DNA of 64,000 nucleotides from Clostridiales bacterium (lineage in GTDB: Bacteria > Bacillota > Clostridia > Saccharofermentanales > Saccharofermentanaceae), in assembly GCA_017617525.1 (NCBI GenBank), contig JAFZWA010000064.1:325-64324 (forward strand). Direction: 5' to 3'. The position numbers were made by a program, and so were the translations under genes. Below are positions 1-64,000 of this stretch, one piece after another (position 1 is the first letter of the stretch; each line of letters begins with the position of its first letter). Below the pieces are notes generated by a model. The model ran no database searches, was not told the DNA's origin, and was given only the letters and a program-made list of their open reading frames with translations.

Positions 1-465
1 ATGGCAACGCCGCCGATGGTGATCAGGGCATCCGGCTTCGAAAGATCGTTGAAGCAAAGGTATTTCGCGCCCTGAAGGTCCGGAAGCTTAGACAGGAAGT
101 TGTAAGCGGCGATAAAGAAAGGGACCTCGAGAACAAGAGCGATCGAGCTTCGAACGGAATAGATCGGCTTGTAATTATTCTCTCGGTAGAAGGTCTGCAG
201 CATCATGAAACGCTCATCGCCCTTAAAGGCTTTTTTGATGTGCTCGACAAACGGCGCCATTTTTTCCTGACGCTTTCTTTCTTCTTCCTGGATCGCATCT
301 GCGCGGTTATAAAAGGGGAGAAGCAGGAGGTTGACGACCAGGCTCAACGGAATGATCGCGGCTCCTGAACTTCTTAAAAACTGAAATGCAATACTGTACA
401 CCGCTTCGAAAATAAGGGTCAGCGGCGACAGGAAAAGCTGATATAGTATTGATCCCAAAGACATA
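1..465 (-). CDS. YidC/Oxa1-family membrane protein insertase, N-terminal part (runs off the window); apparent 1-nt frameshift near 416-418
   Basis: Reverse-strand ATG at 465 gives MSLGSILYQLFLSPL. After a 1-nt frame change it continues (D)LIFEAVYSIAFQFLRSSGAAIIPLSLVVNLLLLPFYNRADAIQEEERKRQEKMAPFVEHIKKAFKGDERFMMLQTFYRENNYKP..., typical of long clostridial YidC-type insertases. GGAG lies upstream, with an extended -10 TGCTATAAT on the minus strand at 537-529. Confidence 0.7.
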
Positions 466-638
466 TAAAAGACTTTCTCCTCACATGATAAAACGTTCTG
501 CCGACATACGGCAAAACGAACAGACATGATTATAGCATAGTTTGAATGGATATAACAAATAAATAATATAATACGTGCGTGTGCGCCCGCGCGCGAAAAG
601 TAGTAAGATGGTAGCAGGTTTTTCTTTGGAGGTCGTAC

Positions 639-2837
639 ATGTCGAAAAGCACTTCTCGCGTGATTTCTTTTTCTTCCCCGGCAAAGAGATGGGAAGAGGC
701 GCTTCCGATTGGAAACGGAAGACTCGGCGGCATGGTATTCGGGCTTCCTTATACAGAACGGATCCAGCTCAATGAAGACAGTGTCTGGTACGGAGGCCCT
801 CAGGACAGAAACAATCCGTCCGCGCTTGAGAATCTTCCGAAGATAAGAAAACTCATTCTCGAAGGAAAAATAAGCGAAGCTCAGGAACTCTGTACTTTCG
901 CGCTTTCGGGCATTCCGGAGGAATCCCGTCACTACGAGCCTTTGGGAAATCTCTATATCGAATTTGACGGAACGGAGACGGAATACTCCGATTACAGCCG
1001 AGAACTGGATCTTTCGAACGCGACAGTAACGACGAGCTTTACGATCAGTCGCTCGGTTGATGGTGTTGAAGTTCCGGTGAAATACACCCGTGAGGTGATC
1101 GCGAGCTACCCTCAAAACGCGATGCTCATACATCTCACGGCAGATACGCCCGGCGCGCTGAGTTTTCATGCGCAACTGGGAAGAAACCCGGGAAAGCCCT
1201 GGGAAGAGATCCCGTATCAGAAACAGACATTAAGACGACAGGCATATACCGGATTCTGCGACAGCATCACGGCAAGACCGGGAAATGTCCAGCTGATGGA
1301 AGCGACTGCCGGAGGAAACGGAGTGAAGATGGCCTGCGGTGTAAAGGTCATTTCAAAAGGCGGAACCTCCGAAGTCATCGGCAATACGACACGCATATCG
1401 GAAGCGGACGAAGCAGTTTTGATCCTTTGCGCGGATACGACTTTTCGTGAGGAAGATCCTGTCGCTTCAGTTCTGAAACGTCTGGAGGAGGTTGCTTCGA
1501 ATCAGAAGGAACCATCGGCATTGTGGGAGAACCTTTATTCCGAGCATCTTTCGGACTATACGTCTCTTTACGATCGAGTCAAGCTTCAGATCGACGGACA
1601 GGAAGAGGTCGAGAGGTTCTTCCAGTTCGGCCGTTACCTGATGATCGCGGGATCTCGCCCCGGATCCTTGCCACTGAACCTGCAGGGCATCTGGAATCAG
1701 GACTTTGCTCCGATGTGGGGCAGCCGCTTTACGATTAATATCAATACCGAGATGAACTACTGGCCGGCGATGCTGACGAATCTGGCCGAGTGCCAGGAGC
1801 CATTGATCTCGCACCTTTACCGCATCCGCGAAAACGGCAGGGTCACGGCAGAGAAGATGTACGGCTGTAGGGGCTTTGTTGCGCACCATAACACGGATAT
1901 CTGGGGCGATACCGCGCCGCAAGATATCTGCATCAGTTCGACCTACTGGGTCATGGGCGGCGCCTGGCTCGCGCTTCATGTCTGGGAGCAGTACCTTTTC
2001 ACAAAGGACGTTTCCTTCCTGAATGAAAACTATCCGATCATGAAAGAAGCCGCCGAGTTCGTCATGGATTATCTGATCGATGACGGGAAGTTCCTGGTGA
2101 CGTGCCCGACGCTTTCTCCGGAAAACACATATATCCTTTCCAACGGCGAAAAGGGCGTGATCTGTAAGGGCGCTTCGATGGATAATCAGATCATCACGGA
2201 GCTTCTTAACGCCTGTATTTCTGCGGAAAAAGCACTTGCCTCCGCGATTTTCGATGTCGATGCTCCGATCAGCGAACGCGCAGAAGAAGTGCTTTCGCGT
2301 ATTGCTCCGATCACGATCGGAAAGTACGGGCAGATCATGGAATGGAACGAAGACTACGAAGAAGATGAGCCCGGTCACAGGCACATCTCGCAGCTGTTCG
2401 CGCTCTATCCCGGAACAAGAATCAGTAAGGACAAGACACCTGAACTTTTTGCGGCGGCAAAGAAAACGATCGAGAGAAGGCTTTCTTTCGGTGGCGGACA
2501 TTCGGGCTGGAGTCGCGCCTGGATCATCAATATGTACGCGCGTCTCGGCGAAGGGGAGAAGGCCTTTGAGAACCTGATGACGCTTATTCATAAGCAGACG
2601 CTTCCGAATCTTTTTGACGATCATCCGCCGTTTCAGATCGACGGTAACTTCGGCGCGACGGCCGGTATTGCCGAGATGCTGGTGCAAAGCCATGAAGAAG
2701 AGATCCGCTTCCTTCCCGCGCTTCCCGAAGCGTGGAAAAAGCACGGCCGCGTCGAGGGTCTTCGCCTTCGAGGAGGAAAGACTCTGAAGGTGCTCGAATG
2801 GCAGGACGGTAGGATCGTTGATCTTAAGATCGAATAA
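639..2837 (+). CDS. Glycoside hydrolase family 95 (alpha-L-fucosidase-like)
   Basis: 732-aa ORF. The N-terminus WEEALPIGNGRLGGMVFG...NEDSVWYGGP and the length are typical of GH95. GGAGG RBS upstream of the ATG. Confidence 0.85.
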   Translation: MSKSTSRVISFSSPAKRWEEALPIGNGRLGGMVFGLPYTERIQLNEDSVWYGGPQDRNNPSALENLPKIRKLILEGKISEAQELCTFALSGIPEESRHYEPLGNLYIEFDGTETEYSDYSRELDLSNATVTTSFTISRSVDGVEVPVKYTREVIASYPQNAMLIHLTADTPGALSFHAQLGRNPGKPWEEIPYQKQTLRRQAYTGFCDSITARPGNVQLMEATAGGNGVKMACGVKVISKGGTSEVIGNTTRISEADEAVLILCADTTFREEDPVASVLKRLEEVASNQKEPSALWENLYSEHLSDYTSLYDRVKLQIDGQEEVERFFQFGRYLMIAGSRPGSLPLNLQGIWNQDFAPMWGSRFTININTEMNYWPAMLTNLAECQEPLISHLYRIRENGRVTAEKMYGCRGFVAHHNTDIWGDTAPQDICISSTYWVMGGAWLALHVWEQYLFTKDVSFLNENYPIMKEAAEFVMDYLIDDGKFLVTCPTLSPENTYILSNGEKGVICKGASMDNQIITELLNACISAEKALASAIFDVDAPISERAEEVLSRIAPITIGKYGQIMEWNEDYEEDEPGHRHISQLFALYPGTRISKDKTPELFAAAKKTIERRLSFGGGHSGWSRAWIINMYARLGEGEKAFENLMTLIHKQTLPNLFDDHPPFQIDGNFGATAGIAEMLVQSHEEEIRFLPALPEAWKKHGRVEGLRLRGGKTLKVLEWQDGRIVDLKIE

Positions 2838-2838
2838 A

Positions 2839-2849
2839 GGTGCTTTTCG
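2839..2849 (+). repeat. Dispersed word RGTGCTTTTCG, intergenic copy
   Basis: GGTGCTTTTCG begins 2 nt after the GH95 TAA stop (2835-2837). Confidence 0.9.
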
Positions 2850-2957
2850 CGAAGAGGAAAAACTTGAAAACGTCCCCTCAAGTGCGCTAAACCGCTGGAA
2901 TTCCGCCCTCATCTTTGCTACTATAAAACTGTTGTTAAGTAGAGGGGGGTAAATCAT

Positions 2958-4511
2958 ATGTCAACAACAAATATTGTTATTATGATCGCCATCGGTCTCT
3001 ATCTCATTATGATGATCGTTATCGGCGCTCTTTTCAGCAAGAAAAACAAGAACACGGACGACTTCTACCTCGGCGGCAGAAAGCTCGGCCCGATCGTTAC
3101 CGCGATGAGCGCGGAGGCTTCCGACATGAGCTCCTGGCTCCTGATGGGTCTTCCGGCTGTTGCTCTTATGACAGGTATTCCGGAAGCCTTCTGGACGGCT
3201 CTCGGTCTTGCCGTCGGAACCTATCTCAACTGGCTCTTTGTCGCCAAGAGGCTCCGCGTCTATACGAGTAAGGTCGAGGCAGTCACGCTTCCTGACTTTT
3301 TCAGCAAGCGTTTCGGCGATGACAAGCACATCATCACACTGATCGCGGCTCTGTTCATCGTTGTGTTCTTCATCCCATACACCGCTTCCGGTTTTGCCGC
3401 TTGCGGTAAGCTTTTCTCCTCACTGTTTGACGTGTCCTATGAATCGGCCATGATCATCAGTGCGTGCGTAATCGTTATTTACTGCACACTCGGCGGATTC
3501 CTCGCCGCGTCCACCACGGACTTTATCCAGTCCATCATCATGACGGTCGCACTCCTGGTCGTTCTCGGTGTAGGTGAGGCGATTACCAACGGTTTCGGAA
3601 ATGTATTCTCCAATGTTAAGAACCTCGACGGTTACATGGACGTCTTCAAGGGCTTTAACGTAGCCGATGGAACGACCGGCAGCTACGGGGCGCTTCCTGT
3701 AGCTTCGACGCTCGCGTGGGGGCTCGGTTACTTCGGTATGCCGCACATTCTCCTTCGCTTCATGGCGATCGAAGATAAGAAGAAGCTCAAGCTCTCCCGT
3801 CGTGTCGCATCCGTATGGGTCGTCATTTCCATGGCGATCGCCGTACTTATCGGTATCGTAGGTTATTCTCTCATGCAGAACGGTATCGCTCCTTCCTATG
3901 AGAACGCATCCGCTGCAGAGACCATCATCGTTGATGTTGCGAAGTGGATCGCATCTCACGGTTACATCCCGGCATTCGTCGGTGGTGTCATCCTCGCGGG
4001 TATCCTCGCTTCCACAATGTCCACCGCTGACTCCCAGCTCCTCGCCGCGGCTTCTTCCATCTCCCAGAACCTCGTTCAGGAGACATTCGGAAAGAAACTG
4101 TCCGAGAAAGCAGGCATGTGGCTCGCTCGTATCTGCGTTATCGTGATCTCCGTGATCGCGGTATTCCTCGCTCTTGATCCGAGCAGCTCCGTATTCCGTA
4201 TCGTATCCTTCGCATGGGCAGGCTTCGGCGCTGTATTCGGACCGCTGGTTCTTTTCGGTCTGTTCTGGAAGAGAACGAACAAGTGGGGCGCGATCGCCGG
4301 CATGATCTCCGGCGGAACCACGATCTTCGTATGGAAGTTCGTCATCCGTGACGTATTCGCCGACACGATCCTGAACATCTACGAACTCCTGCCGGCATTC
4401 ATCATCGCCAGCATCTTCATCGTAGTCTTCAGCCTGATCACCAAGGCTCCGGAAGAAAAGATCGTCGAGACCTTCGACGCGGTCAAAGCGGAGTGCAAAG
4501 AGAACGCCTGA
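2958..4511 (+). CDS. putP: Sodium:proline symporter (SSS family)
   Basis: 517-aa polytopic ORF with FYLGGRKLGPIVTAMSAEASDMSSWLLMGLP, the SSS/PutP signature region. A terminator hairpin follows. Confidence 0.85.
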   Translation: MSTTNIVIMIAIGLYLIMMIVIGALFSKKNKNTDDFYLGGRKLGPIVTAMSAEASDMSSWLLMGLPAVALMTGIPEAFWTALGLAVGTYLNWLFVAKRLRVYTSKVEAVTLPDFFSKRFGDDKHIITLIAALFIVVFFIPYTASGFAACGKLFSSLFDVSYESAMIISACVIVIYCTLGGFLAASTTDFIQSIIMTVALLVVLGVGEAITNGFGNVFSNVKNLDGYMDVFKGFNVADGTTGSYGALPVASTLAWGLGYFGMPHILLRFMAIEDKKKLKLSRRVASVWVVISMAIAVLIGIVGYSLMQNGIAPSYENASAAETIIVDVAKWIASHGYIPAFVGGVILAGILASTMSTADSQLLAAASSISQNLVQETFGKKLSEKAGMWLARICVIVISVIAVFLALDPSSSVFRIVSFAWAGFGAVFGPLVLFGLFWKRTNKWGAIAGMISGGTTIFVWKFVIRDVFADTILNIYELLPAFIIASIFIVVFSLITKAPEEKIVETFDAVKAECKENA

Positions 4512-4536
4512 TCGTTTCTTTGAAGAAAGCAAATAG

Positions 4537-4569
4537 AAAGGACTGTCCGTTTGGGCAGTCCTTTTTTTC
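4537..4569. terminator. Bidirectional rho-independent terminator between putP and the radical SAM gene
   Basis: GGACTGTCC / GGGCAGTCC stem (4540-4548 / 4553-4561), flanked by an A-run on the left and a T-run (4562-4568) on the right. Confidence 0.85.
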
Positions 4570-4573
4570 TTCT

Positions 4574-4584
4574 CGAAAAGCACT
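4574..4584 (-). repeat. Dispersed word RGTGCTTTTCG, intergenic copy
   Basis: Minus-strand AGTGCTTTTCG begins immediately after the radical SAM gene TAA stop (4587-4585). Confidence 0.9.
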
Positions 4585-6198
4585 TTACTTGATCAATCGG
4601 AAGTTTCCCGTGATCGGATCTCTCATCGACGTGTCGATGCGGCCCTTTTCCGGCGGCACTTTGACAAAATCCGGACGGCTCTTGGGTTCTTCACGAAGAT
4701 AGTAGTCGAGCGTCAGAAGCTCACGGATCTCCTCTTCGTAAAGCGCGGTCCTTTCTTCGACGAACTGAAGAAGGATCTCGTAACGGCGGAACCTTGCCGG
4801 CGTGATCGTGAAGTAGTTTTTCTGTTTATAGAAATCCGCCAGCGCGGCATACAGATCAAATGGTGTCTCGAAGGCTTTTTCGATCGCGGGCAGCGTTTGG
4901 TCGAACTGATGACTGTTATAGAAAAGCTCTACCATTTCTTCAATGTGCTTCAGGTTGCAGAGTTCGTCGAATCTCAGCCATCTTGTGGAAAGCACCTCAT
5001 ACGGGGCATCGTCGGATCGGACGATCGAGAACTTCTCGCAGTCCTCTTCGATCGGGGAGCCTTTTAAGACTTTCAGGAACCCCAGTTGCAGTTGTGTCGG
5101 CGCAAGCGCGTAGACATCGTTAAAGGAATTTCGAAAGCTTCTGTAGCCTTCGTAGGGAAGACCCGCGATCAGGTCGAGATGGATATGGATCGTTCCTGTT
5201 TTCGATAGTTCCTGAACGACCTTTTCGATCTTGTGGATCTTCGCCGGACGGTTGACGGCAAGGAGCGTATCCTGATTCGTCGTCTGAACGCCGATCTCGA
5301 GTTTGATCTGGCCTGGACGCATCTTTCGCAAGATCTCGATCTCTTCTTTATCCATCAGCTCGGCGGCGATCTCGAAATGGAAATTCGTCTTTCCGTTATC
5401 GTGCTCGAGGATATAGTTCCAGATGGCTTTCGTTCTTTCTTTGTCGCTGTTAAAGGTCCTGTCGATGAACTTGACCTGCGGGATCTCTTCGTCTAAGAAG
5501 AACTGGATCTCACGGAATACAAACGGCAGACTTCTGTAACGGACGGTCTTATCGACAGAGGAGAGGCAGTAGCTGCAGCGGAAAGGACATCCTCGGGAAG
5601 ACTCGTAGTACACGATGCGGTTATCGAACTCGCGCATGCCCTCCTCGTAGATGAAGGGGAGCGAATCCATGTCCATCAGTTCCTGTTTGATGACGCTCGG
5701 ACGCTCACGCAGAGCAACATTCGGGATATTACTGAAGTCCGGTTTTCCGAGGACGGGCTTACTGATATTGATCGTGTCGTCGCCATCTTCGGAAACGAAA
5801 CTCATCGAACGGCAGTACTCGCCGACGACTCTGGTAAAAGCGGCCTCGCCCTCGCCGACGAAGATTCCGCGGACGCAGGGGAACTCTTCGAAGATCTTTT
5901 CGTAGTGATAGGAAACTTCAGGTCCCCCGAGCCAGATATCCGTATCCGGAAGGACTTTCGGAAGATCGGAAAGAAGCTTTCTTACGGCGTCGATATTCCA
6001 GATATATGTAGAGATCCCGATCGCGTCGGGTCTTTGGTCACAGATGTCGGAAAGTGTATTGTGGATCGGGTTATTGATCGTCGTTTCATAAAGCGACGTC
6101 GCTCCGAAATAAACGCGGTCGGCCACGGCACGAAGGGAGTGCACGGCGGGATTGGAATGTATGTATTTTGCATTGATCGCGACAAGAAGGAAATTCAT
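4585..6198 (-). CDS. B12-binding-domain radical SAM protein (DUF4080-type)
   Basis: N-terminus MNFLLVAINAKYIHSNPAVHSL (B12-binding-like) and radical SAM cluster CPFRCSYC. Start placed at ATG 6198 behind AGAGGAG; the ORF track extends to 6225. Confidence 0.8.
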   Translation of the reverse strand: MNFLLVAINAKYIHSNPAVHSLRAVADRVYFGATSLYETTINNPIHNTLSDICDQRPDAIGISTYIWNIDAVRKLLSDLPKVLPDTDIWLGGPEVSYHYEKIFEEFPCVRGIFVGEGEAAFTRVVGEYCRSMSFVSEDGDDTINISKPVLGKPDFSNIPNVALRERPSVIKQELMDMDSLPFIYEEGMREFDNRIVYYESSRGCPFRCSYCLSSVDKTVRYRSLPFVFREIQFFLDEEIPQVKFIDRTFNSDKERTKAIWNYILEHDNGKTNFHFEIAAELMDKEEIEILRKMRPGQIKLEIGVQTTNQDTLLAVNRPAKIHKIEKVVQELSKTGTIHIHLDLIAGLPYEGYRSFRNSFNDVYALAPTQLQLGFLKVLKGSPIEEDCEKFSIVRSDDAPYEVLSTRWLRFDELCNLKHIEEMVELFYNSHQFDQTLPAIEKAFETPFDLYAALADFYKQKNYFTITPARFRRYEILLQFVEERTALYEEEIRELLTLDYYLREEPKSRPDFVKVPPEKGRIDTSMRDPITGNFRLIK

Positions 6199-6278
6199 AA
6201 ACTCACTCCTCTCTGACATATGCATGATATTAGTTTTTATACTTCCATAGTACCAAGGATGACCGTTTTTTTCAAAGG

Positions 6279-6349
6279 AAAAACCCTATCACGAGGATCT
6301 TGAAGTGTAGGGGGTAGCTTTAAGATCCATATCACGTGATAGGGTTTTT
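6279..6349 (-). terminator. Long compound hairpin/terminator downstream of the SDR gene
   Basis: 15-nt arms AAAAACCCTATCACG (6279-6293) / CGTGATAGGGTTTTT (6335-6349) enclose an inner GGATCTTGAAG / CTTTAAGATCC stem. T-run on the minus strand. Confidence 0.7.
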
Positions 6350-6386
6350 TAGGGATATATTATCAGGACGAGATGGTTAAGTGAAA

Positions 6387-7160
6387 TCACATTGCTGTGT
6401 AACCGCCGTCAACCGGAAGGTTTACGCCGGTAACATAAGCAGACTCTTTGGAAGCAAGGAACAGAGCAGCTGTGTCGAGCTCGCCTTCTTCACCATAGCG
6501 CTCTTCCGGGATCATTGTCTTTGCGTTCTGCTGGAAGAAATCGCTGTTTAATGTGTCACGGGTAAGGTCTGTGTAGAAGTAACCCGGGCAGATAGAGTTA
6601 ACTGTGATACCATATTTGCCCCATTCGGAAGCCAGCGCACGTGTCATGTTAACAACACCGCCCTTAGCAGCGTGGTACGGAGCAGAACCGCAGATCTTGT
6701 TACCAACAAGACCGTACATGGAAGCGATGTTAATGATACGACCGTACTTAGCGTCGATCATGTGCTTCTTAGCTACGGCACGAGCCACGCGGAAAGAACC
6801 GAAGAGGTCGATGCTCATTTCGTTATCAAACTGTTCGTCTGTGATGTCTTCTGCCGGAGCAACAGCGCCTGTACCTGCGTTGTTGATGAGGATGTCTACG
6901 CGGCCGAACTTTTCGAGAACGGAATCAACCATGGAGTTAACAGCATCTGTATCTGTGATATCGCAGCGTACTGCCATTGTCTCAACACCGTAATCCTTGT
7001 TAAGCTGCTCAGCAACAGCATCGATCATTTCCTGACGACGAGCTACTGCGACGATCTTACATCCCTGGTTAGCCAGTGCCTTTGCCATCTGAACACCCAG
7101 TCCGGTGGAGCACCCGGTAACGATTGCGACTTGTCCTTTGAGATCAAAATAATTCTTCAT
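6387..7160 (-). CDS. SDR-family oxidoreductase (gluconate 5-dehydrogenase/KduD-like)
   Basis: TGCSTGLG dinucleotide motif, NNAG, and catalytic YHAAK (YxxxK). Start at ATG 7160 behind AAGGAG; the ORF track extends to 7205. Confidence 0.85.
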   Translation of the reverse strand: MKNYFDLKGQVAIVTGCSTGLGVQMAKALANQGCKIVAVARRQEMIDAVAEQLNKDYGVETMAVRCDITDTDAVNSMVDSVLEKFGRVDILINNAGTGAVAPAEDITDEQFDNEMSIDLFGSFRVARAVAKKHMIDAKYGRIINIASMYGLVGNKICGSAPYHAAKGGVVNMTRALASEWGKYGITVNSICPGYFYTDLTRDTLNSDFFQQNAKTMIPEERYGEEGELDTAALFLASKESAYVTGVNLPVDGGYTAM

Positions 7161-7307
7161 AAGTTCTTTCTCCTTTTTGTGTTTTTCCGAAAGAGAGTAT
7201 ACCATTTAACCTTGGGAAAAGGACTTGTCGAGTCATTCGTTATTTATACAAGAATAAAATGTGTTATCCTATAAACGCTCGGCAAGAACACAAGGTTTTT
7301 GATCATT

Positions 7308-7345
7308 TGATTTTCATTTGAAAAAGTGATTTTCATTTGAAAATT
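7308..7345. promoter_or_regulatory. Tandem 19-bp direct repeat, each unit containing the palindrome TTTTCA-TT-TGAAAA (candidate operator pair)
   Basis: TGATTTTCATTTGAAAA occurs at 7308-7324 and again at 7327-7343, in the divergent SDR / NUDIX intergenic region. Confidence 0.6.
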
Positions 7346-7390
7346 GCATAAAAACCCGAAAACCCCGACGGGAGAAGGAATACAAGGAAA

Positions 7391-7912
7391 ATGAACCGCT
7401 ACGAGACTACTCTCTGCTATATTTACGGACCTCAAGGGATCTTGATGATGCACCGTACGAAAAAAGAGAATGACATCAATAAAGATAAGTACATCGGTGT
7501 CGGCGGACATCTCGAGCACGGAGAATCGCCGGAAGAATGCGTCCTTCGTGAAGTAAAAGAGGAGACAGGTCTGACCATGACGTCTTTCCGCCTTCGCGGT
7601 ATCATCACGTTTGTCATCGACGAGATCGACGAGATCACGTTCCTTTATACCTGCGACGGATACGAAGGAAATGTCCCGGGGACAGGTGCTTTTGCCGAAG
7701 AAAAAGGCGAAGACCTTTCCGACTGCAGCGAAGGAGAGCTTGTCTGGATCGCTGAGGACAAGGTCGAAGAACTCCCGATCTGGCCCGGAGATAAGATATT
7801 CTTCCGACTCTTAAAGGAAAGAGAAGAAGTATTCTCTCTAAAACTTACTTATATAAAAGATGAGCTCGTCGATGCGGCGGTAGATGGAAAGAAGATCGAT
7901 TTTGTAGTATAA
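7391..7912 (+). CDS. NUDIX hydrolase (MutT-like)
   Basis: Nudix box GGHLEHGESPEECVLREVKEETGL. Confidence 0.85.
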   Translation: MNRYETTLCYIYGPQGILMMHRTKKENDINKDKYIGVGGHLEHGESPEECVLREVKEETGLTMTSFRLRGIITFVIDEIDEITFLYTCDGYEGNVPGTGAFAEEKGEDLSDCSEGELVWIAEDKVEELPIWPGDKIFFRLLKEREEVFSLKLTYIKDELVDAAVDGKKIDFVV

Positions 7913-7972
7913 ATAGGAAAGCGGCGCGAGCCGTTCTTATAATGGTAAATTGGTAAAAGGAAGATAGAAAAA

Positions 7973-9136
7973 GTGGCAGACGAAGAAAAGAAGATCTTAG
8001 ATCAGGAAAATATCGAGGAGACCGTTGCTGAAAAAGTAGAAGCAGCGGCAGAAGAAGTCGTAAAAGAAGAGGCTCCCGTCGAAAAGAAGGTCGAGCCCAA
8101 AAAGACCCAGGCATCTTCCAAATCCACGAGCGGAAAAAAGAAGAAGAAAAAGAAGAAGAGTGCTTACAGACGCATGATCGAGCACCATCTTAAGGTCGCC
8201 GGTATCATCATCGGTTCGATCGCGCTTATTGCCATCTTGTTCTTCACCCTGATCGCGAGCTATGACTTTTCCAAGAAGGCCTGGCACGTCAAGTTCGACC
8301 CGATCCACGGCTATTCTTATACACTTTACTTAAAGCAGGAATATTCTCCGGCGCACATCGTGATCGAGTCCTGCTCGAAAAGCTCCGAGGAAGTCACCAT
8401 TCCGGATACGATCTTCGGCGCGAGAGTCGAGACGATCGATGACGATGCTTTTAAATCTTCGGTAAAGACGGTTAAACTCGGTCAGTACGTTACTATGGTC
8501 GGTGAGGGAATGTCCGATAAGACATTTATCCTTCCCGAAAATTACGGTCAGGCCGCGCTCAAGAGCTATGTCACATTTAAAGATAAGAACGCTTCCGGCT
8601 TTTACTACAAGGCCATGTTCGACAATACGATGATGGCGTTTGCCTATTTCGGATCTGAAGCGGATTACAAGGTCCCGGAGTCTTTCGGCGGCATGAAGGT
8701 CAGCAAGACGACCGAATACTACGAAAACGACGAGTACACCACCCGTTTAGCGGAATATGAGGCAGAGCATTACTCCGTTCTTCCTTATAACATGATCAAA
8801 GTAAACCTCATCCGCAACGAAGCGATCGATCCGTATGTGTATTTCCTTGAGGATCTCGAGAGCCGTGAGAAGATGAAGGAGAGGATCATGTCCCTTCCGG
8901 CGCAGTATAACTACAACGCGGACGGAACACCGGCAGACGGTGAGACCGCGATCAAGCTCGCTTTCATCCATAAGGGCGACGGAAACGGCAAGAACTGCGG
9001 CGGCGTCATGGCTGACTATGATCCGTCTGATTTCTTTGCCGCGATCAGATACATGTCAAAAAGAACATCCGACTGCCATACAGATGGCGAGCCGGATCTT
9101 GAAGTCTGGATGATGGCCGGATTTATCGAATCCTGA
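7973..9136 (+). CDS. Hypothetical single-pass membrane protein with acidic/Lys-rich N-terminus and a BspA-type LRR-like segment
   Basis: GTG start behind AAGGAAG. K8 tract, TM helix VAGIIIGSIALIAILFFTLIA, and VTIPDTIFGARVETIDDDAF resembling BspA-type leucine-rich repeats. Confidence 0.55.
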   Translation: MADEEKKILDQENIEETVAEKVEAAAEEVVKEEAPVEKKVEPKKTQASSKSTSGKKKKKKKKSAYRRMIEHHLKVAGIIIGSIALIAILFFTLIASYDFSKKAWHVKFDPIHGYSYTLYLKQEYSPAHIVIESCSKSSEEVTIPDTIFGARVETIDDDAFKSSVKTVKLGQYVTMVGEGMSDKTFILPENYGQAALKSYVTFKDKNASGFYYKAMFDNTMMAFAYFGSEADYKVPESFGGMKVSKTTEYYENDEYTTRLAEYEAEHYSVLPYNMIKVNLIRNEAIDPYVYFLEDLESREKMKERIMSLPAQYNYNADGTPADGETAIKLAFIHKGDGNGKNCGGVMADYDPSDFFAAIRYMSKRTSDCHTDGEPDLEVWMMAGFIES

Positions 9137-9826
9137 TCAGATTCCGAAGCCGGCTGACTGTGTCTTTGTGGAGATCGGTTCCGTCGGCGGATCGTTCGGA
9201 TCGATGAACTCGAAAAGAGATCCCGTACAAACTTCCACGAGAATGTACTTATAACCGTCCTGGTAGAAGATCATGGATCCTTCCGGGATGCCTTTGCTGT
9301 GCAGTTCTTCAGTCGGGATCTTGCTGTCGTCTCTTGCTTCGATCGTAGCGCGAAGGTCATAGTCTTCCCAGTCTGTCGGAAGACCGTAGATGACGGTATT
9401 TCCTTCCCACTGGTACAAGGTGCCGTTAAAGACAACGTACATTTCCGATTCCCTGAAGGGCTTTTCCATCTTGATGACTTTGGTCGTCATGACACAGCTT
9501 AAGATCGTTGCTGCCGCGTACGTGGTCCAGATGATGACGCCGATGACGGACAGAAGCTGGATGCCGAGCCACTTTTTAAAGTAGGCAAGGATCATAAGGC
9601 CTATCGCGAGAAATCCCAGGATGGAGATGAAGTAGTAAAGCTTATAGTACGGATCCAGCTCGGAAAGCGCATGTACCGCGAAGATGTTGATGGTGGAAAG
9701 CACACCAAAGAGGACGCACTCGACGATCGTTAAGATCAGCGGTGCGTTCTTTTTCAATGGCTTTTTCGATGAACCGGCTTTTTTCTTTTCCTCGGAAGGA
9801 ACAGCCGGGCTCGTATTTTCAGACAT
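9137..9826 (-). CDS. Hypothetical polytopic membrane protein
   Basis: 229-aa ORF with about 4 predicted TM helices followed by a soluble C-terminal domain. No family recognised. Confidence 0.55.
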   Translation of the reverse strand: MSENTSPAVPSEEKKKAGSSKKPLKKNAPLILTIVECVLFGVLSTINIFAVHALSELDPYYKLYYFISILGFLAIGLMILAYFKKWLGIQLLSVIGVIIWTTYAAATILSCVMTTKVIKMEKPFRESEMYVVFNGTLYQWEGNTVIYGLPTDWEDYDLRATIEARDDSKIPTEELHSKGIPEGSMIFYQDGYKYILVEVCTGSLFEFIDPNDPPTEPISTKTQSAGFGI

Positions 9827-9849
9827 TTACGATAGCTCCTTTGTTACTC

Positions 9850-10164
9850 TCAGTTATTGATGAAGTCCAGGAGTCTGTCTTTCGGCATAAAGCCCATTGT
9901 CTTTTTCGTAACTTCGCCGTTTTCGAAAACGAGAAGAGTCGGGATGCTCGCTACTTTGTACTGCATCGCAAGCTCGACCTGATCGTCTACGTTGACTTTG
10001 CCGACGATGAACTTGCCTTCGTTTTCATTAGCGACTTCTTCAAGGACAGGTCCGAGCATCTGGCACGGTCCGCACCATGTTGCCCAGAAATCGACAACGA
10101 CGGGGAGGGAAGCCTTCAGTACTTCCTGTTCGAAATTATCTTTGGTCAATGTGATCTCAGCCAT
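9850..10164 (-). CDS. trxA: Thioredoxin
   Basis: 104 aa with the WCGPC active site. Confidence 0.95.
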   Translation of the reverse strand: MAEITLTKDNFEQEVLKASLPVVVDFWATWCGPCQMLGPVLEEVANENEGKFIVGKVNVDDQVELAMQYKVASIPTLLVFENGEVTKKTMGFMPKDRLLDFINN

Positions 10165-10181
10165 ATTGGATCTCCTTTTCC

Positions 10182-10379
10182 TTATTTTCTTTTATAGTAT
10201 AACATGCAGTGGCAAAAACCTTCGAAGTCCGGATCGGCGATCTGGTCTCTGAATTCTTTGCACATGCATTTGGTGTCTTCGGTCTTTTCCAGACGGCAAG
10301 GGCAGTAGCCGCCCTTTTGCTTCAAACCTTCCTTAACTGCCGCGACGACTTTCTCATCAGGATTCAGTTCGATCTTCAT
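10182..10379 (-). CDS. Ferredoxin-thioredoxin reductase catalytic-subunit-like small Cys-rich protein
   Basis: 65 aa with CPC...C.C...CHC cysteine spacing (GGYCPCRLEKTEDTKCMCKEF...FCHCMLY). Lies immediately upstream of trxA on the same strand. Confidence 0.65.
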   Translation of the reverse strand: MKIELNPDEKVVAAVKEGLKQKGGYCPCRLEKTEDTKCMCKEFRDQIADPDFEGFCHCMLYYKRK

Positions 10380-10396
10380 TGTTGTCTCCTTTCAAG

Positions 10397-10436
10397 CAAA
10401 AAAATGGGGATCGTTGCTATTCTGCAGCGATCCCCA
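10397..10436 (-). terminator. Rho-independent terminator after the HEAT-repeat gene
   Basis: GGGGATCG (10406-10413) / CGATCCCC (10428-10435) stem, followed on the minus strand by a T7 run. Confidence 0.8.
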
Positions 10437-10458
10437 CGCTTTTAACTAATCGATTATA

Positions 10459-10800
10459 TCAAACTACACGAGTCTTCATCTTGTCGTAAGCTTCTCTTGC
10501 GACTGCCCGTACGCTTGGATCGGAATCAGCGAATGCCAGTTTCTTAAGGTATTCTTCACAATGCTTAGCATTGATCAAACCGGCGGATTCTGCAGCTGCT
10601 GCTCGAACTATCGGGGAAGTATCACGGAAAAGGGGAATCAACTGCATTCCCGATTCATATGTGCTGATCTGTCCCATTGCTTTAGCGACCGCAACGCGAA
10701 CCTCATCTTCCGGGTCATCTATCATCTTTAACAGCGCACCCAGATTCTGCTTCTTACCGAGTTTCTCGATCTTTTCTGTTAATCTATCAATCTTTGCCAT
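10459..10800 (-). CDS. HEAT-repeat domain protein
   Basis: 113 aa with repeated DPxxxVRxAAAxALG-like helices (DPEDEVRVAVAKAMG, SPIVRAAAAESAG, DPSVRAVAREA). Confidence 0.7.
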   Translation of the reverse strand: MAKIDRLTEKIEKLGKKQNLGALLKMIDDPEDEVRVAVAKAMGQISTYESGMQLIPLFRDTSPIVRAAAAESAGLINAKHCEEYLKKLAFADSDPSVRAVAREAYDKMKTRVV

Positions 10801-11040
10801 CCGGATCGCCCCTTTCCTTTTGGATTACTTGTAGTTTCTATACTGATTATGCACTTATTTTTTCCATTATGCTAGTACTATTTGCTAATAACTGCAAAAA
10901 AAATTGTATCAATTTTGTGAACGGCGACACACATATATAAAAACTTATTTAGATAATCGAACAATTTGAAGCAAAAAAGTGTTTCTTCTTTTTTTGAGGT
11001 TTGGTAAACTGATTAAGAATTCCGTATGAGGTGAACGATT

Positions 11041-12147
11041 TTGAGAAGGAAGTCCCGTTTTCTGGCTATATTTCTGATCATTGCGCTCCTTTGCTCATGT
11101 AATGACACGAGCAAGGACAAAAACACCTCCAATTCTCCGGTATCTTCCGAAAATTCGGTTTCGACAGAGAGCACGGTCCCGTCAACACCGACGCCGACCC
11201 CTCTTCCGACCGATACGCCGACTCCGACACCGACTCCCGAACCGACGCCGACTGAGATCAAGATCAGTTTTATCGGCGATACCACGCTCGGCGAACAGCG
11301 CGTGCATATGGGCCAGTCCTATTGCTTTACTTCAACCGTCGGGGACAATTTCTCCTATCCTTTTTCAAAAGCACTGCCGTATCTCGAAGCCGATGATATG
11401 ACACTTTGTAATCTCGAGGGACCTTTGACGTCGTCAAATAACCTCCGTCCGGAGCGCGAGATCTACTTAAAGGGCGATCCGAAGTATGTCGAGTGCCTGA
11501 AACTGGGAAGTGTCGAGTGCTGTAACCTTGCCAATAACCATATGCTCGACTATACCGAGGAAGGCCACCTGGAGACCAGAAAGGTCTTAGAAGACGCCGG
11601 GATCGTATGGAGCGACAACAGTTACTACAATGTTTATGAGGTAAAGGGCGTTAAGATCGGTATGGCCGGCTTTAACTTCACTTACGAAAGATCCCTTTAC
11701 TATAACGCGATCGATGTCCTGCGCGAAAAGGGCTGCGACATCGTCATCATCTCCTGTCATATCGGTGTTGAGAGAATGTACGAGCCGGAAGCGGCGGCGG
11801 TCGAACTTGCCCATGACATCATCGACTACGGCGCGGATATCTATGTCGGATCTCATCCGCACAGACTGCAGCCGGTCGAATACTATAACGGGAAATACAT
11901 CATCTATAGTGAATCGAACTTCTGCTTCGGCGGTCAGCCGTGGCTTTCCGATCCGGATACGGCGATCTTCCAGTGTACCTTCTCGGTATTCGAAGGAAAG
12001 GTCGTCGGAAACCGCATGGAGTGCATCCCGTTTTCGATGAGATCGTCCTCCTCGGGCAACGACTATTGCCCGATGCCCTACGAGAAGGGGACAGAGGAGT
12101 ATGACCGCGTTATGGAGAAGCTCCACTGGTCGGACGAAAACGAGTAG
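11041..12147 (+). CDS. CapA/PGA-cap family metallophosphatase-like lipoprotein
   Basis: TTG start behind GAGGTGA. Signal peptide with Cys (LLCSC), a Thr/Pro linker, then CNLEGPLT...NLANNHMLDY...GSHPH motifs of the CapA family. Confidence 0.75.
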   Translation: MRRKSRFLAIFLIIALLCSCNDTSKDKNTSNSPVSSENSVSTESTVPSTPTPTPLPTDTPTPTPTPEPTPTEIKISFIGDTTLGEQRVHMGQSYCFTSTVGDNFSYPFSKALPYLEADDMTLCNLEGPLTSSNNLRPEREIYLKGDPKYVECLKLGSVECCNLANNHMLDYTEEGHLETRKVLEDAGIVWSDNSYYNVYEVKGVKIGMAGFNFTYERSLYYNAIDVLREKGCDIVIISCHIGVERMYEPEAAAVELAHDIIDYGADIYVGSHPHRLQPVEYYNGKYIIYSESNFCFGGQPWLSDPDTAIFQCTFSVFEGKVVGNRMECIPFSMRSSSSGNDYCPMPYEKGTEEYDRVMEKLHWSDENE

Positions 12148-12213
12148 AAATCGGCTCTTTTTCCTGCGGCAGAAAGGCTTTCGGCTGCCGCGACAAATAT
12201 GTTCGAGAAAAGT

Positions 12214-12262
12214 AAGTGCTTTTGCGGAAAAATCAAAAAATCTAATGTCCGTGAAAGCACTT
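12214..12262. repeat. Inverted pair of degenerate word copies between the capA-like gene and purE
   Basis: AAGTGCTTTTG (12214-12224) and GAAAGCACTT (12253-12262). Confidence 0.7.
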
Positions 12263-12309
12263 TTTGTTTTATAATAGGTCTGTTCTGTTTTTAGTAGGAG
12301 GATAGTAGC

Positions 12310-12813
12310 ATGGCAAAAGTTCTTGTCGTTATGGGCAGTGACTCGGATTTTCCGGTTATGGAGGGCTGTTTTAAGCTCCTGAAGAAGTTCGATATCGCTT
12401 TTGACGCGAAGGTGTGCTCGGCACACAGAACGCCGGATCTCGCAGCGAAGATCGCATCTTCGGCGAAAGAAGACGGATATAGTGTAATTATTGCGGCAGC
12501 AGGACTGGCGGCTCATTTGGCCGGCGTGATCGCTGCCCATACTGTTTTGCCGGTCATCGGTGTTCCTTGTAAGGGTGGGGCACTGCACGGCGTAGACGCT
12601 CTTTATGCGGTCGTTCAGATGCCGACGGGAATTCCGGTAGCGACAGTCGCCATCGACGGCGGCTCTAACGCGGCGATCCTTGCCGCACAGATGCTGGCTT
12701 TAAGTGATGAAGCGCTCAGCAAGAAGTTAGTAGAGTATAAGGCGGGCCTTGCCTCTTCGGTAGCGGAGAGAGACGCGCGCCTTCAGGAAAAAATAGCAAA
12801 TCTGGGGGAGTAA
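12310..12813 (+). CDS. purE: 5-(carboxyamino)imidazole ribonucleotide mutase
   Basis: MAKVLVVMGSDSDFPVM...SAHRTPD...AGLAAHLAGV...PVIGVP, classic PurE. Confidence 0.95.
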   Translation: MAKVLVVMGSDSDFPVMEGCFKLLKKFDIAFDAKVCSAHRTPDLAAKIASSAKEDGYSVIIAAAGLAAHLAGVIAAHTVLPVIGVPCKGGALHGVDALYAVVQMPTGIPVATVAIDGGSNAAILAAQMLALSDEALSKKLVEYKAGLASSVAERDARLQEKIANLGE

Positions 12814-12817
12814 AGGT

Positions 12818-14242
12818 ATGAGCAGAAAGATCCAGGAAGAATGCGGCGTATTCGGTATCTTTGATACGAAGAAGACCAGTCCCGACATCTCCAAACTCAC
12901 GTACTACGGTATTTTCTCACTGCAGCACAGAGGTCAGGCCTCCGCAGGTATCGTAGTCAATCACGACGGCCAGTTCCTCGGCCACAAGGCACACGGCCTG
13001 GTAGCAGATGTATTTGACGATCTGCACCTCGGCACACTGACCGGACACGCGGCCATCGGTCACGTCAGAACTCCGGCTCCGAACGAGAGCGGTTATGACG
13101 TCGTCCAGCCGATGCAGATCAAGTCCCACAGCGGTCAGTTGGCGATCTCCATCAACGGTTCGATCCTGAACGCGGATGAGCTTCGTGATTCTTTAAAGGA
13201 GATCGGCGCGATCTTCCAGACAACGGCAGACTTTGAAGTCCTGCTTTCACTTCTCGCAAGAAACCGCGTATCCTCTGATTCTCTCGAGGGCGCGATCCAG
13301 AAAATGATGGGTGAGATCAAGGGCGCTTACGCGATCCTTCTTATGAGCGAAGACCGTATCATCGGTGTTCGTGACCCGCTCGGCCTCCGTCCGCTGGTAC
13401 TCGGTAAGAAAGACGATATGTATCTCCTGGCTTCCGAGAACTGCGCGTTTGACGCTATCGGCGCCGAGACCATCCGTGACGTTCTTCCGGGTGAGATCAT
13501 TACGATCACTGAAGAAGGTTATTCTTCTATTTATACAGTACCTGAGTGCGACGCTCACAAGAACGGTAAGCTCTGTATCTTCGAGTTCGTTTATCTGGCT
13601 AGACCGGACAGCTTCATCGACGGCACATCCGTTTATGAGTCCCGTGTTCAGACAGGACGCGCTCTGGCTCGTGAGAACCCCTGCGACGCAGACCTCGTTG
13701 TCGCGGCTCCGGACTCCGGTATCGCGGCTGCGATCGGTTACGCTTTTGAAAGCGGCATTCCTTACGGACAGGCTCTCCTTAAGAACCGTTACGTAGGAAG
13801 AACCTTCATCGAGGGCACACAGGCTGCCCGTGAAATGGCAGTACGCCTTAAGTTCTCCGTTCTGAAGACGGCCGTTAAGGGCAAGAAGATCGTTATCGTC
13901 GACGACTCCGTCGTTCGTGGTACGACAACGAAGCACATCATTTCCTTCCTGCGTGAGGAAGGCGCGAAAGAGGTTCACCTCCGTGTCGCTTCTCCGCCGG
14001 TTAAGTTCCCGTGCTACTACGGTGTATCCGCTTCTGAGGCAGATATGCTTCCGGCACGTAAGATGAGCGTAGAAGAGATCCGCGATATGCTGGGTGCCGA
14101 TTCTCTCGGATATGTCAGCCTCGAGGGCCTCAAGGCTTCCACAGAAGGCGCACTTTGCGGTCACTGCTCCGCATGCTTTGACGGTATCTTCCCGGCAGGC
14201 GTTCCGAGCAACAGCGGCGAAGATTCTCCGCACAAGATCTAA
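12818..14242 (+). CDS. purF: Amidophosphoribosyltransferase
   Basis: EECGVFGI N-terminal nucleophile region, LQHRGQ, and PRTase motif VIVDDSVVRGTT. Confidence 0.95.
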   Translation: MSRKIQEECGVFGIFDTKKTSPDISKLTYYGIFSLQHRGQASAGIVVNHDGQFLGHKAHGLVADVFDDLHLGTLTGHAAIGHVRTPAPNESGYDVVQPMQIKSHSGQLAISINGSILNADELRDSLKEIGAIFQTTADFEVLLSLLARNRVSSDSLEGAIQKMMGEIKGAYAILLMSEDRIIGVRDPLGLRPLVLGKKDDMYLLASENCAFDAIGAETIRDVLPGEIITITEEGYSSIYTVPECDAHKNGKLCIFEFVYLARPDSFIDGTSVYESRVQTGRALARENPCDADLVVAAPDSGIAAAIGYAFESGIPYGQALLKNRYVGRTFIEGTQAAREMAVRLKFSVLKTAVKGKKIVIVDDSVVRGTTTKHIISFLREEGAKEVHLRVASPPVKFPCYYGVSASEADMLPARKMSVEEIRDMLGADSLGYVSLEGLKASTEGALCGHCSACFDGIFPAGVPSNSGEDSPHKI

Positions 14243-14252
14243 GGAGAATAGA

Positions 14253-14870
14253 ATGAAGATAGCAGTTTTTGTCAGCGGCGGCGGTACGAACCTGCAGGCG
14301 ATCATCGATAAGATCGCAAGCGGAGAGATCCGAAATGTAGAGATCTCCGAAGTCATCGCGAGCAACGAAAGTGCTTTTGCCATCGAAAGAGCAAAGAAGG
14401 CGGGGATCCCGAGCAAAGTCATCAGTAAGAAAGTGCTCGGAGACGATTACGACGATGCCACACTTACCGAGCTCAACAGTCTCGGTGTGGATCTGGTCGT
14501 TCTGGCAGGATTCCTCTCCATGCTCGGTCCGAAAACAGTTGCGGCTTACGCAAACCGCATTATCAATATCCACCCGGCTCTGATCCCGGCATTCTGCGGT
14601 AAGGGCATGTATGGTATCCGCCCGCACGAAGCCGTTCTGGCTAAGGGCGTAAAAGTGTCCGGCGCGACGGTGCATTTCGTAAATGAGCATTACGACGAAG
14701 GCCCGATCATTTTGCAGAAGGCCGTCGACGTAAGAGAAGACGACACACCGGAAACACTTCAGAAGCGCATCATGGTGGAATGTGAACAGGTTATCCTCCC
14801 GAAAGCGATCCAGCTCATCGCCGACGGTAAGATCGAAGTAGTTAATAATTTGGTTAGAACCAAAAAGTAA
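14253..14870 (+). CDS. purN: Phosphoribosylglycinamide formyltransferase
   Basis: MKIAVFVSGGGTNLQAII...INIHPALIP...GATVHFV. Start at ATG 14253 behind AAGGAG; the ORF track begins upstream at 14094 inside purF. Confidence 0.93.
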   Translation: MKIAVFVSGGGTNLQAIIDKIASGEIRNVEISEVIASNESAFAIERAKKAGIPSKVISKKVLGDDYDDATLTELNSLGVDLVVLAGFLSMLGPKTVAAYANRIINIHPALIPAFCGKGMYGIRPHEAVLAKGVKVSGATVHFVNEHYDEGPIILQKAVDVREDDTPETLQKRIMVECEQVILPKAIQLIADGKIEVVNNLVRTKK

Positions 14871-14891
14871 TGGTTCGGAAAGGATGTTTTT

Positions 14892-16436
14892 ATGATTAAA
14901 AGAGCGATTATCAGTGTATCCGACAAAACAGGCATTGCCGATTTTGCCAGAAAACTCGTAGAACTGAACGTAGAGATCCTCTCTACAGGCGGTACTGCAA
15001 AGCTTCTCGAGAAGGAGGGCATCCCGTGTAAGGAAGTTTCCGAAGTCACAGGTTTCCCTGAGTGCCTCGACGGACGTGTTAAGACACTGCACCCGCTCCT
15101 CCACGGTGGTATCCTCGCTATGCGCGGTAACCCGGAGCACATGAAGAGAGTAGAAGAACTCGGCATCGGTCTGATCGACATGATCGTTGTTAACCTCTAT
15201 CCTTTCAAGGCGACTATCCAGAAGCCGGGCGTTGCTTTTGAAGAGTGCGTCGAGAACATCGATATCGGTGGTCCGTCCATGCTTCGTGCAGCTGCTAAGA
15301 ACCACAAGGACGTAACAGTAATCACAGATCCTGAAGATTACGAGCAGGTCCTTTCCGAGATGAGAGCTACAGGCGATACAACTTACGAGACACGTTTCAA
15401 GCTCGCAAAGAAGGTATTCGAGCACACAGCAGCTTACGATGCTCTTATCGCTAACTACTTCCTTTCCGTATCCGAAGATAAGACTCTGCCGAAGCAGTAC
15501 ACAGTCACTTTCGACAAGGTTTCCGAGATGCGTTACGGCGAAAACCCGCACCAGAAGGCAACATTCTTCCAGAACGCTCTGCCGGTCAAGGGTTCCCTCG
15601 CAGAAGCAAAGCAGCTCAACGGTAAGGAACTTTCCTACAACAACATTTCCGATACAGACGCTACCATCAACTGCCTCAAGGAATTCGACGAGCCGACAGT
15701 TGTTGCCGTTAAGCACGCAAATCCGTGTGGCGTTGGTTCTGCTGACAACATCTACGATGCATGGGTCAAGGCTTACGAGGCTGACTCCGTATCCATCTTC
15801 GGTGGTATCGTAGCTGCTAACCGCGAGATCGACGGAAAGACAGCCGAAGAAATGGCAAAGATCTTCCTCGAAGTCATCGTTGCTCCGTCCTACACACAGG
15901 AAGCTCTCGATATCCTCTGCGCAAAGAAGAACCTCCGCGTTCTCGTTCTGCCGGATATCGCCGCTCCGATCCCGGAAGGCGAGTTCAACTACAAGCGCGT
16001 TAACGGCGGTCTTCTCGTTCAGGATCACGACCGTGGAATCTATGACGAGGCTGAGCTCAAGACAGTTACAAAGACAGAGATCGATCCGGCTCTTAAGGAT
16101 GACATGCTCTTCGCGATGAAGGTCGTTAAGCACGTTAAGAGTAACGGTATCGTTGTTGTTAAGAACAAGCAGACACTCGGTGTCGGCCCGGGCCAGACAA
16201 ACCGTGTAGGTGCTGCTAAGATCGCTCTGGATTTCGCAGGTGAGAAGGCCAAGGGCGCGATCCTCGGTTCCGACGCTTTCTTCCCGTTCTCTGACTGCGT
16301 AGAGACAGCTCACGAGTACGGCATCACAGCGATCGTTCAGCCGGGCGGATCCATCCGTGACCAGGAGTCCATCGATGCTTGCGACAAGTACGGCATCTCG
16401 ATGCTCTTCACAGGCGTACGTCACTTCAGACATTGA
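14892..16436 (+). CDS. purH: Bifunctional AICAR transformylase / IMP cyclohydrolase
   Basis: MIKRAIISVSDKTG...STGGTAK...KTLHP..HGGIL, 514 aa. Confidence 0.95.
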   Translation: MIKRAIISVSDKTGIADFARKLVELNVEILSTGGTAKLLEKEGIPCKEVSEVTGFPECLDGRVKTLHPLLHGGILAMRGNPEHMKRVEELGIGLIDMIVVNLYPFKATIQKPGVAFEECVENIDIGGPSMLRAAAKNHKDVTVITDPEDYEQVLSEMRATGDTTYETRFKLAKKVFEHTAAYDALIANYFLSVSEDKTLPKQYTVTFDKVSEMRYGENPHQKATFFQNALPVKGSLAEAKQLNGKELSYNNISDTDATINCLKEFDEPTVVAVKHANPCGVGSADNIYDAWVKAYEADSVSIFGGIVAANREIDGKTAEEMAKIFLEVIVAPSYTQEALDILCAKKNLRVLVLPDIAAPIPEGEFNYKRVNGGLLVQDHDRGIYDEAELKTVTKTEIDPALKDDMLFAMKVVKHVKSNGIVVVKNKQTLGVGPGQTNRVGAAKIALDFAGEKAKGAILGSDAFFPFSDCVETAHEYGITAIVQPGGSIRDQESIDACDKYGISMLFTGVRHFRH

Positions 16437-16451
16437 TCACTGAAGCGATAG

Positions 16452-16475
16452 GTGCTTTCCCCAAGGTAAAAGCAC
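16452..16475. repeat. Inverted pair of degenerate word copies after the purH stop
   Basis: GTGCTTT (16452-16458), 10-nt loop, AAAGCAC (16469-16475). Begins 15 nt after the purH TGA stop. Confidence 0.8.
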
Positions 16476-16492
16476 TATAAGTGAAATGAATC

Positions 16493-16548
16493 GAACACCC
16501 TGAATAGGAAGAAAAACACCTTCTTTCCTTCAGGGTGTTCTTTTGTTG
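16493..16548 (+). terminator. Rho-independent terminator after purH
   Basis: Perfect 12-nt arms GAACACCCTGAA (16493-16504) / TTCAGGGTGTTC (16529-16540), followed by TTTTGTTG. Confidence 0.85.
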
Positions 16549-16592
16549 TATAATTGGGGCAGGTTTGGGTATTTGGTTTTGGAGGTATTGGT

Positions 16593-17459
16593 ATGGCAGA
16601 GAATAATGATACACAAAAGAGCAGAAAGTGTTATATCGGTTTTATTCTATCGGTCCTGATTTTTGCATTCTTTTGTTTCATTACGGTAATTGATTTTTCC
16701 CGCGGTTTCCCGAGCGATACTGATAAGCTGATCGTCTTTTTTCTGGGCGTTTCCGCATTGGTTGCTCTTTGTATTTCCGCTTCCGGAGTCAAGTATGCAT
16801 CGAGATACCCTATGAAGGGAGAAGGATGGGGGATTACAGGTATCATTCTTTCATCGCTGGAACTTGCGATAGTTTTTTTCCTGATGATTGTTATCGCCTT
16901 AGACTCCTTGGCTGTTGCCTTTTTATCCAAAGGGTACAATGGCCCTGAGGTAAAATACGAAGGCTTTACTATTCAGTTAGATAAGAGTGAGAAAAGAGCA
17001 TCCTGTGCAATGGCAAAATCATGGGAATGGAGTGGAGATCCAAACGATAATGTGATCGATATCCCGGAGGAAACTACCGATGGTATCGTTATTGACAGTA
17101 TCGGAAGAAGCGCGGGACCCAGAACAGTGTTCTTCGATATACTGCCACAAGAGGGAGTAGAGGATCTTTTTGAAGCATGGGGTGTTCCCGAGGGGACCGA
17201 GGTGCATTTTGAAGATCTGGTCTTTACGGTGAAGATCAGCAAAAGCGTGAAAGAGGTCTGTATATCCGGTGTTCCGGATTTCGCTTTGAGAAATGCGGAC
17301 GGAAGTATTACTCACTATCGTACATATCTCTATTTTGAGTGTTCACCGGATCATCCCTATTTCCAGAGTGTTGACGGCGTCCTCGAAGTCAAACCCGATC
17401 AACCTTCCCATACAGGCGCTCTGAAAATATCGGAATATGTGTATAAAGACAAGACTTAA
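16593..17459 (+). CDS. Hypothetical membrane protein inserted in the pur cluster
   Basis: Start at ATG 16593 behind GGAGG. Three or four N-terminal TM helices, then a soluble domain. Has its own upstream terminator and a TATAAT. Confidence 0.55.
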   Translation: MAENNDTQKSRKCYIGFILSVLIFAFFCFITVIDFSRGFPSDTDKLIVFFLGVSALVALCISASGVKYASRYPMKGEGWGITGIILSSLELAIVFFLMIVIALDSLAVAFLSKGYNGPEVKYEGFTIQLDKSEKRASCAMAKSWEWSGDPNDNVIDIPEETTDGIVIDSIGRSAGPRTVFFDILPQEGVEDLFEAWGVPEGTEVHFEDLVFTVKISKSVKEVCISGVPDFALRNADGSITHYRTYLYFECSPDHPYFQSVDGVLEVKPDQPSHTGALKISEYVYKDKT

Positions 17460-17492
17460 TCCTTTCTGACCGATGCGTTTTCCTCTTCGTTT

Positions 17493-17501
17493 TGGTATAA
17501 T
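17493..17501 (+). promoter_or_regulatory. Extended -10 promoter element upstream of purD
   Basis: TGGTATAAT, located 64 nt upstream of the purD start. Confidence 0.6.
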
Positions 17502-17516
17502 AATTTGTCGGTGAGA

Positions 17517-17527
17517 AGTGCTTTTCC
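17517..17527 (+). repeat. Dispersed word, long-form copy in the purD leader
   Basis: AGTGCTTTTCC, within GTCGGTGAGAAGTGCTTTTCCCGCCGATGGAAT, 16 nt after the TATAAT. Confidence 0.9.
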
Positions 17528-17564
17528 CGCCGATGGAATGAATAAATTACCCGGAGGTCAATTC

Positions 17565-18818
17565 ATGAAGGTATTAGTAGTAGGCGGCGGTGGCCGTGAA
17601 CACGCAATTTGCTGGAAGCTTAAGCAGAGTCCGAGAGTAACGGAACTTTATTGTGCACCGGGTAATGGCGGTATCGCCGAGATCGCGACATGTGTGCCGA
17701 TCAAGGCAACAGATGTTCCCGCGATGGTTGATTTCGCGAAGAAAGAACAGTTTGATCTCGTTTTCGTAGCACCGGATGACCCGCTCGCTCTGGGTATGGT
17801 CGATGAGATGGAAAAGGCAGGACTTCGTGCTTTCGGTCCATATAAGAACGCGGCGATCATCGAAGCGTCCAAGGCTTTCTCCAAGGAACTGATGAAGAAA
17901 TACAATATCCCGACCGCGAAGTATCAGACATTCACGAATCAGGATGAAGCACTCGCTTATCTTGAGACACAGGAAATGCCGATCGTTATCAAGGCGGACG
18001 GACTTGCTCTTGGTAAGGGTGTTATTATCGCTCAGACACTCGACGAAGCAAAGAAGGCAGTAATCTCCATGATGAGTGAAGGTGTTTTCGGTGCATCCGG
18101 CAGCACAGTCGTTATCGAGGAGTGCATGGTCGGTCCGGAAATGACGCTTCTTGCGTTTGCCGACGGTAAGACGGTTATCCCGATGATCACATCCCGTGAC
18201 CATAAGCGTGCTTATGACCACGACGAAGGCCTCAACACCGGCGGTATGGGTGCGGTTACACCGGGCGCGGATCTTACTCCTGAAGAAGAAAAGAAGATCT
18301 ACGATACGATCGTAGAACCTACCATAAAGGCTCTTGCAACAGAAGGTCGTCCGTTCAAGGGCGTTATCTACTTCGGTCTTATGCTCACAAAGGAAGGCGC
18401 GAAGGTAGTTGAGTACAACGCTCGTTTCGGTGATCCGGAGTGTCAGGCGATCCTGCCGCGTATGGAAAATGACCTCATGGAGCTCGTTGACGCATGTATC
18501 GACGGAACTCTCGATCAGGTCGACCTTAAGTGGAAGCCGGGCTGCTCCTGCGTTGTCGTAATGGCCAGTGGCGGATATCCGGAAAAGTACGACAAGGGTT
18601 ATGAGATCACAGGTATCAAGGAGTGCGGACACATCGTATTCCAGGCAGGTACCGCTCTTAAGGACGGAAAACTCGTAACTGCGGGCGGACGTGTTCTCGT
18701 TGTATACGCGGACGGCGCGACAATGGATGAAGCGATCGATTCTGCTTACGAAGGCGTTAAGAAGATCTCCTTCGAGAAAGCTCACTACAGAACAGATATC
18801 GGAAGAACACTCGGCTGA
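17565..18818 (+). CDS. purD: Phosphoribosylamine-glycine ligase
   Basis: MKVLVVGGGGREHA... and ATP-grasp body. Start at ATG 17565 behind GGAGG. Confidence 0.95.
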   Translation: MKVLVVGGGGREHAICWKLKQSPRVTELYCAPGNGGIAEIATCVPIKATDVPAMVDFAKKEQFDLVFVAPDDPLALGMVDEMEKAGLRAFGPYKNAAIIEASKAFSKELMKKYNIPTAKYQTFTNQDEALAYLETQEMPIVIKADGLALGKGVIIAQTLDEAKKAVISMMSEGVFGASGSTVVIEECMVGPEMTLLAFADGKTVIPMITSRDHKRAYDHDEGLNTGGMGAVTPGADLTPEEEKKIYDTIVEPTIKALATEGRPFKGVIYFGLMLTKEGAKVVEYNARFGDPECQAILPRMENDLMELVDACIDGTLDQVDLKWKPGCSCVVVMASGGYPEKYDKGYEITGIKECGHIVFQAGTALKDGKLVTAGGRVLVVYADGATMDEAIDSAYEGVKKISFEKAHYRTDIGRTLG

Positions 18819-18830
18819 TAACTCGAGACC

Positions 18831-18841
18831 AGTGCTTTTCG
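18831..18841 (+). repeat. Dispersed word RGTGCTTTTCG, intergenic copy
   Basis: AGTGCTTTTCG begins 13 nt after the purD TGA stop. Confidence 0.9.
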
Positions 18842-18880
18842 ATATGAATGATTAAACCGAAAAAGAGAGGAGAAAACGGT

Positions 18881-20068
18881 TTGAAGATCGGTATTTACGG
18901 CGGGGCATTTGACCCATTTCATAACGGCCATCTTTCTATGATCCGCGGCGCGGTGAAAAGTGGAAAGGTCGACCGCGTGATCGTCATCCCGACGGGTATG
19001 CCGTGTTTTAAGCCTTCTCGCAAGGTCACGCTTTCTCCTTATCGTTACTATATGGTCAAGGCCGCACTTAAGGACGAGCCGAAGTGCGAAGTATGCGATA
19101 TCGAGCAGGTCTTCGGAAAGCCCAGCTACACGGTGGATACGCTCAAGAATCTTCGCGAGCAGAAGGTCGTTTCCGATAAGGACGAGCTGTTCCTGATGTG
19201 TGGTTCGGATATTCTTTTCGAGTACGAATCCTGGTATCAGCCGGATGAGATCTTAAAGTACGCGACGCTCCTTTGCGCGCTTCGTCCCGGCATTGATGAG
19301 GGGCAGGCCAGAAATCAGGCGGCGCATCTTGAAGAGGTATTCGGTAAGAAGGTCAAGTTCTTTAAGATCGACGGGATCGAGGTCGCATCCAGCAAGATCC
19401 GTCGTGACGGTGATTTCGGCGATGTATGCGACGTAGTTAAAGAGTTCATCGAAGATCATGATCTTTACTCGGAAGATTCTCCTTTGATGAATGTTTCCGA
19501 TGAGATGTATAAGACATTGATGAAGCACTGCTTTACGCTTTTCCATGAGATGAGCGGAAAGCGACTTCTTCACAGCATGAACGTCTGTGTCGTATCGACA
19601 CGTTACGCGATGCGTTTCGGAGCGGATCCGGATAAGTGCGCGCTGGCAGGACTTCTGCATGACTGCGCAAAAGAACTTCCCGAGAAGCAGCAGATCGAGC
19701 TTTCGGCAAAGATCATTCACGGATATATCCCGGGAAAACAGATCCTGCATTCGCCGGCCGGTGCTGTTTACGCGAAGGAACATTATGGCGTTGAGGATCA
19801 GGAGGTCCTTGACGCGATCCAGTTCCACACGATCGGAAGAGAAGTAATGACGATCACGGACAAGATCGTTTATCTGGCGGATAAGATCGAGCCATCGCGT
19901 CATTTCGATGATCTTTCCGAGATCAGAAGACTCGCGGAGACCGATCTCGACGGCGCTTTGATCGAGTGCTACTGCGCGATCAGAGAGAGCTTCGCGGAAA
20001 AAGGACAGGAGATCCATGAGGACACAAAGAATTCTTTGAAGTATCTTCTGGAGCATCGCGGTAAGTAA
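18881..20068 (+). CDS. nadD: Fusion protein: nicotinate-nucleotide adenylyltransferase (NadD) plus HD-domain YqeK phosphohydrolase
   Basis: (L/M)KIGIYGGAFDPFHNGH is the NadD N-terminus. The C-terminal half has the HD motifs HSMNV...LLHDCAK...HxxxG. TTG 18881 sits 8 nt after AGAGGAG; the ORF track starts at ATG 18848, which has no RBS. Confidence 0.85.
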   Translation: MKIGIYGGAFDPFHNGHLSMIRGAVKSGKVDRVIVIPTGMPCFKPSRKVTLSPYRYYMVKAALKDEPKCEVCDIEQVFGKPSYTVDTLKNLREQKVVSDKDELFLMCGSDILFEYESWYQPDEILKYATLLCALRPGIDEGQARNQAAHLEEVFGKKVKFFKIDGIEVASSKIRRDGDFGDVCDVVKEFIEDHDLYSEDSPLMNVSDEMYKTLMKHCFTLFHEMSGKRLLHSMNVCVVSTRYAMRFGADPDKCALAGLLHDCAKELPEKQQIELSAKIIHGYIPGKQILHSPAGAVYAKEHYGVEDQEVLDAIQFHTIGREVMTITDKIVYLADKIEPSRHFDDLSEIRRLAETDLDGALIECYCAIRESFAEKGQEIHEDTKNSLKYLLEHRGK

Positions 20069-20137
20069 GAAAGTGCTTCTTGCAAACAAGAATTAATGTG
20101 TATAATGATATTAGATCAATAACCTTGGAGGGTGTAG

Positions 20138-20476
20138 ATGGAGATCAAAGAATTAGCTGATAAGATCGTTGAGATTCTGGAGAACAAAAAAGGCGTAGAC
20201 ATCGAGTTGATCCCGGTTTCCGAAAAGACAGTTCTGGCTGACTATTTCGTTATCTGCTCGGGTACTTCCTCGACACATATCAAGGCACTCGCAGATGAAG
20301 TCGAGTACATGCTCAAGCGTGATTATGACGTAACACCGGACCACATCGAGGGCCGTGAATCCGCAAGATGGATCCTTCTGGACTATAAGGATGTCGTCGT
20401 ACATGTATTCCATCCGGAAGAGCGTCAGAACTATAGCCTCGAAAAGCTCTGGGAGATGAAAAAGACTGCCGAGTAA
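20138..20476 (+). CDS. rsfS: Ribosome silencing factor
   Basis: 112 aa with LADYFVICSGTSSTHIKALADEV...WILLDYKDVVVHVF. Confidence 0.92.
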   Translation: MEIKELADKIVEILENKKGVDIELIPVSEKTVLADYFVICSGTSSTHIKALADEVEYMLKRDYDVTPDHIEGRESARWILLDYKDVVVHVFHPEERQNYSLEKLWEMKKTAE

Positions 20477-20504
20477 TTCTTTACAGGCGTTCAATGAAAA
20501 AAGA

Positions 20505-20541
20505 AAAAGCCGAAGTACGGATCCGTGCTTCGGCTTTTGTG
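20505..20541. terminator. Bidirectional terminator between rsfS and the MATE gene
   Basis: AAAAAGCCGAAGTACGG-AT-CCGTGCTTCGGCTTTT hairpin with A and T runs on the two sides. Confidence 0.85.
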
Positions 20542-20545
20542 TTTA

Positions 20546-21922
20546 TCAGTTGTTGACGATGTTTCGAACCCACATTCCGCTTCGCACCATGAAGAAGCCG
20601 ATCGTCGCTTTGAAGAATTCCAGTGACCTGACGATGGCGACCATCCAGGTGATGCTAAGTGTCGTGTAACGGCTCAGAACGTAGGCGATCAAAACGACGA
20701 CCACCCATGTGTAGACAGCGTCGAAGATCATGGTGACAAACGCGTTTCCGCCTGCTCGTAAGATAAAGTAGGAAGCGTGCGAGTAAGCACACAGCGGCAT
20801 CGTCGCGCCGGCGATCATGATGAAGCCCGTCGCCAGGTGGCGGATATAACTGCTTGTATCGTAAAGAAGCGGGAAGAAGGGCGCGATACCGACCATGACG
20901 ATACCGAACACCAGACCGCAGAGCACGGTGAAACGACGCATCTTATATGCCGTTTTCTTCGCGTCGGAAAGATCTCCGCTTCCGAGGATGTGACCCATAA
21001 CGATACCGACGGCTTCACCCATCGCGATGAACGAAACGCCCATCAGGTTCCAGATGGTGGATTCGATGTTGATCGCGGCGACCGCGTCGAGGCTTCTATA
21101 GGAATAGCACTGGTTGATAACGGTCATGCCGAGTGCCCAGAGAGTCTCGTTACCCATGAGCGGAAGTGCTTTTACGATAAACTTACGGGCAAGTTCGCGA
21201 GGAACTTTAAAGCTGGAAAATGCGCCGCGGATGAACGGGAACTTGTCTGAGTGTGTAGCTGTATAGATCACCAGGATCGCGAGCTCCACAAAACGGGAGA
21301 TGACGGTCGCGATCGCGGCACCGACTGCGCCGAGAGCAGGAAGTCCGAACATACCATAAATGAGAAGGGCGTTACCAACGAGGTTAACGACGATCGCGCA
21401 AAGGGAAGCGACCATCGGGACCTTGGTCTTGCCGAGATCTTTCAGAGTGCCGGCATATGCCTGTGTCAGACCGATCGGGATCAGTGAGGCGAGCATGACA
21501 TGGATGTAGTCAACGCCGATATCCAGGATCTCTGCGGCATCCGCGGGATCACCTTCGCCATGGAGGAACAGCTCGACCAGGAAAGGAGCGGCGATCACAA
21601 ACGCGATGATGCTAAGTGCTGAAAGGATCGTATTGAGGATGATCTTAAAGCGGAACGAGTAGCGGATGCCCTCGGTATCGCCCTTGCCGTGATACTGCGC
21701 AGTAAAGATACCCACACCGGCGGTCGCGCCGAAGATGAGAAGATAGAACACGAAGATCAGCTGGTTGGCGATAGCCACGCCGGAGATCGCGTTCGTTCCC
21801 AGATCACCGATCATGAGATTGTCCAGAAGGTTGACGAAATTAGAGATGCCGTTCTGGATCATCATCGGGATGGCGATCATGAGAAGCTTCTTATATTGAT
21901 TTTTATCTTCTTTTAGTGTCAC
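20546..21922 (-). CDS. MATE-family efflux transporter
   Basis: 458 aa, 12-TM pattern, N-terminus KKLLMIAIPMMIQNGISNFVNLLDNLMIG. GTG start. Confidence 0.85.
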   Translation of the reverse strand: MTLKEDKNQYKKLLMIAIPMMIQNGISNFVNLLDNLMIGDLGTNAISGVAIANQLIFVFYLLIFGATAGVGIFTAQYHGKGDTEGIRYSFRFKIILNTILSALSIIAFVIAAPFLVELFLHGEGDPADAAEILDIGVDYIHVMLASLIPIGLTQAYAGTLKDLGKTKVPMVASLCAIVVNLVGNALLIYGMFGLPALGAVGAAIATVISRFVELAILVIYTATHSDKFPFIRGAFSSFKVPRELARKFIVKALPLMGNETLWALGMTVINQCYSYRSLDAVAAINIESTIWNLMGVSFIAMGEAVGIVMGHILGSGDLSDAKKTAYKMRRFTVLCGLVFGIVMVGIAPFFPLLYDTSSYIRHLATGFIMIAGATMPLCAYSHASYFILRAGGNAFVTMIFDAVYTWVVVVLIAYVLSRYTTLSITWMVAIVRSLEFFKATIGFFMVRSGMWVRNIVNN

Positions 21923-22018
21923 GAGTTCTGCCTCTTTTTATGTCTTTATATCTATTTTCTGATCCGCCCTGTGAAAGCAGATCGGAATTGTCGTGCGTTT
22001 GAGAATTGTAGCAGATTA

Positions 22019-22029
22019 GGTGCTTTTCG
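22019..22029 (+). repeat. Dispersed word RGTGCTTTTCG, intergenic copy
   Basis: GGTGCTTTTCG in the 408-bp MATE / padR intergenic region. Confidence 0.9.
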
Positions 22030-22265
22030 ACAATAAGGAAGAAGAATATAAGGATGATACTGATAGTATAAGAAAAGATAGTTATGTTTTTCCTTCTCCG
22101 ATTAAGAAACAATTAAGGAATATATAAGGGACAATTCAAGTATATCCGAGCGTAAAAGTATAGACTTATGGTGTAGAAGGGCGGCGGAAATATGGCCCGA
22201 AATACACTGAAAGCCAGTAACCGCAGCCGTTTGAATGGAATTTGAAAAAATAGTGCGAATATGTG

Positions 22266-22294
22266 TTGACACATAATACTATACGCCGTATAAT
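22266..22294 (+). promoter_or_regulatory. Consensus sigma-A type promoter of the padR operon with overlapping palindromes
   Basis: TTGACA (22266-22271), 17-nt spacer, TATAAT (22289-22294). The palindrome ATGTGT-TG-ACACAT (22261-22274) covers the -35 and TATACG-C-CGTATA (22280-22292) covers the -10. Confidence 0.8.
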
Positions 22295-22330
22295 ATAGCC
22301 AACGATACAATATGAAAGGAGAAATAGTAT

Positions 22331-22645
22331 ATGGTTTTCCAATTGGGTTCAACTTTATTGGATGCTTGCGTACTGGCAGTCCTGACCAAAGGTGACGCGT
22401 ATGGGTATACACTTACGCAGCAGGTTAAGACGGTACTGGATATTTCAGAGTCGACACTGTATCCGGTCTTACGCAGACTACAAAAAGATTTCGCACTTGA
22501 GACTTACGACGAACCGTATCAGGGTCGTAACCGAAGATATTACAGAATCACAGATCGAGGTAGAGAGCTTTACAAGTACTACTTAGAAGAGTGGAACAAA
22601 TACAAAGATTCAGTAGATTCATTGCTTGGAGGGGATACAAAATGA
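22331..22645 (+). CDS. PadR-family transcriptional regulator
   Basis: LDACVLAVLTKGDAYGYTLTQQV...ESTLYPVLRRLQKD winged-helix signature. Confidence 0.9.
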   Translation: MVFQLGSTLLDACVLAVLTKGDAYGYTLTQQVKTVLDISESTLYPVLRRLQKDFALETYDEPYQGRNRRYYRITDRGRELYKYYLEEWNKYKDSVDSLLGGDTK

Positions 22646-23427
22646 ATAAGGAAACATATTTGCAGGAACTTCGCAAAGGATTGAAGATCCTGCCGCAATA
22701 TGACAGAGACGAAGCCGTCGAGTTCTATGAGGAGTACTTCGACGAAGCAGGCATCGAGAATGAAGCAAAAGTGATCGAGGAATTAGGTGAGCCGAAGATC
22801 CTTGCAAAGAAGATCCTCGTTGACGTAGTTGACAGAAAGTACGAAGAGACGATGGCGGCAACAAATCCGGATTATTCTTCGCAGAACGCAATGGCCGTTG
22901 TACCGGCTCCGACAGCATCAGGATTTGACACAAACGCAGCAGCAGGCGCTACAGCCACGGCAGGAACAGCATACGGCGCTCAGGCAGAAACACTTCCGCC
23001 GGTTCAGCCCCAGGCTCAGAAAGAAGAGAAGAAGAATGATCAGCCTTCCGCACTGAAGACACTTCTGATCGTTCTCGCGGCGATCTTCGCGCTTCCGCTT
23101 TCTCCGGTGATCTTCGCGCTTCTGATCGTTGTAAGCGTACTCGTATTCGTAGCGTTCGTAGTTTTGATTTCCTTCTTGATCGCAGGTATCGCAATGTTTG
23201 TGGCAGCGATCGGAACTATAGTATTCGGACTGATCGCTTTGTTTATTAATCCGGTCGCAGGCATGTGCGTCTTGGGTTCCGGTCTGACGGTATTCGGTCT
23301 CGGCATCTTCTTTATCATCGGTTCCATCGCACTGATCAGAATTACGGCTCACGGCCTGGCTAAGGGACTCGGACGTATCGTCCACAAGAGAAACAGAAAG
23401 AATAAAGCAGCTCAGGCTGGCGCTTAA
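22642..23427 (+). CDS. DUF1700-type membrane protein (PadR-operon partner)
   Basis: MNKETYLQELRKGLKILPQYDRDEAVEFYEEYFDEAG, then TM helices. The ATGA start overlaps the padR stop. Confidence 0.8.
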   Translation: MNKETYLQELRKGLKILPQYDRDEAVEFYEEYFDEAGIENEAKVIEELGEPKILAKKILVDVVDRKYEETMAATNPDYSSQNAMAVVPAPTASGFDTNAAAGATATAGTAYGAQAETLPPVQPQAQKEEKKNDQPSALKTLLIVLAAIFALPLSPVIFALLIVVSVLVFVAFVVLISFLIAGIAMFVAAIGTIVFGLIALFINPVAGMCVLGSGLTVFGLGIFFIIGSIALIRITAHGLAKGLGRIVHKRNRKNKAAQAGA

Positions 23428-23449
23428 TGGGGATAAGGAGAATAGTAAA

Positions 23450-24355
23450 ATGAAAGCATTTACAAAAGCAGCATTAATTGTAGCAAGTGTTTCGCTTGTA
23501 TCCGGACTTGCACTGACATTAACTGGAGCGATCATCAACAGGGGTAAGCAGGTCCACATGTATTACGATCACGGTTTCAAGATTGATTCCGAAGGAAAAG
23601 TACAGGAAATGCCGAAGACTGTCGTTGACGGTTTTAAGGACATCATCGTAGATGTACCTGCATCCGATATCAAGTTCATCGAAAGTGATGAATACGCGGT
23701 TGAATATAAGATCCGTGCAATTGAAGTCACCTGTGAGTCGAAAGACGGAACACTTAAGGTCTCTACCAATAAGAAGAAGTTCGATATCAACATAGGCTTC
23801 TTTAGCTGGGATTCTGAAGATTACTATGTATATGTTTACTACCCGAAGGGAGCTGACTTCGGAACCGTGGATCTCGACAGTTCCGCAGGTGACGTAATCA
23901 TCGAAGAAGGCTTTGACTGTGATCTTCTGAAACTTGATCTATCTGCCGGTGACGCGAAGATCAAGCACGTAAACGGTGCGCTCGAAGTAGATATGTCCGC
24001 AGGCGATTTTGAAGCTGAGAAGTGCGAGTTCGGTAAGTGTGAATTCGATCTTTCCGCCGGTGATGTTGATCTTCTGTACTGCACCATCGGCGGCGGCGAA
24101 CTGGATATGTCCGCAGGAGATTTCGATGCAAAAGGACTCACTCTGACAGCAAGTTTTGATATCGACATGTCCGCGGGCTCCGTTGACATCGAGTTCGTTG
24201 AAGGCCAGAAGATCGGTTATGATTTCGACCTCTCTGCCGGATCCGCAACGATCAACGGTGAGAAGCGCGGTGATGAGTTCACCATGAAAGACGGCTACGA
24301 TATCGTACTTACAGCTGATATGTCAGCAGGTTCGATCGATATCATCAACAAATAA
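23450..24355 (+). CDS. DUF4097-type repeat protein (putative adhesin-like)
   Basis: N-terminal TM helix plus repeated D(L/M)SAGD(x) beta-strand units. This is the usual third gene of PadR-DUF1700 operons. Confidence 0.8.
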   Translation: MKAFTKAALIVASVSLVSGLALTLTGAIINRGKQVHMYYDHGFKIDSEGKVQEMPKTVVDGFKDIIVDVPASDIKFIESDEYAVEYKIRAIEVTCESKDGTLKVSTNKKKFDINIGFFSWDSEDYYVYVYYPKGADFGTVDLDSSAGDVIIEEGFDCDLLKLDLSAGDAKIKHVNGALEVDMSAGDFEAEKCEFGKCEFDLSAGDVDLLYCTIGGGELDMSAGDFDAKGLTLTASFDIDMSAGSVDIEFVEGQKIGYDFDLSAGSATINGEKRGDEFTMKDGYDIVLTADMSAGSIDIINK

Positions 24356-24562
24356 GTAAAGGTCCGAAAAAAGGGGACCGCTTTAAGTAAAATCAAAGAC
24401 AAAAAAGAAACATGAAGTGCGCTGAAAAAGCCGATTTTCACAGCGCTGGCGGTAGCTTTGTCTAAAAAAGGAGAAAAAACACATCAAAGTTTCCGCTAAG
24501 AGAAAGGGGGCGATGCGGTCATCGCCCCCGGGACAAAAGGTAAGAAGAATAAAGGTGAGAAA

Positions 24563-27085
24563 ATGGGAGTAATATTTAAACACACACTGAAGAATATGTT
24601 TTCCAAGCCGTTTCGAACGATCATGCTGGTACTTTGCATCCTGATCTGTTCCTTCGCCGGCATGATGACATTCGATATGAGCAACTCGGTAAGAAACGTT
24701 CTGGAATCCGCATTCCTTTCCATGTTCGGTGACAGCAACGTGATCGTATCCGCAAATAACGGTCTGACAAACTCTGATTTCGAAGGCCTTCCGGCTCATG
24801 ACAAGACAATGTTTACCGGAAACAGAACGACATTCAATGTTCCGGGAAACGAAGAATATGCTTACTTCAACGAAAAGAGCATCCTGATCTATTCCGCGGA
24901 TATCGCTGCTATTAACGAGATGAATCTCGTCGCGGCGGATGTCGATCTCGCAGAAGATGAGGTCGCGATCCCGAAAACTCTCGCGGAAGAACTTGATCTT
25001 TCGACAGGGGACACGATCGAGTTTTTCGACGAAGAAGAAAAGGCGCACGCGTTCACGGTAAAGTCCATCCTTACTTATAAAGGCATGCTTTCCGAAAAGT
25101 ATAACGCAGTCATGCCGCTGGAAGGATTTACCGAACTCTTTGGAGAAGACTTTAAATTCGTAGGCGCGTATGTTCGTGTACACGACAGAGGCGATGTCGG
25201 AAAATTCTGCACAGCTATGGAAGAAAACACACAGGGAATCGAGACAGAAGACCTCATCAACGGTGAGATGGTCCAGCAGAACGTAAACTCCGTCACAAGC
25301 ATCTTCGCGATCCTTTTCCTCATCTGCCTGATGCTCGTTATCTTCGTAACGATCTCGCTTTCCGAGAGAATCATGGTCGAGCGAATGGGAACGGTCGGTA
25401 CCCTTCGAAGCCTTGGCGTTTCACCGAATGCCACCGCACTGATCGTTCTTTTTGAAAACGCGCTTTACGGCCTGATCGGCGGTGTTTTGGGTTCGACACT
25501 TTATGTTCTTACCAGAGACCCGATCTTCAATAACGTTTTTTCACTTAACTCCGGATCGGATATCGAACTGGAAATGAATCTCGGAAATGTTTCCGTCATC
25601 GCCTGGATCGGAGTCATCATCGGCGCAGTCGTTATCGAGTGCCTCTGCCCGATCAAGGAACTTCTTAAGGCAACAAGAACGTCGATCCGCGACCTGATCT
25701 TTGACAACAAGGATACTGACTACAAATACACAAAGAAGACGCTCGCAGCTTCGATCCTGTTCGCGGTACTCGGAATCGCAGGACTCGTAATGGTCCTGAC
25801 AAAGACAATGGAAGGACTTGCCGTTGTATTTCTTACCATTGTGCTTCTTGTCGCGGCGCTGTTCCTCGGATATCCCTTTATCCTCAGAAGGATCAGTAAG
25901 ATGCTCGAAAAGCACTTCGTAAAGAAAGACTGCCCGGTAGCTGCTTTTGCCTGCGTACAGGCAAGAACAAAGAAGGCTTCGGTAGGTATCTCCAGACTCT
26001 TTGTTATGGCAGTTGCCATGGGACTTGTACTCTTTGTACTATCCACTTCGTACGTGAACTTCTGCGACCGTCCGGAAGCAGACGCGGATGTCGTAGTCAC
26101 AGGCCTTTCCGAAGAAGGAAAAGCATTCGAATACTTTAATGACATTGAAGGTGTCACGGAAGTTGAATTCATGAATTATAACTGGGGCACCAAGTTCATC
26201 ATCGGTGACGATGACATTAAGGCGGCTGAAACCGCGAACAGCAAGGAAATGAGAGATCTTTATCACACAGCGATCCTGTTCGGTACAGAAGGCGACTTCA
26301 AGCTTTTCAACGCGATCAAGGGCCTTCCGGAGACGATCGGTGACGATGAGATCTACATGGATAAGGCCATCGCCAAAAAGCTCGGATATACAGTCGGCGA
26401 CGAGATCCCGATGATCATGGGCGCGAACGGAGAAAAAGCTCTGAACAAAACAATGAAGCTCGCAGGATACTGTGATTCGATCAAATTCGCCGCAGGTGCC
26501 GCTGTATATGTTGTCAGCCTGGATAACTATAACGCAATCTTTGAAGATCATCCGACTAGCGCATATCTCCGCTGCGAAGATCCGAAGGGTGTTGTCGATA
26601 CGATCAAGGAACGCTCCGGCTGCATGATCAACTCCGTTCTGACGATGGATGATTATATGGAAGAAGTGAAAGCCCAAAACGCCGGAATGTCCACACTCCT
26701 TTATATGCTGATCGGCATGGGCGTGATCCTGACATTCGTCGCCGTCGTCAGCAACCAGACCATCGGCTTCTCCGGAAGAAGAAGAGAATGTGCGGTCTTA
26801 GTTTCCACCGCGATGAGCAGAGGAAAGCTGAAGAAGGCATTCTTCACAGAGAGCCTGATCTCAAGTATCGTCGCACTGGTAGTTGCGATCCCGTTCGCGG
26901 CAGTTGTCGCAGGTCTTTTCCAGAAGGCACTTGAGATGATCGAGATGAACTTCGGTCTTTCGATCGATCTCCTCCCGACAATGGCCTTTATCTTCGGACT
27001 CTTCCTTCTGTTCGTATCGACAGTCCTGATGCCGATCAAGCACATCCGAAAGATGAAGATCGCCGAGCAGCTGAAATACGAATAA
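24563..27085 (+). CDS. ABC transporter permease, double FtsX-domain (MacB-like)
   Basis: 840 aa, with two copies of 4-TM FtsX-type modules separated by large extracytoplasmic domains. AGGTGA RBS. Confidence 0.8.
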   Translation: MGVIFKHTLKNMFSKPFRTIMLVLCILICSFAGMMTFDMSNSVRNVLESAFLSMFGDSNVIVSANNGLTNSDFEGLPAHDKTMFTGNRTTFNVPGNEEYAYFNEKSILIYSADIAAINEMNLVAADVDLAEDEVAIPKTLAEELDLSTGDTIEFFDEEEKAHAFTVKSILTYKGMLSEKYNAVMPLEGFTELFGEDFKFVGAYVRVHDRGDVGKFCTAMEENTQGIETEDLINGEMVQQNVNSVTSIFAILFLICLMLVIFVTISLSERIMVERMGTVGTLRSLGVSPNATALIVLFENALYGLIGGVLGSTLYVLTRDPIFNNVFSLNSGSDIELEMNLGNVSVIAWIGVIIGAVVIECLCPIKELLKATRTSIRDLIFDNKDTDYKYTKKTLAASILFAVLGIAGLVMVLTKTMEGLAVVFLTIVLLVAALFLGYPFILRRISKMLEKHFVKKDCPVAAFACVQARTKKASVGISRLFVMAVAMGLVLFVLSTSYVNFCDRPEADADVVVTGLSEEGKAFEYFNDIEGVTEVEFMNYNWGTKFIIGDDDIKAAETANSKEMRDLYHTAILFGTEGDFKLFNAIKGLPETIGDDEIYMDKAIAKKLGYTVGDEIPMIMGANGEKALNKTMKLAGYCDSIKFAAGAAVYVVSLDNYNAIFEDHPTSAYLRCEDPKGVVDTIKERSGCMINSVLTMDDYMEEVKAQNAGMSTLLYMLIGMGVILTFVAVVSNQTIGFSGRRRECAVLVSTAMSRGKLKKAFFTESLISSIVALVVAIPFAAVVAGLFQKALEMIEMNFGLSIDLLPTMAFIFGLFLLFVSTVLMPIKHIRKMKIAEQLKYE

Positions 27086-27094
27086 GCTCCTGCG

Positions 27095-27105
27095 CGAAAA
27101 GCACT
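27095..27105 (-). repeat. Dispersed word RGTGCTTTTCG, intergenic copy (antisense to the operon)
   Basis: Plus strand reads CGAAAAGCACT, 10 nt after the permease TAA stop. Confidence 0.9.
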
Positions 27106-27178
27106 TTCATAAGACACAAATCATACAACTTAGAAAACACATGAAGACGGCATCGACCGGAAAGAAAAGAGGTACAAA

Positions 27179-27958
27179 ATGAACACAGCATATGACAACA
27201 ACGAGATCATGATCAAGGTAGACAACGTAAGAAAGACATTCGGTAAAAAGGGCGGCGTCATCACACAGGTCTTAGACGGCGCGGAGCTCGAAGTCAGAAG
27301 AGGCGAGTTCGTCTCCCTGATGGGCGCCAGCGGATCCGGTAAATCCACACTGCTTTACCTGATCGGCGGTCTCGACAGAGACTTTAAGGGCGATATCGAG
27401 ATCTGCGGCACAAATATCCGCAAGATGAAAGAAAAGAAGCTCAGCAAGACCCGCCTCGGCAAGATCGGATTCATCTTCCAGTTTTATAACCTGGTACAGA
27501 ATCTGAATGTGGAGGACAACATCCTCCTGCCGTCACTGGTTGCCGGAAAGTCCCGTGCTTCCTTGCAGAAAGATCTTGACGAGATCCTTGAGATCACAGG
27601 TCTCACGGCAAAGAGAAAGCAGATGCCGAGCAAGCTCAGCGGCGGTCAGCAGCAGCGTGTAGCGATCGCGAGAGCGATCATCAGCAACCCGGAGATCATC
27701 CTGGCCGATGAGGCGACAGGTAACCTCGACAGTAAGTCCGGCGCCGAGATCATGGATCTTTTCCGCCGAATCAATCAGGAGAAGGGGATCACGATCCTTC
27801 AGGTCACCCACTCCCAGAAGTGCGCACAGTACGGTACGAGAACCGTCATCCTTGAAAACGGAAAGACGATCGACTCTGATTCGATTATCGTAAGTTCTGA
27901 AAAAGAAGCTTCCCGCGCTCCGATGCAGTACAGTTTCGCGACGCAGCGCGGTTACTGA
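27179..27958 (+). CDS. ABC transporter ATP-binding protein (MacB/LolD-type)
   Basis: Walker A GASGSGKST, signature [14 protein letters not shown], Walker B ILADE. Confidence 0.92.
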   Translation: MNTAYDNNEIMIKVDNVRKTFGKKGGVITQVLDGAELEVRRGEFVSLMGASGSGKSTLLYLIGGLDRDFKGDIEICGTNIRKMKEKKLSKTRLGKIGFIFQFYNLVQNLNVEDNILLPSLVAGKSRASLQKDLDEILEITGLTAKRKQMPSKLSGGQQQRVAIARAIISNPEIILADEATGNLDSKSGAEIMDLFRRINQEKGITILQVTHSQKCAQYGTRTVILENGKTIDSDSIIVSSEKEASRAPMQYSFATQRGY

Positions 27959-28129
27959 GAAGCGGCGTGTCCGCAGCGGCTTACCCCTCTGACCTTCATA
28001 ATATAACCCTCGAATAAAAAAGCCGCTGCGCTCTATCCGCATCGCGCCGGATCTTCCGGCCGATACAACCGTTCCTTTGCAGCCGCCCCTCCTAAATACT
28101 GACGGTGCAAGTAACGATATAAAGAAACA

Positions 28130-28178
28130 TCCCCTTGTAATGTGTTTTCACCTGACACAAAGCAAGGGGAAGTTTTTA
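28130..28178 (+). terminator. Terminator-like hairpin after the ABC ATPase gene
   Basis: TCCCCTTG (28130-28137) / CAAGGGGA (28163-28170), followed by AGTTTTT. Confidence 0.6.
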
Positions 28179-28217
28179 TTCCTGTAATTGATCCGAACTT
28201 GGAATCGGAACTACTGA

Positions 28218-29612
28218 TCACGTGGTTTCTGTTTTGAGCTTTCTTCTGACGTGGCAGTAATAGCCGAAGAGTACAACGAATGTAAGTGCCCAGGAGATCG
28301 GGTAGGACACAAGAAGGATCTTAAAGGCGCTGACCGGAGCGTAGTTCGCTTTGAAGTGGTCAAAGACGGTATAGACCCACAAAAGACGAAGTCCGCAACT
28401 TCCGACAACGGTCGCAACCATCGGGAAGACGGATCTTTTGATACCACGGAGCATGCCCGAGCCGCAGTCCATAAGACCGCAGAGAAAATCGGGAACGACA
28501 ACGACCAGCATACGCGCAAGTCCGAATTCGATATCCGCCGGTGAATCCGGAAGATAAAGTCGAAGCAGCGGTTCTCCGAAAAGATAGGAAAGCGCGCCGA
28601 GCGAAAGTCCGATAAAAGCGATCGAAAGAAGCGCGGATCGATAGATCGCGTTAAGACGGTCATATCTTTTCGCGCCGTAGTTTTGTCCCGCGAAGGTCAT
28701 GCATCCCTGGGTAAAAGAATTCATGCCGGCATAGATGAAAGAGTCGATGTTCATGCAGGCGCTGTTACCGGCCATACAAGAGGTTCCGAGCGAGTTGACC
28801 GAGGACTGGATGATGACGTTTGAAAACGAAAACAGTGTGTTTTGTAAGCCGACGGGAAGACCGAGCTTTAAGATCTTCTTTAGTGGCTTTTTGTGGATCT
28901 TCAGTTCAAACGGGAAGATGCGGCATTCTCCGTCCAGATGGAACAGAGCAAGACTCATAAGCACCGCGGAAAGCACCTGGGAAGCAACTGTCGCGATCGC
29001 GACACCGGCAACGCCTAAACCGAAGACGGCAACCAGAAGGAGGTTAAGAAGGACATTCAGGATTCCGGAAAGGGTCAGATAGATGAGCGGGCGGCGCGTA
29101 TCACCGTTAGCGACGACGATCGCGCGTCCGAAGGTATAGATCATGAAAGCGGGGCTTCCGATGAAATAGATGCGAAGGTAAAGTGTGGCCTGATCGATGG
29201 AATCGGAGGTAGTGCCCATCCATTCGAGGAAGGTCCTTGCGAAGATGCATCCCACAAGACAGGTGATGATGCCGAAGATGATGCCCAGAGAAAAGATCGT
29301 ATGCGTCAGATCGTGGATGCGGTCTTTCTGTTTCGCGCCGAGGACAGAAGCCAGAACAACGGTAGCTCCTAACGAGATACCGATGAACAGGTTGATCATG
29401 AGATTGATGAGCGCCGCGCAGGAACCTACGGCGGCAACGGCGGTATTACCGACAAACTGTCCGACCACAACGATATCTGCCGCGTTAAAAAGCAGCTGAA
29501 GGACCTGCGTCAGTACGATCGGCAGGCTGTAGCAGATCAAGGGGATGAGAACGCCCCCGTTGATCATATCCACGTTGTGACTTTTCGACATTTTTCCAAC
29601 CATAGCAGGCAT
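28218..29612 (-). CDS. MATE-family efflux transporter
   Basis: 464 aa, 12-TM pattern. The start is ambiguous among ATG 29612, 29603 and 29591, and none has a strong SD. Confidence 0.8.
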   Translation of the reverse strand: MPAMVGKMSKSHNVDMINGGVLIPLICYSLPIVLTQVLQLLFNAADIVVVGQFVGNTAVAAVGSCAALINLMINLFIGISLGATVVLASVLGAKQKDRIHDLTHTIFSLGIIFGIITCLVGCIFARTFLEWMGTTSDSIDQATLYLRIYFIGSPAFMIYTFGRAIVVANGDTRRPLIYLTLSGILNVLLNLLLVAVFGLGVAGVAIATVASQVLSAVLMSLALFHLDGECRIFPFELKIHKKPLKKILKLGLPVGLQNTLFSFSNVIIQSSVNSLGTSCMAGNSACMNIDSFIYAGMNSFTQGCMTFAGQNYGAKRYDRLNAIYRSALLSIAFIGLSLGALSYLFGEPLLRLYLPDSPADIEFGLARMLVVVVPDFLCGLMDCGSGMLRGIKRSVFPMVATVVGSCGLRLLWVYTVFDHFKANYAPVSAFKILLVSYPISWALTFVVLFGYYCHVRRKLKTETT

Positions 29613-29722
29613 TGTATCACGAAGTGACGTGAAAAGAATTATACCTGTGGTTGTGCATTATCGAGAATTAGAGCAGGGGAGATCGACTGATACTTAGTGC
29701 GATAGGGCAATCGAGTGATCCG

Positions 29723-30430
29723 TCAGTGCATGATGATCTGCTTGGAACCGCAGTACGGGCAGTAGGTCTCGGTACGGCTTCCGTTGATCTCGAGATCTGC
29801 GCCGCATCCGGTGCACTTTAAGTTGATGACACGTGCTTTTCCCGCAAACTGTTCATTCATGTTGCTTCCGGGGAAACCTTGCTTGCCGTAAAGATAATTC
29901 TGGAAAACGGCCATGGCCTTTCTTTCGTTTTCGGTAACGCCGTCGGTCAGTTCCGCGACGCGCTGCATGTCGGCCTGAAGGGTTGAAAGCGTGTTGACAT
30001 CAAGCTTATCGAGATACTTCTCGACGTTCATGAAGTTTGTCGAACGGTCGGAAGTGATCTTCTGAAGCTCTGTTCGGAAAGAAGCAGAAGCATTCGGGTT
30101 ATTCATCAGGCTCGAACACATATAATCCAGGTCCATCTGCTCTTCGGGAGAGATGACGCCGTCGGCTTTAGCGATGTAGTAGCAGAGCGCGATACGGGCA
30201 AGAGCGACATTCGCGATCGTTGTGCCCTGAGAGCCGTAACCTGTATTGTTCGGGATATTCTGAGAAGGCATATAGTTTCCTGCCGGGATGGCCTGTCGGT
30301 TCGTCGCGCTGCTCACAAGCTCGGAAACGAGCACCGCGCCCGCTCCGAAAGCGGCGGCACGGCCGAGACCGCCGAGCATACTGCCCGCGAGGTCATTTGT
30401 GACTGAACGAAGTAAAAACTTTCCCAACAT
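29723..30430 (-). CDS. TerB-like domain protein with C-terminal zinc ribbon
   Basis: ALCYYIAKADGVISPEEQMDLDYM (TerB/DjlA-N-like) and C-terminal CTGCG...CPYCG. Confidence 0.6.
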   Translation of the reverse strand: MLGKFLLRSVTNDLAGSMLGGLGRAAAFGAGAVLVSELVSSATNRQAIPAGNYMPSQNIPNNTGYGSQGTTIANVALARIALCYYIAKADGVISPEEQMDLDYMCSSLMNNPNASASFRTELQKITSDRSTNFMNVEKYLDKLDVNTLSTLQADMQRVAELTDGVTENERKAMAVFQNYLYGKQGFPGSNMNEQFAGKARVINLKCTGCGADLEINGSRTETYCPYCGSKQIIMH

Positions 30431-30473
30431 GGTGGTGTCCTCCGATAGATGTTCTTCTTATGTCGGAAAGAAA

Positions 30474-30484
30474 AGTGCTTTTCC
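30474..30484 (+). repeat. Dispersed word, long-form copy in the TerB-like gene leader
   Basis: AGTGCTTTTCC, within GTCGGAAAGAAAAGTGCTTTTCCCGACGATTTAAT. Confidence 0.9.
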
Positions 30485-30494
30485 CGACGATTTA

Positions 30495-30503
30495 ATTATA
30501 TCA
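30495..30503 (-). promoter_or_regulatory. Extended -10 promoter element upstream of the TerB-like gene
   Basis: Minus-strand TGATATAAT, located 65 nt upstream of ATG 30430. Confidence 0.6.
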
Positions 30504-30666
30504 ATGAAGCGCATCTTGAAGAAGTGAGTAATGTCACATATTCACATGCTTATTCTATTTTTGGGGGCGAATTAGTGATTTGATATTCTTCTTGTGTTAG
30601 TATAGAAATGCTGAAAGATTATGTGTCGTGAATTCTTTCGGTATTTGAGGCAAAGGTTGGAAGAAT

Positions 30667-31995
30667 ATGACAGAGCCGAAGAAAAAACTCAGGTTCTCTT
30701 TTAAGGCAGGAATATGCCTTCTTCTGATCTGTGCGGTCATCTTTATTCCATGGGCATATACGCAAAGAAAAAAAGCCTATACGAAAGCTGACGAGTGTCT
30801 GGTTCGCAGAAAAGATAAGATCAAGAGCTACAGTGCAGCGCAGCAGGAAGAGATCGAAAGAGCTTATGAAGATATGCGATGGACAGCTCTTGAGGATTAT
30901 GCTTTTCAACAGCATCTGGATGGCGTCGAAGGATATACGATCGATTCTTCCGGTGGCTACATACTTCATATAGAGAACCAGGAGGGTGGTTCAGAAGAAT
31001 ACACCATCAGAAGAGACGGCGATGCTTTCAGTGCGGTCGAAGACATAGAAGGTGGAGTCGACCAGACGCATTCGACGGAGCTCGACGAACCTGAGGCATA
31101 TTACGACGATGATGGTGTGCTCAGGTATTTTGACGGTGAGGAAGTGCCTTCTTTTCTCTATTTGGATGATGAAGGTCACTTGATGCTTGATGAAGCATAT
31201 ATCCTCAGCCTTGCCGATGATCCGTCCGACGACATTTATTTCTACGATTATACATATGTAGATGAAGATGGCGATTCCTGCCAGGTCGTCGACCTGGATC
31301 CGCAAGGGTATAGATTTCAGGAAACAATGGTATATGACGAGGCTTTAGATACGTTTCTCGTGAACCCACCGGAACCGGAAAATGAGATGAGCCGTGAAAA
31401 CGAGACTCTGATGAAGGCCGTAAATGAGATCGAACTGAAATCGGAGTCGATGGGCTCGAGCCATGGCTACAGATATGCGGTCTTCTTTGTACAGGGCCTT
31501 GCATATGTTGAGTATCCGAATGCGCAGACCGATGAAACTTATGTCAGGATCCTTGATATAACTGATACTGATCAGGCGATATCGGAAATAAAAAGCCCGG
31601 ACGGATCCATGAGTTATCGCATCCTTCATGTGGTCATCTTCGAGGATATGGCCCCGTATTTGAGGGCGTGGCGACTGGATATGTTAAAACACGGGGGCAT
31701 GCTCCTTCTTCTTTGTGCCATTGTCGTTCTGTCTTTATTCCTCTACGAGAAAAGAACCGAGGCGTATGAACGTCAGAAACAGTTGGCGGAAGAGCCCGTA
31801 GCAGAGACGGAAAATGAAATTGAAACCTCCTTGGAAGTTCCTTATGAAGAGTCGGTTTCCGCGGAAACGGCGAGAGTCCTGATCGCGCAGATCAGTCTCG
31901 CGGAACAGTCGATGGGACCGAATCCGTTCCTGGATAAACTGCGCGACGATATCAATGAACGTTCCAATAAGAAAGGCGAGGAGCAGAAGCAATGA
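30667..31995 (+). CDS. Hypothetical two-TM membrane protein (paralog A)
   Basis: N-terminal TM helix (ICLLLICAVIFIPWAY), acidic extracytoplasmic domain, second TM helix, and a cytoplasmic tail with AEQSMG. Confidence 0.6.
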   Translation: MTEPKKKLRFSFKAGICLLLICAVIFIPWAYTQRKKAYTKADECLVRRKDKIKSYSAAQQEEIERAYEDMRWTALEDYAFQQHLDGVEGYTIDSSGGYILHIENQEGGSEEYTIRRDGDAFSAVEDIEGGVDQTHSTELDEPEAYYDDDGVLRYFDGEEVPSFLYLDDEGHLMLDEAYILSLADDPSDDIYFYDYTYVDEDGDSCQVVDLDPQGYRFQETMVYDEALDTFLVNPPEPENEMSRENETLMKAVNEIELKSESMGSSHGYRYAVFFVQGLAYVEYPNAQTDETYVRILDITDTDQAISEIKSPDGSMSYRILHVVIFEDMAPYLRAWRLDMLKHGGMLLLLCAIVVLSLFLYEKRTEAYERQKQLAEEPVAETENEIETSLEVPYEESVSAETARVLIAQISLAEQSMGPNPFLDKLRDDINERSNKKGEEQKQ

Positions 31996-32936
31996 AGGGC
32001 AAGATGAGAAAGATCAGATTCTCAATACCGGCAGCGATTTGCATGCTGGTGCTTTTCGCGCTGATTTTTGCTCCATGGGCATACTTTTCCAGAAAAGCGA
32101 CGATCCGAAAAGTCGATGACAAATTGTCCAGAAGAAGAGAAAAAGCGACTGATTATATGTCGCACACTCAGTATAACGAGTACACGGAGTATTCGGAAAC
32201 GTCGAGCTCTCTTCTCTCATGGTCTGATCTTGATCGTGACCCGTACAGATATACCGATCCGGATGGAGATACATTCAGTATCAGGGAATTTGAGCCCGCG
32301 CTTCCCAGTTTTTTCCTGAGTTGCGAAAATGGTGTGATCCTTAGCTTATCATCGATGGAGTATGGGGCATTTGATGTTGTTACTCCGTACGACAATATGG
32401 ATAAACTGTATACTTCCATGTTTAAAGAGGTTCAAAATATTAGTCATGAGATCGATGATCTCGAACTCGGAGCTGACGAACGGATCATAGGTACTGTTGC
32501 CGGACACAGGTATCTGATCTCTAAAGCGCAGGTCAAGATGGTCTCGACTTATCCGCCTACATCCAAAAATCCGGATAAGACGGAAATAGTCACCTACGAG
32601 AATTATTACCTTGTCTTCTGCGAAGACATGGCTCCGTTTCTTGATGAGTGGAAGTTGAATGTGGAGAAAAACGCTCTCGCGCTTCTTATTACATTGCTGA
32701 CTTCCTTCGCGATCATCTTCATCCTTGAAGAAAGGGTCGGCGTGAAAGGGCTATACATAGAGCCGCAAGAAACAACGGATGTTGAAGAAACTGTAACTGA
32801 GACCGATGAAGGACGTGAATTCATGTCTTCCGAAGCGGCAAAAGCACTGCTGCAGGATCTTGAGCAGGCCGAACAGGTGATGGGCGATAACGGCTACACC
32901 AAGCAGATCCGTGATGAGATCTCCAAGTACCTCTGA
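31992..32936 (+). CDS. Hypothetical two-TM membrane protein (paralog B)
   Basis: Same architecture as paralog A (ICMLVLFALIFAPWAY ... FCEDMAPFLDEWKL ... AEQVMG). The ATGA overlaps the upstream stop. Confidence 0.6.
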   Translation: MKGKMRKIRFSIPAAICMLVLFALIFAPWAYFSRKATIRKVDDKLSRRREKATDYMSHTQYNEYTEYSETSSSLLSWSDLDRDPYRYTDPDGDTFSIREFEPALPSFFLSCENGVILSLSSMEYGAFDVVTPYDNMDKLYTSMFKEVQNISHEIDDLELGADERIIGTVAGHRYLISKAQVKMVSTYPPTSKNPDKTEIVTYENYYLVFCEDMAPFLDEWKLNVEKNALALLITLLTSFAIIFILEERVGVKGLYIEPQETTDVEETVTETDEGREFMSSEAAKALLQDLEQAEQVMGDNGYTKQIRDEISKYL

Positions 32937-33080
32937 TCTGGTTTTTGCTCCGGAAAAATATCCTTTCGAAAAAGACAAAATCGATACATTGTTCGTCAAT
33001 TATCTAAAAGAAATCAATTGGCGCGAATGGTAATATGAGATAGACAGAATTTTTGTGTCTTCGGACGGAAAGGTTGTTTT

Positions 33081-34256
33081 ATGGAAAATTTCGAGTTTTA
33101 TTCCCCGACTTGTTTTGTTTTCGGAAAAGATACTGAGAACCGCGCCGGCGAGCTTGTTAAGCGTTTCGGCGGCAGCAAGGTCCTCATCCATTACGGCGGC
33201 GGAAGTGTCGTCCGTTCCGGTCTTCTCGACCGGGTAAAAGCATCCCTCGATAAAGAGGCGATCTCTTATGTTGAACTCGGCGGAGTTAAGCCGAATCCGC
33301 GTTCCGGTCTTGTATACGAAGGTATCGATCTTTGCAAAAAGGAAGGCGTCGACTTTATCCTCGCAGTCGGCGGCGGAAGCACGATCGACTCTTCGAAAGC
33401 CATCGCGGCAGGTGTCGTCTATGACGGCGATTTCTGGGATTTTTACCAGGGCAAGCGTATCGAAAAAGCACTTCCGATCGGTACGATCCTGACGATCGCC
33501 GCTGCGGGAAGTGAAGGCAGCCCGGACTCCGTTATCACGAAAGAAGAGGGTATGTTCAAACGTGGTGCCAGCGGTGACGCGATCCGTCCGAAGTTCAGTA
33601 TCCTGAATCCGGCTCTGACACAGACACTGTCGCCGTTCCAGACTGCCTGCGGTATCACGGATATCATGGCGCACCTTTACGAGAGATATGTCACGAACAG
33701 TAAAGAGGTCGAGGTAACAGACCGCCTGATCGAAGGACTCCTTCTGACAATGATCCACGAAGGCCCTCGCGTCATTTCCGATCCTAATAACTACGAAGCA
33801 AGAGCAAACATCATGTGGGCCGGAATGGTCGCTCATAACCACACCTGCGGAGTCGGAAGATCTCAGGACTGGCTGTCACACATGATCGAGCATGAGCTTT
33901 CCGCGCTTTATGACTGCGCTCACGGCGCGGGTCTTGCGGTCGTAATGCCGGCTGTGCACACATATGAGATGCCGCATAACGTCATGCGATTCGCGCAGGC
34001 TGCGGTTCGCGTATGGGGCTGTCAGATGGATTTCGAGCATCCTGAGATCACGGCAAAAGCAGGTATCGACGCTTTCAAACACTTCCTGATCTCGATCGGC
34101 ATGCCGGAAGATCTCGAATCGCTTGGCGCGAACTCAGATGATATTCCGAAACTTGTTCATTCACTGCTTTACGGCGATGGTGGAAACGGCACGATCTCCG
34201 GTTTCATGACGCTGAACGAAGACGACTGCACAAAGATCTACAAGCTGATGGTATAA
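33081..34256 (+). CDS. Iron-containing alcohol dehydrogenase (butanol dehydrogenase/YqhD-like)
   Basis: FEFYSPTCFVFGKD...AVGGGSTIDSSKAIA...HxxxH region HMIEHELSALYDCAHGAG. Confidence 0.88.
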   Translation: MENFEFYSPTCFVFGKDTENRAGELVKRFGGSKVLIHYGGGSVVRSGLLDRVKASLDKEAISYVELGGVKPNPRSGLVYEGIDLCKKEGVDFILAVGGGSTIDSSKAIAAGVVYDGDFWDFYQGKRIEKALPIGTILTIAAAGSEGSPDSVITKEEGMFKRGASGDAIRPKFSILNPALTQTLSPFQTACGITDIMAHLYERYVTNSKEVEVTDRLIEGLLLTMIHEGPRVISDPNNYEARANIMWAGMVAHNHTCGVGRSQDWLSHMIEHELSALYDCAHGAGLAVVMPAVHTYEMPHNVMRFAQAAVRVWGCQMDFEHPEITAKAGIDAFKHFLISIGMPEDLESLGANSDDIPKLVHSLLYGDGGNGTISGFMTLNEDDCTKIYKLMV

Positions 34257-34263
34257 GGAGAAC

Positions 34264-35466
34264 ATGATGGATATTTCGCATAGAAAAGTCAGTAAGAAAG
34301 TGCTTTTCACGGATAATGAGGGAAAAGCACTTGCAAATAAAGAGATCCGTGTCAGCCAGACGAACCATGAGTTCCTTTTCGGCTGCGGCGCGTTTGATTT
34401 TCTTCCCTATGTAACGATGGGAGCGACGGAGCTTCAGGATGCGATCGACAAGTGGCTCGCGGTATTTAACTACGCGACACTTCCTTTTTACTGGGGACGC
34501 TTTGAGCCCGAGGAGGGAAAGCCGGATACGGAAAAACTCATGCAGGTGGCGAAATATCTGAAAGAAATGAACGTCAAGGTCAAGGGTCATCCGCTCTGCT
34601 GGCATACGGTCTGCGCGGACTGGCTCATGAAGTACGATAATGAGACGATCATGAAAAAGCAGCTCGAAAGGATCGATCGTGAAGTAGCCGGTTTTAAGGG
34701 CGTGATCGACATGTGGGACGTCATCAACGAAGTTGTTATCATGCCGATCTTCGACAAGTACGATAACGCGGTCACCAGGATCTGTAACGAGTACGGAAGA
34801 GTGCCGCTTGTCAAGGCGGTTTTTGATGAAGCGCACGCGAATAATCCGGACGCGATCCTTCTTTTGAACGACTTTAACACTTCCGAGAAGTACGCGGAAC
34901 TGATCGAGGGCTGCCTCGACGCGGGCGTTCCGATCACTGCGATCGGCATCCAGTCGCATCAGCATCAGGGATTCTGGGGAAGAGAAAAGCTCGAAGAAGT
35001 GCTCACGCGCTTTGAAAGATTCGGACTTCCGATCCACTTTACGGAAAACACCCTGATCTCCGGCGAGATCATGCCCGCTTATATCGAAGATCTCAACGAC
35101 TGGCAGGTCGATGAGTGGCCGAGTACACCGGAAGGTGAGGAGCGCCAGGCAAGAGAGATCGAAGAGATGTACCGTGTCCTGTTCTCGCATCCGCTTGTAA
35201 AGGCGATCACGACTTGGGACTATAGAGACGGCGCGTGGCTGAAGGCTCCGAGCGGATTCCTCCGCCTGGATAATTCCGTGAAGCCTTCCTACACTATGCT
35301 GAAAAACCTTGTTCGTGGCGAATGGTGGACGGATACGACTGTCAGAACCGATGCTGCCGGATACGCCGTGATCGACGCTTTTAAGGGCGATTACAAGCTT
35401 TCTTCCGAAGGAAAAGAAGCAACGGCCGTCTTTGCTGACGATACTGAAATAACGGTAAAACTTTAA
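34264..35466 (+). CDS. Glycoside hydrolase family 10-like (xylanase family)
   Basis: WDVINE acid/base-type motif and IHFTEN nucleophile-type motif with TIM-barrel length. The second ATG at 34267 has better SD spacing. Confidence 0.7.
   Translation: MMDISHRKVSKKVLFTDNEGKALANKEIRVSQTNHEFLFGCGAFDFLPYVTMGATELQDAIDKWLAVFNYATLPFYWGRFEPEEGKPDTEKLMQVAKYLKEMNVKVKGHPLCWHTVCADWLMKYDNETIMKKQLERIDREVAGFKGVIDMWDVINEVVIMPIFDKYDNAVTRICNEYGRVPLVKAVFDEAHANNPDAILLLNDFNTSEKYAELIEGCLDAGVPITAIGIQSHQHQGFWGREKLEEVLTRFERFGLPIHFTENTLISGEIMPAYIEDLNDWQVDEWPSTPEGEERQAREIEEMYRVLFSHPLVKAITTWDYRDGAWLKAPSGFLRLDNSVKPSYTMLKNLVRGEWWTDTTVRTDAAGYAVIDAFKGDYKLSSEGKEATAVFADDTEITVKL
34298..34332. repeat. Perfect 11-bp inverted repeat made of two copies of the dispersed word, inside the first 70 nt of the GH10 CDS
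   Basis: AAGTGCTTTTC (34298-34308), 13-nt loop, GAAAAGCACTT (34322-34332). Confidence 0.9.
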
Positions 35467-35520
35467 TACGAAAAGACCTCTACTTCTAGATTTTGTCATC
35501 TGTTTATAGCACATGCGTTT

Positions 35521-35529
35521 TGCTATAAT
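35521..35529 (+). promoter_or_regulatory. Extended -10 promoter element upstream of the zinc-ribbon membrane protein gene
   Basis: TGCTATAAT, located 53 nt upstream of ATG 35582. Confidence 0.6.
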
Positions 35530-35581
35530 CGTGTATGGGAAACAAAGGTGCTTTTTTGGCACGAAGTGGAGGTATTTTTTT

Positions 35582-36001
35582 ATGAAGATCTGTCCGAAAT
35601 GTGACGCGCAGAATCCTAATACGGCGCCGGTCTGTAAGAACTGTGGAGCGAACCTTAACGAGACTCCGACGATCGATGATGCTGTCGTAAAGGACGAGAA
35701 ACCTCCGTATCACCTCGGGCTTTCGCTTTTCCTTTTTATCGTGTCATTTATCGCGTCTGCCGCTAAGTATGCTCTAGACCTCGACATGGAATATCTCGAT
35801 ATCTCCGAACCGCGTCATATTATCTATTTCATCGCGGTCATCATCAGCGTCGTAACCTGCGTATTCGGCTTTGTCTGCCTGAAAGGTGTCTTTAAGAAAA
35901 AGACGAGCCTTCCGGGAATCGGTATCCTCGCGATCCTGGTCGGTGTTGTTTGCGCGGTCCTCGTTCTCATGGATATCCTTTCGATCATTCTGATGCTCTG
36001 A
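35582..36001 (+). CDS. Zinc-ribbon domain membrane protein
   Basis: MKICPKCDAQNPNTAPVCKNCG followed by three TM helices. Start at ATG 35582 behind GGAGG. Confidence 0.65.
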   Translation: MKICPKCDAQNPNTAPVCKNCGANLNETPTIDDAVVKDEKPPYHLGLSLFLFIVSFIASAAKYALDLDMEYLDISEPRHIIYFIAVIISVVTCVFGFVCLKGVFKKKTSLPGIGILAILVGVVCAVLVLMDILSIILML

Positions 36002-36033
36002 TCTCATAACGGTTTTCGGCTTTCATCGGGGGA

Positions 36034-37920
36034 ATGACAATGCAGAGAGTATCTCTTCAAAATGTGCACATCAAAGATCCTCTTTGGATCGAAGCAATGA
36101 CTAAGAACTTCACGTTCCTTTCCGAAATGGACGATGAACGTGTTCTTTCCGGATTTCGAAAGACCGCCGGTATTCCTACGGAAAAAGAACCCTACGGCTT
36201 TTGGGAAAATAGTCTGATCGCGGGACACGCGGTGGGACATTACTTTTCCGCGCTCGCGATGGCGATCTGTGTTCTTTCCGGAAGTGATCCTGCTTCCGAA
36301 CTTCTTTCCGATTATAAACGCAAAGCAGATACGATCGTAATGGGGCTTCGTGAATGCCAGAAGAGCCTCGGAAACGGCTTTTTAAGCGCCGCGACGATCC
36401 AGGATCCCGCGAATGTGGAGATCCAGTTCGACGCGCTGGAAGGAAAAGAAGAGGCGCAGACATGGGTGCCGTGGTATGCCTTCCATAAAGTTCTGCAGGG
36501 ACTGATCGATCTTTGGAAATACAGTCATACGGAAGGCGCGAAGGAAGCTGCGATTGATCTTGCCGACTGGGTCGTTGCCCGCGTTGGTAAGTGGGATGAT
36601 GAGATGAAGAGAAAAGTGCTTTCCGTGGAGTACGGCGGCATGAACGATTCTCTGTATCAGCTTTGGAGACTTCTGAAAGAAGAGGATCCCGAAAAGGCGG
36701 AGACGTATAAACTTGCGGCCCAAAAGTTTGATGAGCCGAAGCTTTATAAGGATCTTCTGGGATTTAGAAACCGCCTCAGAGGAGTGCACGCCAATGCCAC
36801 GATCCCGAAGTTTCTCGGGTATCTTCAGGGATATGAAGATCCGTCTGACGAAAAGGTCGTTCTTTCCCAAAAGTTCTGGGATCTCGTCGTATCCCGACAT
36901 ACCTACGCGACAGGCGGTATCGGTGATATGGAGCACTTCTTCGAGGATGGGATGCTCGATGCCTCAAGGACCCAGTGCAATGCCGAAAGCTGCTGCTGTT
37001 ATAACATGATGAAGCTCTCCCAGATGCTTTTTGAGATCACGGGAGAAAGAAAATATCTCGATTATATTGAAAAAGCACTTTGGAACGCCAAGCTCGGATC
37101 CGTCGGTCCTTCGGGCGGTTATACCTACTTTAACCCGATGGGAACCGGATACTATCGCTTGTATTCTCCTTCCGAACCTTCGAAGAATCCGTTTTGGTGC
37201 TGTGTCGGCACCGGCCTTGAAGACTTTGCTAAGATCGGCGATCAGATCTTCTATGAGGAGAACGGGGTAGTGACGATCGCTCAGTGGATCTCATCTGAAC
37301 TGGTTTTGGGAAACGGTGATCAGATCAAAATCAGCGTTGACTATAAGAGAGGAAAACTCTCTTTGTCCGTAACCGGAAATGAGGATAAGAAGATCCGTCT
37401 TCGCATCCCGGACTGGCTTATAAACAGAGATGAGATCGTTTCGGAAAACGAGGATTACAAGTGCTTTTCGATCCGTCCGAATGAGATAAAAATGATCGAT
37501 TTTACTATGAAACTTCAGATGCTTTCGCTCTCGGATAATTCCGATGTCATCGGCTTTTCCTATGGCCCGTTTGTGCTCTGTGTCCCGCTCGGAAATGAGA
37601 AGTGGGGAATTTCGACAGGCGCCGGTATCGATGTTTATGCGCCTGCCTGGAAAAGCGTTTTCGGGGCATCGGTCAAGAGTGATATCACTTACGGAAAAAC
37701 GAATAAAGCGATCCTGGATCGAGAGTTCCTGAAACTTCCCAAAGGTGAGACGATCGAGTCTTTCCGAAGTGACTTTGAAACATACATCCAAAAGAACGGG
37801 GATCTCAGTTTCACACTCGAAGGATTCTTCGACTTCGAAGGAAAGTCCGTGAAACTTGATCTTGTCCCTTACTATGGTATGGGCAACGAAAGATACGGCA
37901 TCTACTGGTACGTGGAATAA
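36034..37920 (+). CDS. Glycoside hydrolase family 127 (beta-L-arabinofuranosidase, DUF1680)-like
   Basis: 628 aa. The N-terminus VSLQNVHIKDPLW, AGHAVGHYFSAL, and the Cys-rich CCCYNMMKL...FWCCVGTG are typical of GH127. The alternative start at 36040 has better SD spacing. Confidence 0.78.
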   Translation: MTMQRVSLQNVHIKDPLWIEAMTKNFTFLSEMDDERVLSGFRKTAGIPTEKEPYGFWENSLIAGHAVGHYFSALAMAICVLSGSDPASELLSDYKRKADTIVMGLRECQKSLGNGFLSAATIQDPANVEIQFDALEGKEEAQTWVPWYAFHKVLQGLIDLWKYSHTEGAKEAAIDLADWVVARVGKWDDEMKRKVLSVEYGGMNDSLYQLWRLLKEEDPEKAETYKLAAQKFDEPKLYKDLLGFRNRLRGVHANATIPKFLGYLQGYEDPSDEKVVLSQKFWDLVVSRHTYATGGIGDMEHFFEDGMLDASRTQCNAESCCCYNMMKLSQMLFEITGERKYLDYIEKALWNAKLGSVGPSGGYTYFNPMGTGYYRLYSPSEPSKNPFWCCVGTGLEDFAKIGDQIFYEENGVVTIAQWISSELVLGNGDQIKISVDYKRGKLSLSVTGNEDKKIRLRIPDWLINRDEIVSENEDYKCFSIRPNEIKMIDFTMKLQMLSLSDNSDVIGFSYGPFVLCVPLGNEKWGISTGAGIDVYAPAWKSVFGASVKSDITYGKTNKAILDREFLKLPKGETIESFRSDFETYIQKNGDLSFTLEGFFDFEGKSVKLDLVPYYGMGNERYGIYWYVE

Positions 37921-37943
37921 GTGCTTTGAAAGGACAGTAATCG

Positions 37944-38822
37944 ATGCATTTTGTGGACGCGAAAGGAATACTTACGGGCAGTTCGAAAAGCTGCGGGATG
38001 AATATCTACCGTGGCTGCACGCACGGCTGTATCTATTGCGACAGCAGAAGCGCATGCTATCAGTTTACCCATCCTTTTGAAGATATCGAGGTCAAGCAGA
38101 ACGCGCCGATCCTTTTGGAAAACGCGCTTCGCAGCAAAAGAAAGAAATGCATGATCGGAACCGGTTCGATGTCTGATCCGTATATGCATTGCGAGCAGGA
38201 ATTAAGACTTACCCGAAAGTGTCTGGAAGTGATCTCGAAATACGGATTCGGACTGGCGATCCAGACCAAGTCCGATCGGATCTTAGATGATATCGATCTT
38301 CTCGATGAGATCAATCAGAAGAGTAAGTGCGTCGTGCAGATGACACTTACTACATATGATGACGATCTTTGTAAGATCTTAGAACCGAATGTCTGTAACA
38401 CCAAGCGCAGGATCGAAGTGCTCGAAATCATGAAGGAGCGAGGAATTCCGACGATCGTATGGCTGACACCGATCCTTCCTTTCATTAACGATACGGAGGA
38501 GAACGTAAGCGCGATCCTTGACGCGTGTGTCAAAACAAAGGTCAAAGGTGTCATCGATTTCGGTATGGGACTGACTCTTCGAGAAGGCGACAGAGAGTAT
38601 TTCTATGCGGCTCTGGATAAGCATTTTCCGGGCATGAAAGAAAAGTATATCGCCCGATACGGAAACTCCTACGAAGTACCGAGTCCGAATTCGAGAAAAC
38701 TGATGGCGCTACTAAGGGACGTCTGCCGTGAGAATAACATCATGTGTACCCCGGACGAGTGCTTTTCGTATATGCATGAATTCCCGGAAAAATATACGCA
38801 GATGAGCCTGTTTGACTTGTAA
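37944..38822 (+). CDS. Radical SAM protein, SplB/COG1533-like
   Basis: CTHGCIYC cluster motif near the N-terminus, 292 aa. Confidence 0.75.
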   Translation: MHFVDAKGILTGSSKSCGMNIYRGCTHGCIYCDSRSACYQFTHPFEDIEVKQNAPILLENALRSKRKKCMIGTGSMSDPYMHCEQELRLTRKCLEVISKYGFGLAIQTKSDRILDDIDLLDEINQKSKCVVQMTLTTYDDDLCKILEPNVCNTKRRIEVLEIMKERGIPTIVWLTPILPFINDTEENVSAILDACVKTKVKGVIDFGMGLTLREGDREYFYAALDKHFPGMKEKYIARYGNSYEVPSPNSRKLMALLRDVCRENNIMCTPDECFSYMHEFPEKYTQMSLFDL

Positions 38823-38927
38823 TTTCTAAAGAAAAGGTAAATTTGCATCGTTCTTTGTTGACGTGCCATAAGGTATTTAAATACTATTAATGTGGCAAAA
38901 ACGGAATTAGAAACAGAGGACGAAAAT

Positions 38928-41645
38928 ATGCTTCAGATCAAAGACATTTCCAAAGAATACATCACGGGTGAACTTCATCAGAAAGCCCTCGACGGATTAA
39001 GCCTCAATCTTCGCGATAATGAGTTTGTCGCGATCTTAGGACCCAGCGGCTCGGGTAAGACGACGCTTCTGAATATCATCGGAGGTCTTGACCGATATGA
39101 CAGCGGTGACCTCATCATCGACGGTATTTCCACGAAAAAGTACAAGCACAGAGACTGGGATTCCTACAGAAACCACACGATCGGATTTGTATTTCAAAGC
39201 TATAACCTGATTCCTCACCAGTCGATCCTTTCCAATGTCGAACTGGCGTTGACCATCTCCGGTATTTCCAGAGGTGAGAGAAAAAAGAGAGCGAAAGAAG
39301 CCTTAACGAAAGTCGGACTGGGCGATCAGATCCATAAGCGTCCGAACCAGATGTCCGGCGGACAGATGCAGCGTGTCGCGATCGCGCGTGCGCTCGTGAA
39401 TGACCCGAAGATCCTTCTGGCCGATGAACCGACAGGCGCTCTGGATACAGAGACCAGCATCCAGGTCATGGACCTTTTGAAAGAGGTCGCCAAGGACCGT
39501 CTGGTCGTTATGGTCACGCATAACCCGGAACTTGCCGAAACCTATGCCACACGTATCGTAAAGCTCCGTGACGGCCGCATTACCGACGATTCTGATCCGT
39601 ATATCGTCGATGAGTCTTCTATGGAAGAAGCCACACATAAGAACATGGGCAAAGCTTCCATGTCTTTCCTGACGGCATTATCTCTGAGCTTTAATAACCT
39701 TCGTACGAAGAAAGGAAGAACGATCCTCACATCGTTTGCGGGATCGATCGGTATCATCGGTATCGCGCTGATCCTTTCGCTTTCTAACGGCGTAAATACG
39801 TATATTGAGAAAGTGCAGAAGGAGACCATGACTTCGTATCCGATCACGATCGAAGCAACGGCTTTGGATATTGCCACGATCCTTGAGATGGATGACGGCG
39901 GCAGTTCAAAAACAGGCGAAGAGCATGAGTCTGACGGTGTGTATGTCGACAACTCAACATTTGAGATGGCATCCTCTATCAAATCAAATGTTAAACACAA
40001 TAACCTCACCGAGTTCAAGAAATACCTGGACGATCCGAACAGTGAGATCCATGATTATGTCGGTGAGAACGGCATCATCTACACATATTATGTACCGTTC
40101 AGCGTATTCTCTTATGATCCGGACGGAGAACTGATCAATCTAGACGGTTCCAATCTGAGAGAAGAACAGGGAAGAGGAAGAAACAATAACAGCATGATGG
40201 AAGGTCTCCTTTCCACGCCATCCGTTGAGAATATGCAGGAGATCATGACAGGTGCGGACGGTTCTCTTGTAAGTGAAACGGTCAAGGAGAACTATGATCT
40301 TTTGTACGGTGAATGGCCGGATGCTTACGATGAGGTCATCCTCGTTCTTGATAAAAACAACGAGATCAGCGCTTATGATCTTTATTCCATGGGTCTTCTT
40401 CCGAGAGAAGCCTTCAGAGAGATCCAGAAAAAACTGAATGCCGAAGAAGAACTCCACTTTGACGTACAGAAACTTGATTATGAAACGACACTTTCTCATG
40501 AGTTCTATCTGATTCCTGCGAGTGATCAGTATGTGAAGGCGGAGAGTGGATTTTATGACCAGATCGTGTTTGGTGATAAGGAATTCGACGCGATCCTGAA
40601 TTCCGCGATCCCGTTGAAAGTGACCGGCGTTGTACGCCCGGCTGACGGTTCCGAATTCACTCCGTTATCCGAGCCGATCGGTTATACCAGAGATCTGACT
40701 GAATACCTGATCTCTTACGCGGAAGCCAGTGACCTGATCAAGGATCAGATGGCATCTCCCGACAACAGCGTCATCAACGGCGCGAAGTTCTCTCCGTCCG
40801 ATGACGCGGCCAAGATCGAAGACTGCAAAAACTATCTGTCCAAGATCTCGACAAAAGAGAAGGCGGATATCCTTCGTGACATGATGTCCATGTACGGTGG
40901 CGCAAATGACGATGAGATGCTCAATATGTCCGATGTGGAACTTGCGCAGATGATGGATATGTATCTTTCGCAGGCAGGCGAGGATATGGATGAACAGCTC
41001 CTCATGATCTACGACAGTTACATCGCGGTCGGCACCTTTGAAGAGAATCTGGAGAGCTTCGGTTATGTAAACCGTGATACACCGACGGCGATCAATATCT
41101 ACGCGGACAGTTTTCAGGGAAAAGAAGGTATTACGGACAGTATCGACAAATATAACGAAACAGCGGCGGAAGGTGACAAGATCACTTATACCGACTACAT
41201 CGGATTACTGCTTTCTTCCGTAACAACGATCGTCAATGTCATCTCATATGTCCTGATCGCGTTTGTTGCCGTATCTCTGGTCGTATCTTCGATCATGATC
41301 GGTATCATCACTTATATCTCCGTTCTCGAAAGAACAAAGGAGATCGGTATCCTTCGCGCGATCGGTGCCTCGAAGAGAAACATCTCTCAGGTATTCAACG
41401 CGGAGACATTTATCATCGGCTTCCTGGCAGGTGTGCTCGGTATCGTTGTCACATTACTGCTCCTGATACCGGGCAACATGATCATTCACTCGATCGCCGG
41501 CTCAACCGATGTTAACGCGAGCCTTCCGATCGTCGGTGCGATCGTCCTGATCGCGTTAAGTACGATCCTGACTTTGATCGGCGGATTCATCCCGTCGAAA
41601 AAAGCCGCGAAGAAAGATCCTGTCGCGGCTTTGAGATCAGAGTAA
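38928..41645 (+). CDS. Fused ABC transporter ATP-binding/FtsX permease protein (MacB-type)
   Basis: Walker [35 protein letters not shown], then a large extracytoplasmic domain and C-terminal FtsX TM helices. ATG 38928 behind GAGGA; the track starts at GTG 38892. Confidence 0.88.
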
Positions 41646-41651
41646 CGGGAT

Positions 41652-41662
41652 AGTGCTTTTCA
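41652..41662 (+). repeat. Dispersed word, intergenic copy
   Basis: AGTGCTTTTCA begins 7 nt after the fused ABC gene TAA stop. Confidence 0.9.
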
Positions 41663-41684
41663 AAACAGAATATCCTTAAAGCAC
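41653..41684. repeat. Inverted pair of word copies after the fused ABC gene stop
   Basis: GTGCTTT (41653-41659), 18-nt loop, AAAGCAC (41678-41684). Confidence 0.8.
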
Positions 41685-41815
41685 AGAAGAGGCTCGTTTT
41701 TATCGAAGTCCCGGCTCTCCCAGGCGTCCTTTGCATTATTTCACACATGCGAAAAGGGGTTATTTGAGCGTGTGATATAATTAATTAGTGGGTGATGATA
41801 AGAGAGGTAATAGTT

Positions 41816-42814
41816 ATGTTGGATATTGATAGAAACAATTCTCATACATTACAGGAACTTTTCGACTTCCTCAAAGGGAAGAAAGTCTATGTGCAGACGC
41901 ATAACTTCCCGGATCCTGACGCGATCGGCGCGGCATTCGGCCTTCAGCAGCTGCTTTTGCATTACGGTATCGAATCAACACTTTGCTATCACGGCAAGAT
42001 CGACCGCCTCAACACCCGAAAGATGGTCGAGTATCTAGGCATCGACATTTATTCCAAAGACGATATTACCGATATGGGAGAAAATGATCCCATTATATGC
42101 GTAGACTCGCAGAAAAACAGCGGAAATATAATCGATCTTCTCGGCGATGAAATTGCCTGTGTCGATCATCATCCTACAATGAATGAAGTGGGTTACTTCT
42201 ATAAAGATGTACGCATGGTAGGATCCTGCTGTACACAGGTCGCCTTGTACTTTATGGATCTCGGTATCATGCCCGATCAGAAGACAGGAACCGCTTTGAT
42301 GTTCGGTCTTCAGATGGACACGAACGGATTTACGAGAGGTGTTACGGACGACGATGTCCGGGCCTTCGGTTTCCTGCATCATATTGCCGATCCGGATGCG
42401 CTTGGAAGACTCGGACAGACTGAAATGGAGTTTACGGATCTTCGCGCGTATGGCGCCGCGATCTCGAGCACGCAGATCTTCGATAAGGTCGGGCTTGCGT
42501 TTATTCCTTTTGCCTGTCAGGACGCGCTGATCGCCATTACCTGTGACTTTATCCTTTCTCTGGATGAAGTCGATATCGCGATCGTTTATTCGAAGCGTCC
42601 CGACGGATACAAGATCTCCGTTCGCGCAGAGACTTTCCTCAATAATATCGACTGCGGTAAGATCGCCGCAAAAGCACTTGAAGGCATCGGAAACGGTGGC
42701 GGTCACCCGTATATGGCCGGCGGCTTTATTCCTACGGAAGGTGTAAAGGCACTTGGAAATAACCCGGATGAAGCCTTGATCGAGCGATTTTTGAAGGTGA
42801 TCGGAGAAGCATGA
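41816..42814 (+). CDS. DHH/DHHA1-family phosphoesterase (NrnA-like)
   Basis: HNFPDPDAIG, CVDHHPT (DHH) and GNGGGHPYMAGG (DHHA1 GGGH). Confidence 0.85.
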   Translation: MLDIDRNNSHTLQELFDFLKGKKVYVQTHNFPDPDAIGAAFGLQQLLLHYGIESTLCYHGKIDRLNTRKMVEYLGIDIYSKDDITDMGENDPIICVDSQKNSGNIIDLLGDEIACVDHHPTMNEVGYFYKDVRMVGSCCTQVALYFMDLGIMPDQKTGTALMFGLQMDTNGFTRGVTDDDVRAFGFLHHIADPDALGRLGQTEMEFTDLRAYGAAISSTQIFDKVGLAFIPFACQDALIAITCDFILSLDEVDIAIVYSKRPDGYKISVRAETFLNNIDCGKIAAKALEGIGNGGGHPYMAGGFIPTEGVKALGNNPDEALIERFLKVIGEA

Positions 42815-42818
42815 TCCT

Positions 42819-42980
42819 ATGTCGACCAAAGAAGAAAAACATCAGTTATATCTCAGACAAAAAGCCCTTCTCGATACTTTTCTCGAGAAGAAAGCCATTA
42901 CTCAGGCACAGTATAATAAGAGCCTTCATGATCTGACGGAGAAGATGGGAGAGGCTTCCTCGGAGGATAATAATGGATAA
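42819..42980 (+). CDS. Small hypothetical protein (53 aa), not in the ORF track
   Basis: ATG 42819 lies 5 nt after the DHH stop. Translation is MSTKEEKHQLYLRQKALLDTFLEKKAITQAQYNKSLHDLTEKMGEASSEDNNG. Its last codons contain the SD (GGAGG) and start codon of the next gene. Confidence 0.4.
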   Translation: MSTKEEKHQLYLRQKALLDTFLEKKAITQAQYNKSLHDLTEKMGEASSEDNNG

Positions 42981-43926
42981 CTCATCTTCTAACGTGATCT
43001 CAAAAAACAGACGCTTTTACGACGAAGAGGTCGCGGAACTGCTCCATTTCGGTTTTTCTGAATACGAATCCAGGATCGCCGTTGGTATCGCCGGAGAAGG
43101 TTCTGATTGCTTCGGCTACGATGACGCGATCTCAAGAGACCACGATTTCGGAACCGGTGTGTGCCTTTGGATCCCGACGGAAGACATGGATGAATACGGT
43201 GCCCGGTTGTATTCCGAGTACAACGCGCTTGTCGCGGAAAAAGAGCGCGCCTACTATACCGAGAGACTTAAAGAGAGAAGAGGAGTCATGACGATCCATG
43301 ACTTCTACTCGAATATCCTTCGCATCAACTGCCATACCGATACGTGCGAGATGACCGAAAAACAGTGGCTGACACTGGATCATTCGTGTCTCGCGACTGC
43401 CGTAAACGGCGAAGTATTCAGAGATGACCTCGGTCAGTTCACGGCCTTCCGCGAGCTTCTTCTGGGGTACTATCCGGAGCGTGTCTGGCGTGTCCGTATC
43501 GCCGAAAAGATGCACGAGTATTCGGCGTCACTTCAGGTCAATTACGCAAGATGCATGTCAAGGGAAGACTATGTCGCGGCCGAGATCTGTAAAGTCAGGG
43601 GACTGGAAGCCGCGATGGAGCTTTTTTACCTCTTGAAAAGAACTTATCCGCCGTACTATAAGTGGACTTTCCGTGCCATGAAGGGGCTGGATACAAAAGG
43701 CGATTTTACTTCCCATATCGCGGAACTTGCCGATACTCCGTGCAACAAGGAAGCCTGGGAAGACATGAAATATAAACCAAACCGCTTAAACTACAAAGAC
43801 AGGATCGTGTCTTTATCTGAAGATATCGGATATGACCTGACCGAGATGCTCAAAGAAGCGGGCTTTATTTCACGCATGAATCCGTATCTGGAATCTGACA
43901 TTAAGAAGATCCTGGGAGAGATCTGA
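42973..43926 (+). CDS. DUF4037-like nucleotidyltransferase-fold protein
   Basis: 317 aa with GIAGEGSDCFGYDDAISRDHDFG near the N-terminus. The family call is from memory of similar proteins. Confidence 0.5.
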   Translation: MDNSSSNVISKNRRFYDEEVAELLHFGFSEYESRIAVGIAGEGSDCFGYDDAISRDHDFGTGVCLWIPTEDMDEYGARLYSEYNALVAEKERAYYTERLKERRGVMTIHDFYSNILRINCHTDTCEMTEKQWLTLDHSCLATAVNGEVFRDDLGQFTAFRELLLGYYPERVWRVRIAEKMHEYSASLQVNYARCMSREDYVAAEICKVRGLEAAMELFYLLKRTYPPYYKWTFRAMKGLDTKGDFTSHIAELADTPCNKEAWEDMKYKPNRLNYKDRIVSLSEDIGYDLTEMLKEAGFISRMNPYLESDIKKILGEI

Positions 43927-43933
43927 TCGGTAT

Positions 43934-44947
43934 TTACGTTTCTTTTCCCGCGAGGATCTCCTTGTAGTCGACAAGGTTTTTTCTAAGAAGATTCGGGATA
44001 TCCAGTTCATAAGGACATCTGGTCTTGCAGAGCCCGCAGTCGACGCAGTCTTCGATCTTCATCATCTCATTGACCCAGTGATCGGTAAGCCAGTTTTGAG
44101 AAGGTGCTCTTCGGATCATCTGGCTCATTCGCGCGCACTGATTGATCGTGATGTCGACCGTACATGGCATACAGTAGCCGCATCCTCGGCAGAATTCGCC
44201 GAGCAGTTCTTTTCGATCGTTCTCGATAAAATCGCGGATCTCGTCCGTCATTCTAATATCCTTTTCGAAAAAACTCAGCCACTCGTCGAGCTCGGATTCT
44301 CTTTGGACACCCCAGATCGGAAGAACGTCGTAGTCGTTCATGAAAGCCATGCATGCCTCAGAGTTCGTAAGAAGTCCGCCGGAAAGGCCTTTCATCGCGA
44401 TAAAGCCCATATTCGCTTCGGCACAGTCTTTGACGAGCTGAATATCCCTGTCGGAAGCAAGATACGAGAACGGGAACTGAAGTGTCTCGTAAAGATCGCT
44501 TCGGACGATATCTTCCGCGACACCGATCTTATGCGCGGTGATACCGATATGACGGATCTTGCCCTGCTTTTTCGCCTCTTTCATGGCTTCGTAAAGTTCA
44601 TCGCCTTCGCCATAGCAGCGCGCGACGCAGTGCAGCTGGTAGATATCGATATAGTCGGTTTTCAGAAGATCCAGTGAAGTGTGAAGGTCCTCCCAGAACT
44701 TTTCTTTGGTGAGGGCCATGGTCTTAGATGAGATAAAGACCTTATCGCGCATACCATTAAAAGCCGCTCCGACTTTTTCTTCACTGTCGGAATAGGCTCT
44801 GGCGGTGTCAAAAAAACGCATCCCGCCGTCATAGGCTTTCCTTAAAAGTCTGACTGCGTCGTCTTTGCTGATGCGCTGGATCGGAAGCGCGCCGAAAGCA
44901 TTCTGAGGAACCGTGATCTCTGTTTTGCCAAGGGTGATTTGTCTCAT
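43934..44947 (-). CDS. Aldo/keto reductase with C-terminal 4Fe-4S cluster domain
   Basis: AKR N-terminus (FDTARAYSDSE) and C-terminal CRGCGYCMPC...CVDCGLCKTRCP. Confidence 0.85.
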   Translation of the reverse strand: MRQITLGKTEITVPQNAFGALPIQRISKDDAVRLLRKAYDGGMRFFDTARAYSDSEEKVGAAFNGMRDKVFISSKTMALTKEKFWEDLHTSLDLLKTDYIDIYQLHCVARCYGEGDELYEAMKEAKKQGKIRHIGITAHKIGVAEDIVRSDLYETLQFPFSYLASDRDIQLVKDCAEANMGFIAMKGLSGGLLTNSEACMAFMNDYDVLPIWGVQRESELDEWLSFFEKDIRMTDEIRDFIENDRKELLGEFCRGCGYCMPCTVDITINQCARMSQMIRRAPSQNWLTDHWVNEMMKIEDCVDCGLCKTRCPYELDIPNLLRKNLVDYKEILAGKET

Positions 44948-45047
44948 ATGCAGTCTCCTTTATTCATTGGATCGTTGATATCATGATATACTAAAAACAT
45001 GCAAATAAGAATGCCCTCTTCAGCTGAAGATACGACGGAGGAAGACC

Positions 45048-46214
45048 ATGCAGTACAGAAAAGACATATCGATACTGGGCTTCGGATGTATGCGCTTTAC
45101 CGGTAGTTCCGGAAAGATCGATTATGACAAAGCCGAAAAGGAGATCCTTCGTGCTTTGGAACTCGGTGTGAATTACTTTGACACCGCCTATATCTATCCC
45201 GGAAGTGAAGAACTTCTCGGAAAAGTCATTGAGAAGAACGGCATTCGCGATAAGATCACGCTTACCACCAAACTTCCCCAGTATATGGTCAAAAACAAGG
45301 CCGGCCTGGATAAATATCTGAACGAAGAGCTTTCGCGTCTTCGCACAGATCACCTGGATTATTATCTCATGCACCATATGACGGATATCGCCCAGTGGGA
45401 GCGACTCGAGAGCCTCGGTATCCGTGAGTGGATCGATGAAAAGAAGAAAAGCGGCCAGATCCGCCACATCGGTTTTTCCTTCCACGGTAATACGGAGATG
45501 TTTTTGAAGATCCTGAACGCGTACGACTGGGAACTCTGCCTGGTCCAGTATAACTACATGGACGAACATTCCCAGGCGGGAAGAAAAGGCGTTGAGGCCG
45601 CCGCAGAAAAGGGGATCCCGGTACTCATCATGGAACCACTCCGCGGAGGAAAACTCGTCGATCTTCTGCCGGATAAAGCAAAGAAAGAGATCGCCGAAGA
45701 TCCTTCCGGCTGGACTCCTGCCGCGTGGGCTTTCCGCTGGCTCTGGAATCAGAAAGCCGTAACGTGTGTGCTTTCCGGAATGAATTCCCTTGAGATGGTC
45801 GAAGAGAATTGTAAGACCGCGTCAGAGGCGCAGGCCGATTCATTCGGGGAACACGAGTATCAGATGATCGAGAAGATCAAGTCGATCATAAATGAGAACA
45901 CGAAGGTCAACTGCACGGGCTGCCGTTATTGCATGCCGTGCCCGAAGGGTGTCGATATTCCGGGTATCTTCGCGTGCTACAATCATATGTATTCTGAAAG
46001 TAAGGGCTCCGGAAGAAAAGAATACTTCCAGACGATCGCTCTTCGAAAAGAGAACGCTTCTGCCAAACAGTGTATCGGATGCGGTAAGTGTGAACAGCAT
46101 TGCCCGCAGTCGATCGATATCCGAAAGAAGCTGAAAGAAGCGGATAAGAAGCTCCGTCCGCTTCCTTATAAGATCGGATATGCGTTTGCCAGAAAGTATA
46201 TGCTCAAAAAGTGA
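45048..46214 (+). CDS. Aldo/keto reductase with C-terminal 4Fe-4S cluster domain
   Basis: LGFGCMRF...FDTAYIYPGSE, then CTGCRYCMPCP...CIGCGKCEQHCP. Confidence 0.85.
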   Translation: MQYRKDISILGFGCMRFTGSSGKIDYDKAEKEILRALELGVNYFDTAYIYPGSEELLGKVIEKNGIRDKITLTTKLPQYMVKNKAGLDKYLNEELSRLRTDHLDYYLMHHMTDIAQWERLESLGIREWIDEKKKSGQIRHIGFSFHGNTEMFLKILNAYDWELCLVQYNYMDEHSQAGRKGVEAAAEKGIPVLIMEPLRGGKLVDLLPDKAKKEIAEDPSGWTPAAWAFRWLWNQKAVTCVLSGMNSLEMVEENCKTASEAQADSFGEHEYQMIEKIKSIINENTKVNCTGCRYCMPCPKGVDIPGIFACYNHMYSESKGSGRKEYFQTIALRKENASAKQCIGCGKCEQHCPQSIDIRKKLKEADKKLRPLPYKIGYAFARKYMLKK

Positions 46215-46229
46215 TCGGGAGAATCGGGA

Positions 46230-47237
46230 ATGGGTGAAGTGAAAGCAGAATTGGTAACGAGAAGTAAACGTCCGGGAATGGACTGTACTCTTGATATCTA
46301 TCACGAGAAGACCGTCGGCTTTTCCAAGAATATCAATGACCATTCGACCTATAAGCTGGTCCTTGTCGACGAGGGTTCTTTTGTTGTGGAAGAGGACGGA
46401 AAATACCGTGTCGTCGTCGCGCCGGCAGGCATCGCGATGAATGAAAAAGCGGAGTTTAAAGTCGTTTCGGAAAGCGGAATCAAAACGCGGACGATCTTCT
46501 TTAAGCCTTCCGTATTACGTGAAGAATTCACCATCGAAGCGATCAATTCCGGGTTGTTTGAAAAGTTTTTAAGCGCTGTCAAAAGCACTGATGAACTGTC
46601 ATACGATGAAAGATTTGTAAAGGCGGTCTTTGAAGATACGAAGTTCGAAGAGTGCTTTTCGAGCAAGATGGTGTATCAGGACGCGCTTTTGCTTCTGGAT
46701 TTTATCCGTCCTGACCGAAACATTATCTACTATTCTCTGATGCGCCAGGTCTACGATTCTTTACGCGGAATGGTCGTCAGCGTTGCCTACGATATCGAGC
46801 AGCAGCCGGATAACTTCTGGATCCTTCGTGCCAGACATTTTCTTTCTTCGATCCTTTTTATGTCGGTGGCCGACTTTTACAGACCTTACCGCCAGTGCGA
46901 AGTCTATAAGGATCCTCTCGTGGCACGAGTCGCCAGGTATTTCTGGGAGAATATCTCGGAAGAGATCACACTGGAATCTGTTCTTAAGAAGTATTCGGTG
47001 AATAAGAACATACTGAACGACGCGTTTAACAAAGAACTCGATATGTCCTGCATGAGCTATCTTGAGCACCTGAGGATGAGTGTCGCAAAGGCCGATCTGC
47101 AGTATTTTGACGATCCGATCAGCGAGGTCAGCGTTAATTGCGGCTACAGTGATACAAACTATTTTTCCAAGGTCTTCAAGAAGCATACCGGCATGACTCC
47201 TTCGGAATATCGAAAGAACATGAAAGATCTGTGCTGA
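46230..47237 (+). CDS. AraC-family transcriptional regulator
   Basis: C-terminal HTH region ISEVSVNCGYSDTNYFSKVFKKHTGMTPSEYR. Confidence 0.88.
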   Translation: MGEVKAELVTRSKRPGMDCTLDIYHEKTVGFSKNINDHSTYKLVLVDEGSFVVEEDGKYRVVVAPAGIAMNEKAEFKVVSESGIKTRTIFFKPSVLREEFTIEAINSGLFEKFLSAVKSTDELSYDERFVKAVFEDTKFEECFSSKMVYQDALLLLDFIRPDRNIIYYSLMRQVYDSLRGMVVSVAYDIEQQPDNFWILRARHFLSSILFMSVADFYRPYRQCEVYKDPLVARVARYFWENISEEITLESVLKKYSVNKNILNDAFNKELDMSCMSYLEHLRMSVAKADLQYFDDPISEVSVNCGYSDTNYFSKVFKKHTGMTPSEYRKNMKDLC

Positions 47238-47323
47238 AAATCCTCATTTTTGTGCTCATGTTTCTAACCACTCTTTCGCGTGAAAAGATATGCTCTTTTT
47301 AGGACAAAAGGGAGGTCAAAGAA

Positions 47324-48484
47324 ATGAAAAAAGCACTTATTTCAATTGTCTCAATTATCCTTGCTGCAGGCATTATGGGTGGATGTGGAAAGAAAAATGA
47401 TTCATCTGAATCGAAGATAGAGACCGAATCCACCTATGAGGCTCAGCACAAGACTGAACATGAAGTCGTTACGGTTACGGATGGTGTCATGCCGCAGGTG
47501 ATCGAAAAGAACGTTACCTACGTTCAGAAAGAAAAGGACGGGGAATGGGAAGTCGAGAGTTCCGAGATCGTCAACTGGAATACGACCGAGGATTTCGTCA
47601 TCCTTGATACAGTATGGTTCATGGAGACGGACGACGCCGCTTCGAGCTTTACTTATCTGGATGATTCGTATTCCGGTAAAAAAGCAACTGTCTGCCTGAA
47701 ATTTCACGATGACCTTTTCAGTACGGACTTTTCCGTGGATAAGGATCCTGACGGTACACCGAAACTTCACGTGTCCTTGAGTATGCACGGCGATATCATC
47801 GTCGACTGTGACGGGGAAAAGCTTTACCTTAAAGATATCAAGATCAAGGGCTGTGATGCCTATGAGAATGGCACGGCACATACCTTTGTCGACTGCGGAA
47901 ACGGTGATGATACGCTCTATGTGCCGACTGACGTAAGACAGGGAACAATAGACGAATATCTTTCCTTTGTTCCGAGTCTTGAAGATCGTATCCGAGCGGA
48001 ATCCGATACATATATCGATCTTATCTCCTTTGATCAGCTGCCGAAATTCGAAGTCACATCTCCGAACGTTACTGACGGCAAGTGGGACGTAAAGATCACC
48101 AATACGAAATATGGCGAAAACATCTCTCCGGAGCTTTCCTGGGAAGCGGTAGACGGCGCGACGAACTATGTCGTTATCATGCTCGACGGATCGTGGCTGC
48201 ACATGGATGTATTTACGACGGAAACACATCTGCAGGAAGGTGCTTTTACAAAAGGAGAAAGAGGAGAGCAGTACGTCGGACCGTATCCGCCGTCCGGAAC
48301 ACACACCTATTCCATCTTCGTATTCGCGCTGAAAGGCGAGATGAGCAGGGCAGATTGGATGTTTGATTCGGGAAACAATTCCACCGACAAGATCTTCAAG
48401 GGCCTGGATGAGGACAAGGACGGAAATACAGGAAATGTACTTGCGTACGGAAGGCTGGACGGAAACTATACACATCAGGACTAA
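47324..48484 (+). CDS. Lipoprotein with C-terminal YbhB/YbcL (PEBP) family domain
   Basis: Lipobox AAGIMGGCG. The C-terminal region ISPELSWEAVDGATNYVVIMLD...YVGPYPPSGTHTYSIFVFAL is typical of bacterial PEBP. Confidence 0.75.
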   Translation: MKKALISIVSIILAAGIMGGCGKKNDSSESKIETESTYEAQHKTEHEVVTVTDGVMPQVIEKNVTYVQKEKDGEWEVESSEIVNWNTTEDFVILDTVWFMETDDAASSFTYLDDSYSGKKATVCLKFHDDLFSTDFSVDKDPDGTPKLHVSLSMHGDIIVDCDGEKLYLKDIKIKGCDAYENGTAHTFVDCGNGDDTLYVPTDVRQGTIDEYLSFVPSLEDRIRAESDTYIDLISFDQLPKFEVTSPNVTDGKWDVKITNTKYGENISPELSWEAVDGATNYVVIMLDGSWLHMDVFTTETHLQEGAFTKGERGEQYVGPYPPSGTHTYSIFVFALKGEMSRADWMFDSGNNSTDKIFKGLDEDKDGNTGNVLAYGRLDGNYTHQD

Positions 48485-48533
48485 AAATGTTATAACTATA
48501 TCATTGAATGAAATGACCGAAAGGTGAACATAT

Positions 48534-49136
48534 ATGATCAAAAACGTCGTACTTGATATGGGAAATGTGCTTTTGGATTATAATCCGGATTTCGTTCTGG
48601 ACCAATTCTGTTCTTCGGAAGAGGAGAAGGCCGTGATCCGAAAAGAACTTTTCGACGGACCCGAGTGGCAGCTTGGAGACCGCGGGGATATCAAGGACAA
48701 GGACAGATTCGACCTCGTGAAGGTGAGAGTGCCAAAAAAGTACCATGAAGCGCTTCGTAACTGCTGCGACAGATGGGATATCTGCATGAATCCTTTAGAA
48801 GGCGCAAGAGAGTTCTGCGAGCACGTAAAAAAGGCAGGTCTCGGAATTTACGTGCTGTCAAATGCCAGTGATCTGTTCTATACGTATTTTCCCAAGTTCC
48901 TTCCTTTGGATTTCTTTAACGGCGTATTTGTTTCTTCGGACTATCTCATGCTGAAGCCGGATCTGGAGATCTACGAGACATTTCTTTCGAAGTATGGCTT
49001 AAATGCGGATGAATGCCTGTTCGTTGATGACCGGAAAGAGAATGTCGAAGGCGCGTCAAAAGCCGGTATGAATACCTTTTGCTTCAAGGGCGATTATGAG
49101 CAAGTGATCGCTCGTATTACTGAACTGAATCAGTAA
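48534..49136 (+). CDS. HAD-family hydrolase
   Basis: N-terminal NVVLDMGNVLL (DxG/DxD-type motif I), VLSNAS (motif II) and FVDDRKENVEGA (motif IV). Confidence 0.8.
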   Translation: MIKNVVLDMGNVLLDYNPDFVLDQFCSSEEEKAVIRKELFDGPEWQLGDRGDIKDKDRFDLVKVRVPKKYHEALRNCCDRWDICMNPLEGAREFCEHVKKAGLGIYVLSNASDLFYTYFPKFLPLDFFNGVFVSSDYLMLKPDLEIYETFLSKYGLNADECLFVDDRKENVEGASKAGMNTFCFKGDYEQVIARITELNQ

Positions 49137-49164
49137 CCCCGGTCCTTGCGGAAAGGGAAGCGCG

Positions 49165-49749
49165 TCAGGCCGCGCCGCTTGCTTCTCTGAAGAGATCATT
49201 GAGCTCTTTTGTGGTTTCGAGCGAGATCCAGTTTGAACTGTTGTCGCTGCAGGAGATCTTTTCTCCGGAAGCATATACCGCTGAAACCCTGTATCCGTAT
49301 ATATCCTGGATGCCGTTCGTTTTGTTATGGTTGCCGTTGAGGCGTGAAATACCACCGTCTCTGATGATCTTTTCAAGTTTGATCATGAAATCCTCATCGG
49401 CGGAAAACTCGTAATCGACGGCCTCATCTTCCTCGTACTGTTTTTCGAATCTGTAGCTTCCCGAGCCTTCTTTGGTTTTTAGGTCGACCTCAAATTCGAA
49501 ATAGTACACGCCGTATTCCAGACCTTCATATTCTTCGACTCCTACGGAGGCTATTGTTGAAGATTTAATGGAAAGAGAGATCAGCTCGGTAGACTCGATC
49601 TCTTTAGGCGCGTCCTTATCAACTCGTTTTGTCGATCCGCCTTTAATGTGCGTTGCTTTCGTCTCGCTTTTCTTCTTGCATGCCGTCATGGGACACGCAA
49701 GAAGAAGGCTCAACGCGATGATCAGTATTCTTGAACAGTGCTTTTTCAT
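49165..49749 (-). CDS. Hypothetical lipoprotein
   Basis: Signal peptide with lipobox (LLLACPMTAC). No family recognised. Confidence 0.55.
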   Translation of the reverse strand: MKKHCSRILIIALSLLLACPMTACKKKSETKATHIKGGSTKRVDKDAPKEIESTELISLSIKSSTIASVGVEEYEGLEYGVYYFEFEVDLKTKEGSGSYRFEKQYEEDEAVDYEFSADEDFMIKLEKIIRDGGISRLNGNHNKTNGIQDIYGYRVSAVYASGEKISCSDNSSNWISLETTKELNDLFREASGAA

Positions 49750-49764
49750 AAGTGGTAGAGGGAC

Positions 49765-50658
49765 TTACTTGTTGTAAGCCTCAGTGATCTCCTTGCAGTT
49801 TTTGAGAAAATCGATATTCAGTCTTCTCAGACGATAAGACAGGCAGCGAAGGATCAGGTTCACCTTCGCGGGAGAGCCTGCAACGATCTCGTCCAGATCC
49901 TCCTTGTAAATGATCTCGACGCGTGTGTTATCCGCCTCAGCGATCGCCGTCAGATATCTCGGATCCGAAGACGTCAGACCATCCTCGCCAAATACGGAAA
50001 CTGCTTCCAGCGTAGCTGATCTAAGAGCGTCCCTGTCGCCATATCCGGCATAAAGTCCGACTGTGCCGCTTCTTAAGAGGAACATGCAGTCTCCCGCTTC
50101 GCCTTCTTTGAAGATCACGCTGCCTTGCTGGAACGAATCGGTCTCTCCTGAAATGGAAAGGTCCGCACGAAGAGCGTCCGCGCTTGGTTCGGAAAGAGAA
50201 TTCTTGTTGGACTGATAAAGGCTGATATGCTTTTTGATCTTGGAAAAGAAGGAGTCGCCCTTTCCGGCTGTGTCTGAAGCGTGTGCTTCCTTTAAGAGCT
50301 TCTGCGACTCGTTGTAATCATCGGTCATGGCCAGGATCCTGTTGCTGAGATGAGTAATGAGTTCCAGGATCTGCTCCGGATTCTCCTCGAAGAATAAGTT
50401 GATCTCGTCCGCCGGGATCTCGATAACATTTGCGTTGCCGATGGCAATGACACTCGCGCTTCTCGGATATGCCTCAAGAATCGCCATTTCACCGAAGTAT
50501 TCTCCCGGTTCGATCACGGCAATACGGAAAGGATTATTCTTTTCGTAGTTGGAATAGACTCCGGCCTTGCCCTCCGTGAGCAGGAAGAAGCTTTTGCCGA
50601 TGTCGCCCTCTCTGATGATCTCTTCACCGTTTTTGAAGACTTTCTGCGATAAACTCAT
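49765..50658 (-). CDS. Tandem cyclic-nucleotide-binding (CAP_ED) domain protein without a recognisable output domain
   Basis: Two cNMP-binding-like modules (GEEIIREGDIGKSFFLLTEGKAGVY...FGEMAIL and GSVIFKEGEAGDCMFLLRSGTVGLY...FGE). No HTH seen. Confidence 0.7.
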   Translation of the reverse strand: MSLSQKVFKNGEEIIREGDIGKSFFLLTEGKAGVYSNYEKNNPFRIAVIEPGEYFGEMAILEAYPRSASVIAIGNANVIEIPADEINLFFEENPEQILELITHLSNRILAMTDDYNESQKLLKEAHASDTAGKGDSFFSKIKKHISLYQSNKNSLSEPSADALRADLSISGETDSFQQGSVIFKEGEAGDCMFLLRSGTVGLYAGYGDRDALRSATLEAVSVFGEDGLTSSDPRYLTAIAEADNTRVEIIYKEDLDEIVAGSPAKVNLILRCLSYRLRRLNIDFLKNCKEITEAYNK

Positions 50659-50729
50659 ATGAAATCCACCCCCTAAAAATCATTTTACATTCCCCAGAAC
50701 ATTATATCACGAAAAAGCCGTGCTCAAAT

Positions 50730-50759
50730 TGACACGAATTTGTTTTAATAGGTATAATT
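50730..50759 (+). promoter_or_regulatory. Sigma-A type promoter of the acyltransferase/GT8 operon
   Basis: TTGACA (50730-50735), 18-nt spacer, TATAAT (50754-50759). Confidence 0.7.
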
Positions 50760-50837
50760 CCCTATGGGGATGTAAACACAGGGGTGAGCTGTGCCTTTTT
50801 GTGTGTCCCGAGAACGGAAAGGACCAGTAATCAGGAG

Positions 50838-51626
50838 ATGGAAAAGAGAAGAGTAATCTATTACTCAGACGAGCTCAATGACGAGTTTTCGACCTTCGAT
50901 ACAATACCACCGAAGATCGACGGCTCCTATGATTATGAGCGAAAAGCACTTTCCAAGCGTCTTTCCCGATTCTTCCTATATCGCATCGTGATGTATCCGA
51001 TCGTTGTCTTTTACGGACGGGTGATTTTCGGTCAGAAGATCGTCGGCAAAGAAAAACTGAAGCAGTACAAGAAAAAGGGCTATTTCCTTTACGGAAACCA
51101 CACGCAGCCGTTTGGCGACGCGACTCTTCAGACAAGACTTCCCTGGCCGACCAGTACTTTTATCATCGTACATCCGAATAACCTGAATGTTCCCGTTTTC
51201 GGAAAGTGGACGCCCGCACTCGGCGGACTTCCGATCCCGGACGGGATGAGCGCTTACAAGAATTTTCTTGCGGCGATAAGAAACAGGATCTCGGAAGGAC
51301 ACCCGGTCGTGATCTATCCGGAAGCCCATATCTGGCCGTATTACACGAAGATCAGACCGTTCCTTGATACCTCGTTCCGTTATCCGTTGGATCTCGGTGT
51401 GCCGGCTTTCTGTTTCGTAAATACCTACCACAAAAGAAAGTTCAGAAAGAGACCGAAGATGATCACTTATATCGACGGACCTTTCTTCGCGCCGGAAGGA
51501 GAGACGGATATTCATGTAAAGCAGAAGGCGCTTCGTGACCAGGTCTATGACCATATGGTCGAGCTTTCGAAAAACTCGGACGTAGAAGTGATCAAGTACG
51601 TCAGAAAAGAGGTGGCCTGTGCTTAA
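50838..51626 (+). CDS. Lysophospholipid (PlsC-type) acyltransferase family protein
   Basis: YGNHTQPFGD (H-x-D acyltransferase box) and YPEAHIWP. The start is uncertain: ATG 50838 has AGGAG directly adjacent, and the track begins at GTG 50784. Confidence 0.7.
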   Translation: MEKRRVIYYSDELNDEFSTFDTIPPKIDGSYDYERKALSKRLSRFFLYRIVMYPIVVFYGRVIFGQKIVGKEKLKQYKKKGYFLYGNHTQPFGDATLQTRLPWPTSTFIIVHPNNLNVPVFGKWTPALGGLPIPDGMSAYKNFLAAIRNRISEGHPVVIYPEAHIWPYYTKIRPFLDTSFRYPLDLGVPAFCFVNTYHKRKFRKRPKMITYIDGPFFAPEGETDIHVKQKALRDQVYDHMVELSKNSDVEVIKYVRKEVACA

Positions 51627-52455
51627 CGTTCTTTTCTGCGGCAATGCCGGTGTATTTGACGGGATGCTCACATGTGCGCTTTCCATGATGATGCGTACCG
51701 ATTCAAAAGAACCTTTCAACTTCTTCGTTTTCACGATGGATCTTACGTCCATCAAGGATAACTATATCCCGCTGAAACCGGCTCAGGAAAAGGTATTCCG
51801 CGAGACGATCAAACGCTACAATCCCGAGAACGATGTGACTGTTATCGACGTCAGCGATTTCTATAAAGAACACTTCTCCGGATGCCCGAATGAGACAGCG
51901 TATTGTTCACCGTATACTCTGATCCGTCTTTTCGCGGACATGGTCCCGGAGATCCCGGACAAGCTTTTGTACTTGGACGCGGACATCATGTTCAATAGAG
52001 ACGTGCACCTTCTTTACGATATGGACGTATCGGAAGTGGAGTACGCGGCCTGCCCGGACCACTACGGAAAATACCTGATCCATCCGCACTACATCAATGC
52101 CGGAGTGCTGCTTTTCAATATGAAAAAGGCTCGTGAAACCGGGCTTTTCGATCGGGCGAGAGGCTGGATTAAAAAGAAGAAACTTGTATTTGCCGACCAG
52201 AGCGCGTTGATCCGTTCGACGACAAAGAAGAAGGTACTAAAGCAAAGGTATAACGACCAGAAATTCCTGCATAAGCACACAGTCGTAAGACACTTTTCAA
52301 AACGGCTTTTCTATCTGCCGTATCCGCATACCGAAAACATCAAGCAGTGGCATATCGACAAGGTCCATAAGACCTTCCGGTACCACCAGTTTGACGATAT
52401 ATACGATGAATATCGTAAAATCCTATCCGAAATCAAGGAGGATCGAAATGGCTGA
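51619..52455 (+). CDS. Glycosyltransferase family 8-like
   Basis: LYLDADIMF (DxD) and YINAGVLLFN. The GTG start overlaps the upstream stop. Confidence 0.75.
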   Translation: MLNVLFCGNAGVFDGMLTCALSMMMRTDSKEPFNFFVFTMDLTSIKDNYIPLKPAQEKVFRETIKRYNPENDVTVIDVSDFYKEHFSGCPNETAYCSPYTLIRLFADMVPEIPDKLLYLDADIMFNRDVHLLYDMDVSEVEYAACPDHYGKYLIHPHYINAGVLLFNMKKARETGLFDRARGWIKKKKLVFADQSALIRSTTKKKVLKQRYNDQKFLHKHTVVRHFSKRLFYLPYPHTENIKQWHIDKVHKTFRYHQFDDIYDEYRKILSEIKEDRNG

Positions 52456-54250
52456 TTTTGTGATCCCGATTTTCTATTCATGTGACGAGAATTTCTTGAA
52501 GTACTGTATGGTCTCGATGTCTTCGCTTCTGAAGAACGCGTCGGCCGAATGTCTTTGCCGTATCTATATTCTGAACACAGATATCTCTGACGAAGCGCAG
52601 AAGAAGTTCCGCGAGCAGCTTGACAGCATGAAGCTTCCCGCGAAATATGAGATCTGTTTTGAGGATGTATCCGATAACTTGAATCTTATCGAGCATGAGT
52701 TCCCGCTTCGTGACTACTACTCGAAAACCACTTACTACAGGCTTCTGATCGCCGATATGCATCCGGAGTACGACAAGGTCATTTATCTTGACGCCGACAC
52801 GATCGTACAGGGCGACATCAGTGCTTTATACAAAGAAGACATCACGGATCACTATCTCGGCGCGTGCCATGAACAGGTCATGGTGCAGATCGATGAATAC
52901 GGTGAGTATGTCGAAAAGTGTCTCGGCATCTCGCGCCATAATTACTTTAATGCCGGCATCCTTCTGATCAACTGCAAAGAGTTCCGCGAAAAGCAGCTCC
53001 TGCACAGATTCCTCGAAGAACTGCACAACTATGATTTCGTTGTTACACAGGATGAGGACTATCTGAACCTGATCACGAAAGATCACGTCAAGTTTCTTGA
53101 TCAGAGATGGAATACCGAGATCTTCAGAGAACCGGAATATCCGATCGAAGAAGCGAACATCATTCACTACATTATGTTCTGCAAGCCCTGGCATTACGAG
53201 GACTGCCCGTACGCGGACATCTACTATTCCTATGCAAAAGCAACGCCCGTTTTCCCCGAGATCGAAGCGGGCATGAAAGCATATACCGACGAGGATCGCG
53301 CGCGTGACAAAAAGGGAGAGGACGAACTTCTTAAGCTTGCGGTCCGCGAGACGAACAGAGAAGACAACTACCTGAGAAGATTGAACCGCGATAAGCGCGC
53401 GAAGGATCGTGTAGAGATCGTTAAGAAGATCGAGGAGTTTGAGCGTGACGGAAGGTTTTTCGAAGATGTCGAGGACGATCCGCCGACAAAGCCGCTGCTT
53501 CCGGACGATATCGATTATCTCCATAAGACGCCGATCGATAAACTCAAGACAAAGGTGGCTTTTGCGCAGGCGCATAAGGTCGTCGATAAACTCATCAAGA
53601 ACAAGCAGCTGATCATCAAGGACATGAAGGGGATTGAGCACTTCCAGAACCTTTCTTCCGGCGCGGTCATTACCTGCAATCACTTTAACGCTTTCGACAG
53701 CTTCATCATCCAGCTTGTATATGAGGCGGCAAAACAGAAGAAGCGCACGTTCTATCGTGTTATCAGAGAAGGTAACTACACATCCTTCCCGGGATTCTAC
53801 GGTTTCCTGATGAGAAACTGCAATACTCTTCCTTTGTCATCTGATATCCGTACGATGAGAAAGTTCTTCGAGGCGACGAACACGGTCCTTAAGGACGGCC
53901 ACTTCGTTCTTGTATATCCCGAGCAGAGCATGTGGTGGAACTACAGAAAGCCAAAGCCGCTCAAGAACGGTGCTTTTATATTCTCGGCGAAAAACGACGT
54001 ACCGGTACTTCCGTGCTTCATCACGATGAGAGATACGGAGAATATTGGTGAGGACGGATTCCCGATCCAGGAATATACCGTTCATATCTCTGAGCCGATC
54101 TACCCGGATAAATCGCTTCCTTACAAGAAGCAGACAGATCAGCTTCGTAAAGAGAATTACCGCGTCTGGAAAGAGATCTACGAGCGCGAATATCAGATGC
54201 CGCTCGAGTACACAACGATCGACCTGCCGGACTTTGATACATTGAAATAA
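52448..54250 (+). CDS. Fusion protein: N-terminal GT8 glycosyltransferase plus C-terminal PlsC-type acyltransferase
   Basis: IPIFYSCDENF...IYLDADTIV...YFNAGILLIN (GT8), then ITCNHFNAFDSF (HxxxxD) and VYPEQSMWWN (acyltransferase). ATG 52448 behind AAGGAGG. Confidence 0.75.
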   Translation: MADFVIPIFYSCDENFLKYCMVSMSSLLKNASAECLCRIYILNTDISDEAQKKFREQLDSMKLPAKYEICFEDVSDNLNLIEHEFPLRDYYSKTTYYRLLIADMHPEYDKVIYLDADTIVQGDISALYKEDITDHYLGACHEQVMVQIDEYGEYVEKCLGISRHNYFNAGILLINCKEFREKQLLHRFLEELHNYDFVVTQDEDYLNLITKDHVKFLDQRWNTEIFREPEYPIEEANIIHYIMFCKPWHYEDCPYADIYYSYAKATPVFPEIEAGMKAYTDEDRARDKKGEDELLKLAVRETNREDNYLRRLNRDKRAKDRVEIVKKIEEFERDGRFFEDVEDDPPTKPLLPDDIDYLHKTPIDKLKTKVAFAQAHKVVDKLIKNKQLIIKDMKGIEHFQNLSSGAVITCNHFNAFDSFIIQLVYEAAKQKKRTFYRVIREGNYTSFPGFYGFLMRNCNTLPLSSDIRTMRKFFEATNTVLKDGHFVLVYPEQSMWWNYRKPKPLKNGAFIFSAKNDVPVLPCFITMRDTENIGEDGFPIQEYTVHISEPIYPDKSLPYKKQTDQLRKENYRVWKEIYEREYQMPLEYTTIDLPDFDTLK

Positions 54251-54253
54251 GAA

Positions 54254-54285
54254 AGGGCGGAAGCAATTTCCGCCCTCTTTATTTT
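54254..54285 (+). terminator. Rho-independent terminator after the GT8::acyltransferase gene
   Basis: AGGGCGGAA (54254-54262) / TTCCGCCCT (54268-54276), then CTTTATTTT. Confidence 0.85.
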
Positions 54286-54481
54286 GCCACTATACTTTTT
54301 TGTCTCTTTTGATATTATCAAATAGAGACGTGCAACAAGATTCTTCATCAAGAATAACTACTAATAACCAACCCGCAAAAATACAGACTTTCGTCGATTT
54401 CTTGTTCACCGATAAATATTTGCAAAAAAGTGTAACCATTTTGGTGTGAAATTCTACTTTTAGGGAAAGAGAGAACAGGAA

Positions 54482-55048
54482 GTGATGAAGAGAATGGATG
54501 ATACAGCCATAGTCAATCTGTATTTTGACAGAAATGAAGATGCGATCAGTGAGACCATTAAATGCTATAATGGCCGGCTTTTGAGATTCGCGTCCCGCTT
54601 TCTTTCCGACAACAGAGACGCAGAAGAATGTGTAAACGATGCGTATGCGCGCGCCTGGCAGACGATCCCGCCGACGCGTCCCGCGAATCTGTTCGCGTAT
54701 CTTGCCGCGCTTTGCCGGAATTCCGCTCTTGATGTGATCAAGAAAAATACTGCGCAGAAACGATCAGTCCAGCTTGTGGAACTGACTGCTGAAATGAACG
54801 AGTGTATTCCGGATCAAAGCAGCATTTCAGATGACAGAAGTGATGAACTCGGAGAGTACATCAACGAATTTCTCAGTACGCTTCCCCGTGAAAAGCGCCT
54901 GGTGTTTGTCGGCCGTTACTGGTACAGCGATTCGATCTCCGACATCGCCAAAAAGACAGGTTTTTCGCAAAGTAAGGTCAAGACCATGCTTCATCGCATG
55001 AGAGAAGACCTCAGAGAATTCATTGACAGAAAGGACGGGTCTTTATGA
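54482..55048 (+). CDS. Sigma-70 family (ECF-type) RNA polymerase sigma factor
   Basis: Region 2 (DAEECVNDAYARAW) and region 4 HTH (ISDIAKKTGFSQSKVKTMLHRMR). The GTG 54482 and ATG 54485 starts are adjacent. Confidence 0.85.
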   Translation: MMKRMDDTAIVNLYFDRNEDAISETIKCYNGRLLRFASRFLSDNRDAEECVNDAYARAWQTIPPTRPANLFAYLAALCRNSALDVIKKNTAQKRSVQLVELTAEMNECIPDQSSISDDRSDELGEYINEFLSTLPREKRLVFVGRYWYSDSISDIAKKTGFSQSKVKTMLHRMREDLREFIDRKDGSL

Positions 55049-56058
55049 ACGAGCAGGAATATATGAACATCACAAGTAAGATCGACGAGAAATATGTTGT
55101 CGAGTATAAAGTAATCGAAGCAAAGAGAAATATCACACTTAGGAAACGAATCAGAACGGCGATCGTCGTCGCTGCTGCTCTGGCAGTGATGGTCCCTGTC
55201 AGTGTAATAGCGTACTCCAAACTCACACATCGCGATAAAGTAAGCGTCTACTATTCCGAAGAAGGCGTTCGGAATATCGAAGAAAACATGCTGGCGAACG
55301 GTTTTACCGTGGAGAACGGTAAGATCCGCTTAACAGTCGACACCATGATGTGCGACGGTAATTACGTCGAGGGCGTCTATACACTAACCGCGTTAACTGA
55401 AGACGCGAAAGAACACCTCGATAATGCCTATACATACCGTTGCTACGCTGATAACGGCGAAGAGATATGGTGCAGCTTCGTGGATGAGCATATGAGTTCG
55501 GATGCAAGGAATGAAAACGAGATTTCTTTTTGGTTCAAGTATCCGTTACGAGCATCTATTATCGATGACTCCAGAACGAATAGAATCGTGTTCTACGAAG
55601 AAATCGAATACACCGGAATCGTTAACGATTTCAACGATTTTAGGGACTACACATATTACGAGGGTATCTATTTTGATCTGATTTCTGAACCGAATGTTCC
55701 GACCAAAACACTTCGTTCAGAAGATGGTACTGAGCTGACGCTTTCTCCTTTCAGTTTGAACAATCTGGATAAATACTGGGATTTTTATCAGAACGAGAGA
55801 TTTGCCGAAGACGAGATCAAAAGCTTCGTTTTCATTACGACTGACGGCGAACGCTACGATTTCTTCCGTGATCTGGGTATTTCCGGTTTGGTCTCAAGAA
55901 CTGATGGAGTATCTCTCGAGGAAGCAAAAGGTCTGTCACTTGAATTAATCGGCAATATTTCAAGCGGGAACTTCTATTTCAAATTCGGAACAGCTTTTGA
56001 TGTGGAAAACATAAGCGGTGTTGAGATCAACGGTGTCGCATATATGGAGGAAAAATAA
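55045..56058 (+). CDS. Putative anti-sigma factor (DUF4179-like single-pass membrane protein)
   Basis: The ATGA overlaps the sigma gene stop. Short cytoplasmic N-terminus, TM helix TAIVVAAALAVMVPVSVIAY, and an extracytoplasmic domain. Confidence 0.6.
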   Translation: MNEQEYMNITSKIDEKYVVEYKVIEAKRNITLRKRIRTAIVVAAALAVMVPVSVIAYSKLTHRDKVSVYYSEEGVRNIEENMLANGFTVENGKIRLTVDTMMCDGNYVEGVYTLTALTEDAKEHLDNAYTYRCYADNGEEIWCSFVDEHMSSDARNENEISFWFKYPLRASIIDDSRTNRIVFYEEIEYTGIVNDFNDFRDYTYYEGIYFDLISEPNVPTKTLRSEDGTELTLSPFSLNNLDKYWDFYQNERFAEDEIKSFVFITTDGERYDFFRDLGISGLVSRTDGVSLEEAKGLSLELIGNISSGNFYFKFGTAFDVENISGVEINGVAYMEEK

Positions 56059-58404
56059 ATGAAGAATAACATAATGAAAAAACTGGGTGCAGTGCTCGTA
56101 TCAGGACTTTTGATCCTGTCGGAAGCTGTAGTTTTTACGGGATGTAAGAAAAAGCCGGAAGCAGGAGTTGAGAAGATCTCCAAAGATTCGCCCTGGTATG
56201 ATGCGACGATTTCTGAAATCGAGAACAGCACCACAAATGAGGAAATCGAGTACATTGAAACTGACATTATCGGTGCTTACCATGACGGTATTCTTGTACG
56301 CACATATGGAGCGTACAAATTGCCGGATGATTTTGATATAAACACAAGCCGTGTAGGCTACGAATTTAATAATCTTGATTACTATGACGCATCCGGGAAA
56401 CTGGTCAATTCTATTGATCTCAATAGTTTTGTGACAGACGTCAATCAAGATATTGGAAGAATCCTTTTAGATGGAGATAGTGTCTATTTATACAGAGAGG
56501 ATTGCGATTTAAGAGATGGTAATCTTTCTTACTATTTGGCAAGCCTCGATATAGAAAAGGGCATTGTCGGAGAATTTGAAAAACTGCCCTATACCGACAA
56601 AGAAATTGCAAAGTCTTCGTTTTGTATTCCTGAAGAAACACTGATGGTTGGCGATTATCTTGTAGCGGTATTTCAGGATGAAAATACAGCCAGATTTGTG
56701 ATCTGTAATAATGGTCAACGAAAGATTGCAGCTCTTCCTGATACAGATCTCGGAATAATCACCGGATGTCTAAATGTTTCGGAAAAGGAAATTGTATTTA
56801 TTTGTTCGTATGGAAGCGCAAAATTTCTTTTCCTGAATCTGGAGACCGGAAGTTTGCAAGACAAAGGTGAAGAGTACTCCTGGCTGAATACGCTTTCCTT
56901 TAACAATCGTATATCATCCTACAATGGGGAATCCTATTTTACGGATCAAGACGGATTAAAGCGTATCAATCTTGAAACTAAGAAATTTGAAGAGGTCGTC
57001 TCGTTTGATAACTGTAACCTAAACAGAGATGATATGGACCGATTATCTCTTTGCTCTGTAAATGGCGATAAGTATGTCTTTGCAGGTGAGATCTCTCATG
57101 ATAATTCACTGGACTATTTTAACGTTCATAAATCCAATGCTGTTCCTACGATCGTTACGCTTGAAAAGGCCGAAACAAATCCGAATGTTGGAAAGGTGAT
57201 CCTTACTGCTGCAGCTGTCGGTAATGCCGATGTATCATATTCAATCTGCGAAGCGATCAGAATCTTTAACGATACAAATGAAGATTACTTTGTGCGTTTG
57301 ACATATAACTATGACATCAGAAAAACGCTCGATTACACTGATGCAGAAACCGAAGACGACTCGAAAAATATTTATCTTAAAACAGCTGCAGATCTTAATG
57401 ACCTTCTAGCGATAAATATGCTCGCGGGCGATGGTCCCGACATCATCCTGAATGCCGGAGATATCCGTCAGATCCACACGGATGCACACCTTCTCAGTTT
57501 GAACAGTTATGTCGAGGGAAAAAAGGGAATCAATACCGATGACTATTTTTCTAATGTAATCGATGCGGCAAAGATCGATGACAAACTTCTCTTTATGCCG
57601 GTAAGTTTCAGTGTATCCGGTCTTTTAGTAAATAAAGATGATGTGAGTGATGACCAGGTTGGTTTTACTTACGATGAGTATGTTGATTTCGTAAATGAGA
57701 AATGTGGTGGTAACGATCCAATGGTAGATACCAGACTTGGCGTTCTTTGTACGCTGTTTTCCAACATGAGTGATACGTGCATCTATGATAACACGGTAAA
57801 CTTTGACAACGAGCCATTCAGAAAGCTTTGCGAATATGTCAAAACCAATGTTCCCGAAAAGTATGGATACAATTATGATAACGACGGGAATGAGACTTAT
57901 GGCTCTATGGGCGGCTTCTTGGGACGTAATACCTATATGTCTTCGAAAAAGACGCTTGTGGGATATCCGTCACAGGATAGATCCGGTCCGTTCGTTCATG
58001 TCGATACTTCCATCGGAATCTCAGCATTTTCGCCATCTACAGTAGCGGATGGAGCCTGGGAATTTATCAAGACATGTCTGAGCGATGATGTTCAGGAAAT
58101 AATCGCCGGGGATTATACTAATCCGATCAGTAAGAGCGTATTTGATTCAACGGCAAAAACAACGATTGAGAATTATAATATTTCTCCCGAGTCCTTCGGA
58201 ATTGCGGTAGACGAAAGCGTCATCGATTCGTACAAAGAAGTTCTTCAATCGGCATCGGTACTGGAAACTCAAGATCCCGCGATCTTAAGTGTAATCCGAG
58301 AAGAAATGCCTGCGTACTTCCTGGATCAGAAGAGCCTTGACGCGGTCCTGAGTATTATTAATAACAGAGTGACGACGATCATAAATGAAAGAGGTCATTC
58401 TTAA
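56059..58404 (+). CDS. Large lipoprotein whose C-terminal half resembles extracellular solute-binding proteins
   Basis: The start codon directly abuts the upstream stop. Lipobox VVFTGC. The C-terminal region ...VILTAAAVGNADVSYSICEAIRIFND...MLAGDGPDIILN... is SBP-like. Confidence 0.55.
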   Translation: MKNNIMKKLGAVLVSGLLILSEAVVFTGCKKKPEAGVEKISKDSPWYDATISEIENSTTNEEIEYIETDIIGAYHDGILVRTYGAYKLPDDFDINTSRVGYEFNNLDYYDASGKLVNSIDLNSFVTDVNQDIGRILLDGDSVYLYREDCDLRDGNLSYYLASLDIEKGIVGEFEKLPYTDKEIAKSSFCIPEETLMVGDYLVAVFQDENTARFVICNNGQRKIAALPDTDLGIITGCLNVSEKEIVFICSYGSAKFLFLNLETGSLQDKGEEYSWLNTLSFNNRISSYNGESYFTDQDGLKRINLETKKFEEVVSFDNCNLNRDDMDRLSLCSVNGDKYVFAGEISHDNSLDYFNVHKSNAVPTIVTLEKAETNPNVGKVILTAAAVGNADVSYSICEAIRIFNDTNEDYFVRLTYNYDIRKTLDYTDAETEDDSKNIYLKTAADLNDLLAINMLAGDGPDIILNAGDIRQIHTDAHLLSLNSYVEGKKGINTDDYFSNVIDAAKIDDKLLFMPVSFSVSGLLVNKDDVSDDQVGFTYDEYVDFVNEKCGGNDPMVDTRLGVLCTLFSNMSDTCIYDNTVNFDNEPFRKLCEYVKTNVPEKYGYNYDNDGNETYGSMGGFLGRNTYMSSKKTLVGYPSQDRSGPFVHVDTSIGISAFSPSTVADGAWEFIKTCLSDDVQEIIAGDYTNPISKSVFDSTAKTTIENYNISPESFGIAVDESVIDSYKEVLQSASVLETQDPAILSVIREEMPAYFLDQKSLDAVLSIINNRVTTIINERGHS

Positions 58405-58453
58405 AGATGAGCCAACTACTTCACACAACATAACCGGTGTGGTCACGCACCCA

Positions 58454-58493
58454 AAAGGACCTGAAAGCAGAAATGTTTTCAGGTCCTTTATTC
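58454..58493 (+). terminator. Rho-independent terminator after the ECF-operon lipoprotein gene
   Basis: AAAGGACCTGAAA / TTTCAGGTCCTTT stem, followed by a T-rich tail. Confidence 0.85.
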
Positions 58494-58505
58494 TCATGCT
58501 ATGCA

Positions 58506-58516
58506 GGTGCTTTTCA
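58506..58516 (+). repeat. Dispersed word, intergenic copy
   Basis: GGTGCTTTTCA lies between the terminator (58454-58493) and the extended -10 TGATATAAT (58555-58563). Confidence 0.9.
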
Positions 58517-58580
58517 CGTGTAAAAACGGTACGTATTCTTTTTTTTCTGGCGAATGATATAATAACAAAAGAGGGTTGGA

Positions 58581-59528
58581 ATGATGGAAGAAAACAAAGT
58601 CTGTACAACATGTGCGGGAAAACTCGAATTTAATACACTCATCGGATTCTATGAATGCAAGTCCTGTGGAAAGATCTACTCTGTGAACGATGATCTTAAG
58701 CCGGTGTCTCTTGCGTCTGTGAGTCGGCTTATGCTTGAACACAATTATGATGAGGCGCATAGCAAGCTCCAGACTCTGATCGCTTCGGATCCGGATAATG
58801 TCATGCTCCATTTGCATAGCCTTCTTTGTAAAAGACGTGCCGTCAGCACAAATCAACTTCTGGTTGCTGCTTCTAACAGCGATGAACAGATCAGGCAGGT
58901 CAAGGACGATGCGGACTGGAAAAAGATCAGCACTGTCGGTGACGGACGAGGAAGCAAACTTACTGAACTGGTTCAGGAGTACTGTGACGATCAGCTTAAG
59001 ATGTCTGAACTTCGAAGAAAATACGGTCCCGAGATCGAATACGGGACGTTACAGGATATTCCGGCCCCAAATGAAAAGAGAATACGATCGATCCACCCGT
59101 TCTTTGTGTTTCTGATCAGTTTGGTTTTCTGGAGTATAGTCGTCATCTCGATCGGGCTTCTGGTCGCGTCCGCATGTAACTGGTTCATAGAAGACTGGAG
59201 CGAGTCAAAAGGGTATTACACGCGGCTTAAAAATGACAATGAATTCGGAATGGCTGTCGGTGCGATCATCATTGTATTGACGTTCCTTTCCGTAAAGCTT
59301 TTTCCGGTGATAAGGCGGCGCAGATTAACGAGCTTGGCCAAAAACGGAAGGATCCGTTTTATGAAGGATGGAACACCCCTTAAGGTCACGTCTAAGATCG
59401 TGGATCAGACTGTATATATTAAGCCGGATCAGGCGGCAATCAGAGAATACAGAGATCTGAGATTCCGCTGTGAAAAGATCATTGAGGAGATCCGAAGGGA
59501 AGAGTCGCACCTGATGACCGATTCCTAA
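58581..59528 (+). CDS. Hypothetical zinc-ribbon protein with two TM helices
   Basis: N-terminal CTTCAG...CKSCG, a helical (TPR-like) segment, two TM helices, and a basic C-terminus. Confidence 0.55.
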   Translation: MMEENKVCTTCAGKLEFNTLIGFYECKSCGKIYSVNDDLKPVSLASVSRLMLEHNYDEAHSKLQTLIASDPDNVMLHLHSLLCKRRAVSTNQLLVAASNSDEQIRQVKDDADWKKISTVGDGRGSKLTELVQEYCDDQLKMSELRRKYGPEIEYGTLQDIPAPNEKRIRSIHPFFVFLISLVFWSIVVISIGLLVASACNWFIEDWSESKGYYTRLKNDNEFGMAVGAIIIVLTFLSVKLFPVIRRRRLTSLAKNGRIRFMKDGTPLKVTSKIVDQTVYIKPDQAAIREYRDLRFRCEKIIEEIRREESHLMTDS

Positions 59529-59552
59529 GAGAAAAGGAATGGTTATCCCGGG

Positions 59553-60884
59553 TCAGCTTTCCGAATCAAGCTTTACCCAAATGCAGGGACGCACACCTAC
59601 CCAGTCATAGTAGTTGTATTCTCTCGATATATCTCCATTTTCCCAGACCACATAAGTGGTTTGAGCGGAGGATTCATTTGATCGGAGCCAATAGTTGCAG
59701 TAACCATCATTTTCGTATGCGTTTGTCATGTCAGAATAATCAGCGGTTCCGCAAACTCGATCAGATGGGTTTGGAATAAGCATTTCCATTTCTTCTTTGC
59801 TTAGGATGAATACTCTGAAATTATCCGGTGTATCCATTCCTGCCCAAACGGACCCCTCAGGGAGGTCTTTGCCGACCTCTTTCGGAGACACAACCACTAC
59901 GCCACGTCCGGCCAAGTGAGAATTATAAAACCCCGGGTTTATTGAGTTATTCAGGGGACTGTTGTTCCATGAAGTATCAACGTCTTTATAACCATAAGGT
60001 TCGAAGAATAAGACATATTTTGACATAAGAAGTGTGTATTCGCCTAGGGTATCCAGCACGACCCACTCGATATCGCTGCCGTTATAATATCCGAGTTGAA
60101 CAGTTTCTGCATAATCAAGAGCGGTTTCTCTCGGGTCAGGTGTCGGTTCGGGAGTGGGAGTCGCCGTCATTAGTCTTTCGATATTTTCTTTATGTGATTC
60201 AAAATAATCTGTTGTCATTACGATCACAGGACGTACGCCGTAATTTGCCTCGGTCGGTATTCCTTCTGAAACGGTAATCTGTCCTTTTTCATCCACAAAT
60301 GAGGAAGCTCCGTTGTTTCCCAAAGAACTGAGCCACCAGATGCATTTTTCGGAGTTGACGGAAGATTTGATCTTACCTTTAGCCTCCGCCGTTGCTTTTC
60401 CTGCACGTGCGGTATCATTCCGAAAGTAGTCTTTTGCCTCATAAGTCGTAAGAAGGAAAACTTTGTCCAGCACGTCATCTTCAGGGTATACGATCGTGTC
60501 TGTTCCTGCGATTGTCTGGGTCAAATTCGGCCTTCTGTCGTAGGGAGAGGTAGCGATGATTCTCGTTTTTTCTTCATCGTCGAATGCTTGATTATAGAAA
60601 TCTTCGTTCAGCCACTGACGAAGGTCGCTGTTCTCCCACTTGAGTTCCTCATGGGAGGTGTCGTATGGTCTTGCGTCAAGAATATATTTTGAGATGAGAA
60701 GATAGGTATCCCCATTACTTCCGAGGATGATCCAATCGATCGGCTTTCCGTCATAATGACCGAACGTAACGAAATCGCATGCGTCATCCTTTCTGCATGA
60801 ACACAGCAGCACTCCCTGAAATGCGATAAAAACGGAAAGAAGAAAAGACAGCGTTCTCTTTCTCAAAGTATACCCTCCAATCAC
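59553..60884 (-). CDS. Lipoprotein with two DUF6273-like domains
   Basis: Signal peptide with Cys. Two copies of the pattern ...DWIILG/EWVVLD...LLxSKYxL...WWLSS/YWLRS...GVRPxIxV, joined by a TPTPEPTPDP linker. Confidence 0.6.
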   Translation of the reverse strand: MIGGYTLRKRTLSFLLSVFIAFQGVLLCSCRKDDACDFVTFGHYDGKPIDWIILGSNGDTYLLISKYILDARPYDTSHEELKWENSDLRQWLNEDFYNQAFDDEEKTRIIATSPYDRRPNLTQTIAGTDTIVYPEDDVLDKVFLLTTYEAKDYFRNDTARAGKATAEAKGKIKSSVNSEKCIWWLSSLGNNGASSFVDEKGQITVSEGIPTEANYGVRPVIVMTTDYFESHKENIERLMTATPTPEPTPDPRETALDYAETVQLGYYNGSDIEWVVLDTLGEYTLLMSKYVLFFEPYGYKDVDTSWNNSPLNNSINPGFYNSHLAGRGVVVVSPKEVGKDLPEGSVWAGMDTPDNFRVFILSKEEMEMLIPNPSDRVCGTADYSDMTNAYENDGYCNYWLRSNESSAQTTYVVWENGDISREYNYYDWVGVRPCIWVKLDSES

Positions 60885-60927
60885 ATGTAAACCAGACCCA
60901 AAGCTATTTTATCATGTTTTCTTTTGC

Positions 60928-62052
60928 TTAGGCATAATTCGATTCGACGTATTCATAGATCATACGGGAAACATCACCGATGATCTGGTGGGCTTTTTCC
61001 TCGTCTTTACACTCAGTCATCACGCAGAGTACGTAGTCCTCGTCGGAAAAAACGATGCCGATATCGTTGTATGTGTAGTAGTCAGGGTAGAAGCCGACCT
61101 TGTGCGCGACTTTGACATCAGTGGGAACCCCGGCAGGAACGCCCCAGTTATACTCAGTAGTACAAAGATCATCGATCAGAGGCTGGAAGGTTGTTTTGTT
61201 TTCTTCGTAATCCTGATACAGGTGTTCGGCATACTTAGCCAGATCGATGGCGCTGGTCCTGCGTTTACCGCTCTTTTCCGCACCGGTACAATCCGTATAA
61301 CTGGATGTTCCACGGTAATCGACTGTACAGCTGATGGGCTTGAGAAAATTATCGTTTACAGCATCCTCGCCACCGAGACGACGAAGGATCATGTTGGTGG
61401 CGCAATTGTCACTGATCGTGATACAAAGATTTGAAACTTCCCGGATCGTGTATTCGGTGCCGTTCGCCGAGTTCTGTATCGAACCGGTTCCGCCTTCATA
61501 GTCGCCGTTCGGATATGCGGCCGCGTTATAAGTCATCTTCTCGTCGAGAGAAATCTCACCTTTTGCGATCTTTTCGTAGAGGTACGTATTGTAGGCGATC
61601 TTAATGGTAGATGCCGCTACGATCGGCTGGGTCTCCTTGTAAGCAAGACTTTCACCGTTAGTCATGTTGAGGTAATATACTCCGAAGCGTCCATCCTTCT
61701 TATCGAGATAATCAGCGACCTGCTGCTGAAGTGTATTCAGATTCGCCGCGCGTGTTGCCGCATCTACGGTCTGTATACCGCTTGTGTCAGATTCAGAAGA
61801 AGAGGATCCTTCAACTTCAGGTGCGGTGGATGTGCTTTCAGTACTATATGCCATCGCGGTGTTTTCGTTCGCGGTCGTAGCGACTTTGTTTTTACTGCCT
61901 TGTGAGATGAGTTTGACAACAAAGACGATGCATAAGATCACGCAAAGAAGACATATGGAAAGACAAGAGAGGACGAAGATCTTCCTTCTGTTGTTTCTTC
62001 TTTTTCTGGTTACCGGATAACTGTTATAGCCGGAACGGGCATTATGTTTCAC
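60928..62052 (-). CDS. Membrane-anchored class A beta-lactamase-fold serine hydrolase
   Basis: N-terminal TM helix. STIK (SxxK), SDN (ISDNCATN) and HKVG (KTG-like) motifs. Confidence 0.7.
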   Translation of the reverse strand: MKHNARSGYNSYPVTRKRRNNRRKIFVLSCLSICLLCVILCIVFVVKLISQGSKNKVATTANENTAMAYSTESTSTAPEVEGSSSSESDTSGIQTVDAATRAANLNTLQQQVADYLDKKDGRFGVYYLNMTNGESLAYKETQPIVAASTIKIAYNTYLYEKIAKGEISLDEKMTYNAAAYPNGDYEGGTGSIQNSANGTEYTIREVSNLCITISDNCATNMILRRLGGEDAVNDNFLKPISCTVDYRGTSSYTDCTGAEKSGKRRTSAIDLAKYAEHLYQDYEENKTTFQPLIDDLCTTEYNWGVPAGVPTDVKVAHKVGFYPDYYTYNDIGIVFSDEDYVLCVMTECKDEEKAHQIIGDVSRMIYEYVESNYA

Positions 62053-62069
62053 AATGTAGTTCTCCTCTC

Positions 62070-63119
62070 CTAATCCGTCTTTTTCTTTGCAAGAAAGACT
62101 GTGCAGCGACTTTTGCAGACTTCGATGATCTTGTGATAGATCAATGCGATCACGAACGAAAGTATGAAGATCAGCCAGTTTCTGAGTTGACCTGACACAA
62201 ATGTCAGTTTATCAGACGGATAAACATAGTCGAAGAAGAAATCCGAGACCAAGAGGATCTCCAAAGAAGCGCTTCCAAACTTGCGAAATGTCCATAAAAG
62301 CGCTCCGCATTTCGTCTTGATCTTATCGAAAAGCACTGTCAGGAGGATCGTCAGCGCCGGCGCGATCAGAATGGATGGATACCACCAAAGGCCAAAGGTC
62401 CATAGATAGGAAGGGAAGAAGTACATAAACAGATACAAGGCAACCACTCCCGTAATCAAGGACATCAGACAGATGAGGATATGTCCCGTTCCTACGGATA
62501 CATCCTTTTTGTCCATAAAAACATACATTCCGAAGATATAGATCGGCAGGCGGGAAAAAGCGATGAGTGCCGTCTTTCCGAAGAAAAGAAAGGAGATCAA
62601 AAAGGCGATACACATCAAGATCATGCACACGCGAGACTTGACGCGGGCCTTTTTGAAAAGCAGATAAAGCATCGGAGAAAGCAGGTAGAAAAGCACGATC
62701 GTAAACACATACCAGTTCCCCTGATAGCTCATTTCCAGCCAAAAACCGGTAAATGTGATATGCCCGAGGATCTCCGTTATCGTCGGGGTGACGTTGAAAA
62801 AGCATGTGACAAGGATAAGAAAAACAGGCAGATATGAAAGCCAGATCGGAAGGATCTTTTTTGCGCGATTTTTCGCGAACTGAGAAGTGCTGTTACGGGT
62901 AAGAGATCGCGCGATGCCGTATCCGCTCAAAAAGAGGAATATGTCAGCTCCGCAATAACCGATGGCTTTTATAAACAAAAAGCACACGGAAACAGGTCTC
63001 CAAGGGAAGATCGCAGGAGACAGGGATGAATGGAACCAAACGATCCAGAGTATAGCAAGACCCATCAGTTCCGGACGGAACTTGGTAATATAGTCATTGA
63101 CGGTCTTCTTTTCTGACAT
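62070..63119 (-). CDS. Acyltransferase family 3 (O-acyltransferase) membrane protein
   Basis: 349 aa, about 10 TM helices, N-terminal LAILWIVWFHS typical of acyltransferase_3. Confidence 0.75.
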   Translation of the reverse strand: MSEKKTVNDYITKFRPELMGLAILWIVWFHSSLSPAIFPWRPVSVCFLFIKAIGYCGADIFLFLSGYGIARSLTRNSTSQFAKNRAKKILPIWLSYLPVFLILVTCFFNVTPTITEILGHITFTGFWLEMSYQGNWYVFTIVLFYLLSPMLYLLFKKARVKSRVCMILMCIAFLISFLFFGKTALIAFSRLPIYIFGMYVFMDKKDVSVGTGHILICLMSLITGVVALYLFMYFFPSYLWTFGLWWYPSILIAPALTILLTVLFDKIKTKCGALLWTFRKFGSASLEILLVSDFFFDYVYPSDKLTFVSGQLRNWLIFILSFVIALIYHKIIEVCKSRCTVFLAKKKTD

Positions 63120-63292
63120 TTTCCCTTGCGCTTTCTTCTAAGAATATGTATTTATTATACACAAAACTCAGGTTGAAAAAGCTCTGTTGGTATATCCTGT
63201 TTGACCGGGTTTATTTTCTGCCCGAGCGGAGATGTTATAATGCTTCTGGGGAAGATGGCATATTTCTAAGGATTGCGTTGTTGGTGAGGTAA

Positions 63293-63826
63293 ATGAAAGA
63301 AAATCTTTATATAACAGCATTGTTATGGATGGTCGGACGTATTACGCGGGAGGAGTATGTCAGTTTCCTCGAGGAACTCTACATGCGGCCGGAGAACAAG
63401 TCCAATGACCTGCTGCTGCGTCTTGAGGAGGCAAATGGAACAATCAAGGACACGAATCATGTGTTCAGTCAAAGTATCCAGTATGGTCCGGAAAAATGGG
63501 AAGAGGAAGCAATCATCAAGAAGATTGTCGAGACGCTGATCCGCCATTACGAGAAAACGAATTCCATACTTGATACACTGGAGCTCGGTTATGATCTCCG
63601 GAGAGAAGCAACACTGTCTTGTAAAGCGACAATCCGTGAACCGTTGATCTTGATCTGTCAGGCTTTTGATTACTTGCAAGAGGATTACTTCTACCCTGAA
63701 GGAGGGTGCAGATATTTTATGAAACTTCTTCATTTCTATTCATCTGAAGCATCATCAGCTGAAATCAATAAGGCGATAGAGATCGTAAGAAAAGAAAGAA
63801 GAGATCGTCAGAAAAGAAAGAATTGA
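63293..63826 (+). CDS. Hypothetical soluble protein
   Basis: 177-aa ORF with an extended -10 (TGTTATAAT, 63234-63242) upstream. No family recognised. Confidence 0.5.
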   Translation: MKENLYITALLWMVGRITREEYVSFLEELYMRPENKSNDLLLRLEEANGTIKDTNHVFSQSIQYGPEKWEEEAIIKKIVETLIRHYEKTNSILDTLELGYDLRREATLSCKATIREPLILICQAFDYLQEDYFYPEGGCRYFMKLLHFYSSEASSAEINKAIEIVRKERRDRQKRKN

Positions 63827-64000
63827 AAAATGAAACTATTCAGACCTGAAGGTACCCAAGAATCAGAACTGATCAAAGAGATCGGATATAAGTAATTCCT
63901 ACCGAAATCAGCGTTTGAAAGATATTATAAGCGTGTTTTCGATAGGACAGAAGAACTGAACCTTCAAAAGGTGCTTAAATACGGGGAGTTGGAACATGAT

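Follow-up and report, generated by a model that had tools for sequence, protein, structure and literature searches.

The window, by which we mean the whole 64-kb stretch of DNA analysed, carries genes of the GH95, B12/radical-SAM, NUDIX, PGA_cap, MatE, FtsX permease, Fe-ADH, GH10, GH127, DHH, AraC, HAD hydrolase, GT8/acyltransferase and acyltransferase-3 types, the genes purE, purN, purH, purD and nadD-yqeK, and a fused ABC/FtsX gene. A short word recurs throughout these genes and their spacers. An unbiased k-mer scan identified the 8-mer GTGCTTTT as the strictly required core, which is present in 41 copies (6.4 per 10 kb), far above the 4.8 copies expected from an order-3 Markov model (Table 1). 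The initial annotation had described 21 copies of the 9-mer GTGCTTTTC. Every coordinate and orientation given for them was exact and their excess is real (mean 0.74, maximum 3 in dinucleotide shuffles of the 64-kb window), but the 9-mer is one slice of a signal centred on the core. A fuller form around this core is AAGTGCTTTTCG. The window holds 28 copies of AGTGCTTTT and 18 of AAGTGCTTTT (0.41 expected for the latter), and the density of the full 10-mer is about 2.8 per 10 kb.

Of the formerly suggested extension RGTGCTTTTCG, the following G was found in 13 of 21 9-mers, and the preceding purine in 19 (A 15, G 4), while two copies are preceded by C. The soft extended consensus reads rrAAGTGCTTTTCG and is followed by a weak A-rich tract. 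Over-representation fell from 8.6x for the exact core to 1.28x, 1.08x and 1.01x with one, two and three mismatches, so that one-mismatch variants are barely enriched and all eight core positions are needed. Sequence around the copies carries almost no information and the flanks do not align, in agreement with the earlier statement that the word does not descend from a MITE or IS element. Core words are spaced slightly more evenly than by chance (CV 0.79, P=0.06). Inverted pairs, allowing one mismatch, numbered 11 compared to 5 expected (P=0.014), and a perfect pair is located in GH10 (34300 on the plus and 34323 on the minus strand, gap 15). A literature search found no report of the word.

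Table 1. Exact core words (core, GTGCTTTT) and listed variant copies in the window.
Sequence	Position	Strand	Context
core	645..652	-	antisense in GH95, codons 2-5
core	2228..2235	-	antisense in GH95
core	2737..2744	-	antisense in GH95
core	2840..2847	+	intergenic, GH95 stop 2 nt before (TAA-AG-GTGCTTTTCG)
core	4576..4583	-	intergenic, 1 nt past B12/radical-SAM stop, co-oriented with gene
core	7686..7693	+	sense in NUDIX gene
core	11367..11374	-	antisense in PGA_cap gene; K-A-L = AAA GCA CTx; synonymous codons in relatives without word
core	12216..12223	+	intergenic, upstream of purE; hairpin 5' arm, T-run after hairpin
one mismatch, GTGCTTTC	12253..12260	-	3' arm of 12216 hairpin
core	14371..14378	+	sense in purN (S-A-F); K/R-A-Y/F in relatives without word, change non-synonymous
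one mismatch, GTGCTTTC	16452..16459	+	15 nt past purH stop, hairpin 5' arm
core	16468..16475	-	intergenic, 3' arm of post-purH hairpin
core	17518..17525	+	upstream of purD, just 3' of TGGTATAAT extended -10; conserved in L001, L003, L021 and L052
core	18832..18839	+	intergenic, 13 nt past purD stop; core retained in L001, L002 and L030, flanks altered by indels
degenerate, GTGCTTCT	20073..20080	+	4 nt past nadD-yqeK stop
core	21166..21173	+	antisense in MatE gene; K-A-L = AAA GCA CTT; arose through synonymous changes
core	22020..22027	+	intergenic
core	25908..25915	-	antisense in FtsX permease gene; His codon, Leu, Ile or Phe in relatives
core	27097..27104	-	intergenic, 11 nt past FtsX stop, inverted relative to gene
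core	29833..29840	+	antisense in gene at 29723-30430 (-)
core	30475..30482	+	intergenic, between divergent genes
core	32049..32056	+	sense (V-L-F)
core	32840..32847	-	antisense
core	33464..33471	-	antisense in Fe-ADH gene
core	34300..34307	+	sense in GH10 (V-L-F); first arm, perfect inverted pair
core	34323..34330	-	antisense in GH10; second arm, perfect inverted pair
core	35548..35555	+	sense
core	37071..37078	-	antisense in GH127
core	37461..37468	+	sense in GH127 (K-C-F-S)
degenerate, GTGCTTTG	37921..37928	+	immediately 3' of GH127 stop
core	38759..38766	+	sense in radical-SAM gene (E-C-F-S)
core	41653..41660	+	intergenic, 7 nt past fused ABC/FtsX stop; hairpin 5' arm
one mismatch, GTGCTTTA	41677..41684	-	3' arm of 41653 hairpin
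core	42670..42677	-	antisense in DHH-family gene
core	46581..46588	-	antisense in AraC-family gene
core	46652..46659	+	sense in AraC-family gene (E-C-F-S)
core	47329..47336	-	antisense, first codons of gene at 47324-48484
core	48240..48247	+	sense
core	48567..48574	+	sense in HAD hydrolase gene
core	49738..49745	+	antisense in gene at 49165-49749 (-)
core	50942..50949	-	antisense (R-K-A-L)
core	53970..53977	+	sense in GT8/acyltransferase gene
core	58507..58514	+	intergenic
core	62329..62336	-	sense in acyltransferase-3 gene (V-L-F)
core	62689..62696	-	sense in acyltransferase-3 gene (V-L-F)
core	62978..62985	-	sense in acyltransferase-3 gene

The word had been regarded as oriented. In the window, however, 22 core copies point in the plus and 19 in the minus direction, and the 30 genic copies are divided equally into 15 sense and 15 antisense. 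The control words AAGGGCG and GTATTCGG were confined to the sense strand. Enrichment in noncoding DNA was confirmed. Spacers make up approximately 10% of the window and harbor 11 of the 41 core copies (27%, P about 8e-4) as well as nine of the 21 9-mers (43%; 2840, 4575, 17518, 18832, 22020, 27096, 30475, 41653 and 58507), a count that agrees with the initial annotation when the real purD start is placed near 17565. In sense orientation V-L-F is encoded four times, as noted before, and ECFS twice, the supposed third ECFS being KCFS. The peptides at antisense copies are GKAL, RKAL and GKAR.

Comparison with related genomes revealed that the word is restricted to one clade. Its density was 5.07 copies per 10 kb in 17 sister species (rumen Oscillospiraceae-like MAGs), although it is lost or weak in some clade members, compared to 0.81 in the basal sisters L004, L017, L018 and L019, 0.68 in 41 distant relatives and 0.64 in 1 Mb of viral contigs. 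DNA of the relatives that is non-homologous to the window contained 4.26 copies per 10 kb, and three copies were found in 9.4 kb of the same genome outside the window; all sampled relatives derive from one syntenic neighbourhood, and genome-wide abundance is an extrapolation from these figures. In word-bearing relatives, identity to the window was 0.877 in the core and 0.782 in the flanks. Relatives without the word displayed nearly equal values (0.654 and 0.651), indicating that the core is better kept than its flanks only in species that bear the word. Evidence for dialects of the word is weak, since a number of GTGCATTT sites represent conserved coding sequence of ancestral origin.

The copies originate in place through point substitution at existing near-matches, for example from GAGCCTTG to GTGCTTTT. 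The route may be synonymous, as in the change from AAG GCT to AAA GCA in K-A-L, but in two cases the amino acid was altered toward the word (K to S in purN; L, I or F to H in FtsX). An imprint on codon usage was evident as well. K-A-(Cxx) is spelled AAA-GCA in 11 of 29 instances (2.6 expected, P=2e-5) and V-L-(TTx) is spelled GTG-CTT in 5 of 13 (0.74 expected, P=5e-4). The K-A frame was favoured among antisense copies in provisional gene calls (11 of 16, P=0.01; one of these sites was afterwards reassigned to sense). The word is found in every reading frame, on either strand and also between genes, and the choice of synonymous codons depends on context. This supports selection or drive at the level of DNA and not of peptides, where the initial annotation had argued for selection on DNA or RNA.

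The word is abundant, sharply specific, free of strand bias and confined to one clade; its copies arise in place by substitution, and conservation of their core is specific to the lineage. These properties fit best with a genome-wide 'self' mark akin to DNA uptake sequences (DUS/USS, jointly termed DUES). We regard this as a plausible though by no means assured explanation; among the three roles put forward in the initial annotation, an uptake or recombination signature fits best. Cells of this rumen Clostridia clade would preferentially take up, or otherwise acquire, and recombine DNA fragments bearing the word. Recognition would fall to a DNA receptor with sequence specificity within the competence machinery, perhaps, as analogy suggests, a minor pilin of a competence pseudopilus or type IV pilus. 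It counts against this view that about 0.5 Mb of sampled DNA yielded no competence or pilin gene. Point mutations creating or improving a copy would be over-transmitted via homologous recombination, a molecular drive with protein-coding constraint as its only brake, so that copies would pile up on both strands and fastest at the least constrained positions, namely spacers, post-stop bases, synonymous sites and tolerant residues.

Further points against it are that DUES are known from only two Gram-negative families, the Neisseriaceae and Pasteurellaceae, and that DNA uptake by the model Gram-positive transformers Bacillus subtilis and Streptococcus pneumoniae shows no preference for particular sequences. 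If the explanation is correct, an uptake-type word would thus be unprecedented in a Gram-positive lineage. The host lineage is uncultured and its competence hypothetical. DUES are documented to leave an imprint on the proteome and to show frame bias. With 765-1,892 copies per genome, DUS and USS reach densities within a few-fold of that of the word (PMC2817400), and the steep monotonic fall of their over-representation with mismatches (PMC1939737) matches the profile described above. Noncoding enrichment is a further point in favour: 35-65% of USS/DUS are intergenic, and here 27% of core words and 43% of 9-mers lie in noncoding DNA. The likeness is incomplete: about half of DUES lie in canonical GC-rich terminators, whereas few copies of the word do; and full 10- to 12-mers are less dense than DUS or USS.

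Alternatively, an abundant DNA-binding protein peculiar to the clade, and specific for this sequence, might recognise the word. It could serve in nucleoid organisation or segregation, or read the word as a 'self' mark within a defence or repair complex, with copies kept by selection for a chromosome-wide function. We consider this possible but rather improbable. The sharp core of 8 bp, set between soft flanks, resembles a protein recognition site, and the lack of strand bias, the mildly even spacing, the superior conservation of the core and the confinement to one clade, with the word lost or weak in some members, would all be compatible. However, the chromosome-organising sites parS, Noc, SlmA and matS number tens per genome, whereas the word occurs about once per 1.5 kb. 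With more than 1,000 redundant sites, selection per site should be too weak to enforce the K to S and L/I/F to H replacements or to override codon usage, changes for which a transmission bias accounts more easily, and no candidate protein was identified.

Sequence-specific biased repair or gene conversion, converting near-cognate sites without external DNA, is unlikely. A DNA methyltransferase working together with a mismatch endonuclease would be an example; such a mechanism has been proposed for HIP1, an octamer of cyanobacteria. Origin by point substitution at near-matches and the clade-specific effect agree with such a process, and methyltransferase-linked hyper-abundant octamers offer a precedent (PMC4390886). 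Yet the word is non-palindromic and longer than usual methyltransferase sites. Moreover, the direction of the conversions varies widely; A to T, C to T and G to T are among them, changes that VSR-type T:G to C:G repair cannot yield, and one-mismatch variants, which such a process would consume, are not depleted.

An RNA-level signal for processing, stability or termination at cistron boundaries is very unlikely. As reported initially, eight genes are followed by an exact or degenerate copy within 0-15 nt of their stop codon, the degenerate ones lying 15, 4 and 0 nt past the stops of purH (16452), nadD-yqeK (20073) and GH127 (37921). Seven of the eight are co-oriented with the gene, five exact copies lie at most 15 nt after a stop compared to about 0.5 expected, and three inverted-pair hairpins are situated just downstream of genes. 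This post-stop preference is modest and explicable by the A-rich 5' flank of the motif, for which, where DNA is unconstrained, the last two bases of a TAA stop can serve; this also explains the co-orientation. As a general explanation, the proposed mRNA signal is contradicted by the antisense coding copies. Three quarters of all copies are genic with sense equal to antisense, the antisense orientation is kept across species, copies occur in divergent promoter regions, and most lie outside predicted terminators.

A Chi-like AddAB/RecBCD hotspot or a KOPS/SRS-type polarity signal is even harder to defend. The word is an over-represented 8-mer of roughly Chi-like density and is present in core genes, but these functions require co-orientation with replication. 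GC skew is positive over the entire window, and the absence of an orientation skew contradicts this reading (probability of at most 22 copies in one orientation, given 75% skew, 0.002). Known Firmicute Chi sites, furthermore, are far more weakly over-represented than this word. Degenerate MITE/REP elements, a bias in codons or peptides, and contamination with sequencing adaptors are scarcely credible: AT-rich spacers often contain T-rich words and the Illumina adaptor end GTGCTCTTCCGATCT superficially resembles GTGCTTTTCCGA, but these origins are contradicted by the uninformative flanks, the use of both strands and all frames, in-frame copies within conserved genes of many independent assemblies, the lack of enrichment of the adaptor variant GTGCTCTT, and the failure of Markov and shuffled backgrounds to explain the count. 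The copy behind the B12/radical-SAM gene (4576..4583) adjoins a bidirectional terminator at 4535-4566.

When the counts of all words of 7 to 11 nt were compared without bias with those of an order-3 Markov model, one word family lay far above all other words in the window. Its 8-mer core GTGCTTTT is present in 41 copies (expected 4.8), and AGTGCTTTT, AAGTGCTTTT and AGTGCTTTTCG occur 28, 18 and 10 times where 1.2, 0.41 and 0.10 copies are expected. The 9-mer GTGCTTTTC, from which the initial annotation had described the phenomenon, is just a slice of this larger signal. All 21 copies reported for it were recovered at the exact coordinates and in the exact orientation, compared with a mean of 0.74 and a maximum of 3 copies in 100 dinucleotide-preserving shuffles of the window. 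The 9-mer is indeed followed by G in 13 of 21 cases and is noncoding in nine (43%), eight genes have a copy, either exact or degenerate, no more than 15 nt past their stop codon, and the peptide VLF results four times from coding copies, all as previously described. The peptide ECFS, claimed three times, is encoded by two copies, while the third encodes KCFS.

Sequence logos were built with the 41 copies of the window and with a pool of 175 distinct copies that includes those of relatives. Eight core positions are invariant, and the base preceding the core is an A in 66% of the copies. On the 3′ side, weak preferences (S-S-M-R) are followed by an A-rich tract at positions +5 to +9. Flanking positions contribute at most 0.6 bit each, and the information drops to practically zero farther from the core. 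Any one-base change of the core lowers the count to background level, over-representation being 8.6-fold without mismatch and 1.28-, 1.08- and 1.01-fold with one, two and three mismatches. This steep monotonic decay matches the profile of the DNA uptake enhancing sequences (DUES), namely the DUS of Neisseriaceae and the USS of Pasteurellaceae, whose over-representation drops steeply with mismatch load (Table 1 in PMC1939737). The core density of 6.4 per 10 kb, or about one copy per 1.5 kb, falls into the range of uptake words (about 1 per 1-3 kb), with the number per genome being an extrapolation from the sampled loci. Spacing of the copies is slightly more regular than random (CV 0.79, P=0.06).

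A uniformly positive GC skew and the direction of genes identify the plus strand as leading strand across the whole window. With 22 core copies on the plus and 19 on the minus strand, the word is used in both orientations without replication polarity, as are DUES. For the assignment to genes, purN-purH replaced a long shadow ORF and the start of purD was set near 17565, which gave 15 sense, 15 antisense and 11 noncoding copies; before these corrections the tally was 14 sense, 17 antisense and 10 intergenic. The shadow ORF lacks Pfam support, unlike the overlapping purN and purH with their strong Pfam matches, and can distort the sense/antisense assignment, for example of site 14371. Noncoding DNA makes up about 10% of the window, yet 27% (11/41) of the core copies fall into it (P about 8e-4); 73% are located inside genes. 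Within 15 nt downstream of a stop codon, five exact copies were found versus about 0.5 expected. Four of these five run in the direction of the gene, as TAA-(A/AG)-GTGC, and it is sufficient reason for this co-orientation that the stop codon provides the 5′ AA of the motif. A 3- to 4-fold enrichment in the window is also seen for two other words, AAGGGCG (23 sites) and GTATTCGG (12 sites), which lie almost exclusively on the sense strand of genes, in the codon contexts K-G and V-F-G. They represent ordinary codon-pair effects, of which a sense-strand bias is expected, and therefore serve as internal controls.

Window copies in the 7-28 kb block were aligned one by one to the orthologous positions of relatives. 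The alignments showed that the word was created in place through base substitutions, without insertion. Word-bearing species encode a conserved K-A-L of PGA_cap and MatE as AAA GCA CTx, for which other species use different synonymous codons. A change from K/R-A-Y/F to S-A-F accompanies the word in purN, and in the FtsX permease the word gives a His residue at a position that is Leu, Ile or Phe in relatives. Codon choice across the window genes depends on context: K-A-(Cxx) is encoded as AAA-GCA in 11 of 29 cases, where codon usage predicts 2.6 (P=2e-5), and V-L-(TTx) as GTG-CTT in 5 of 13 versus 0.74 expected (P=5e-4). Codon bias as the cause of the word is contradicted. By provisional gene calls, antisense copies favour the K-A frame (11/16, P=0.01). 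Substitution-born and frame-biased coding copies with an imprint on codons and peptides are what is seen with uptake words.

At orthologous sites of word-bearing relatives, conservation is higher in the core than in the 12-bp flanks (identity 0.877 versus 0.782), whereas no difference exists in relatives without the word (0.654 versus 0.651). Several intergenic copies (18832, 27097) have kept the core while the flanks vary through substitutions and indels. A chromosome-wide protein-binding site maintained by ordinary selection would account for both the sharp core and its conservation. We nevertheless judge this explanation improbable, because it fails on the density of the word and on individually redundant sites that alter amino acids. 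Origin by biased repair similar to that of HIP1 (GCGATCGC), the iterated palindrome of cyanobacteria, draws on another likeness, as HIP1 is likewise a hyper-abundant, lineage-specific octamer that is born by substitution and found in genes and spacers. However, HIP1 is a perfect palindrome linked to orphan methyltransferases, whereas the word has no known methyltransferase link and is non-palindromic: GTGCTTTT differs from its reverse complement AAAAGCAC, and AAAGTGCTTTT covers just 7 of the 41 copies. Moreover, conversions go many ways, toward T included, and one-mismatch variants are undepleted. Together with the non-palindromic sequence, these two points render biased repair unlikely.

Other candidates were rejected. 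Chi and KOPS/SRS are likewise over-represented 7- to 8-mers of core genome DNA, but they are strongly co-oriented with replication. The absence of strand polarity excludes signals of this type (P=0.002 for the counts of 22 versus 19 against a 75% skew), and for the same reason an RNA-level signal is not a general explanation. MITE, REP and IS remnants are excluded by the uninformative flanks; no extended consensus can be aligned, and the copies are substitution-born at orthologous positions and 73% genic. Neither the cre site of CcpA nor CIRCE (AGTGCT alone in common) nor the Spo0A box (TTCGACA, present twice) agrees with the word in both copy number and exact sequence. Adaptor contamination is dismissed: although GTGCTCTTCCGATCT, with which the Illumina adaptor ends, looks similar to the extended word, GTGCTCTT shows no enrichment, and the copies stand in frame within conserved genes of independent assemblies.

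Inverted pairs of the word, scored with one mismatch allowed and at most 60 nt apart, were twofold enriched (11 versus 5 expected, P=0.014). Four of them form good hairpins, three of which lie downstream of genes (see table). The 12216/12253 pair makes a hairpin with a 15-bp stem, AAGTGCTTTTGCGGA ... TCCGTGAAAGCACTT followed by TTTTGTTTTATAAT, that could terminate or attenuate transcription where the pur operon begins. None of the window's strong GC-rich terminators contains the word, and only the copy at 4576 abuts one. A role as stem end and U-tract of terminators is unsupported; hardly any copy is found within a canonical GC-rich terminator. This poor association with canonical terminators is a weakness of the uptake model.

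Coordinates of hairpins, reading frames and additional elements. Positions refer to the window unless a locus is named; L004 and L052 are loci from relatives, L188 and L192 are DNA of the same genome beyond the window.
Feature	Position	Description
Hairpin of inverted pair	12216/12253	T-run follows
Hairpin of inverted pair	16452/16468	past purH
Hairpin of inverted pair	41653/41677	past ABC gene
Hairpin of inverted pair	34300/34323	within GH10
Hairpin with 15-bp stem	12210-12285	region of the 12216/12253 pair, immediately 5′ of purE
Shadow ORF	14130-16433 (-)	767 aa, antisense to purN-purH
Palindromic 8-mer CGATATCG	e.g. 12390, 15260, 19096, 24298, 27391	11 sites in the window
8-mer CGCGATCT	L004: e.g. 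1413, 1813, 4470	both strands
Tandem arrays	L052:11387-11707 and L052:16104-16351	two arrays, 81-83 nt units
Genes 5′ of the window	L188:451-2880	PEP mutase-cytidylyltransferase fusion, TPP-dependent decarboxylase
Genes just past the right end of the window	L192:1-2045	DnaB_2, small ORF, YodL/DUF3846

In a PurD-based scan with one genome per species, the window grouped with MAGs of uncultured Clostridiales/Oscillospiraceae from the ruminant gut, several of them under the label 'Mageeibacillus sp. UBA1193/UBA3781'. The closest relative, RGIG7616, shows 94% nucleotide identity across 19.7 kb. The contig of the window recurs in ENA rumen-type metagenome assemblies, and a metagenome search with the DHH protein as query yielded only two short loci. 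Seventeen sister species (282 kb) contain 5.07 copies of the word per 10 kb. The density is 1.9 in the related loci L007, L008 and L041, 0.81 in the basal sisters L004, L017, L018 and L019 (PurD 80-96% identical) and 0.68 in 41 farther Firmicutes and Bacteroidota loci (650 kb). A value of 0.64 was obtained for 1 Mb of unrelated viral contigs, which had been retrieved as chance matches in an inverted-pair scan of the word itself and were used purely as background. In a neighbour-joining tree of purD, the word-rich species form one clade, with L004 and other poor species branching beneath it. This contrast between the clade and its basal and distant relatives amounts to a lineage restriction as in uptake words. 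The enrichment extends outside the syntenic block, because DNA of relatives that is non-homologous to the window contains 4.26 copies per 10 kb, and 9.4 kb of the same genome 5′ of the window contain three copies.

No copy of GTGCTTTT occurs in the 21 kb of L004 (MAG Firm_16). The top 8-mer of this locus is CGCGATCT (9 copies versus 0.9 expected), a borderline excess given only 21 kb and many words tested. Two potential dialects, GTGCATTT, elevated in L041, L005, L015 and L020, and GTTCTTTT, elevated in L016 (about 20 kb per species), looked promising at first and were weakened by orthology checks. As several of their sites are ancestral conserved coding sequence that is present in outgroups too, the dialect signal partly dissolves.

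DUES number 765-1,892 copies per genome (PMC2817400). Their published profile includes 35% to 65% intergenic copies, a tripeptide and codon imprint, dialects, and inverted repeats past genes. The DUS of Neisseriaceae (core 10-mer GCCGTCTGAA, 12-mer ATGCCGTCTGAA) comes in at least eight dialects and is received by the minor pilin ComP. Like DUS, the word is short, non-palindromic and a signature at family or genus level, is found on either strand, within genes as well as spacers, with noncoding enrichment and inverted pairs past genes, and displays a steep loss at one mismatch, an origin by point mutation and a frame bias of coding copies. It differs by its unrelated sequence, a lower full-word density, few copies in canonical terminators and dialects that are not established. 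Furthermore, its host is a monoderm rumen Clostridia clade without outer membrane or secretin. With the USS of Pasteurellaceae (Hin-type AAGTGCGGT, Apl-type ACAAGCGGT; predicted receptor ComN/PpdA) it shares a strict 8-9 bp core with soft flanks including a downstream A/T-rich tract, a location within ORFs (about 65% of copies) and a tripeptide/codon imprint (K-A-L, V-L-F). The start AAGTGC is common to both by coincidence; the hosts are phylogenetically unlinked and the resemblance in sequence is probably due to chance. The uptake bias of USS has been demonstrated experimentally, whereas that of the word is one we infer.

Judged by sequence analysis, the combined properties of the word correspond to the published DUES profile, and what appears new is that a Gram-positive lineage of the rumen bears a genomic signature of the DUES-like kind. 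Such a profile makes molecular drive the most economical mechanism. Cells would acquire DNA through a sequence-selective step, and subsequent homologous recombination would lead to over-transmission of alleles carrying the word. For the receptor of a monoderm, a minor pilin belonging to the competence pseudopilus would be a plausible candidate, as would a ComEA-like protein. From the genomic footprint, which alone is demonstrated, we infer uptake bias, competence and receptor. An uptake function in this Gram-positive rumen lineage, unproven as it is, seems to us about evenly balanced. That the word represents the first DUS-type system beyond the Proteobacteria, through which a genus-level clade of monoderm, Oscillospiraceae-like rumen Clostridia would recognise self-DNA via AAGTGCTTTTCG during natural transformation, is a tentative proposal that falls a little short of an even chance.

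Several points weigh against the uptake model. DUES are known only from two families of Proteobacteria, DNA uptake by model Gram-positives shows no preference for particular sequences, and competence or pilin genes were found neither in the window nor in the sampled loci. A prepilin-motif regex gave no match in all sampled DNA. Literature searches returned no report of uptake-type words in Clostridia or Firmicutes families, and for the word itself only primers. In the textbook view, sequence-selective uptake is confined to Neisseriaceae and Pasteurellaceae, and Gram-positive transformation is sequence-blind. If the uptake model is correct, a third, independent and monoderm case would indicate that self-DNA recognition through uptake words evolves repeatedly. 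It would imply a new sequence-specific DNA receptor in the Gram-positive competence apparatus, pointing to a new receptor class, and frequent recombination inside the clade in the rumen. An uncultured rumen lineage would be naturally transformable, so that the word on donor DNA could aid genetic tractability, and the word would provide a cheap genomic marker for gene-flow boundaries in gut communities. If the model is wrong, an unexplained genome-wide mechanism is needed all the same for a 12-bp word powerful enough to alter amino acids at about one site per 1.5 kb.

Additional elements were observed in the window and its surroundings. The palindrome CGATATCG, an 8-mer, exceeds expectation about 3-fold (22 strand-counts versus 7.5), and CCTCGAGG and TCTCGAGA are likewise elevated in the sister loci L007, L011, L015 and L020. 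These words may be traces of absent restriction systems or HIP-like effects. Each repeat unit of the arrays in L052 includes a hairpin, GCTCACCT(A/G)-N8-12-TAGGTGAGC, and the word TAGGTGAG occurs 11 times versus 0.1 expected. A CRISPR array was rejected on account of these hairpin tandem repeats, which may represent a small RNA or a terminator-like element, present repeatedly in this sister species. The genes 5′ of the window adjoin large YidC-domain and glycerophosphotransferase genes, a set that suggests phosphonate decoration of a cell-wall polymer. Past the right end, the assembled contig stops after 2.3 kb of new DNA with two word copies, and the genes located there suggest the edge of a mobile element.
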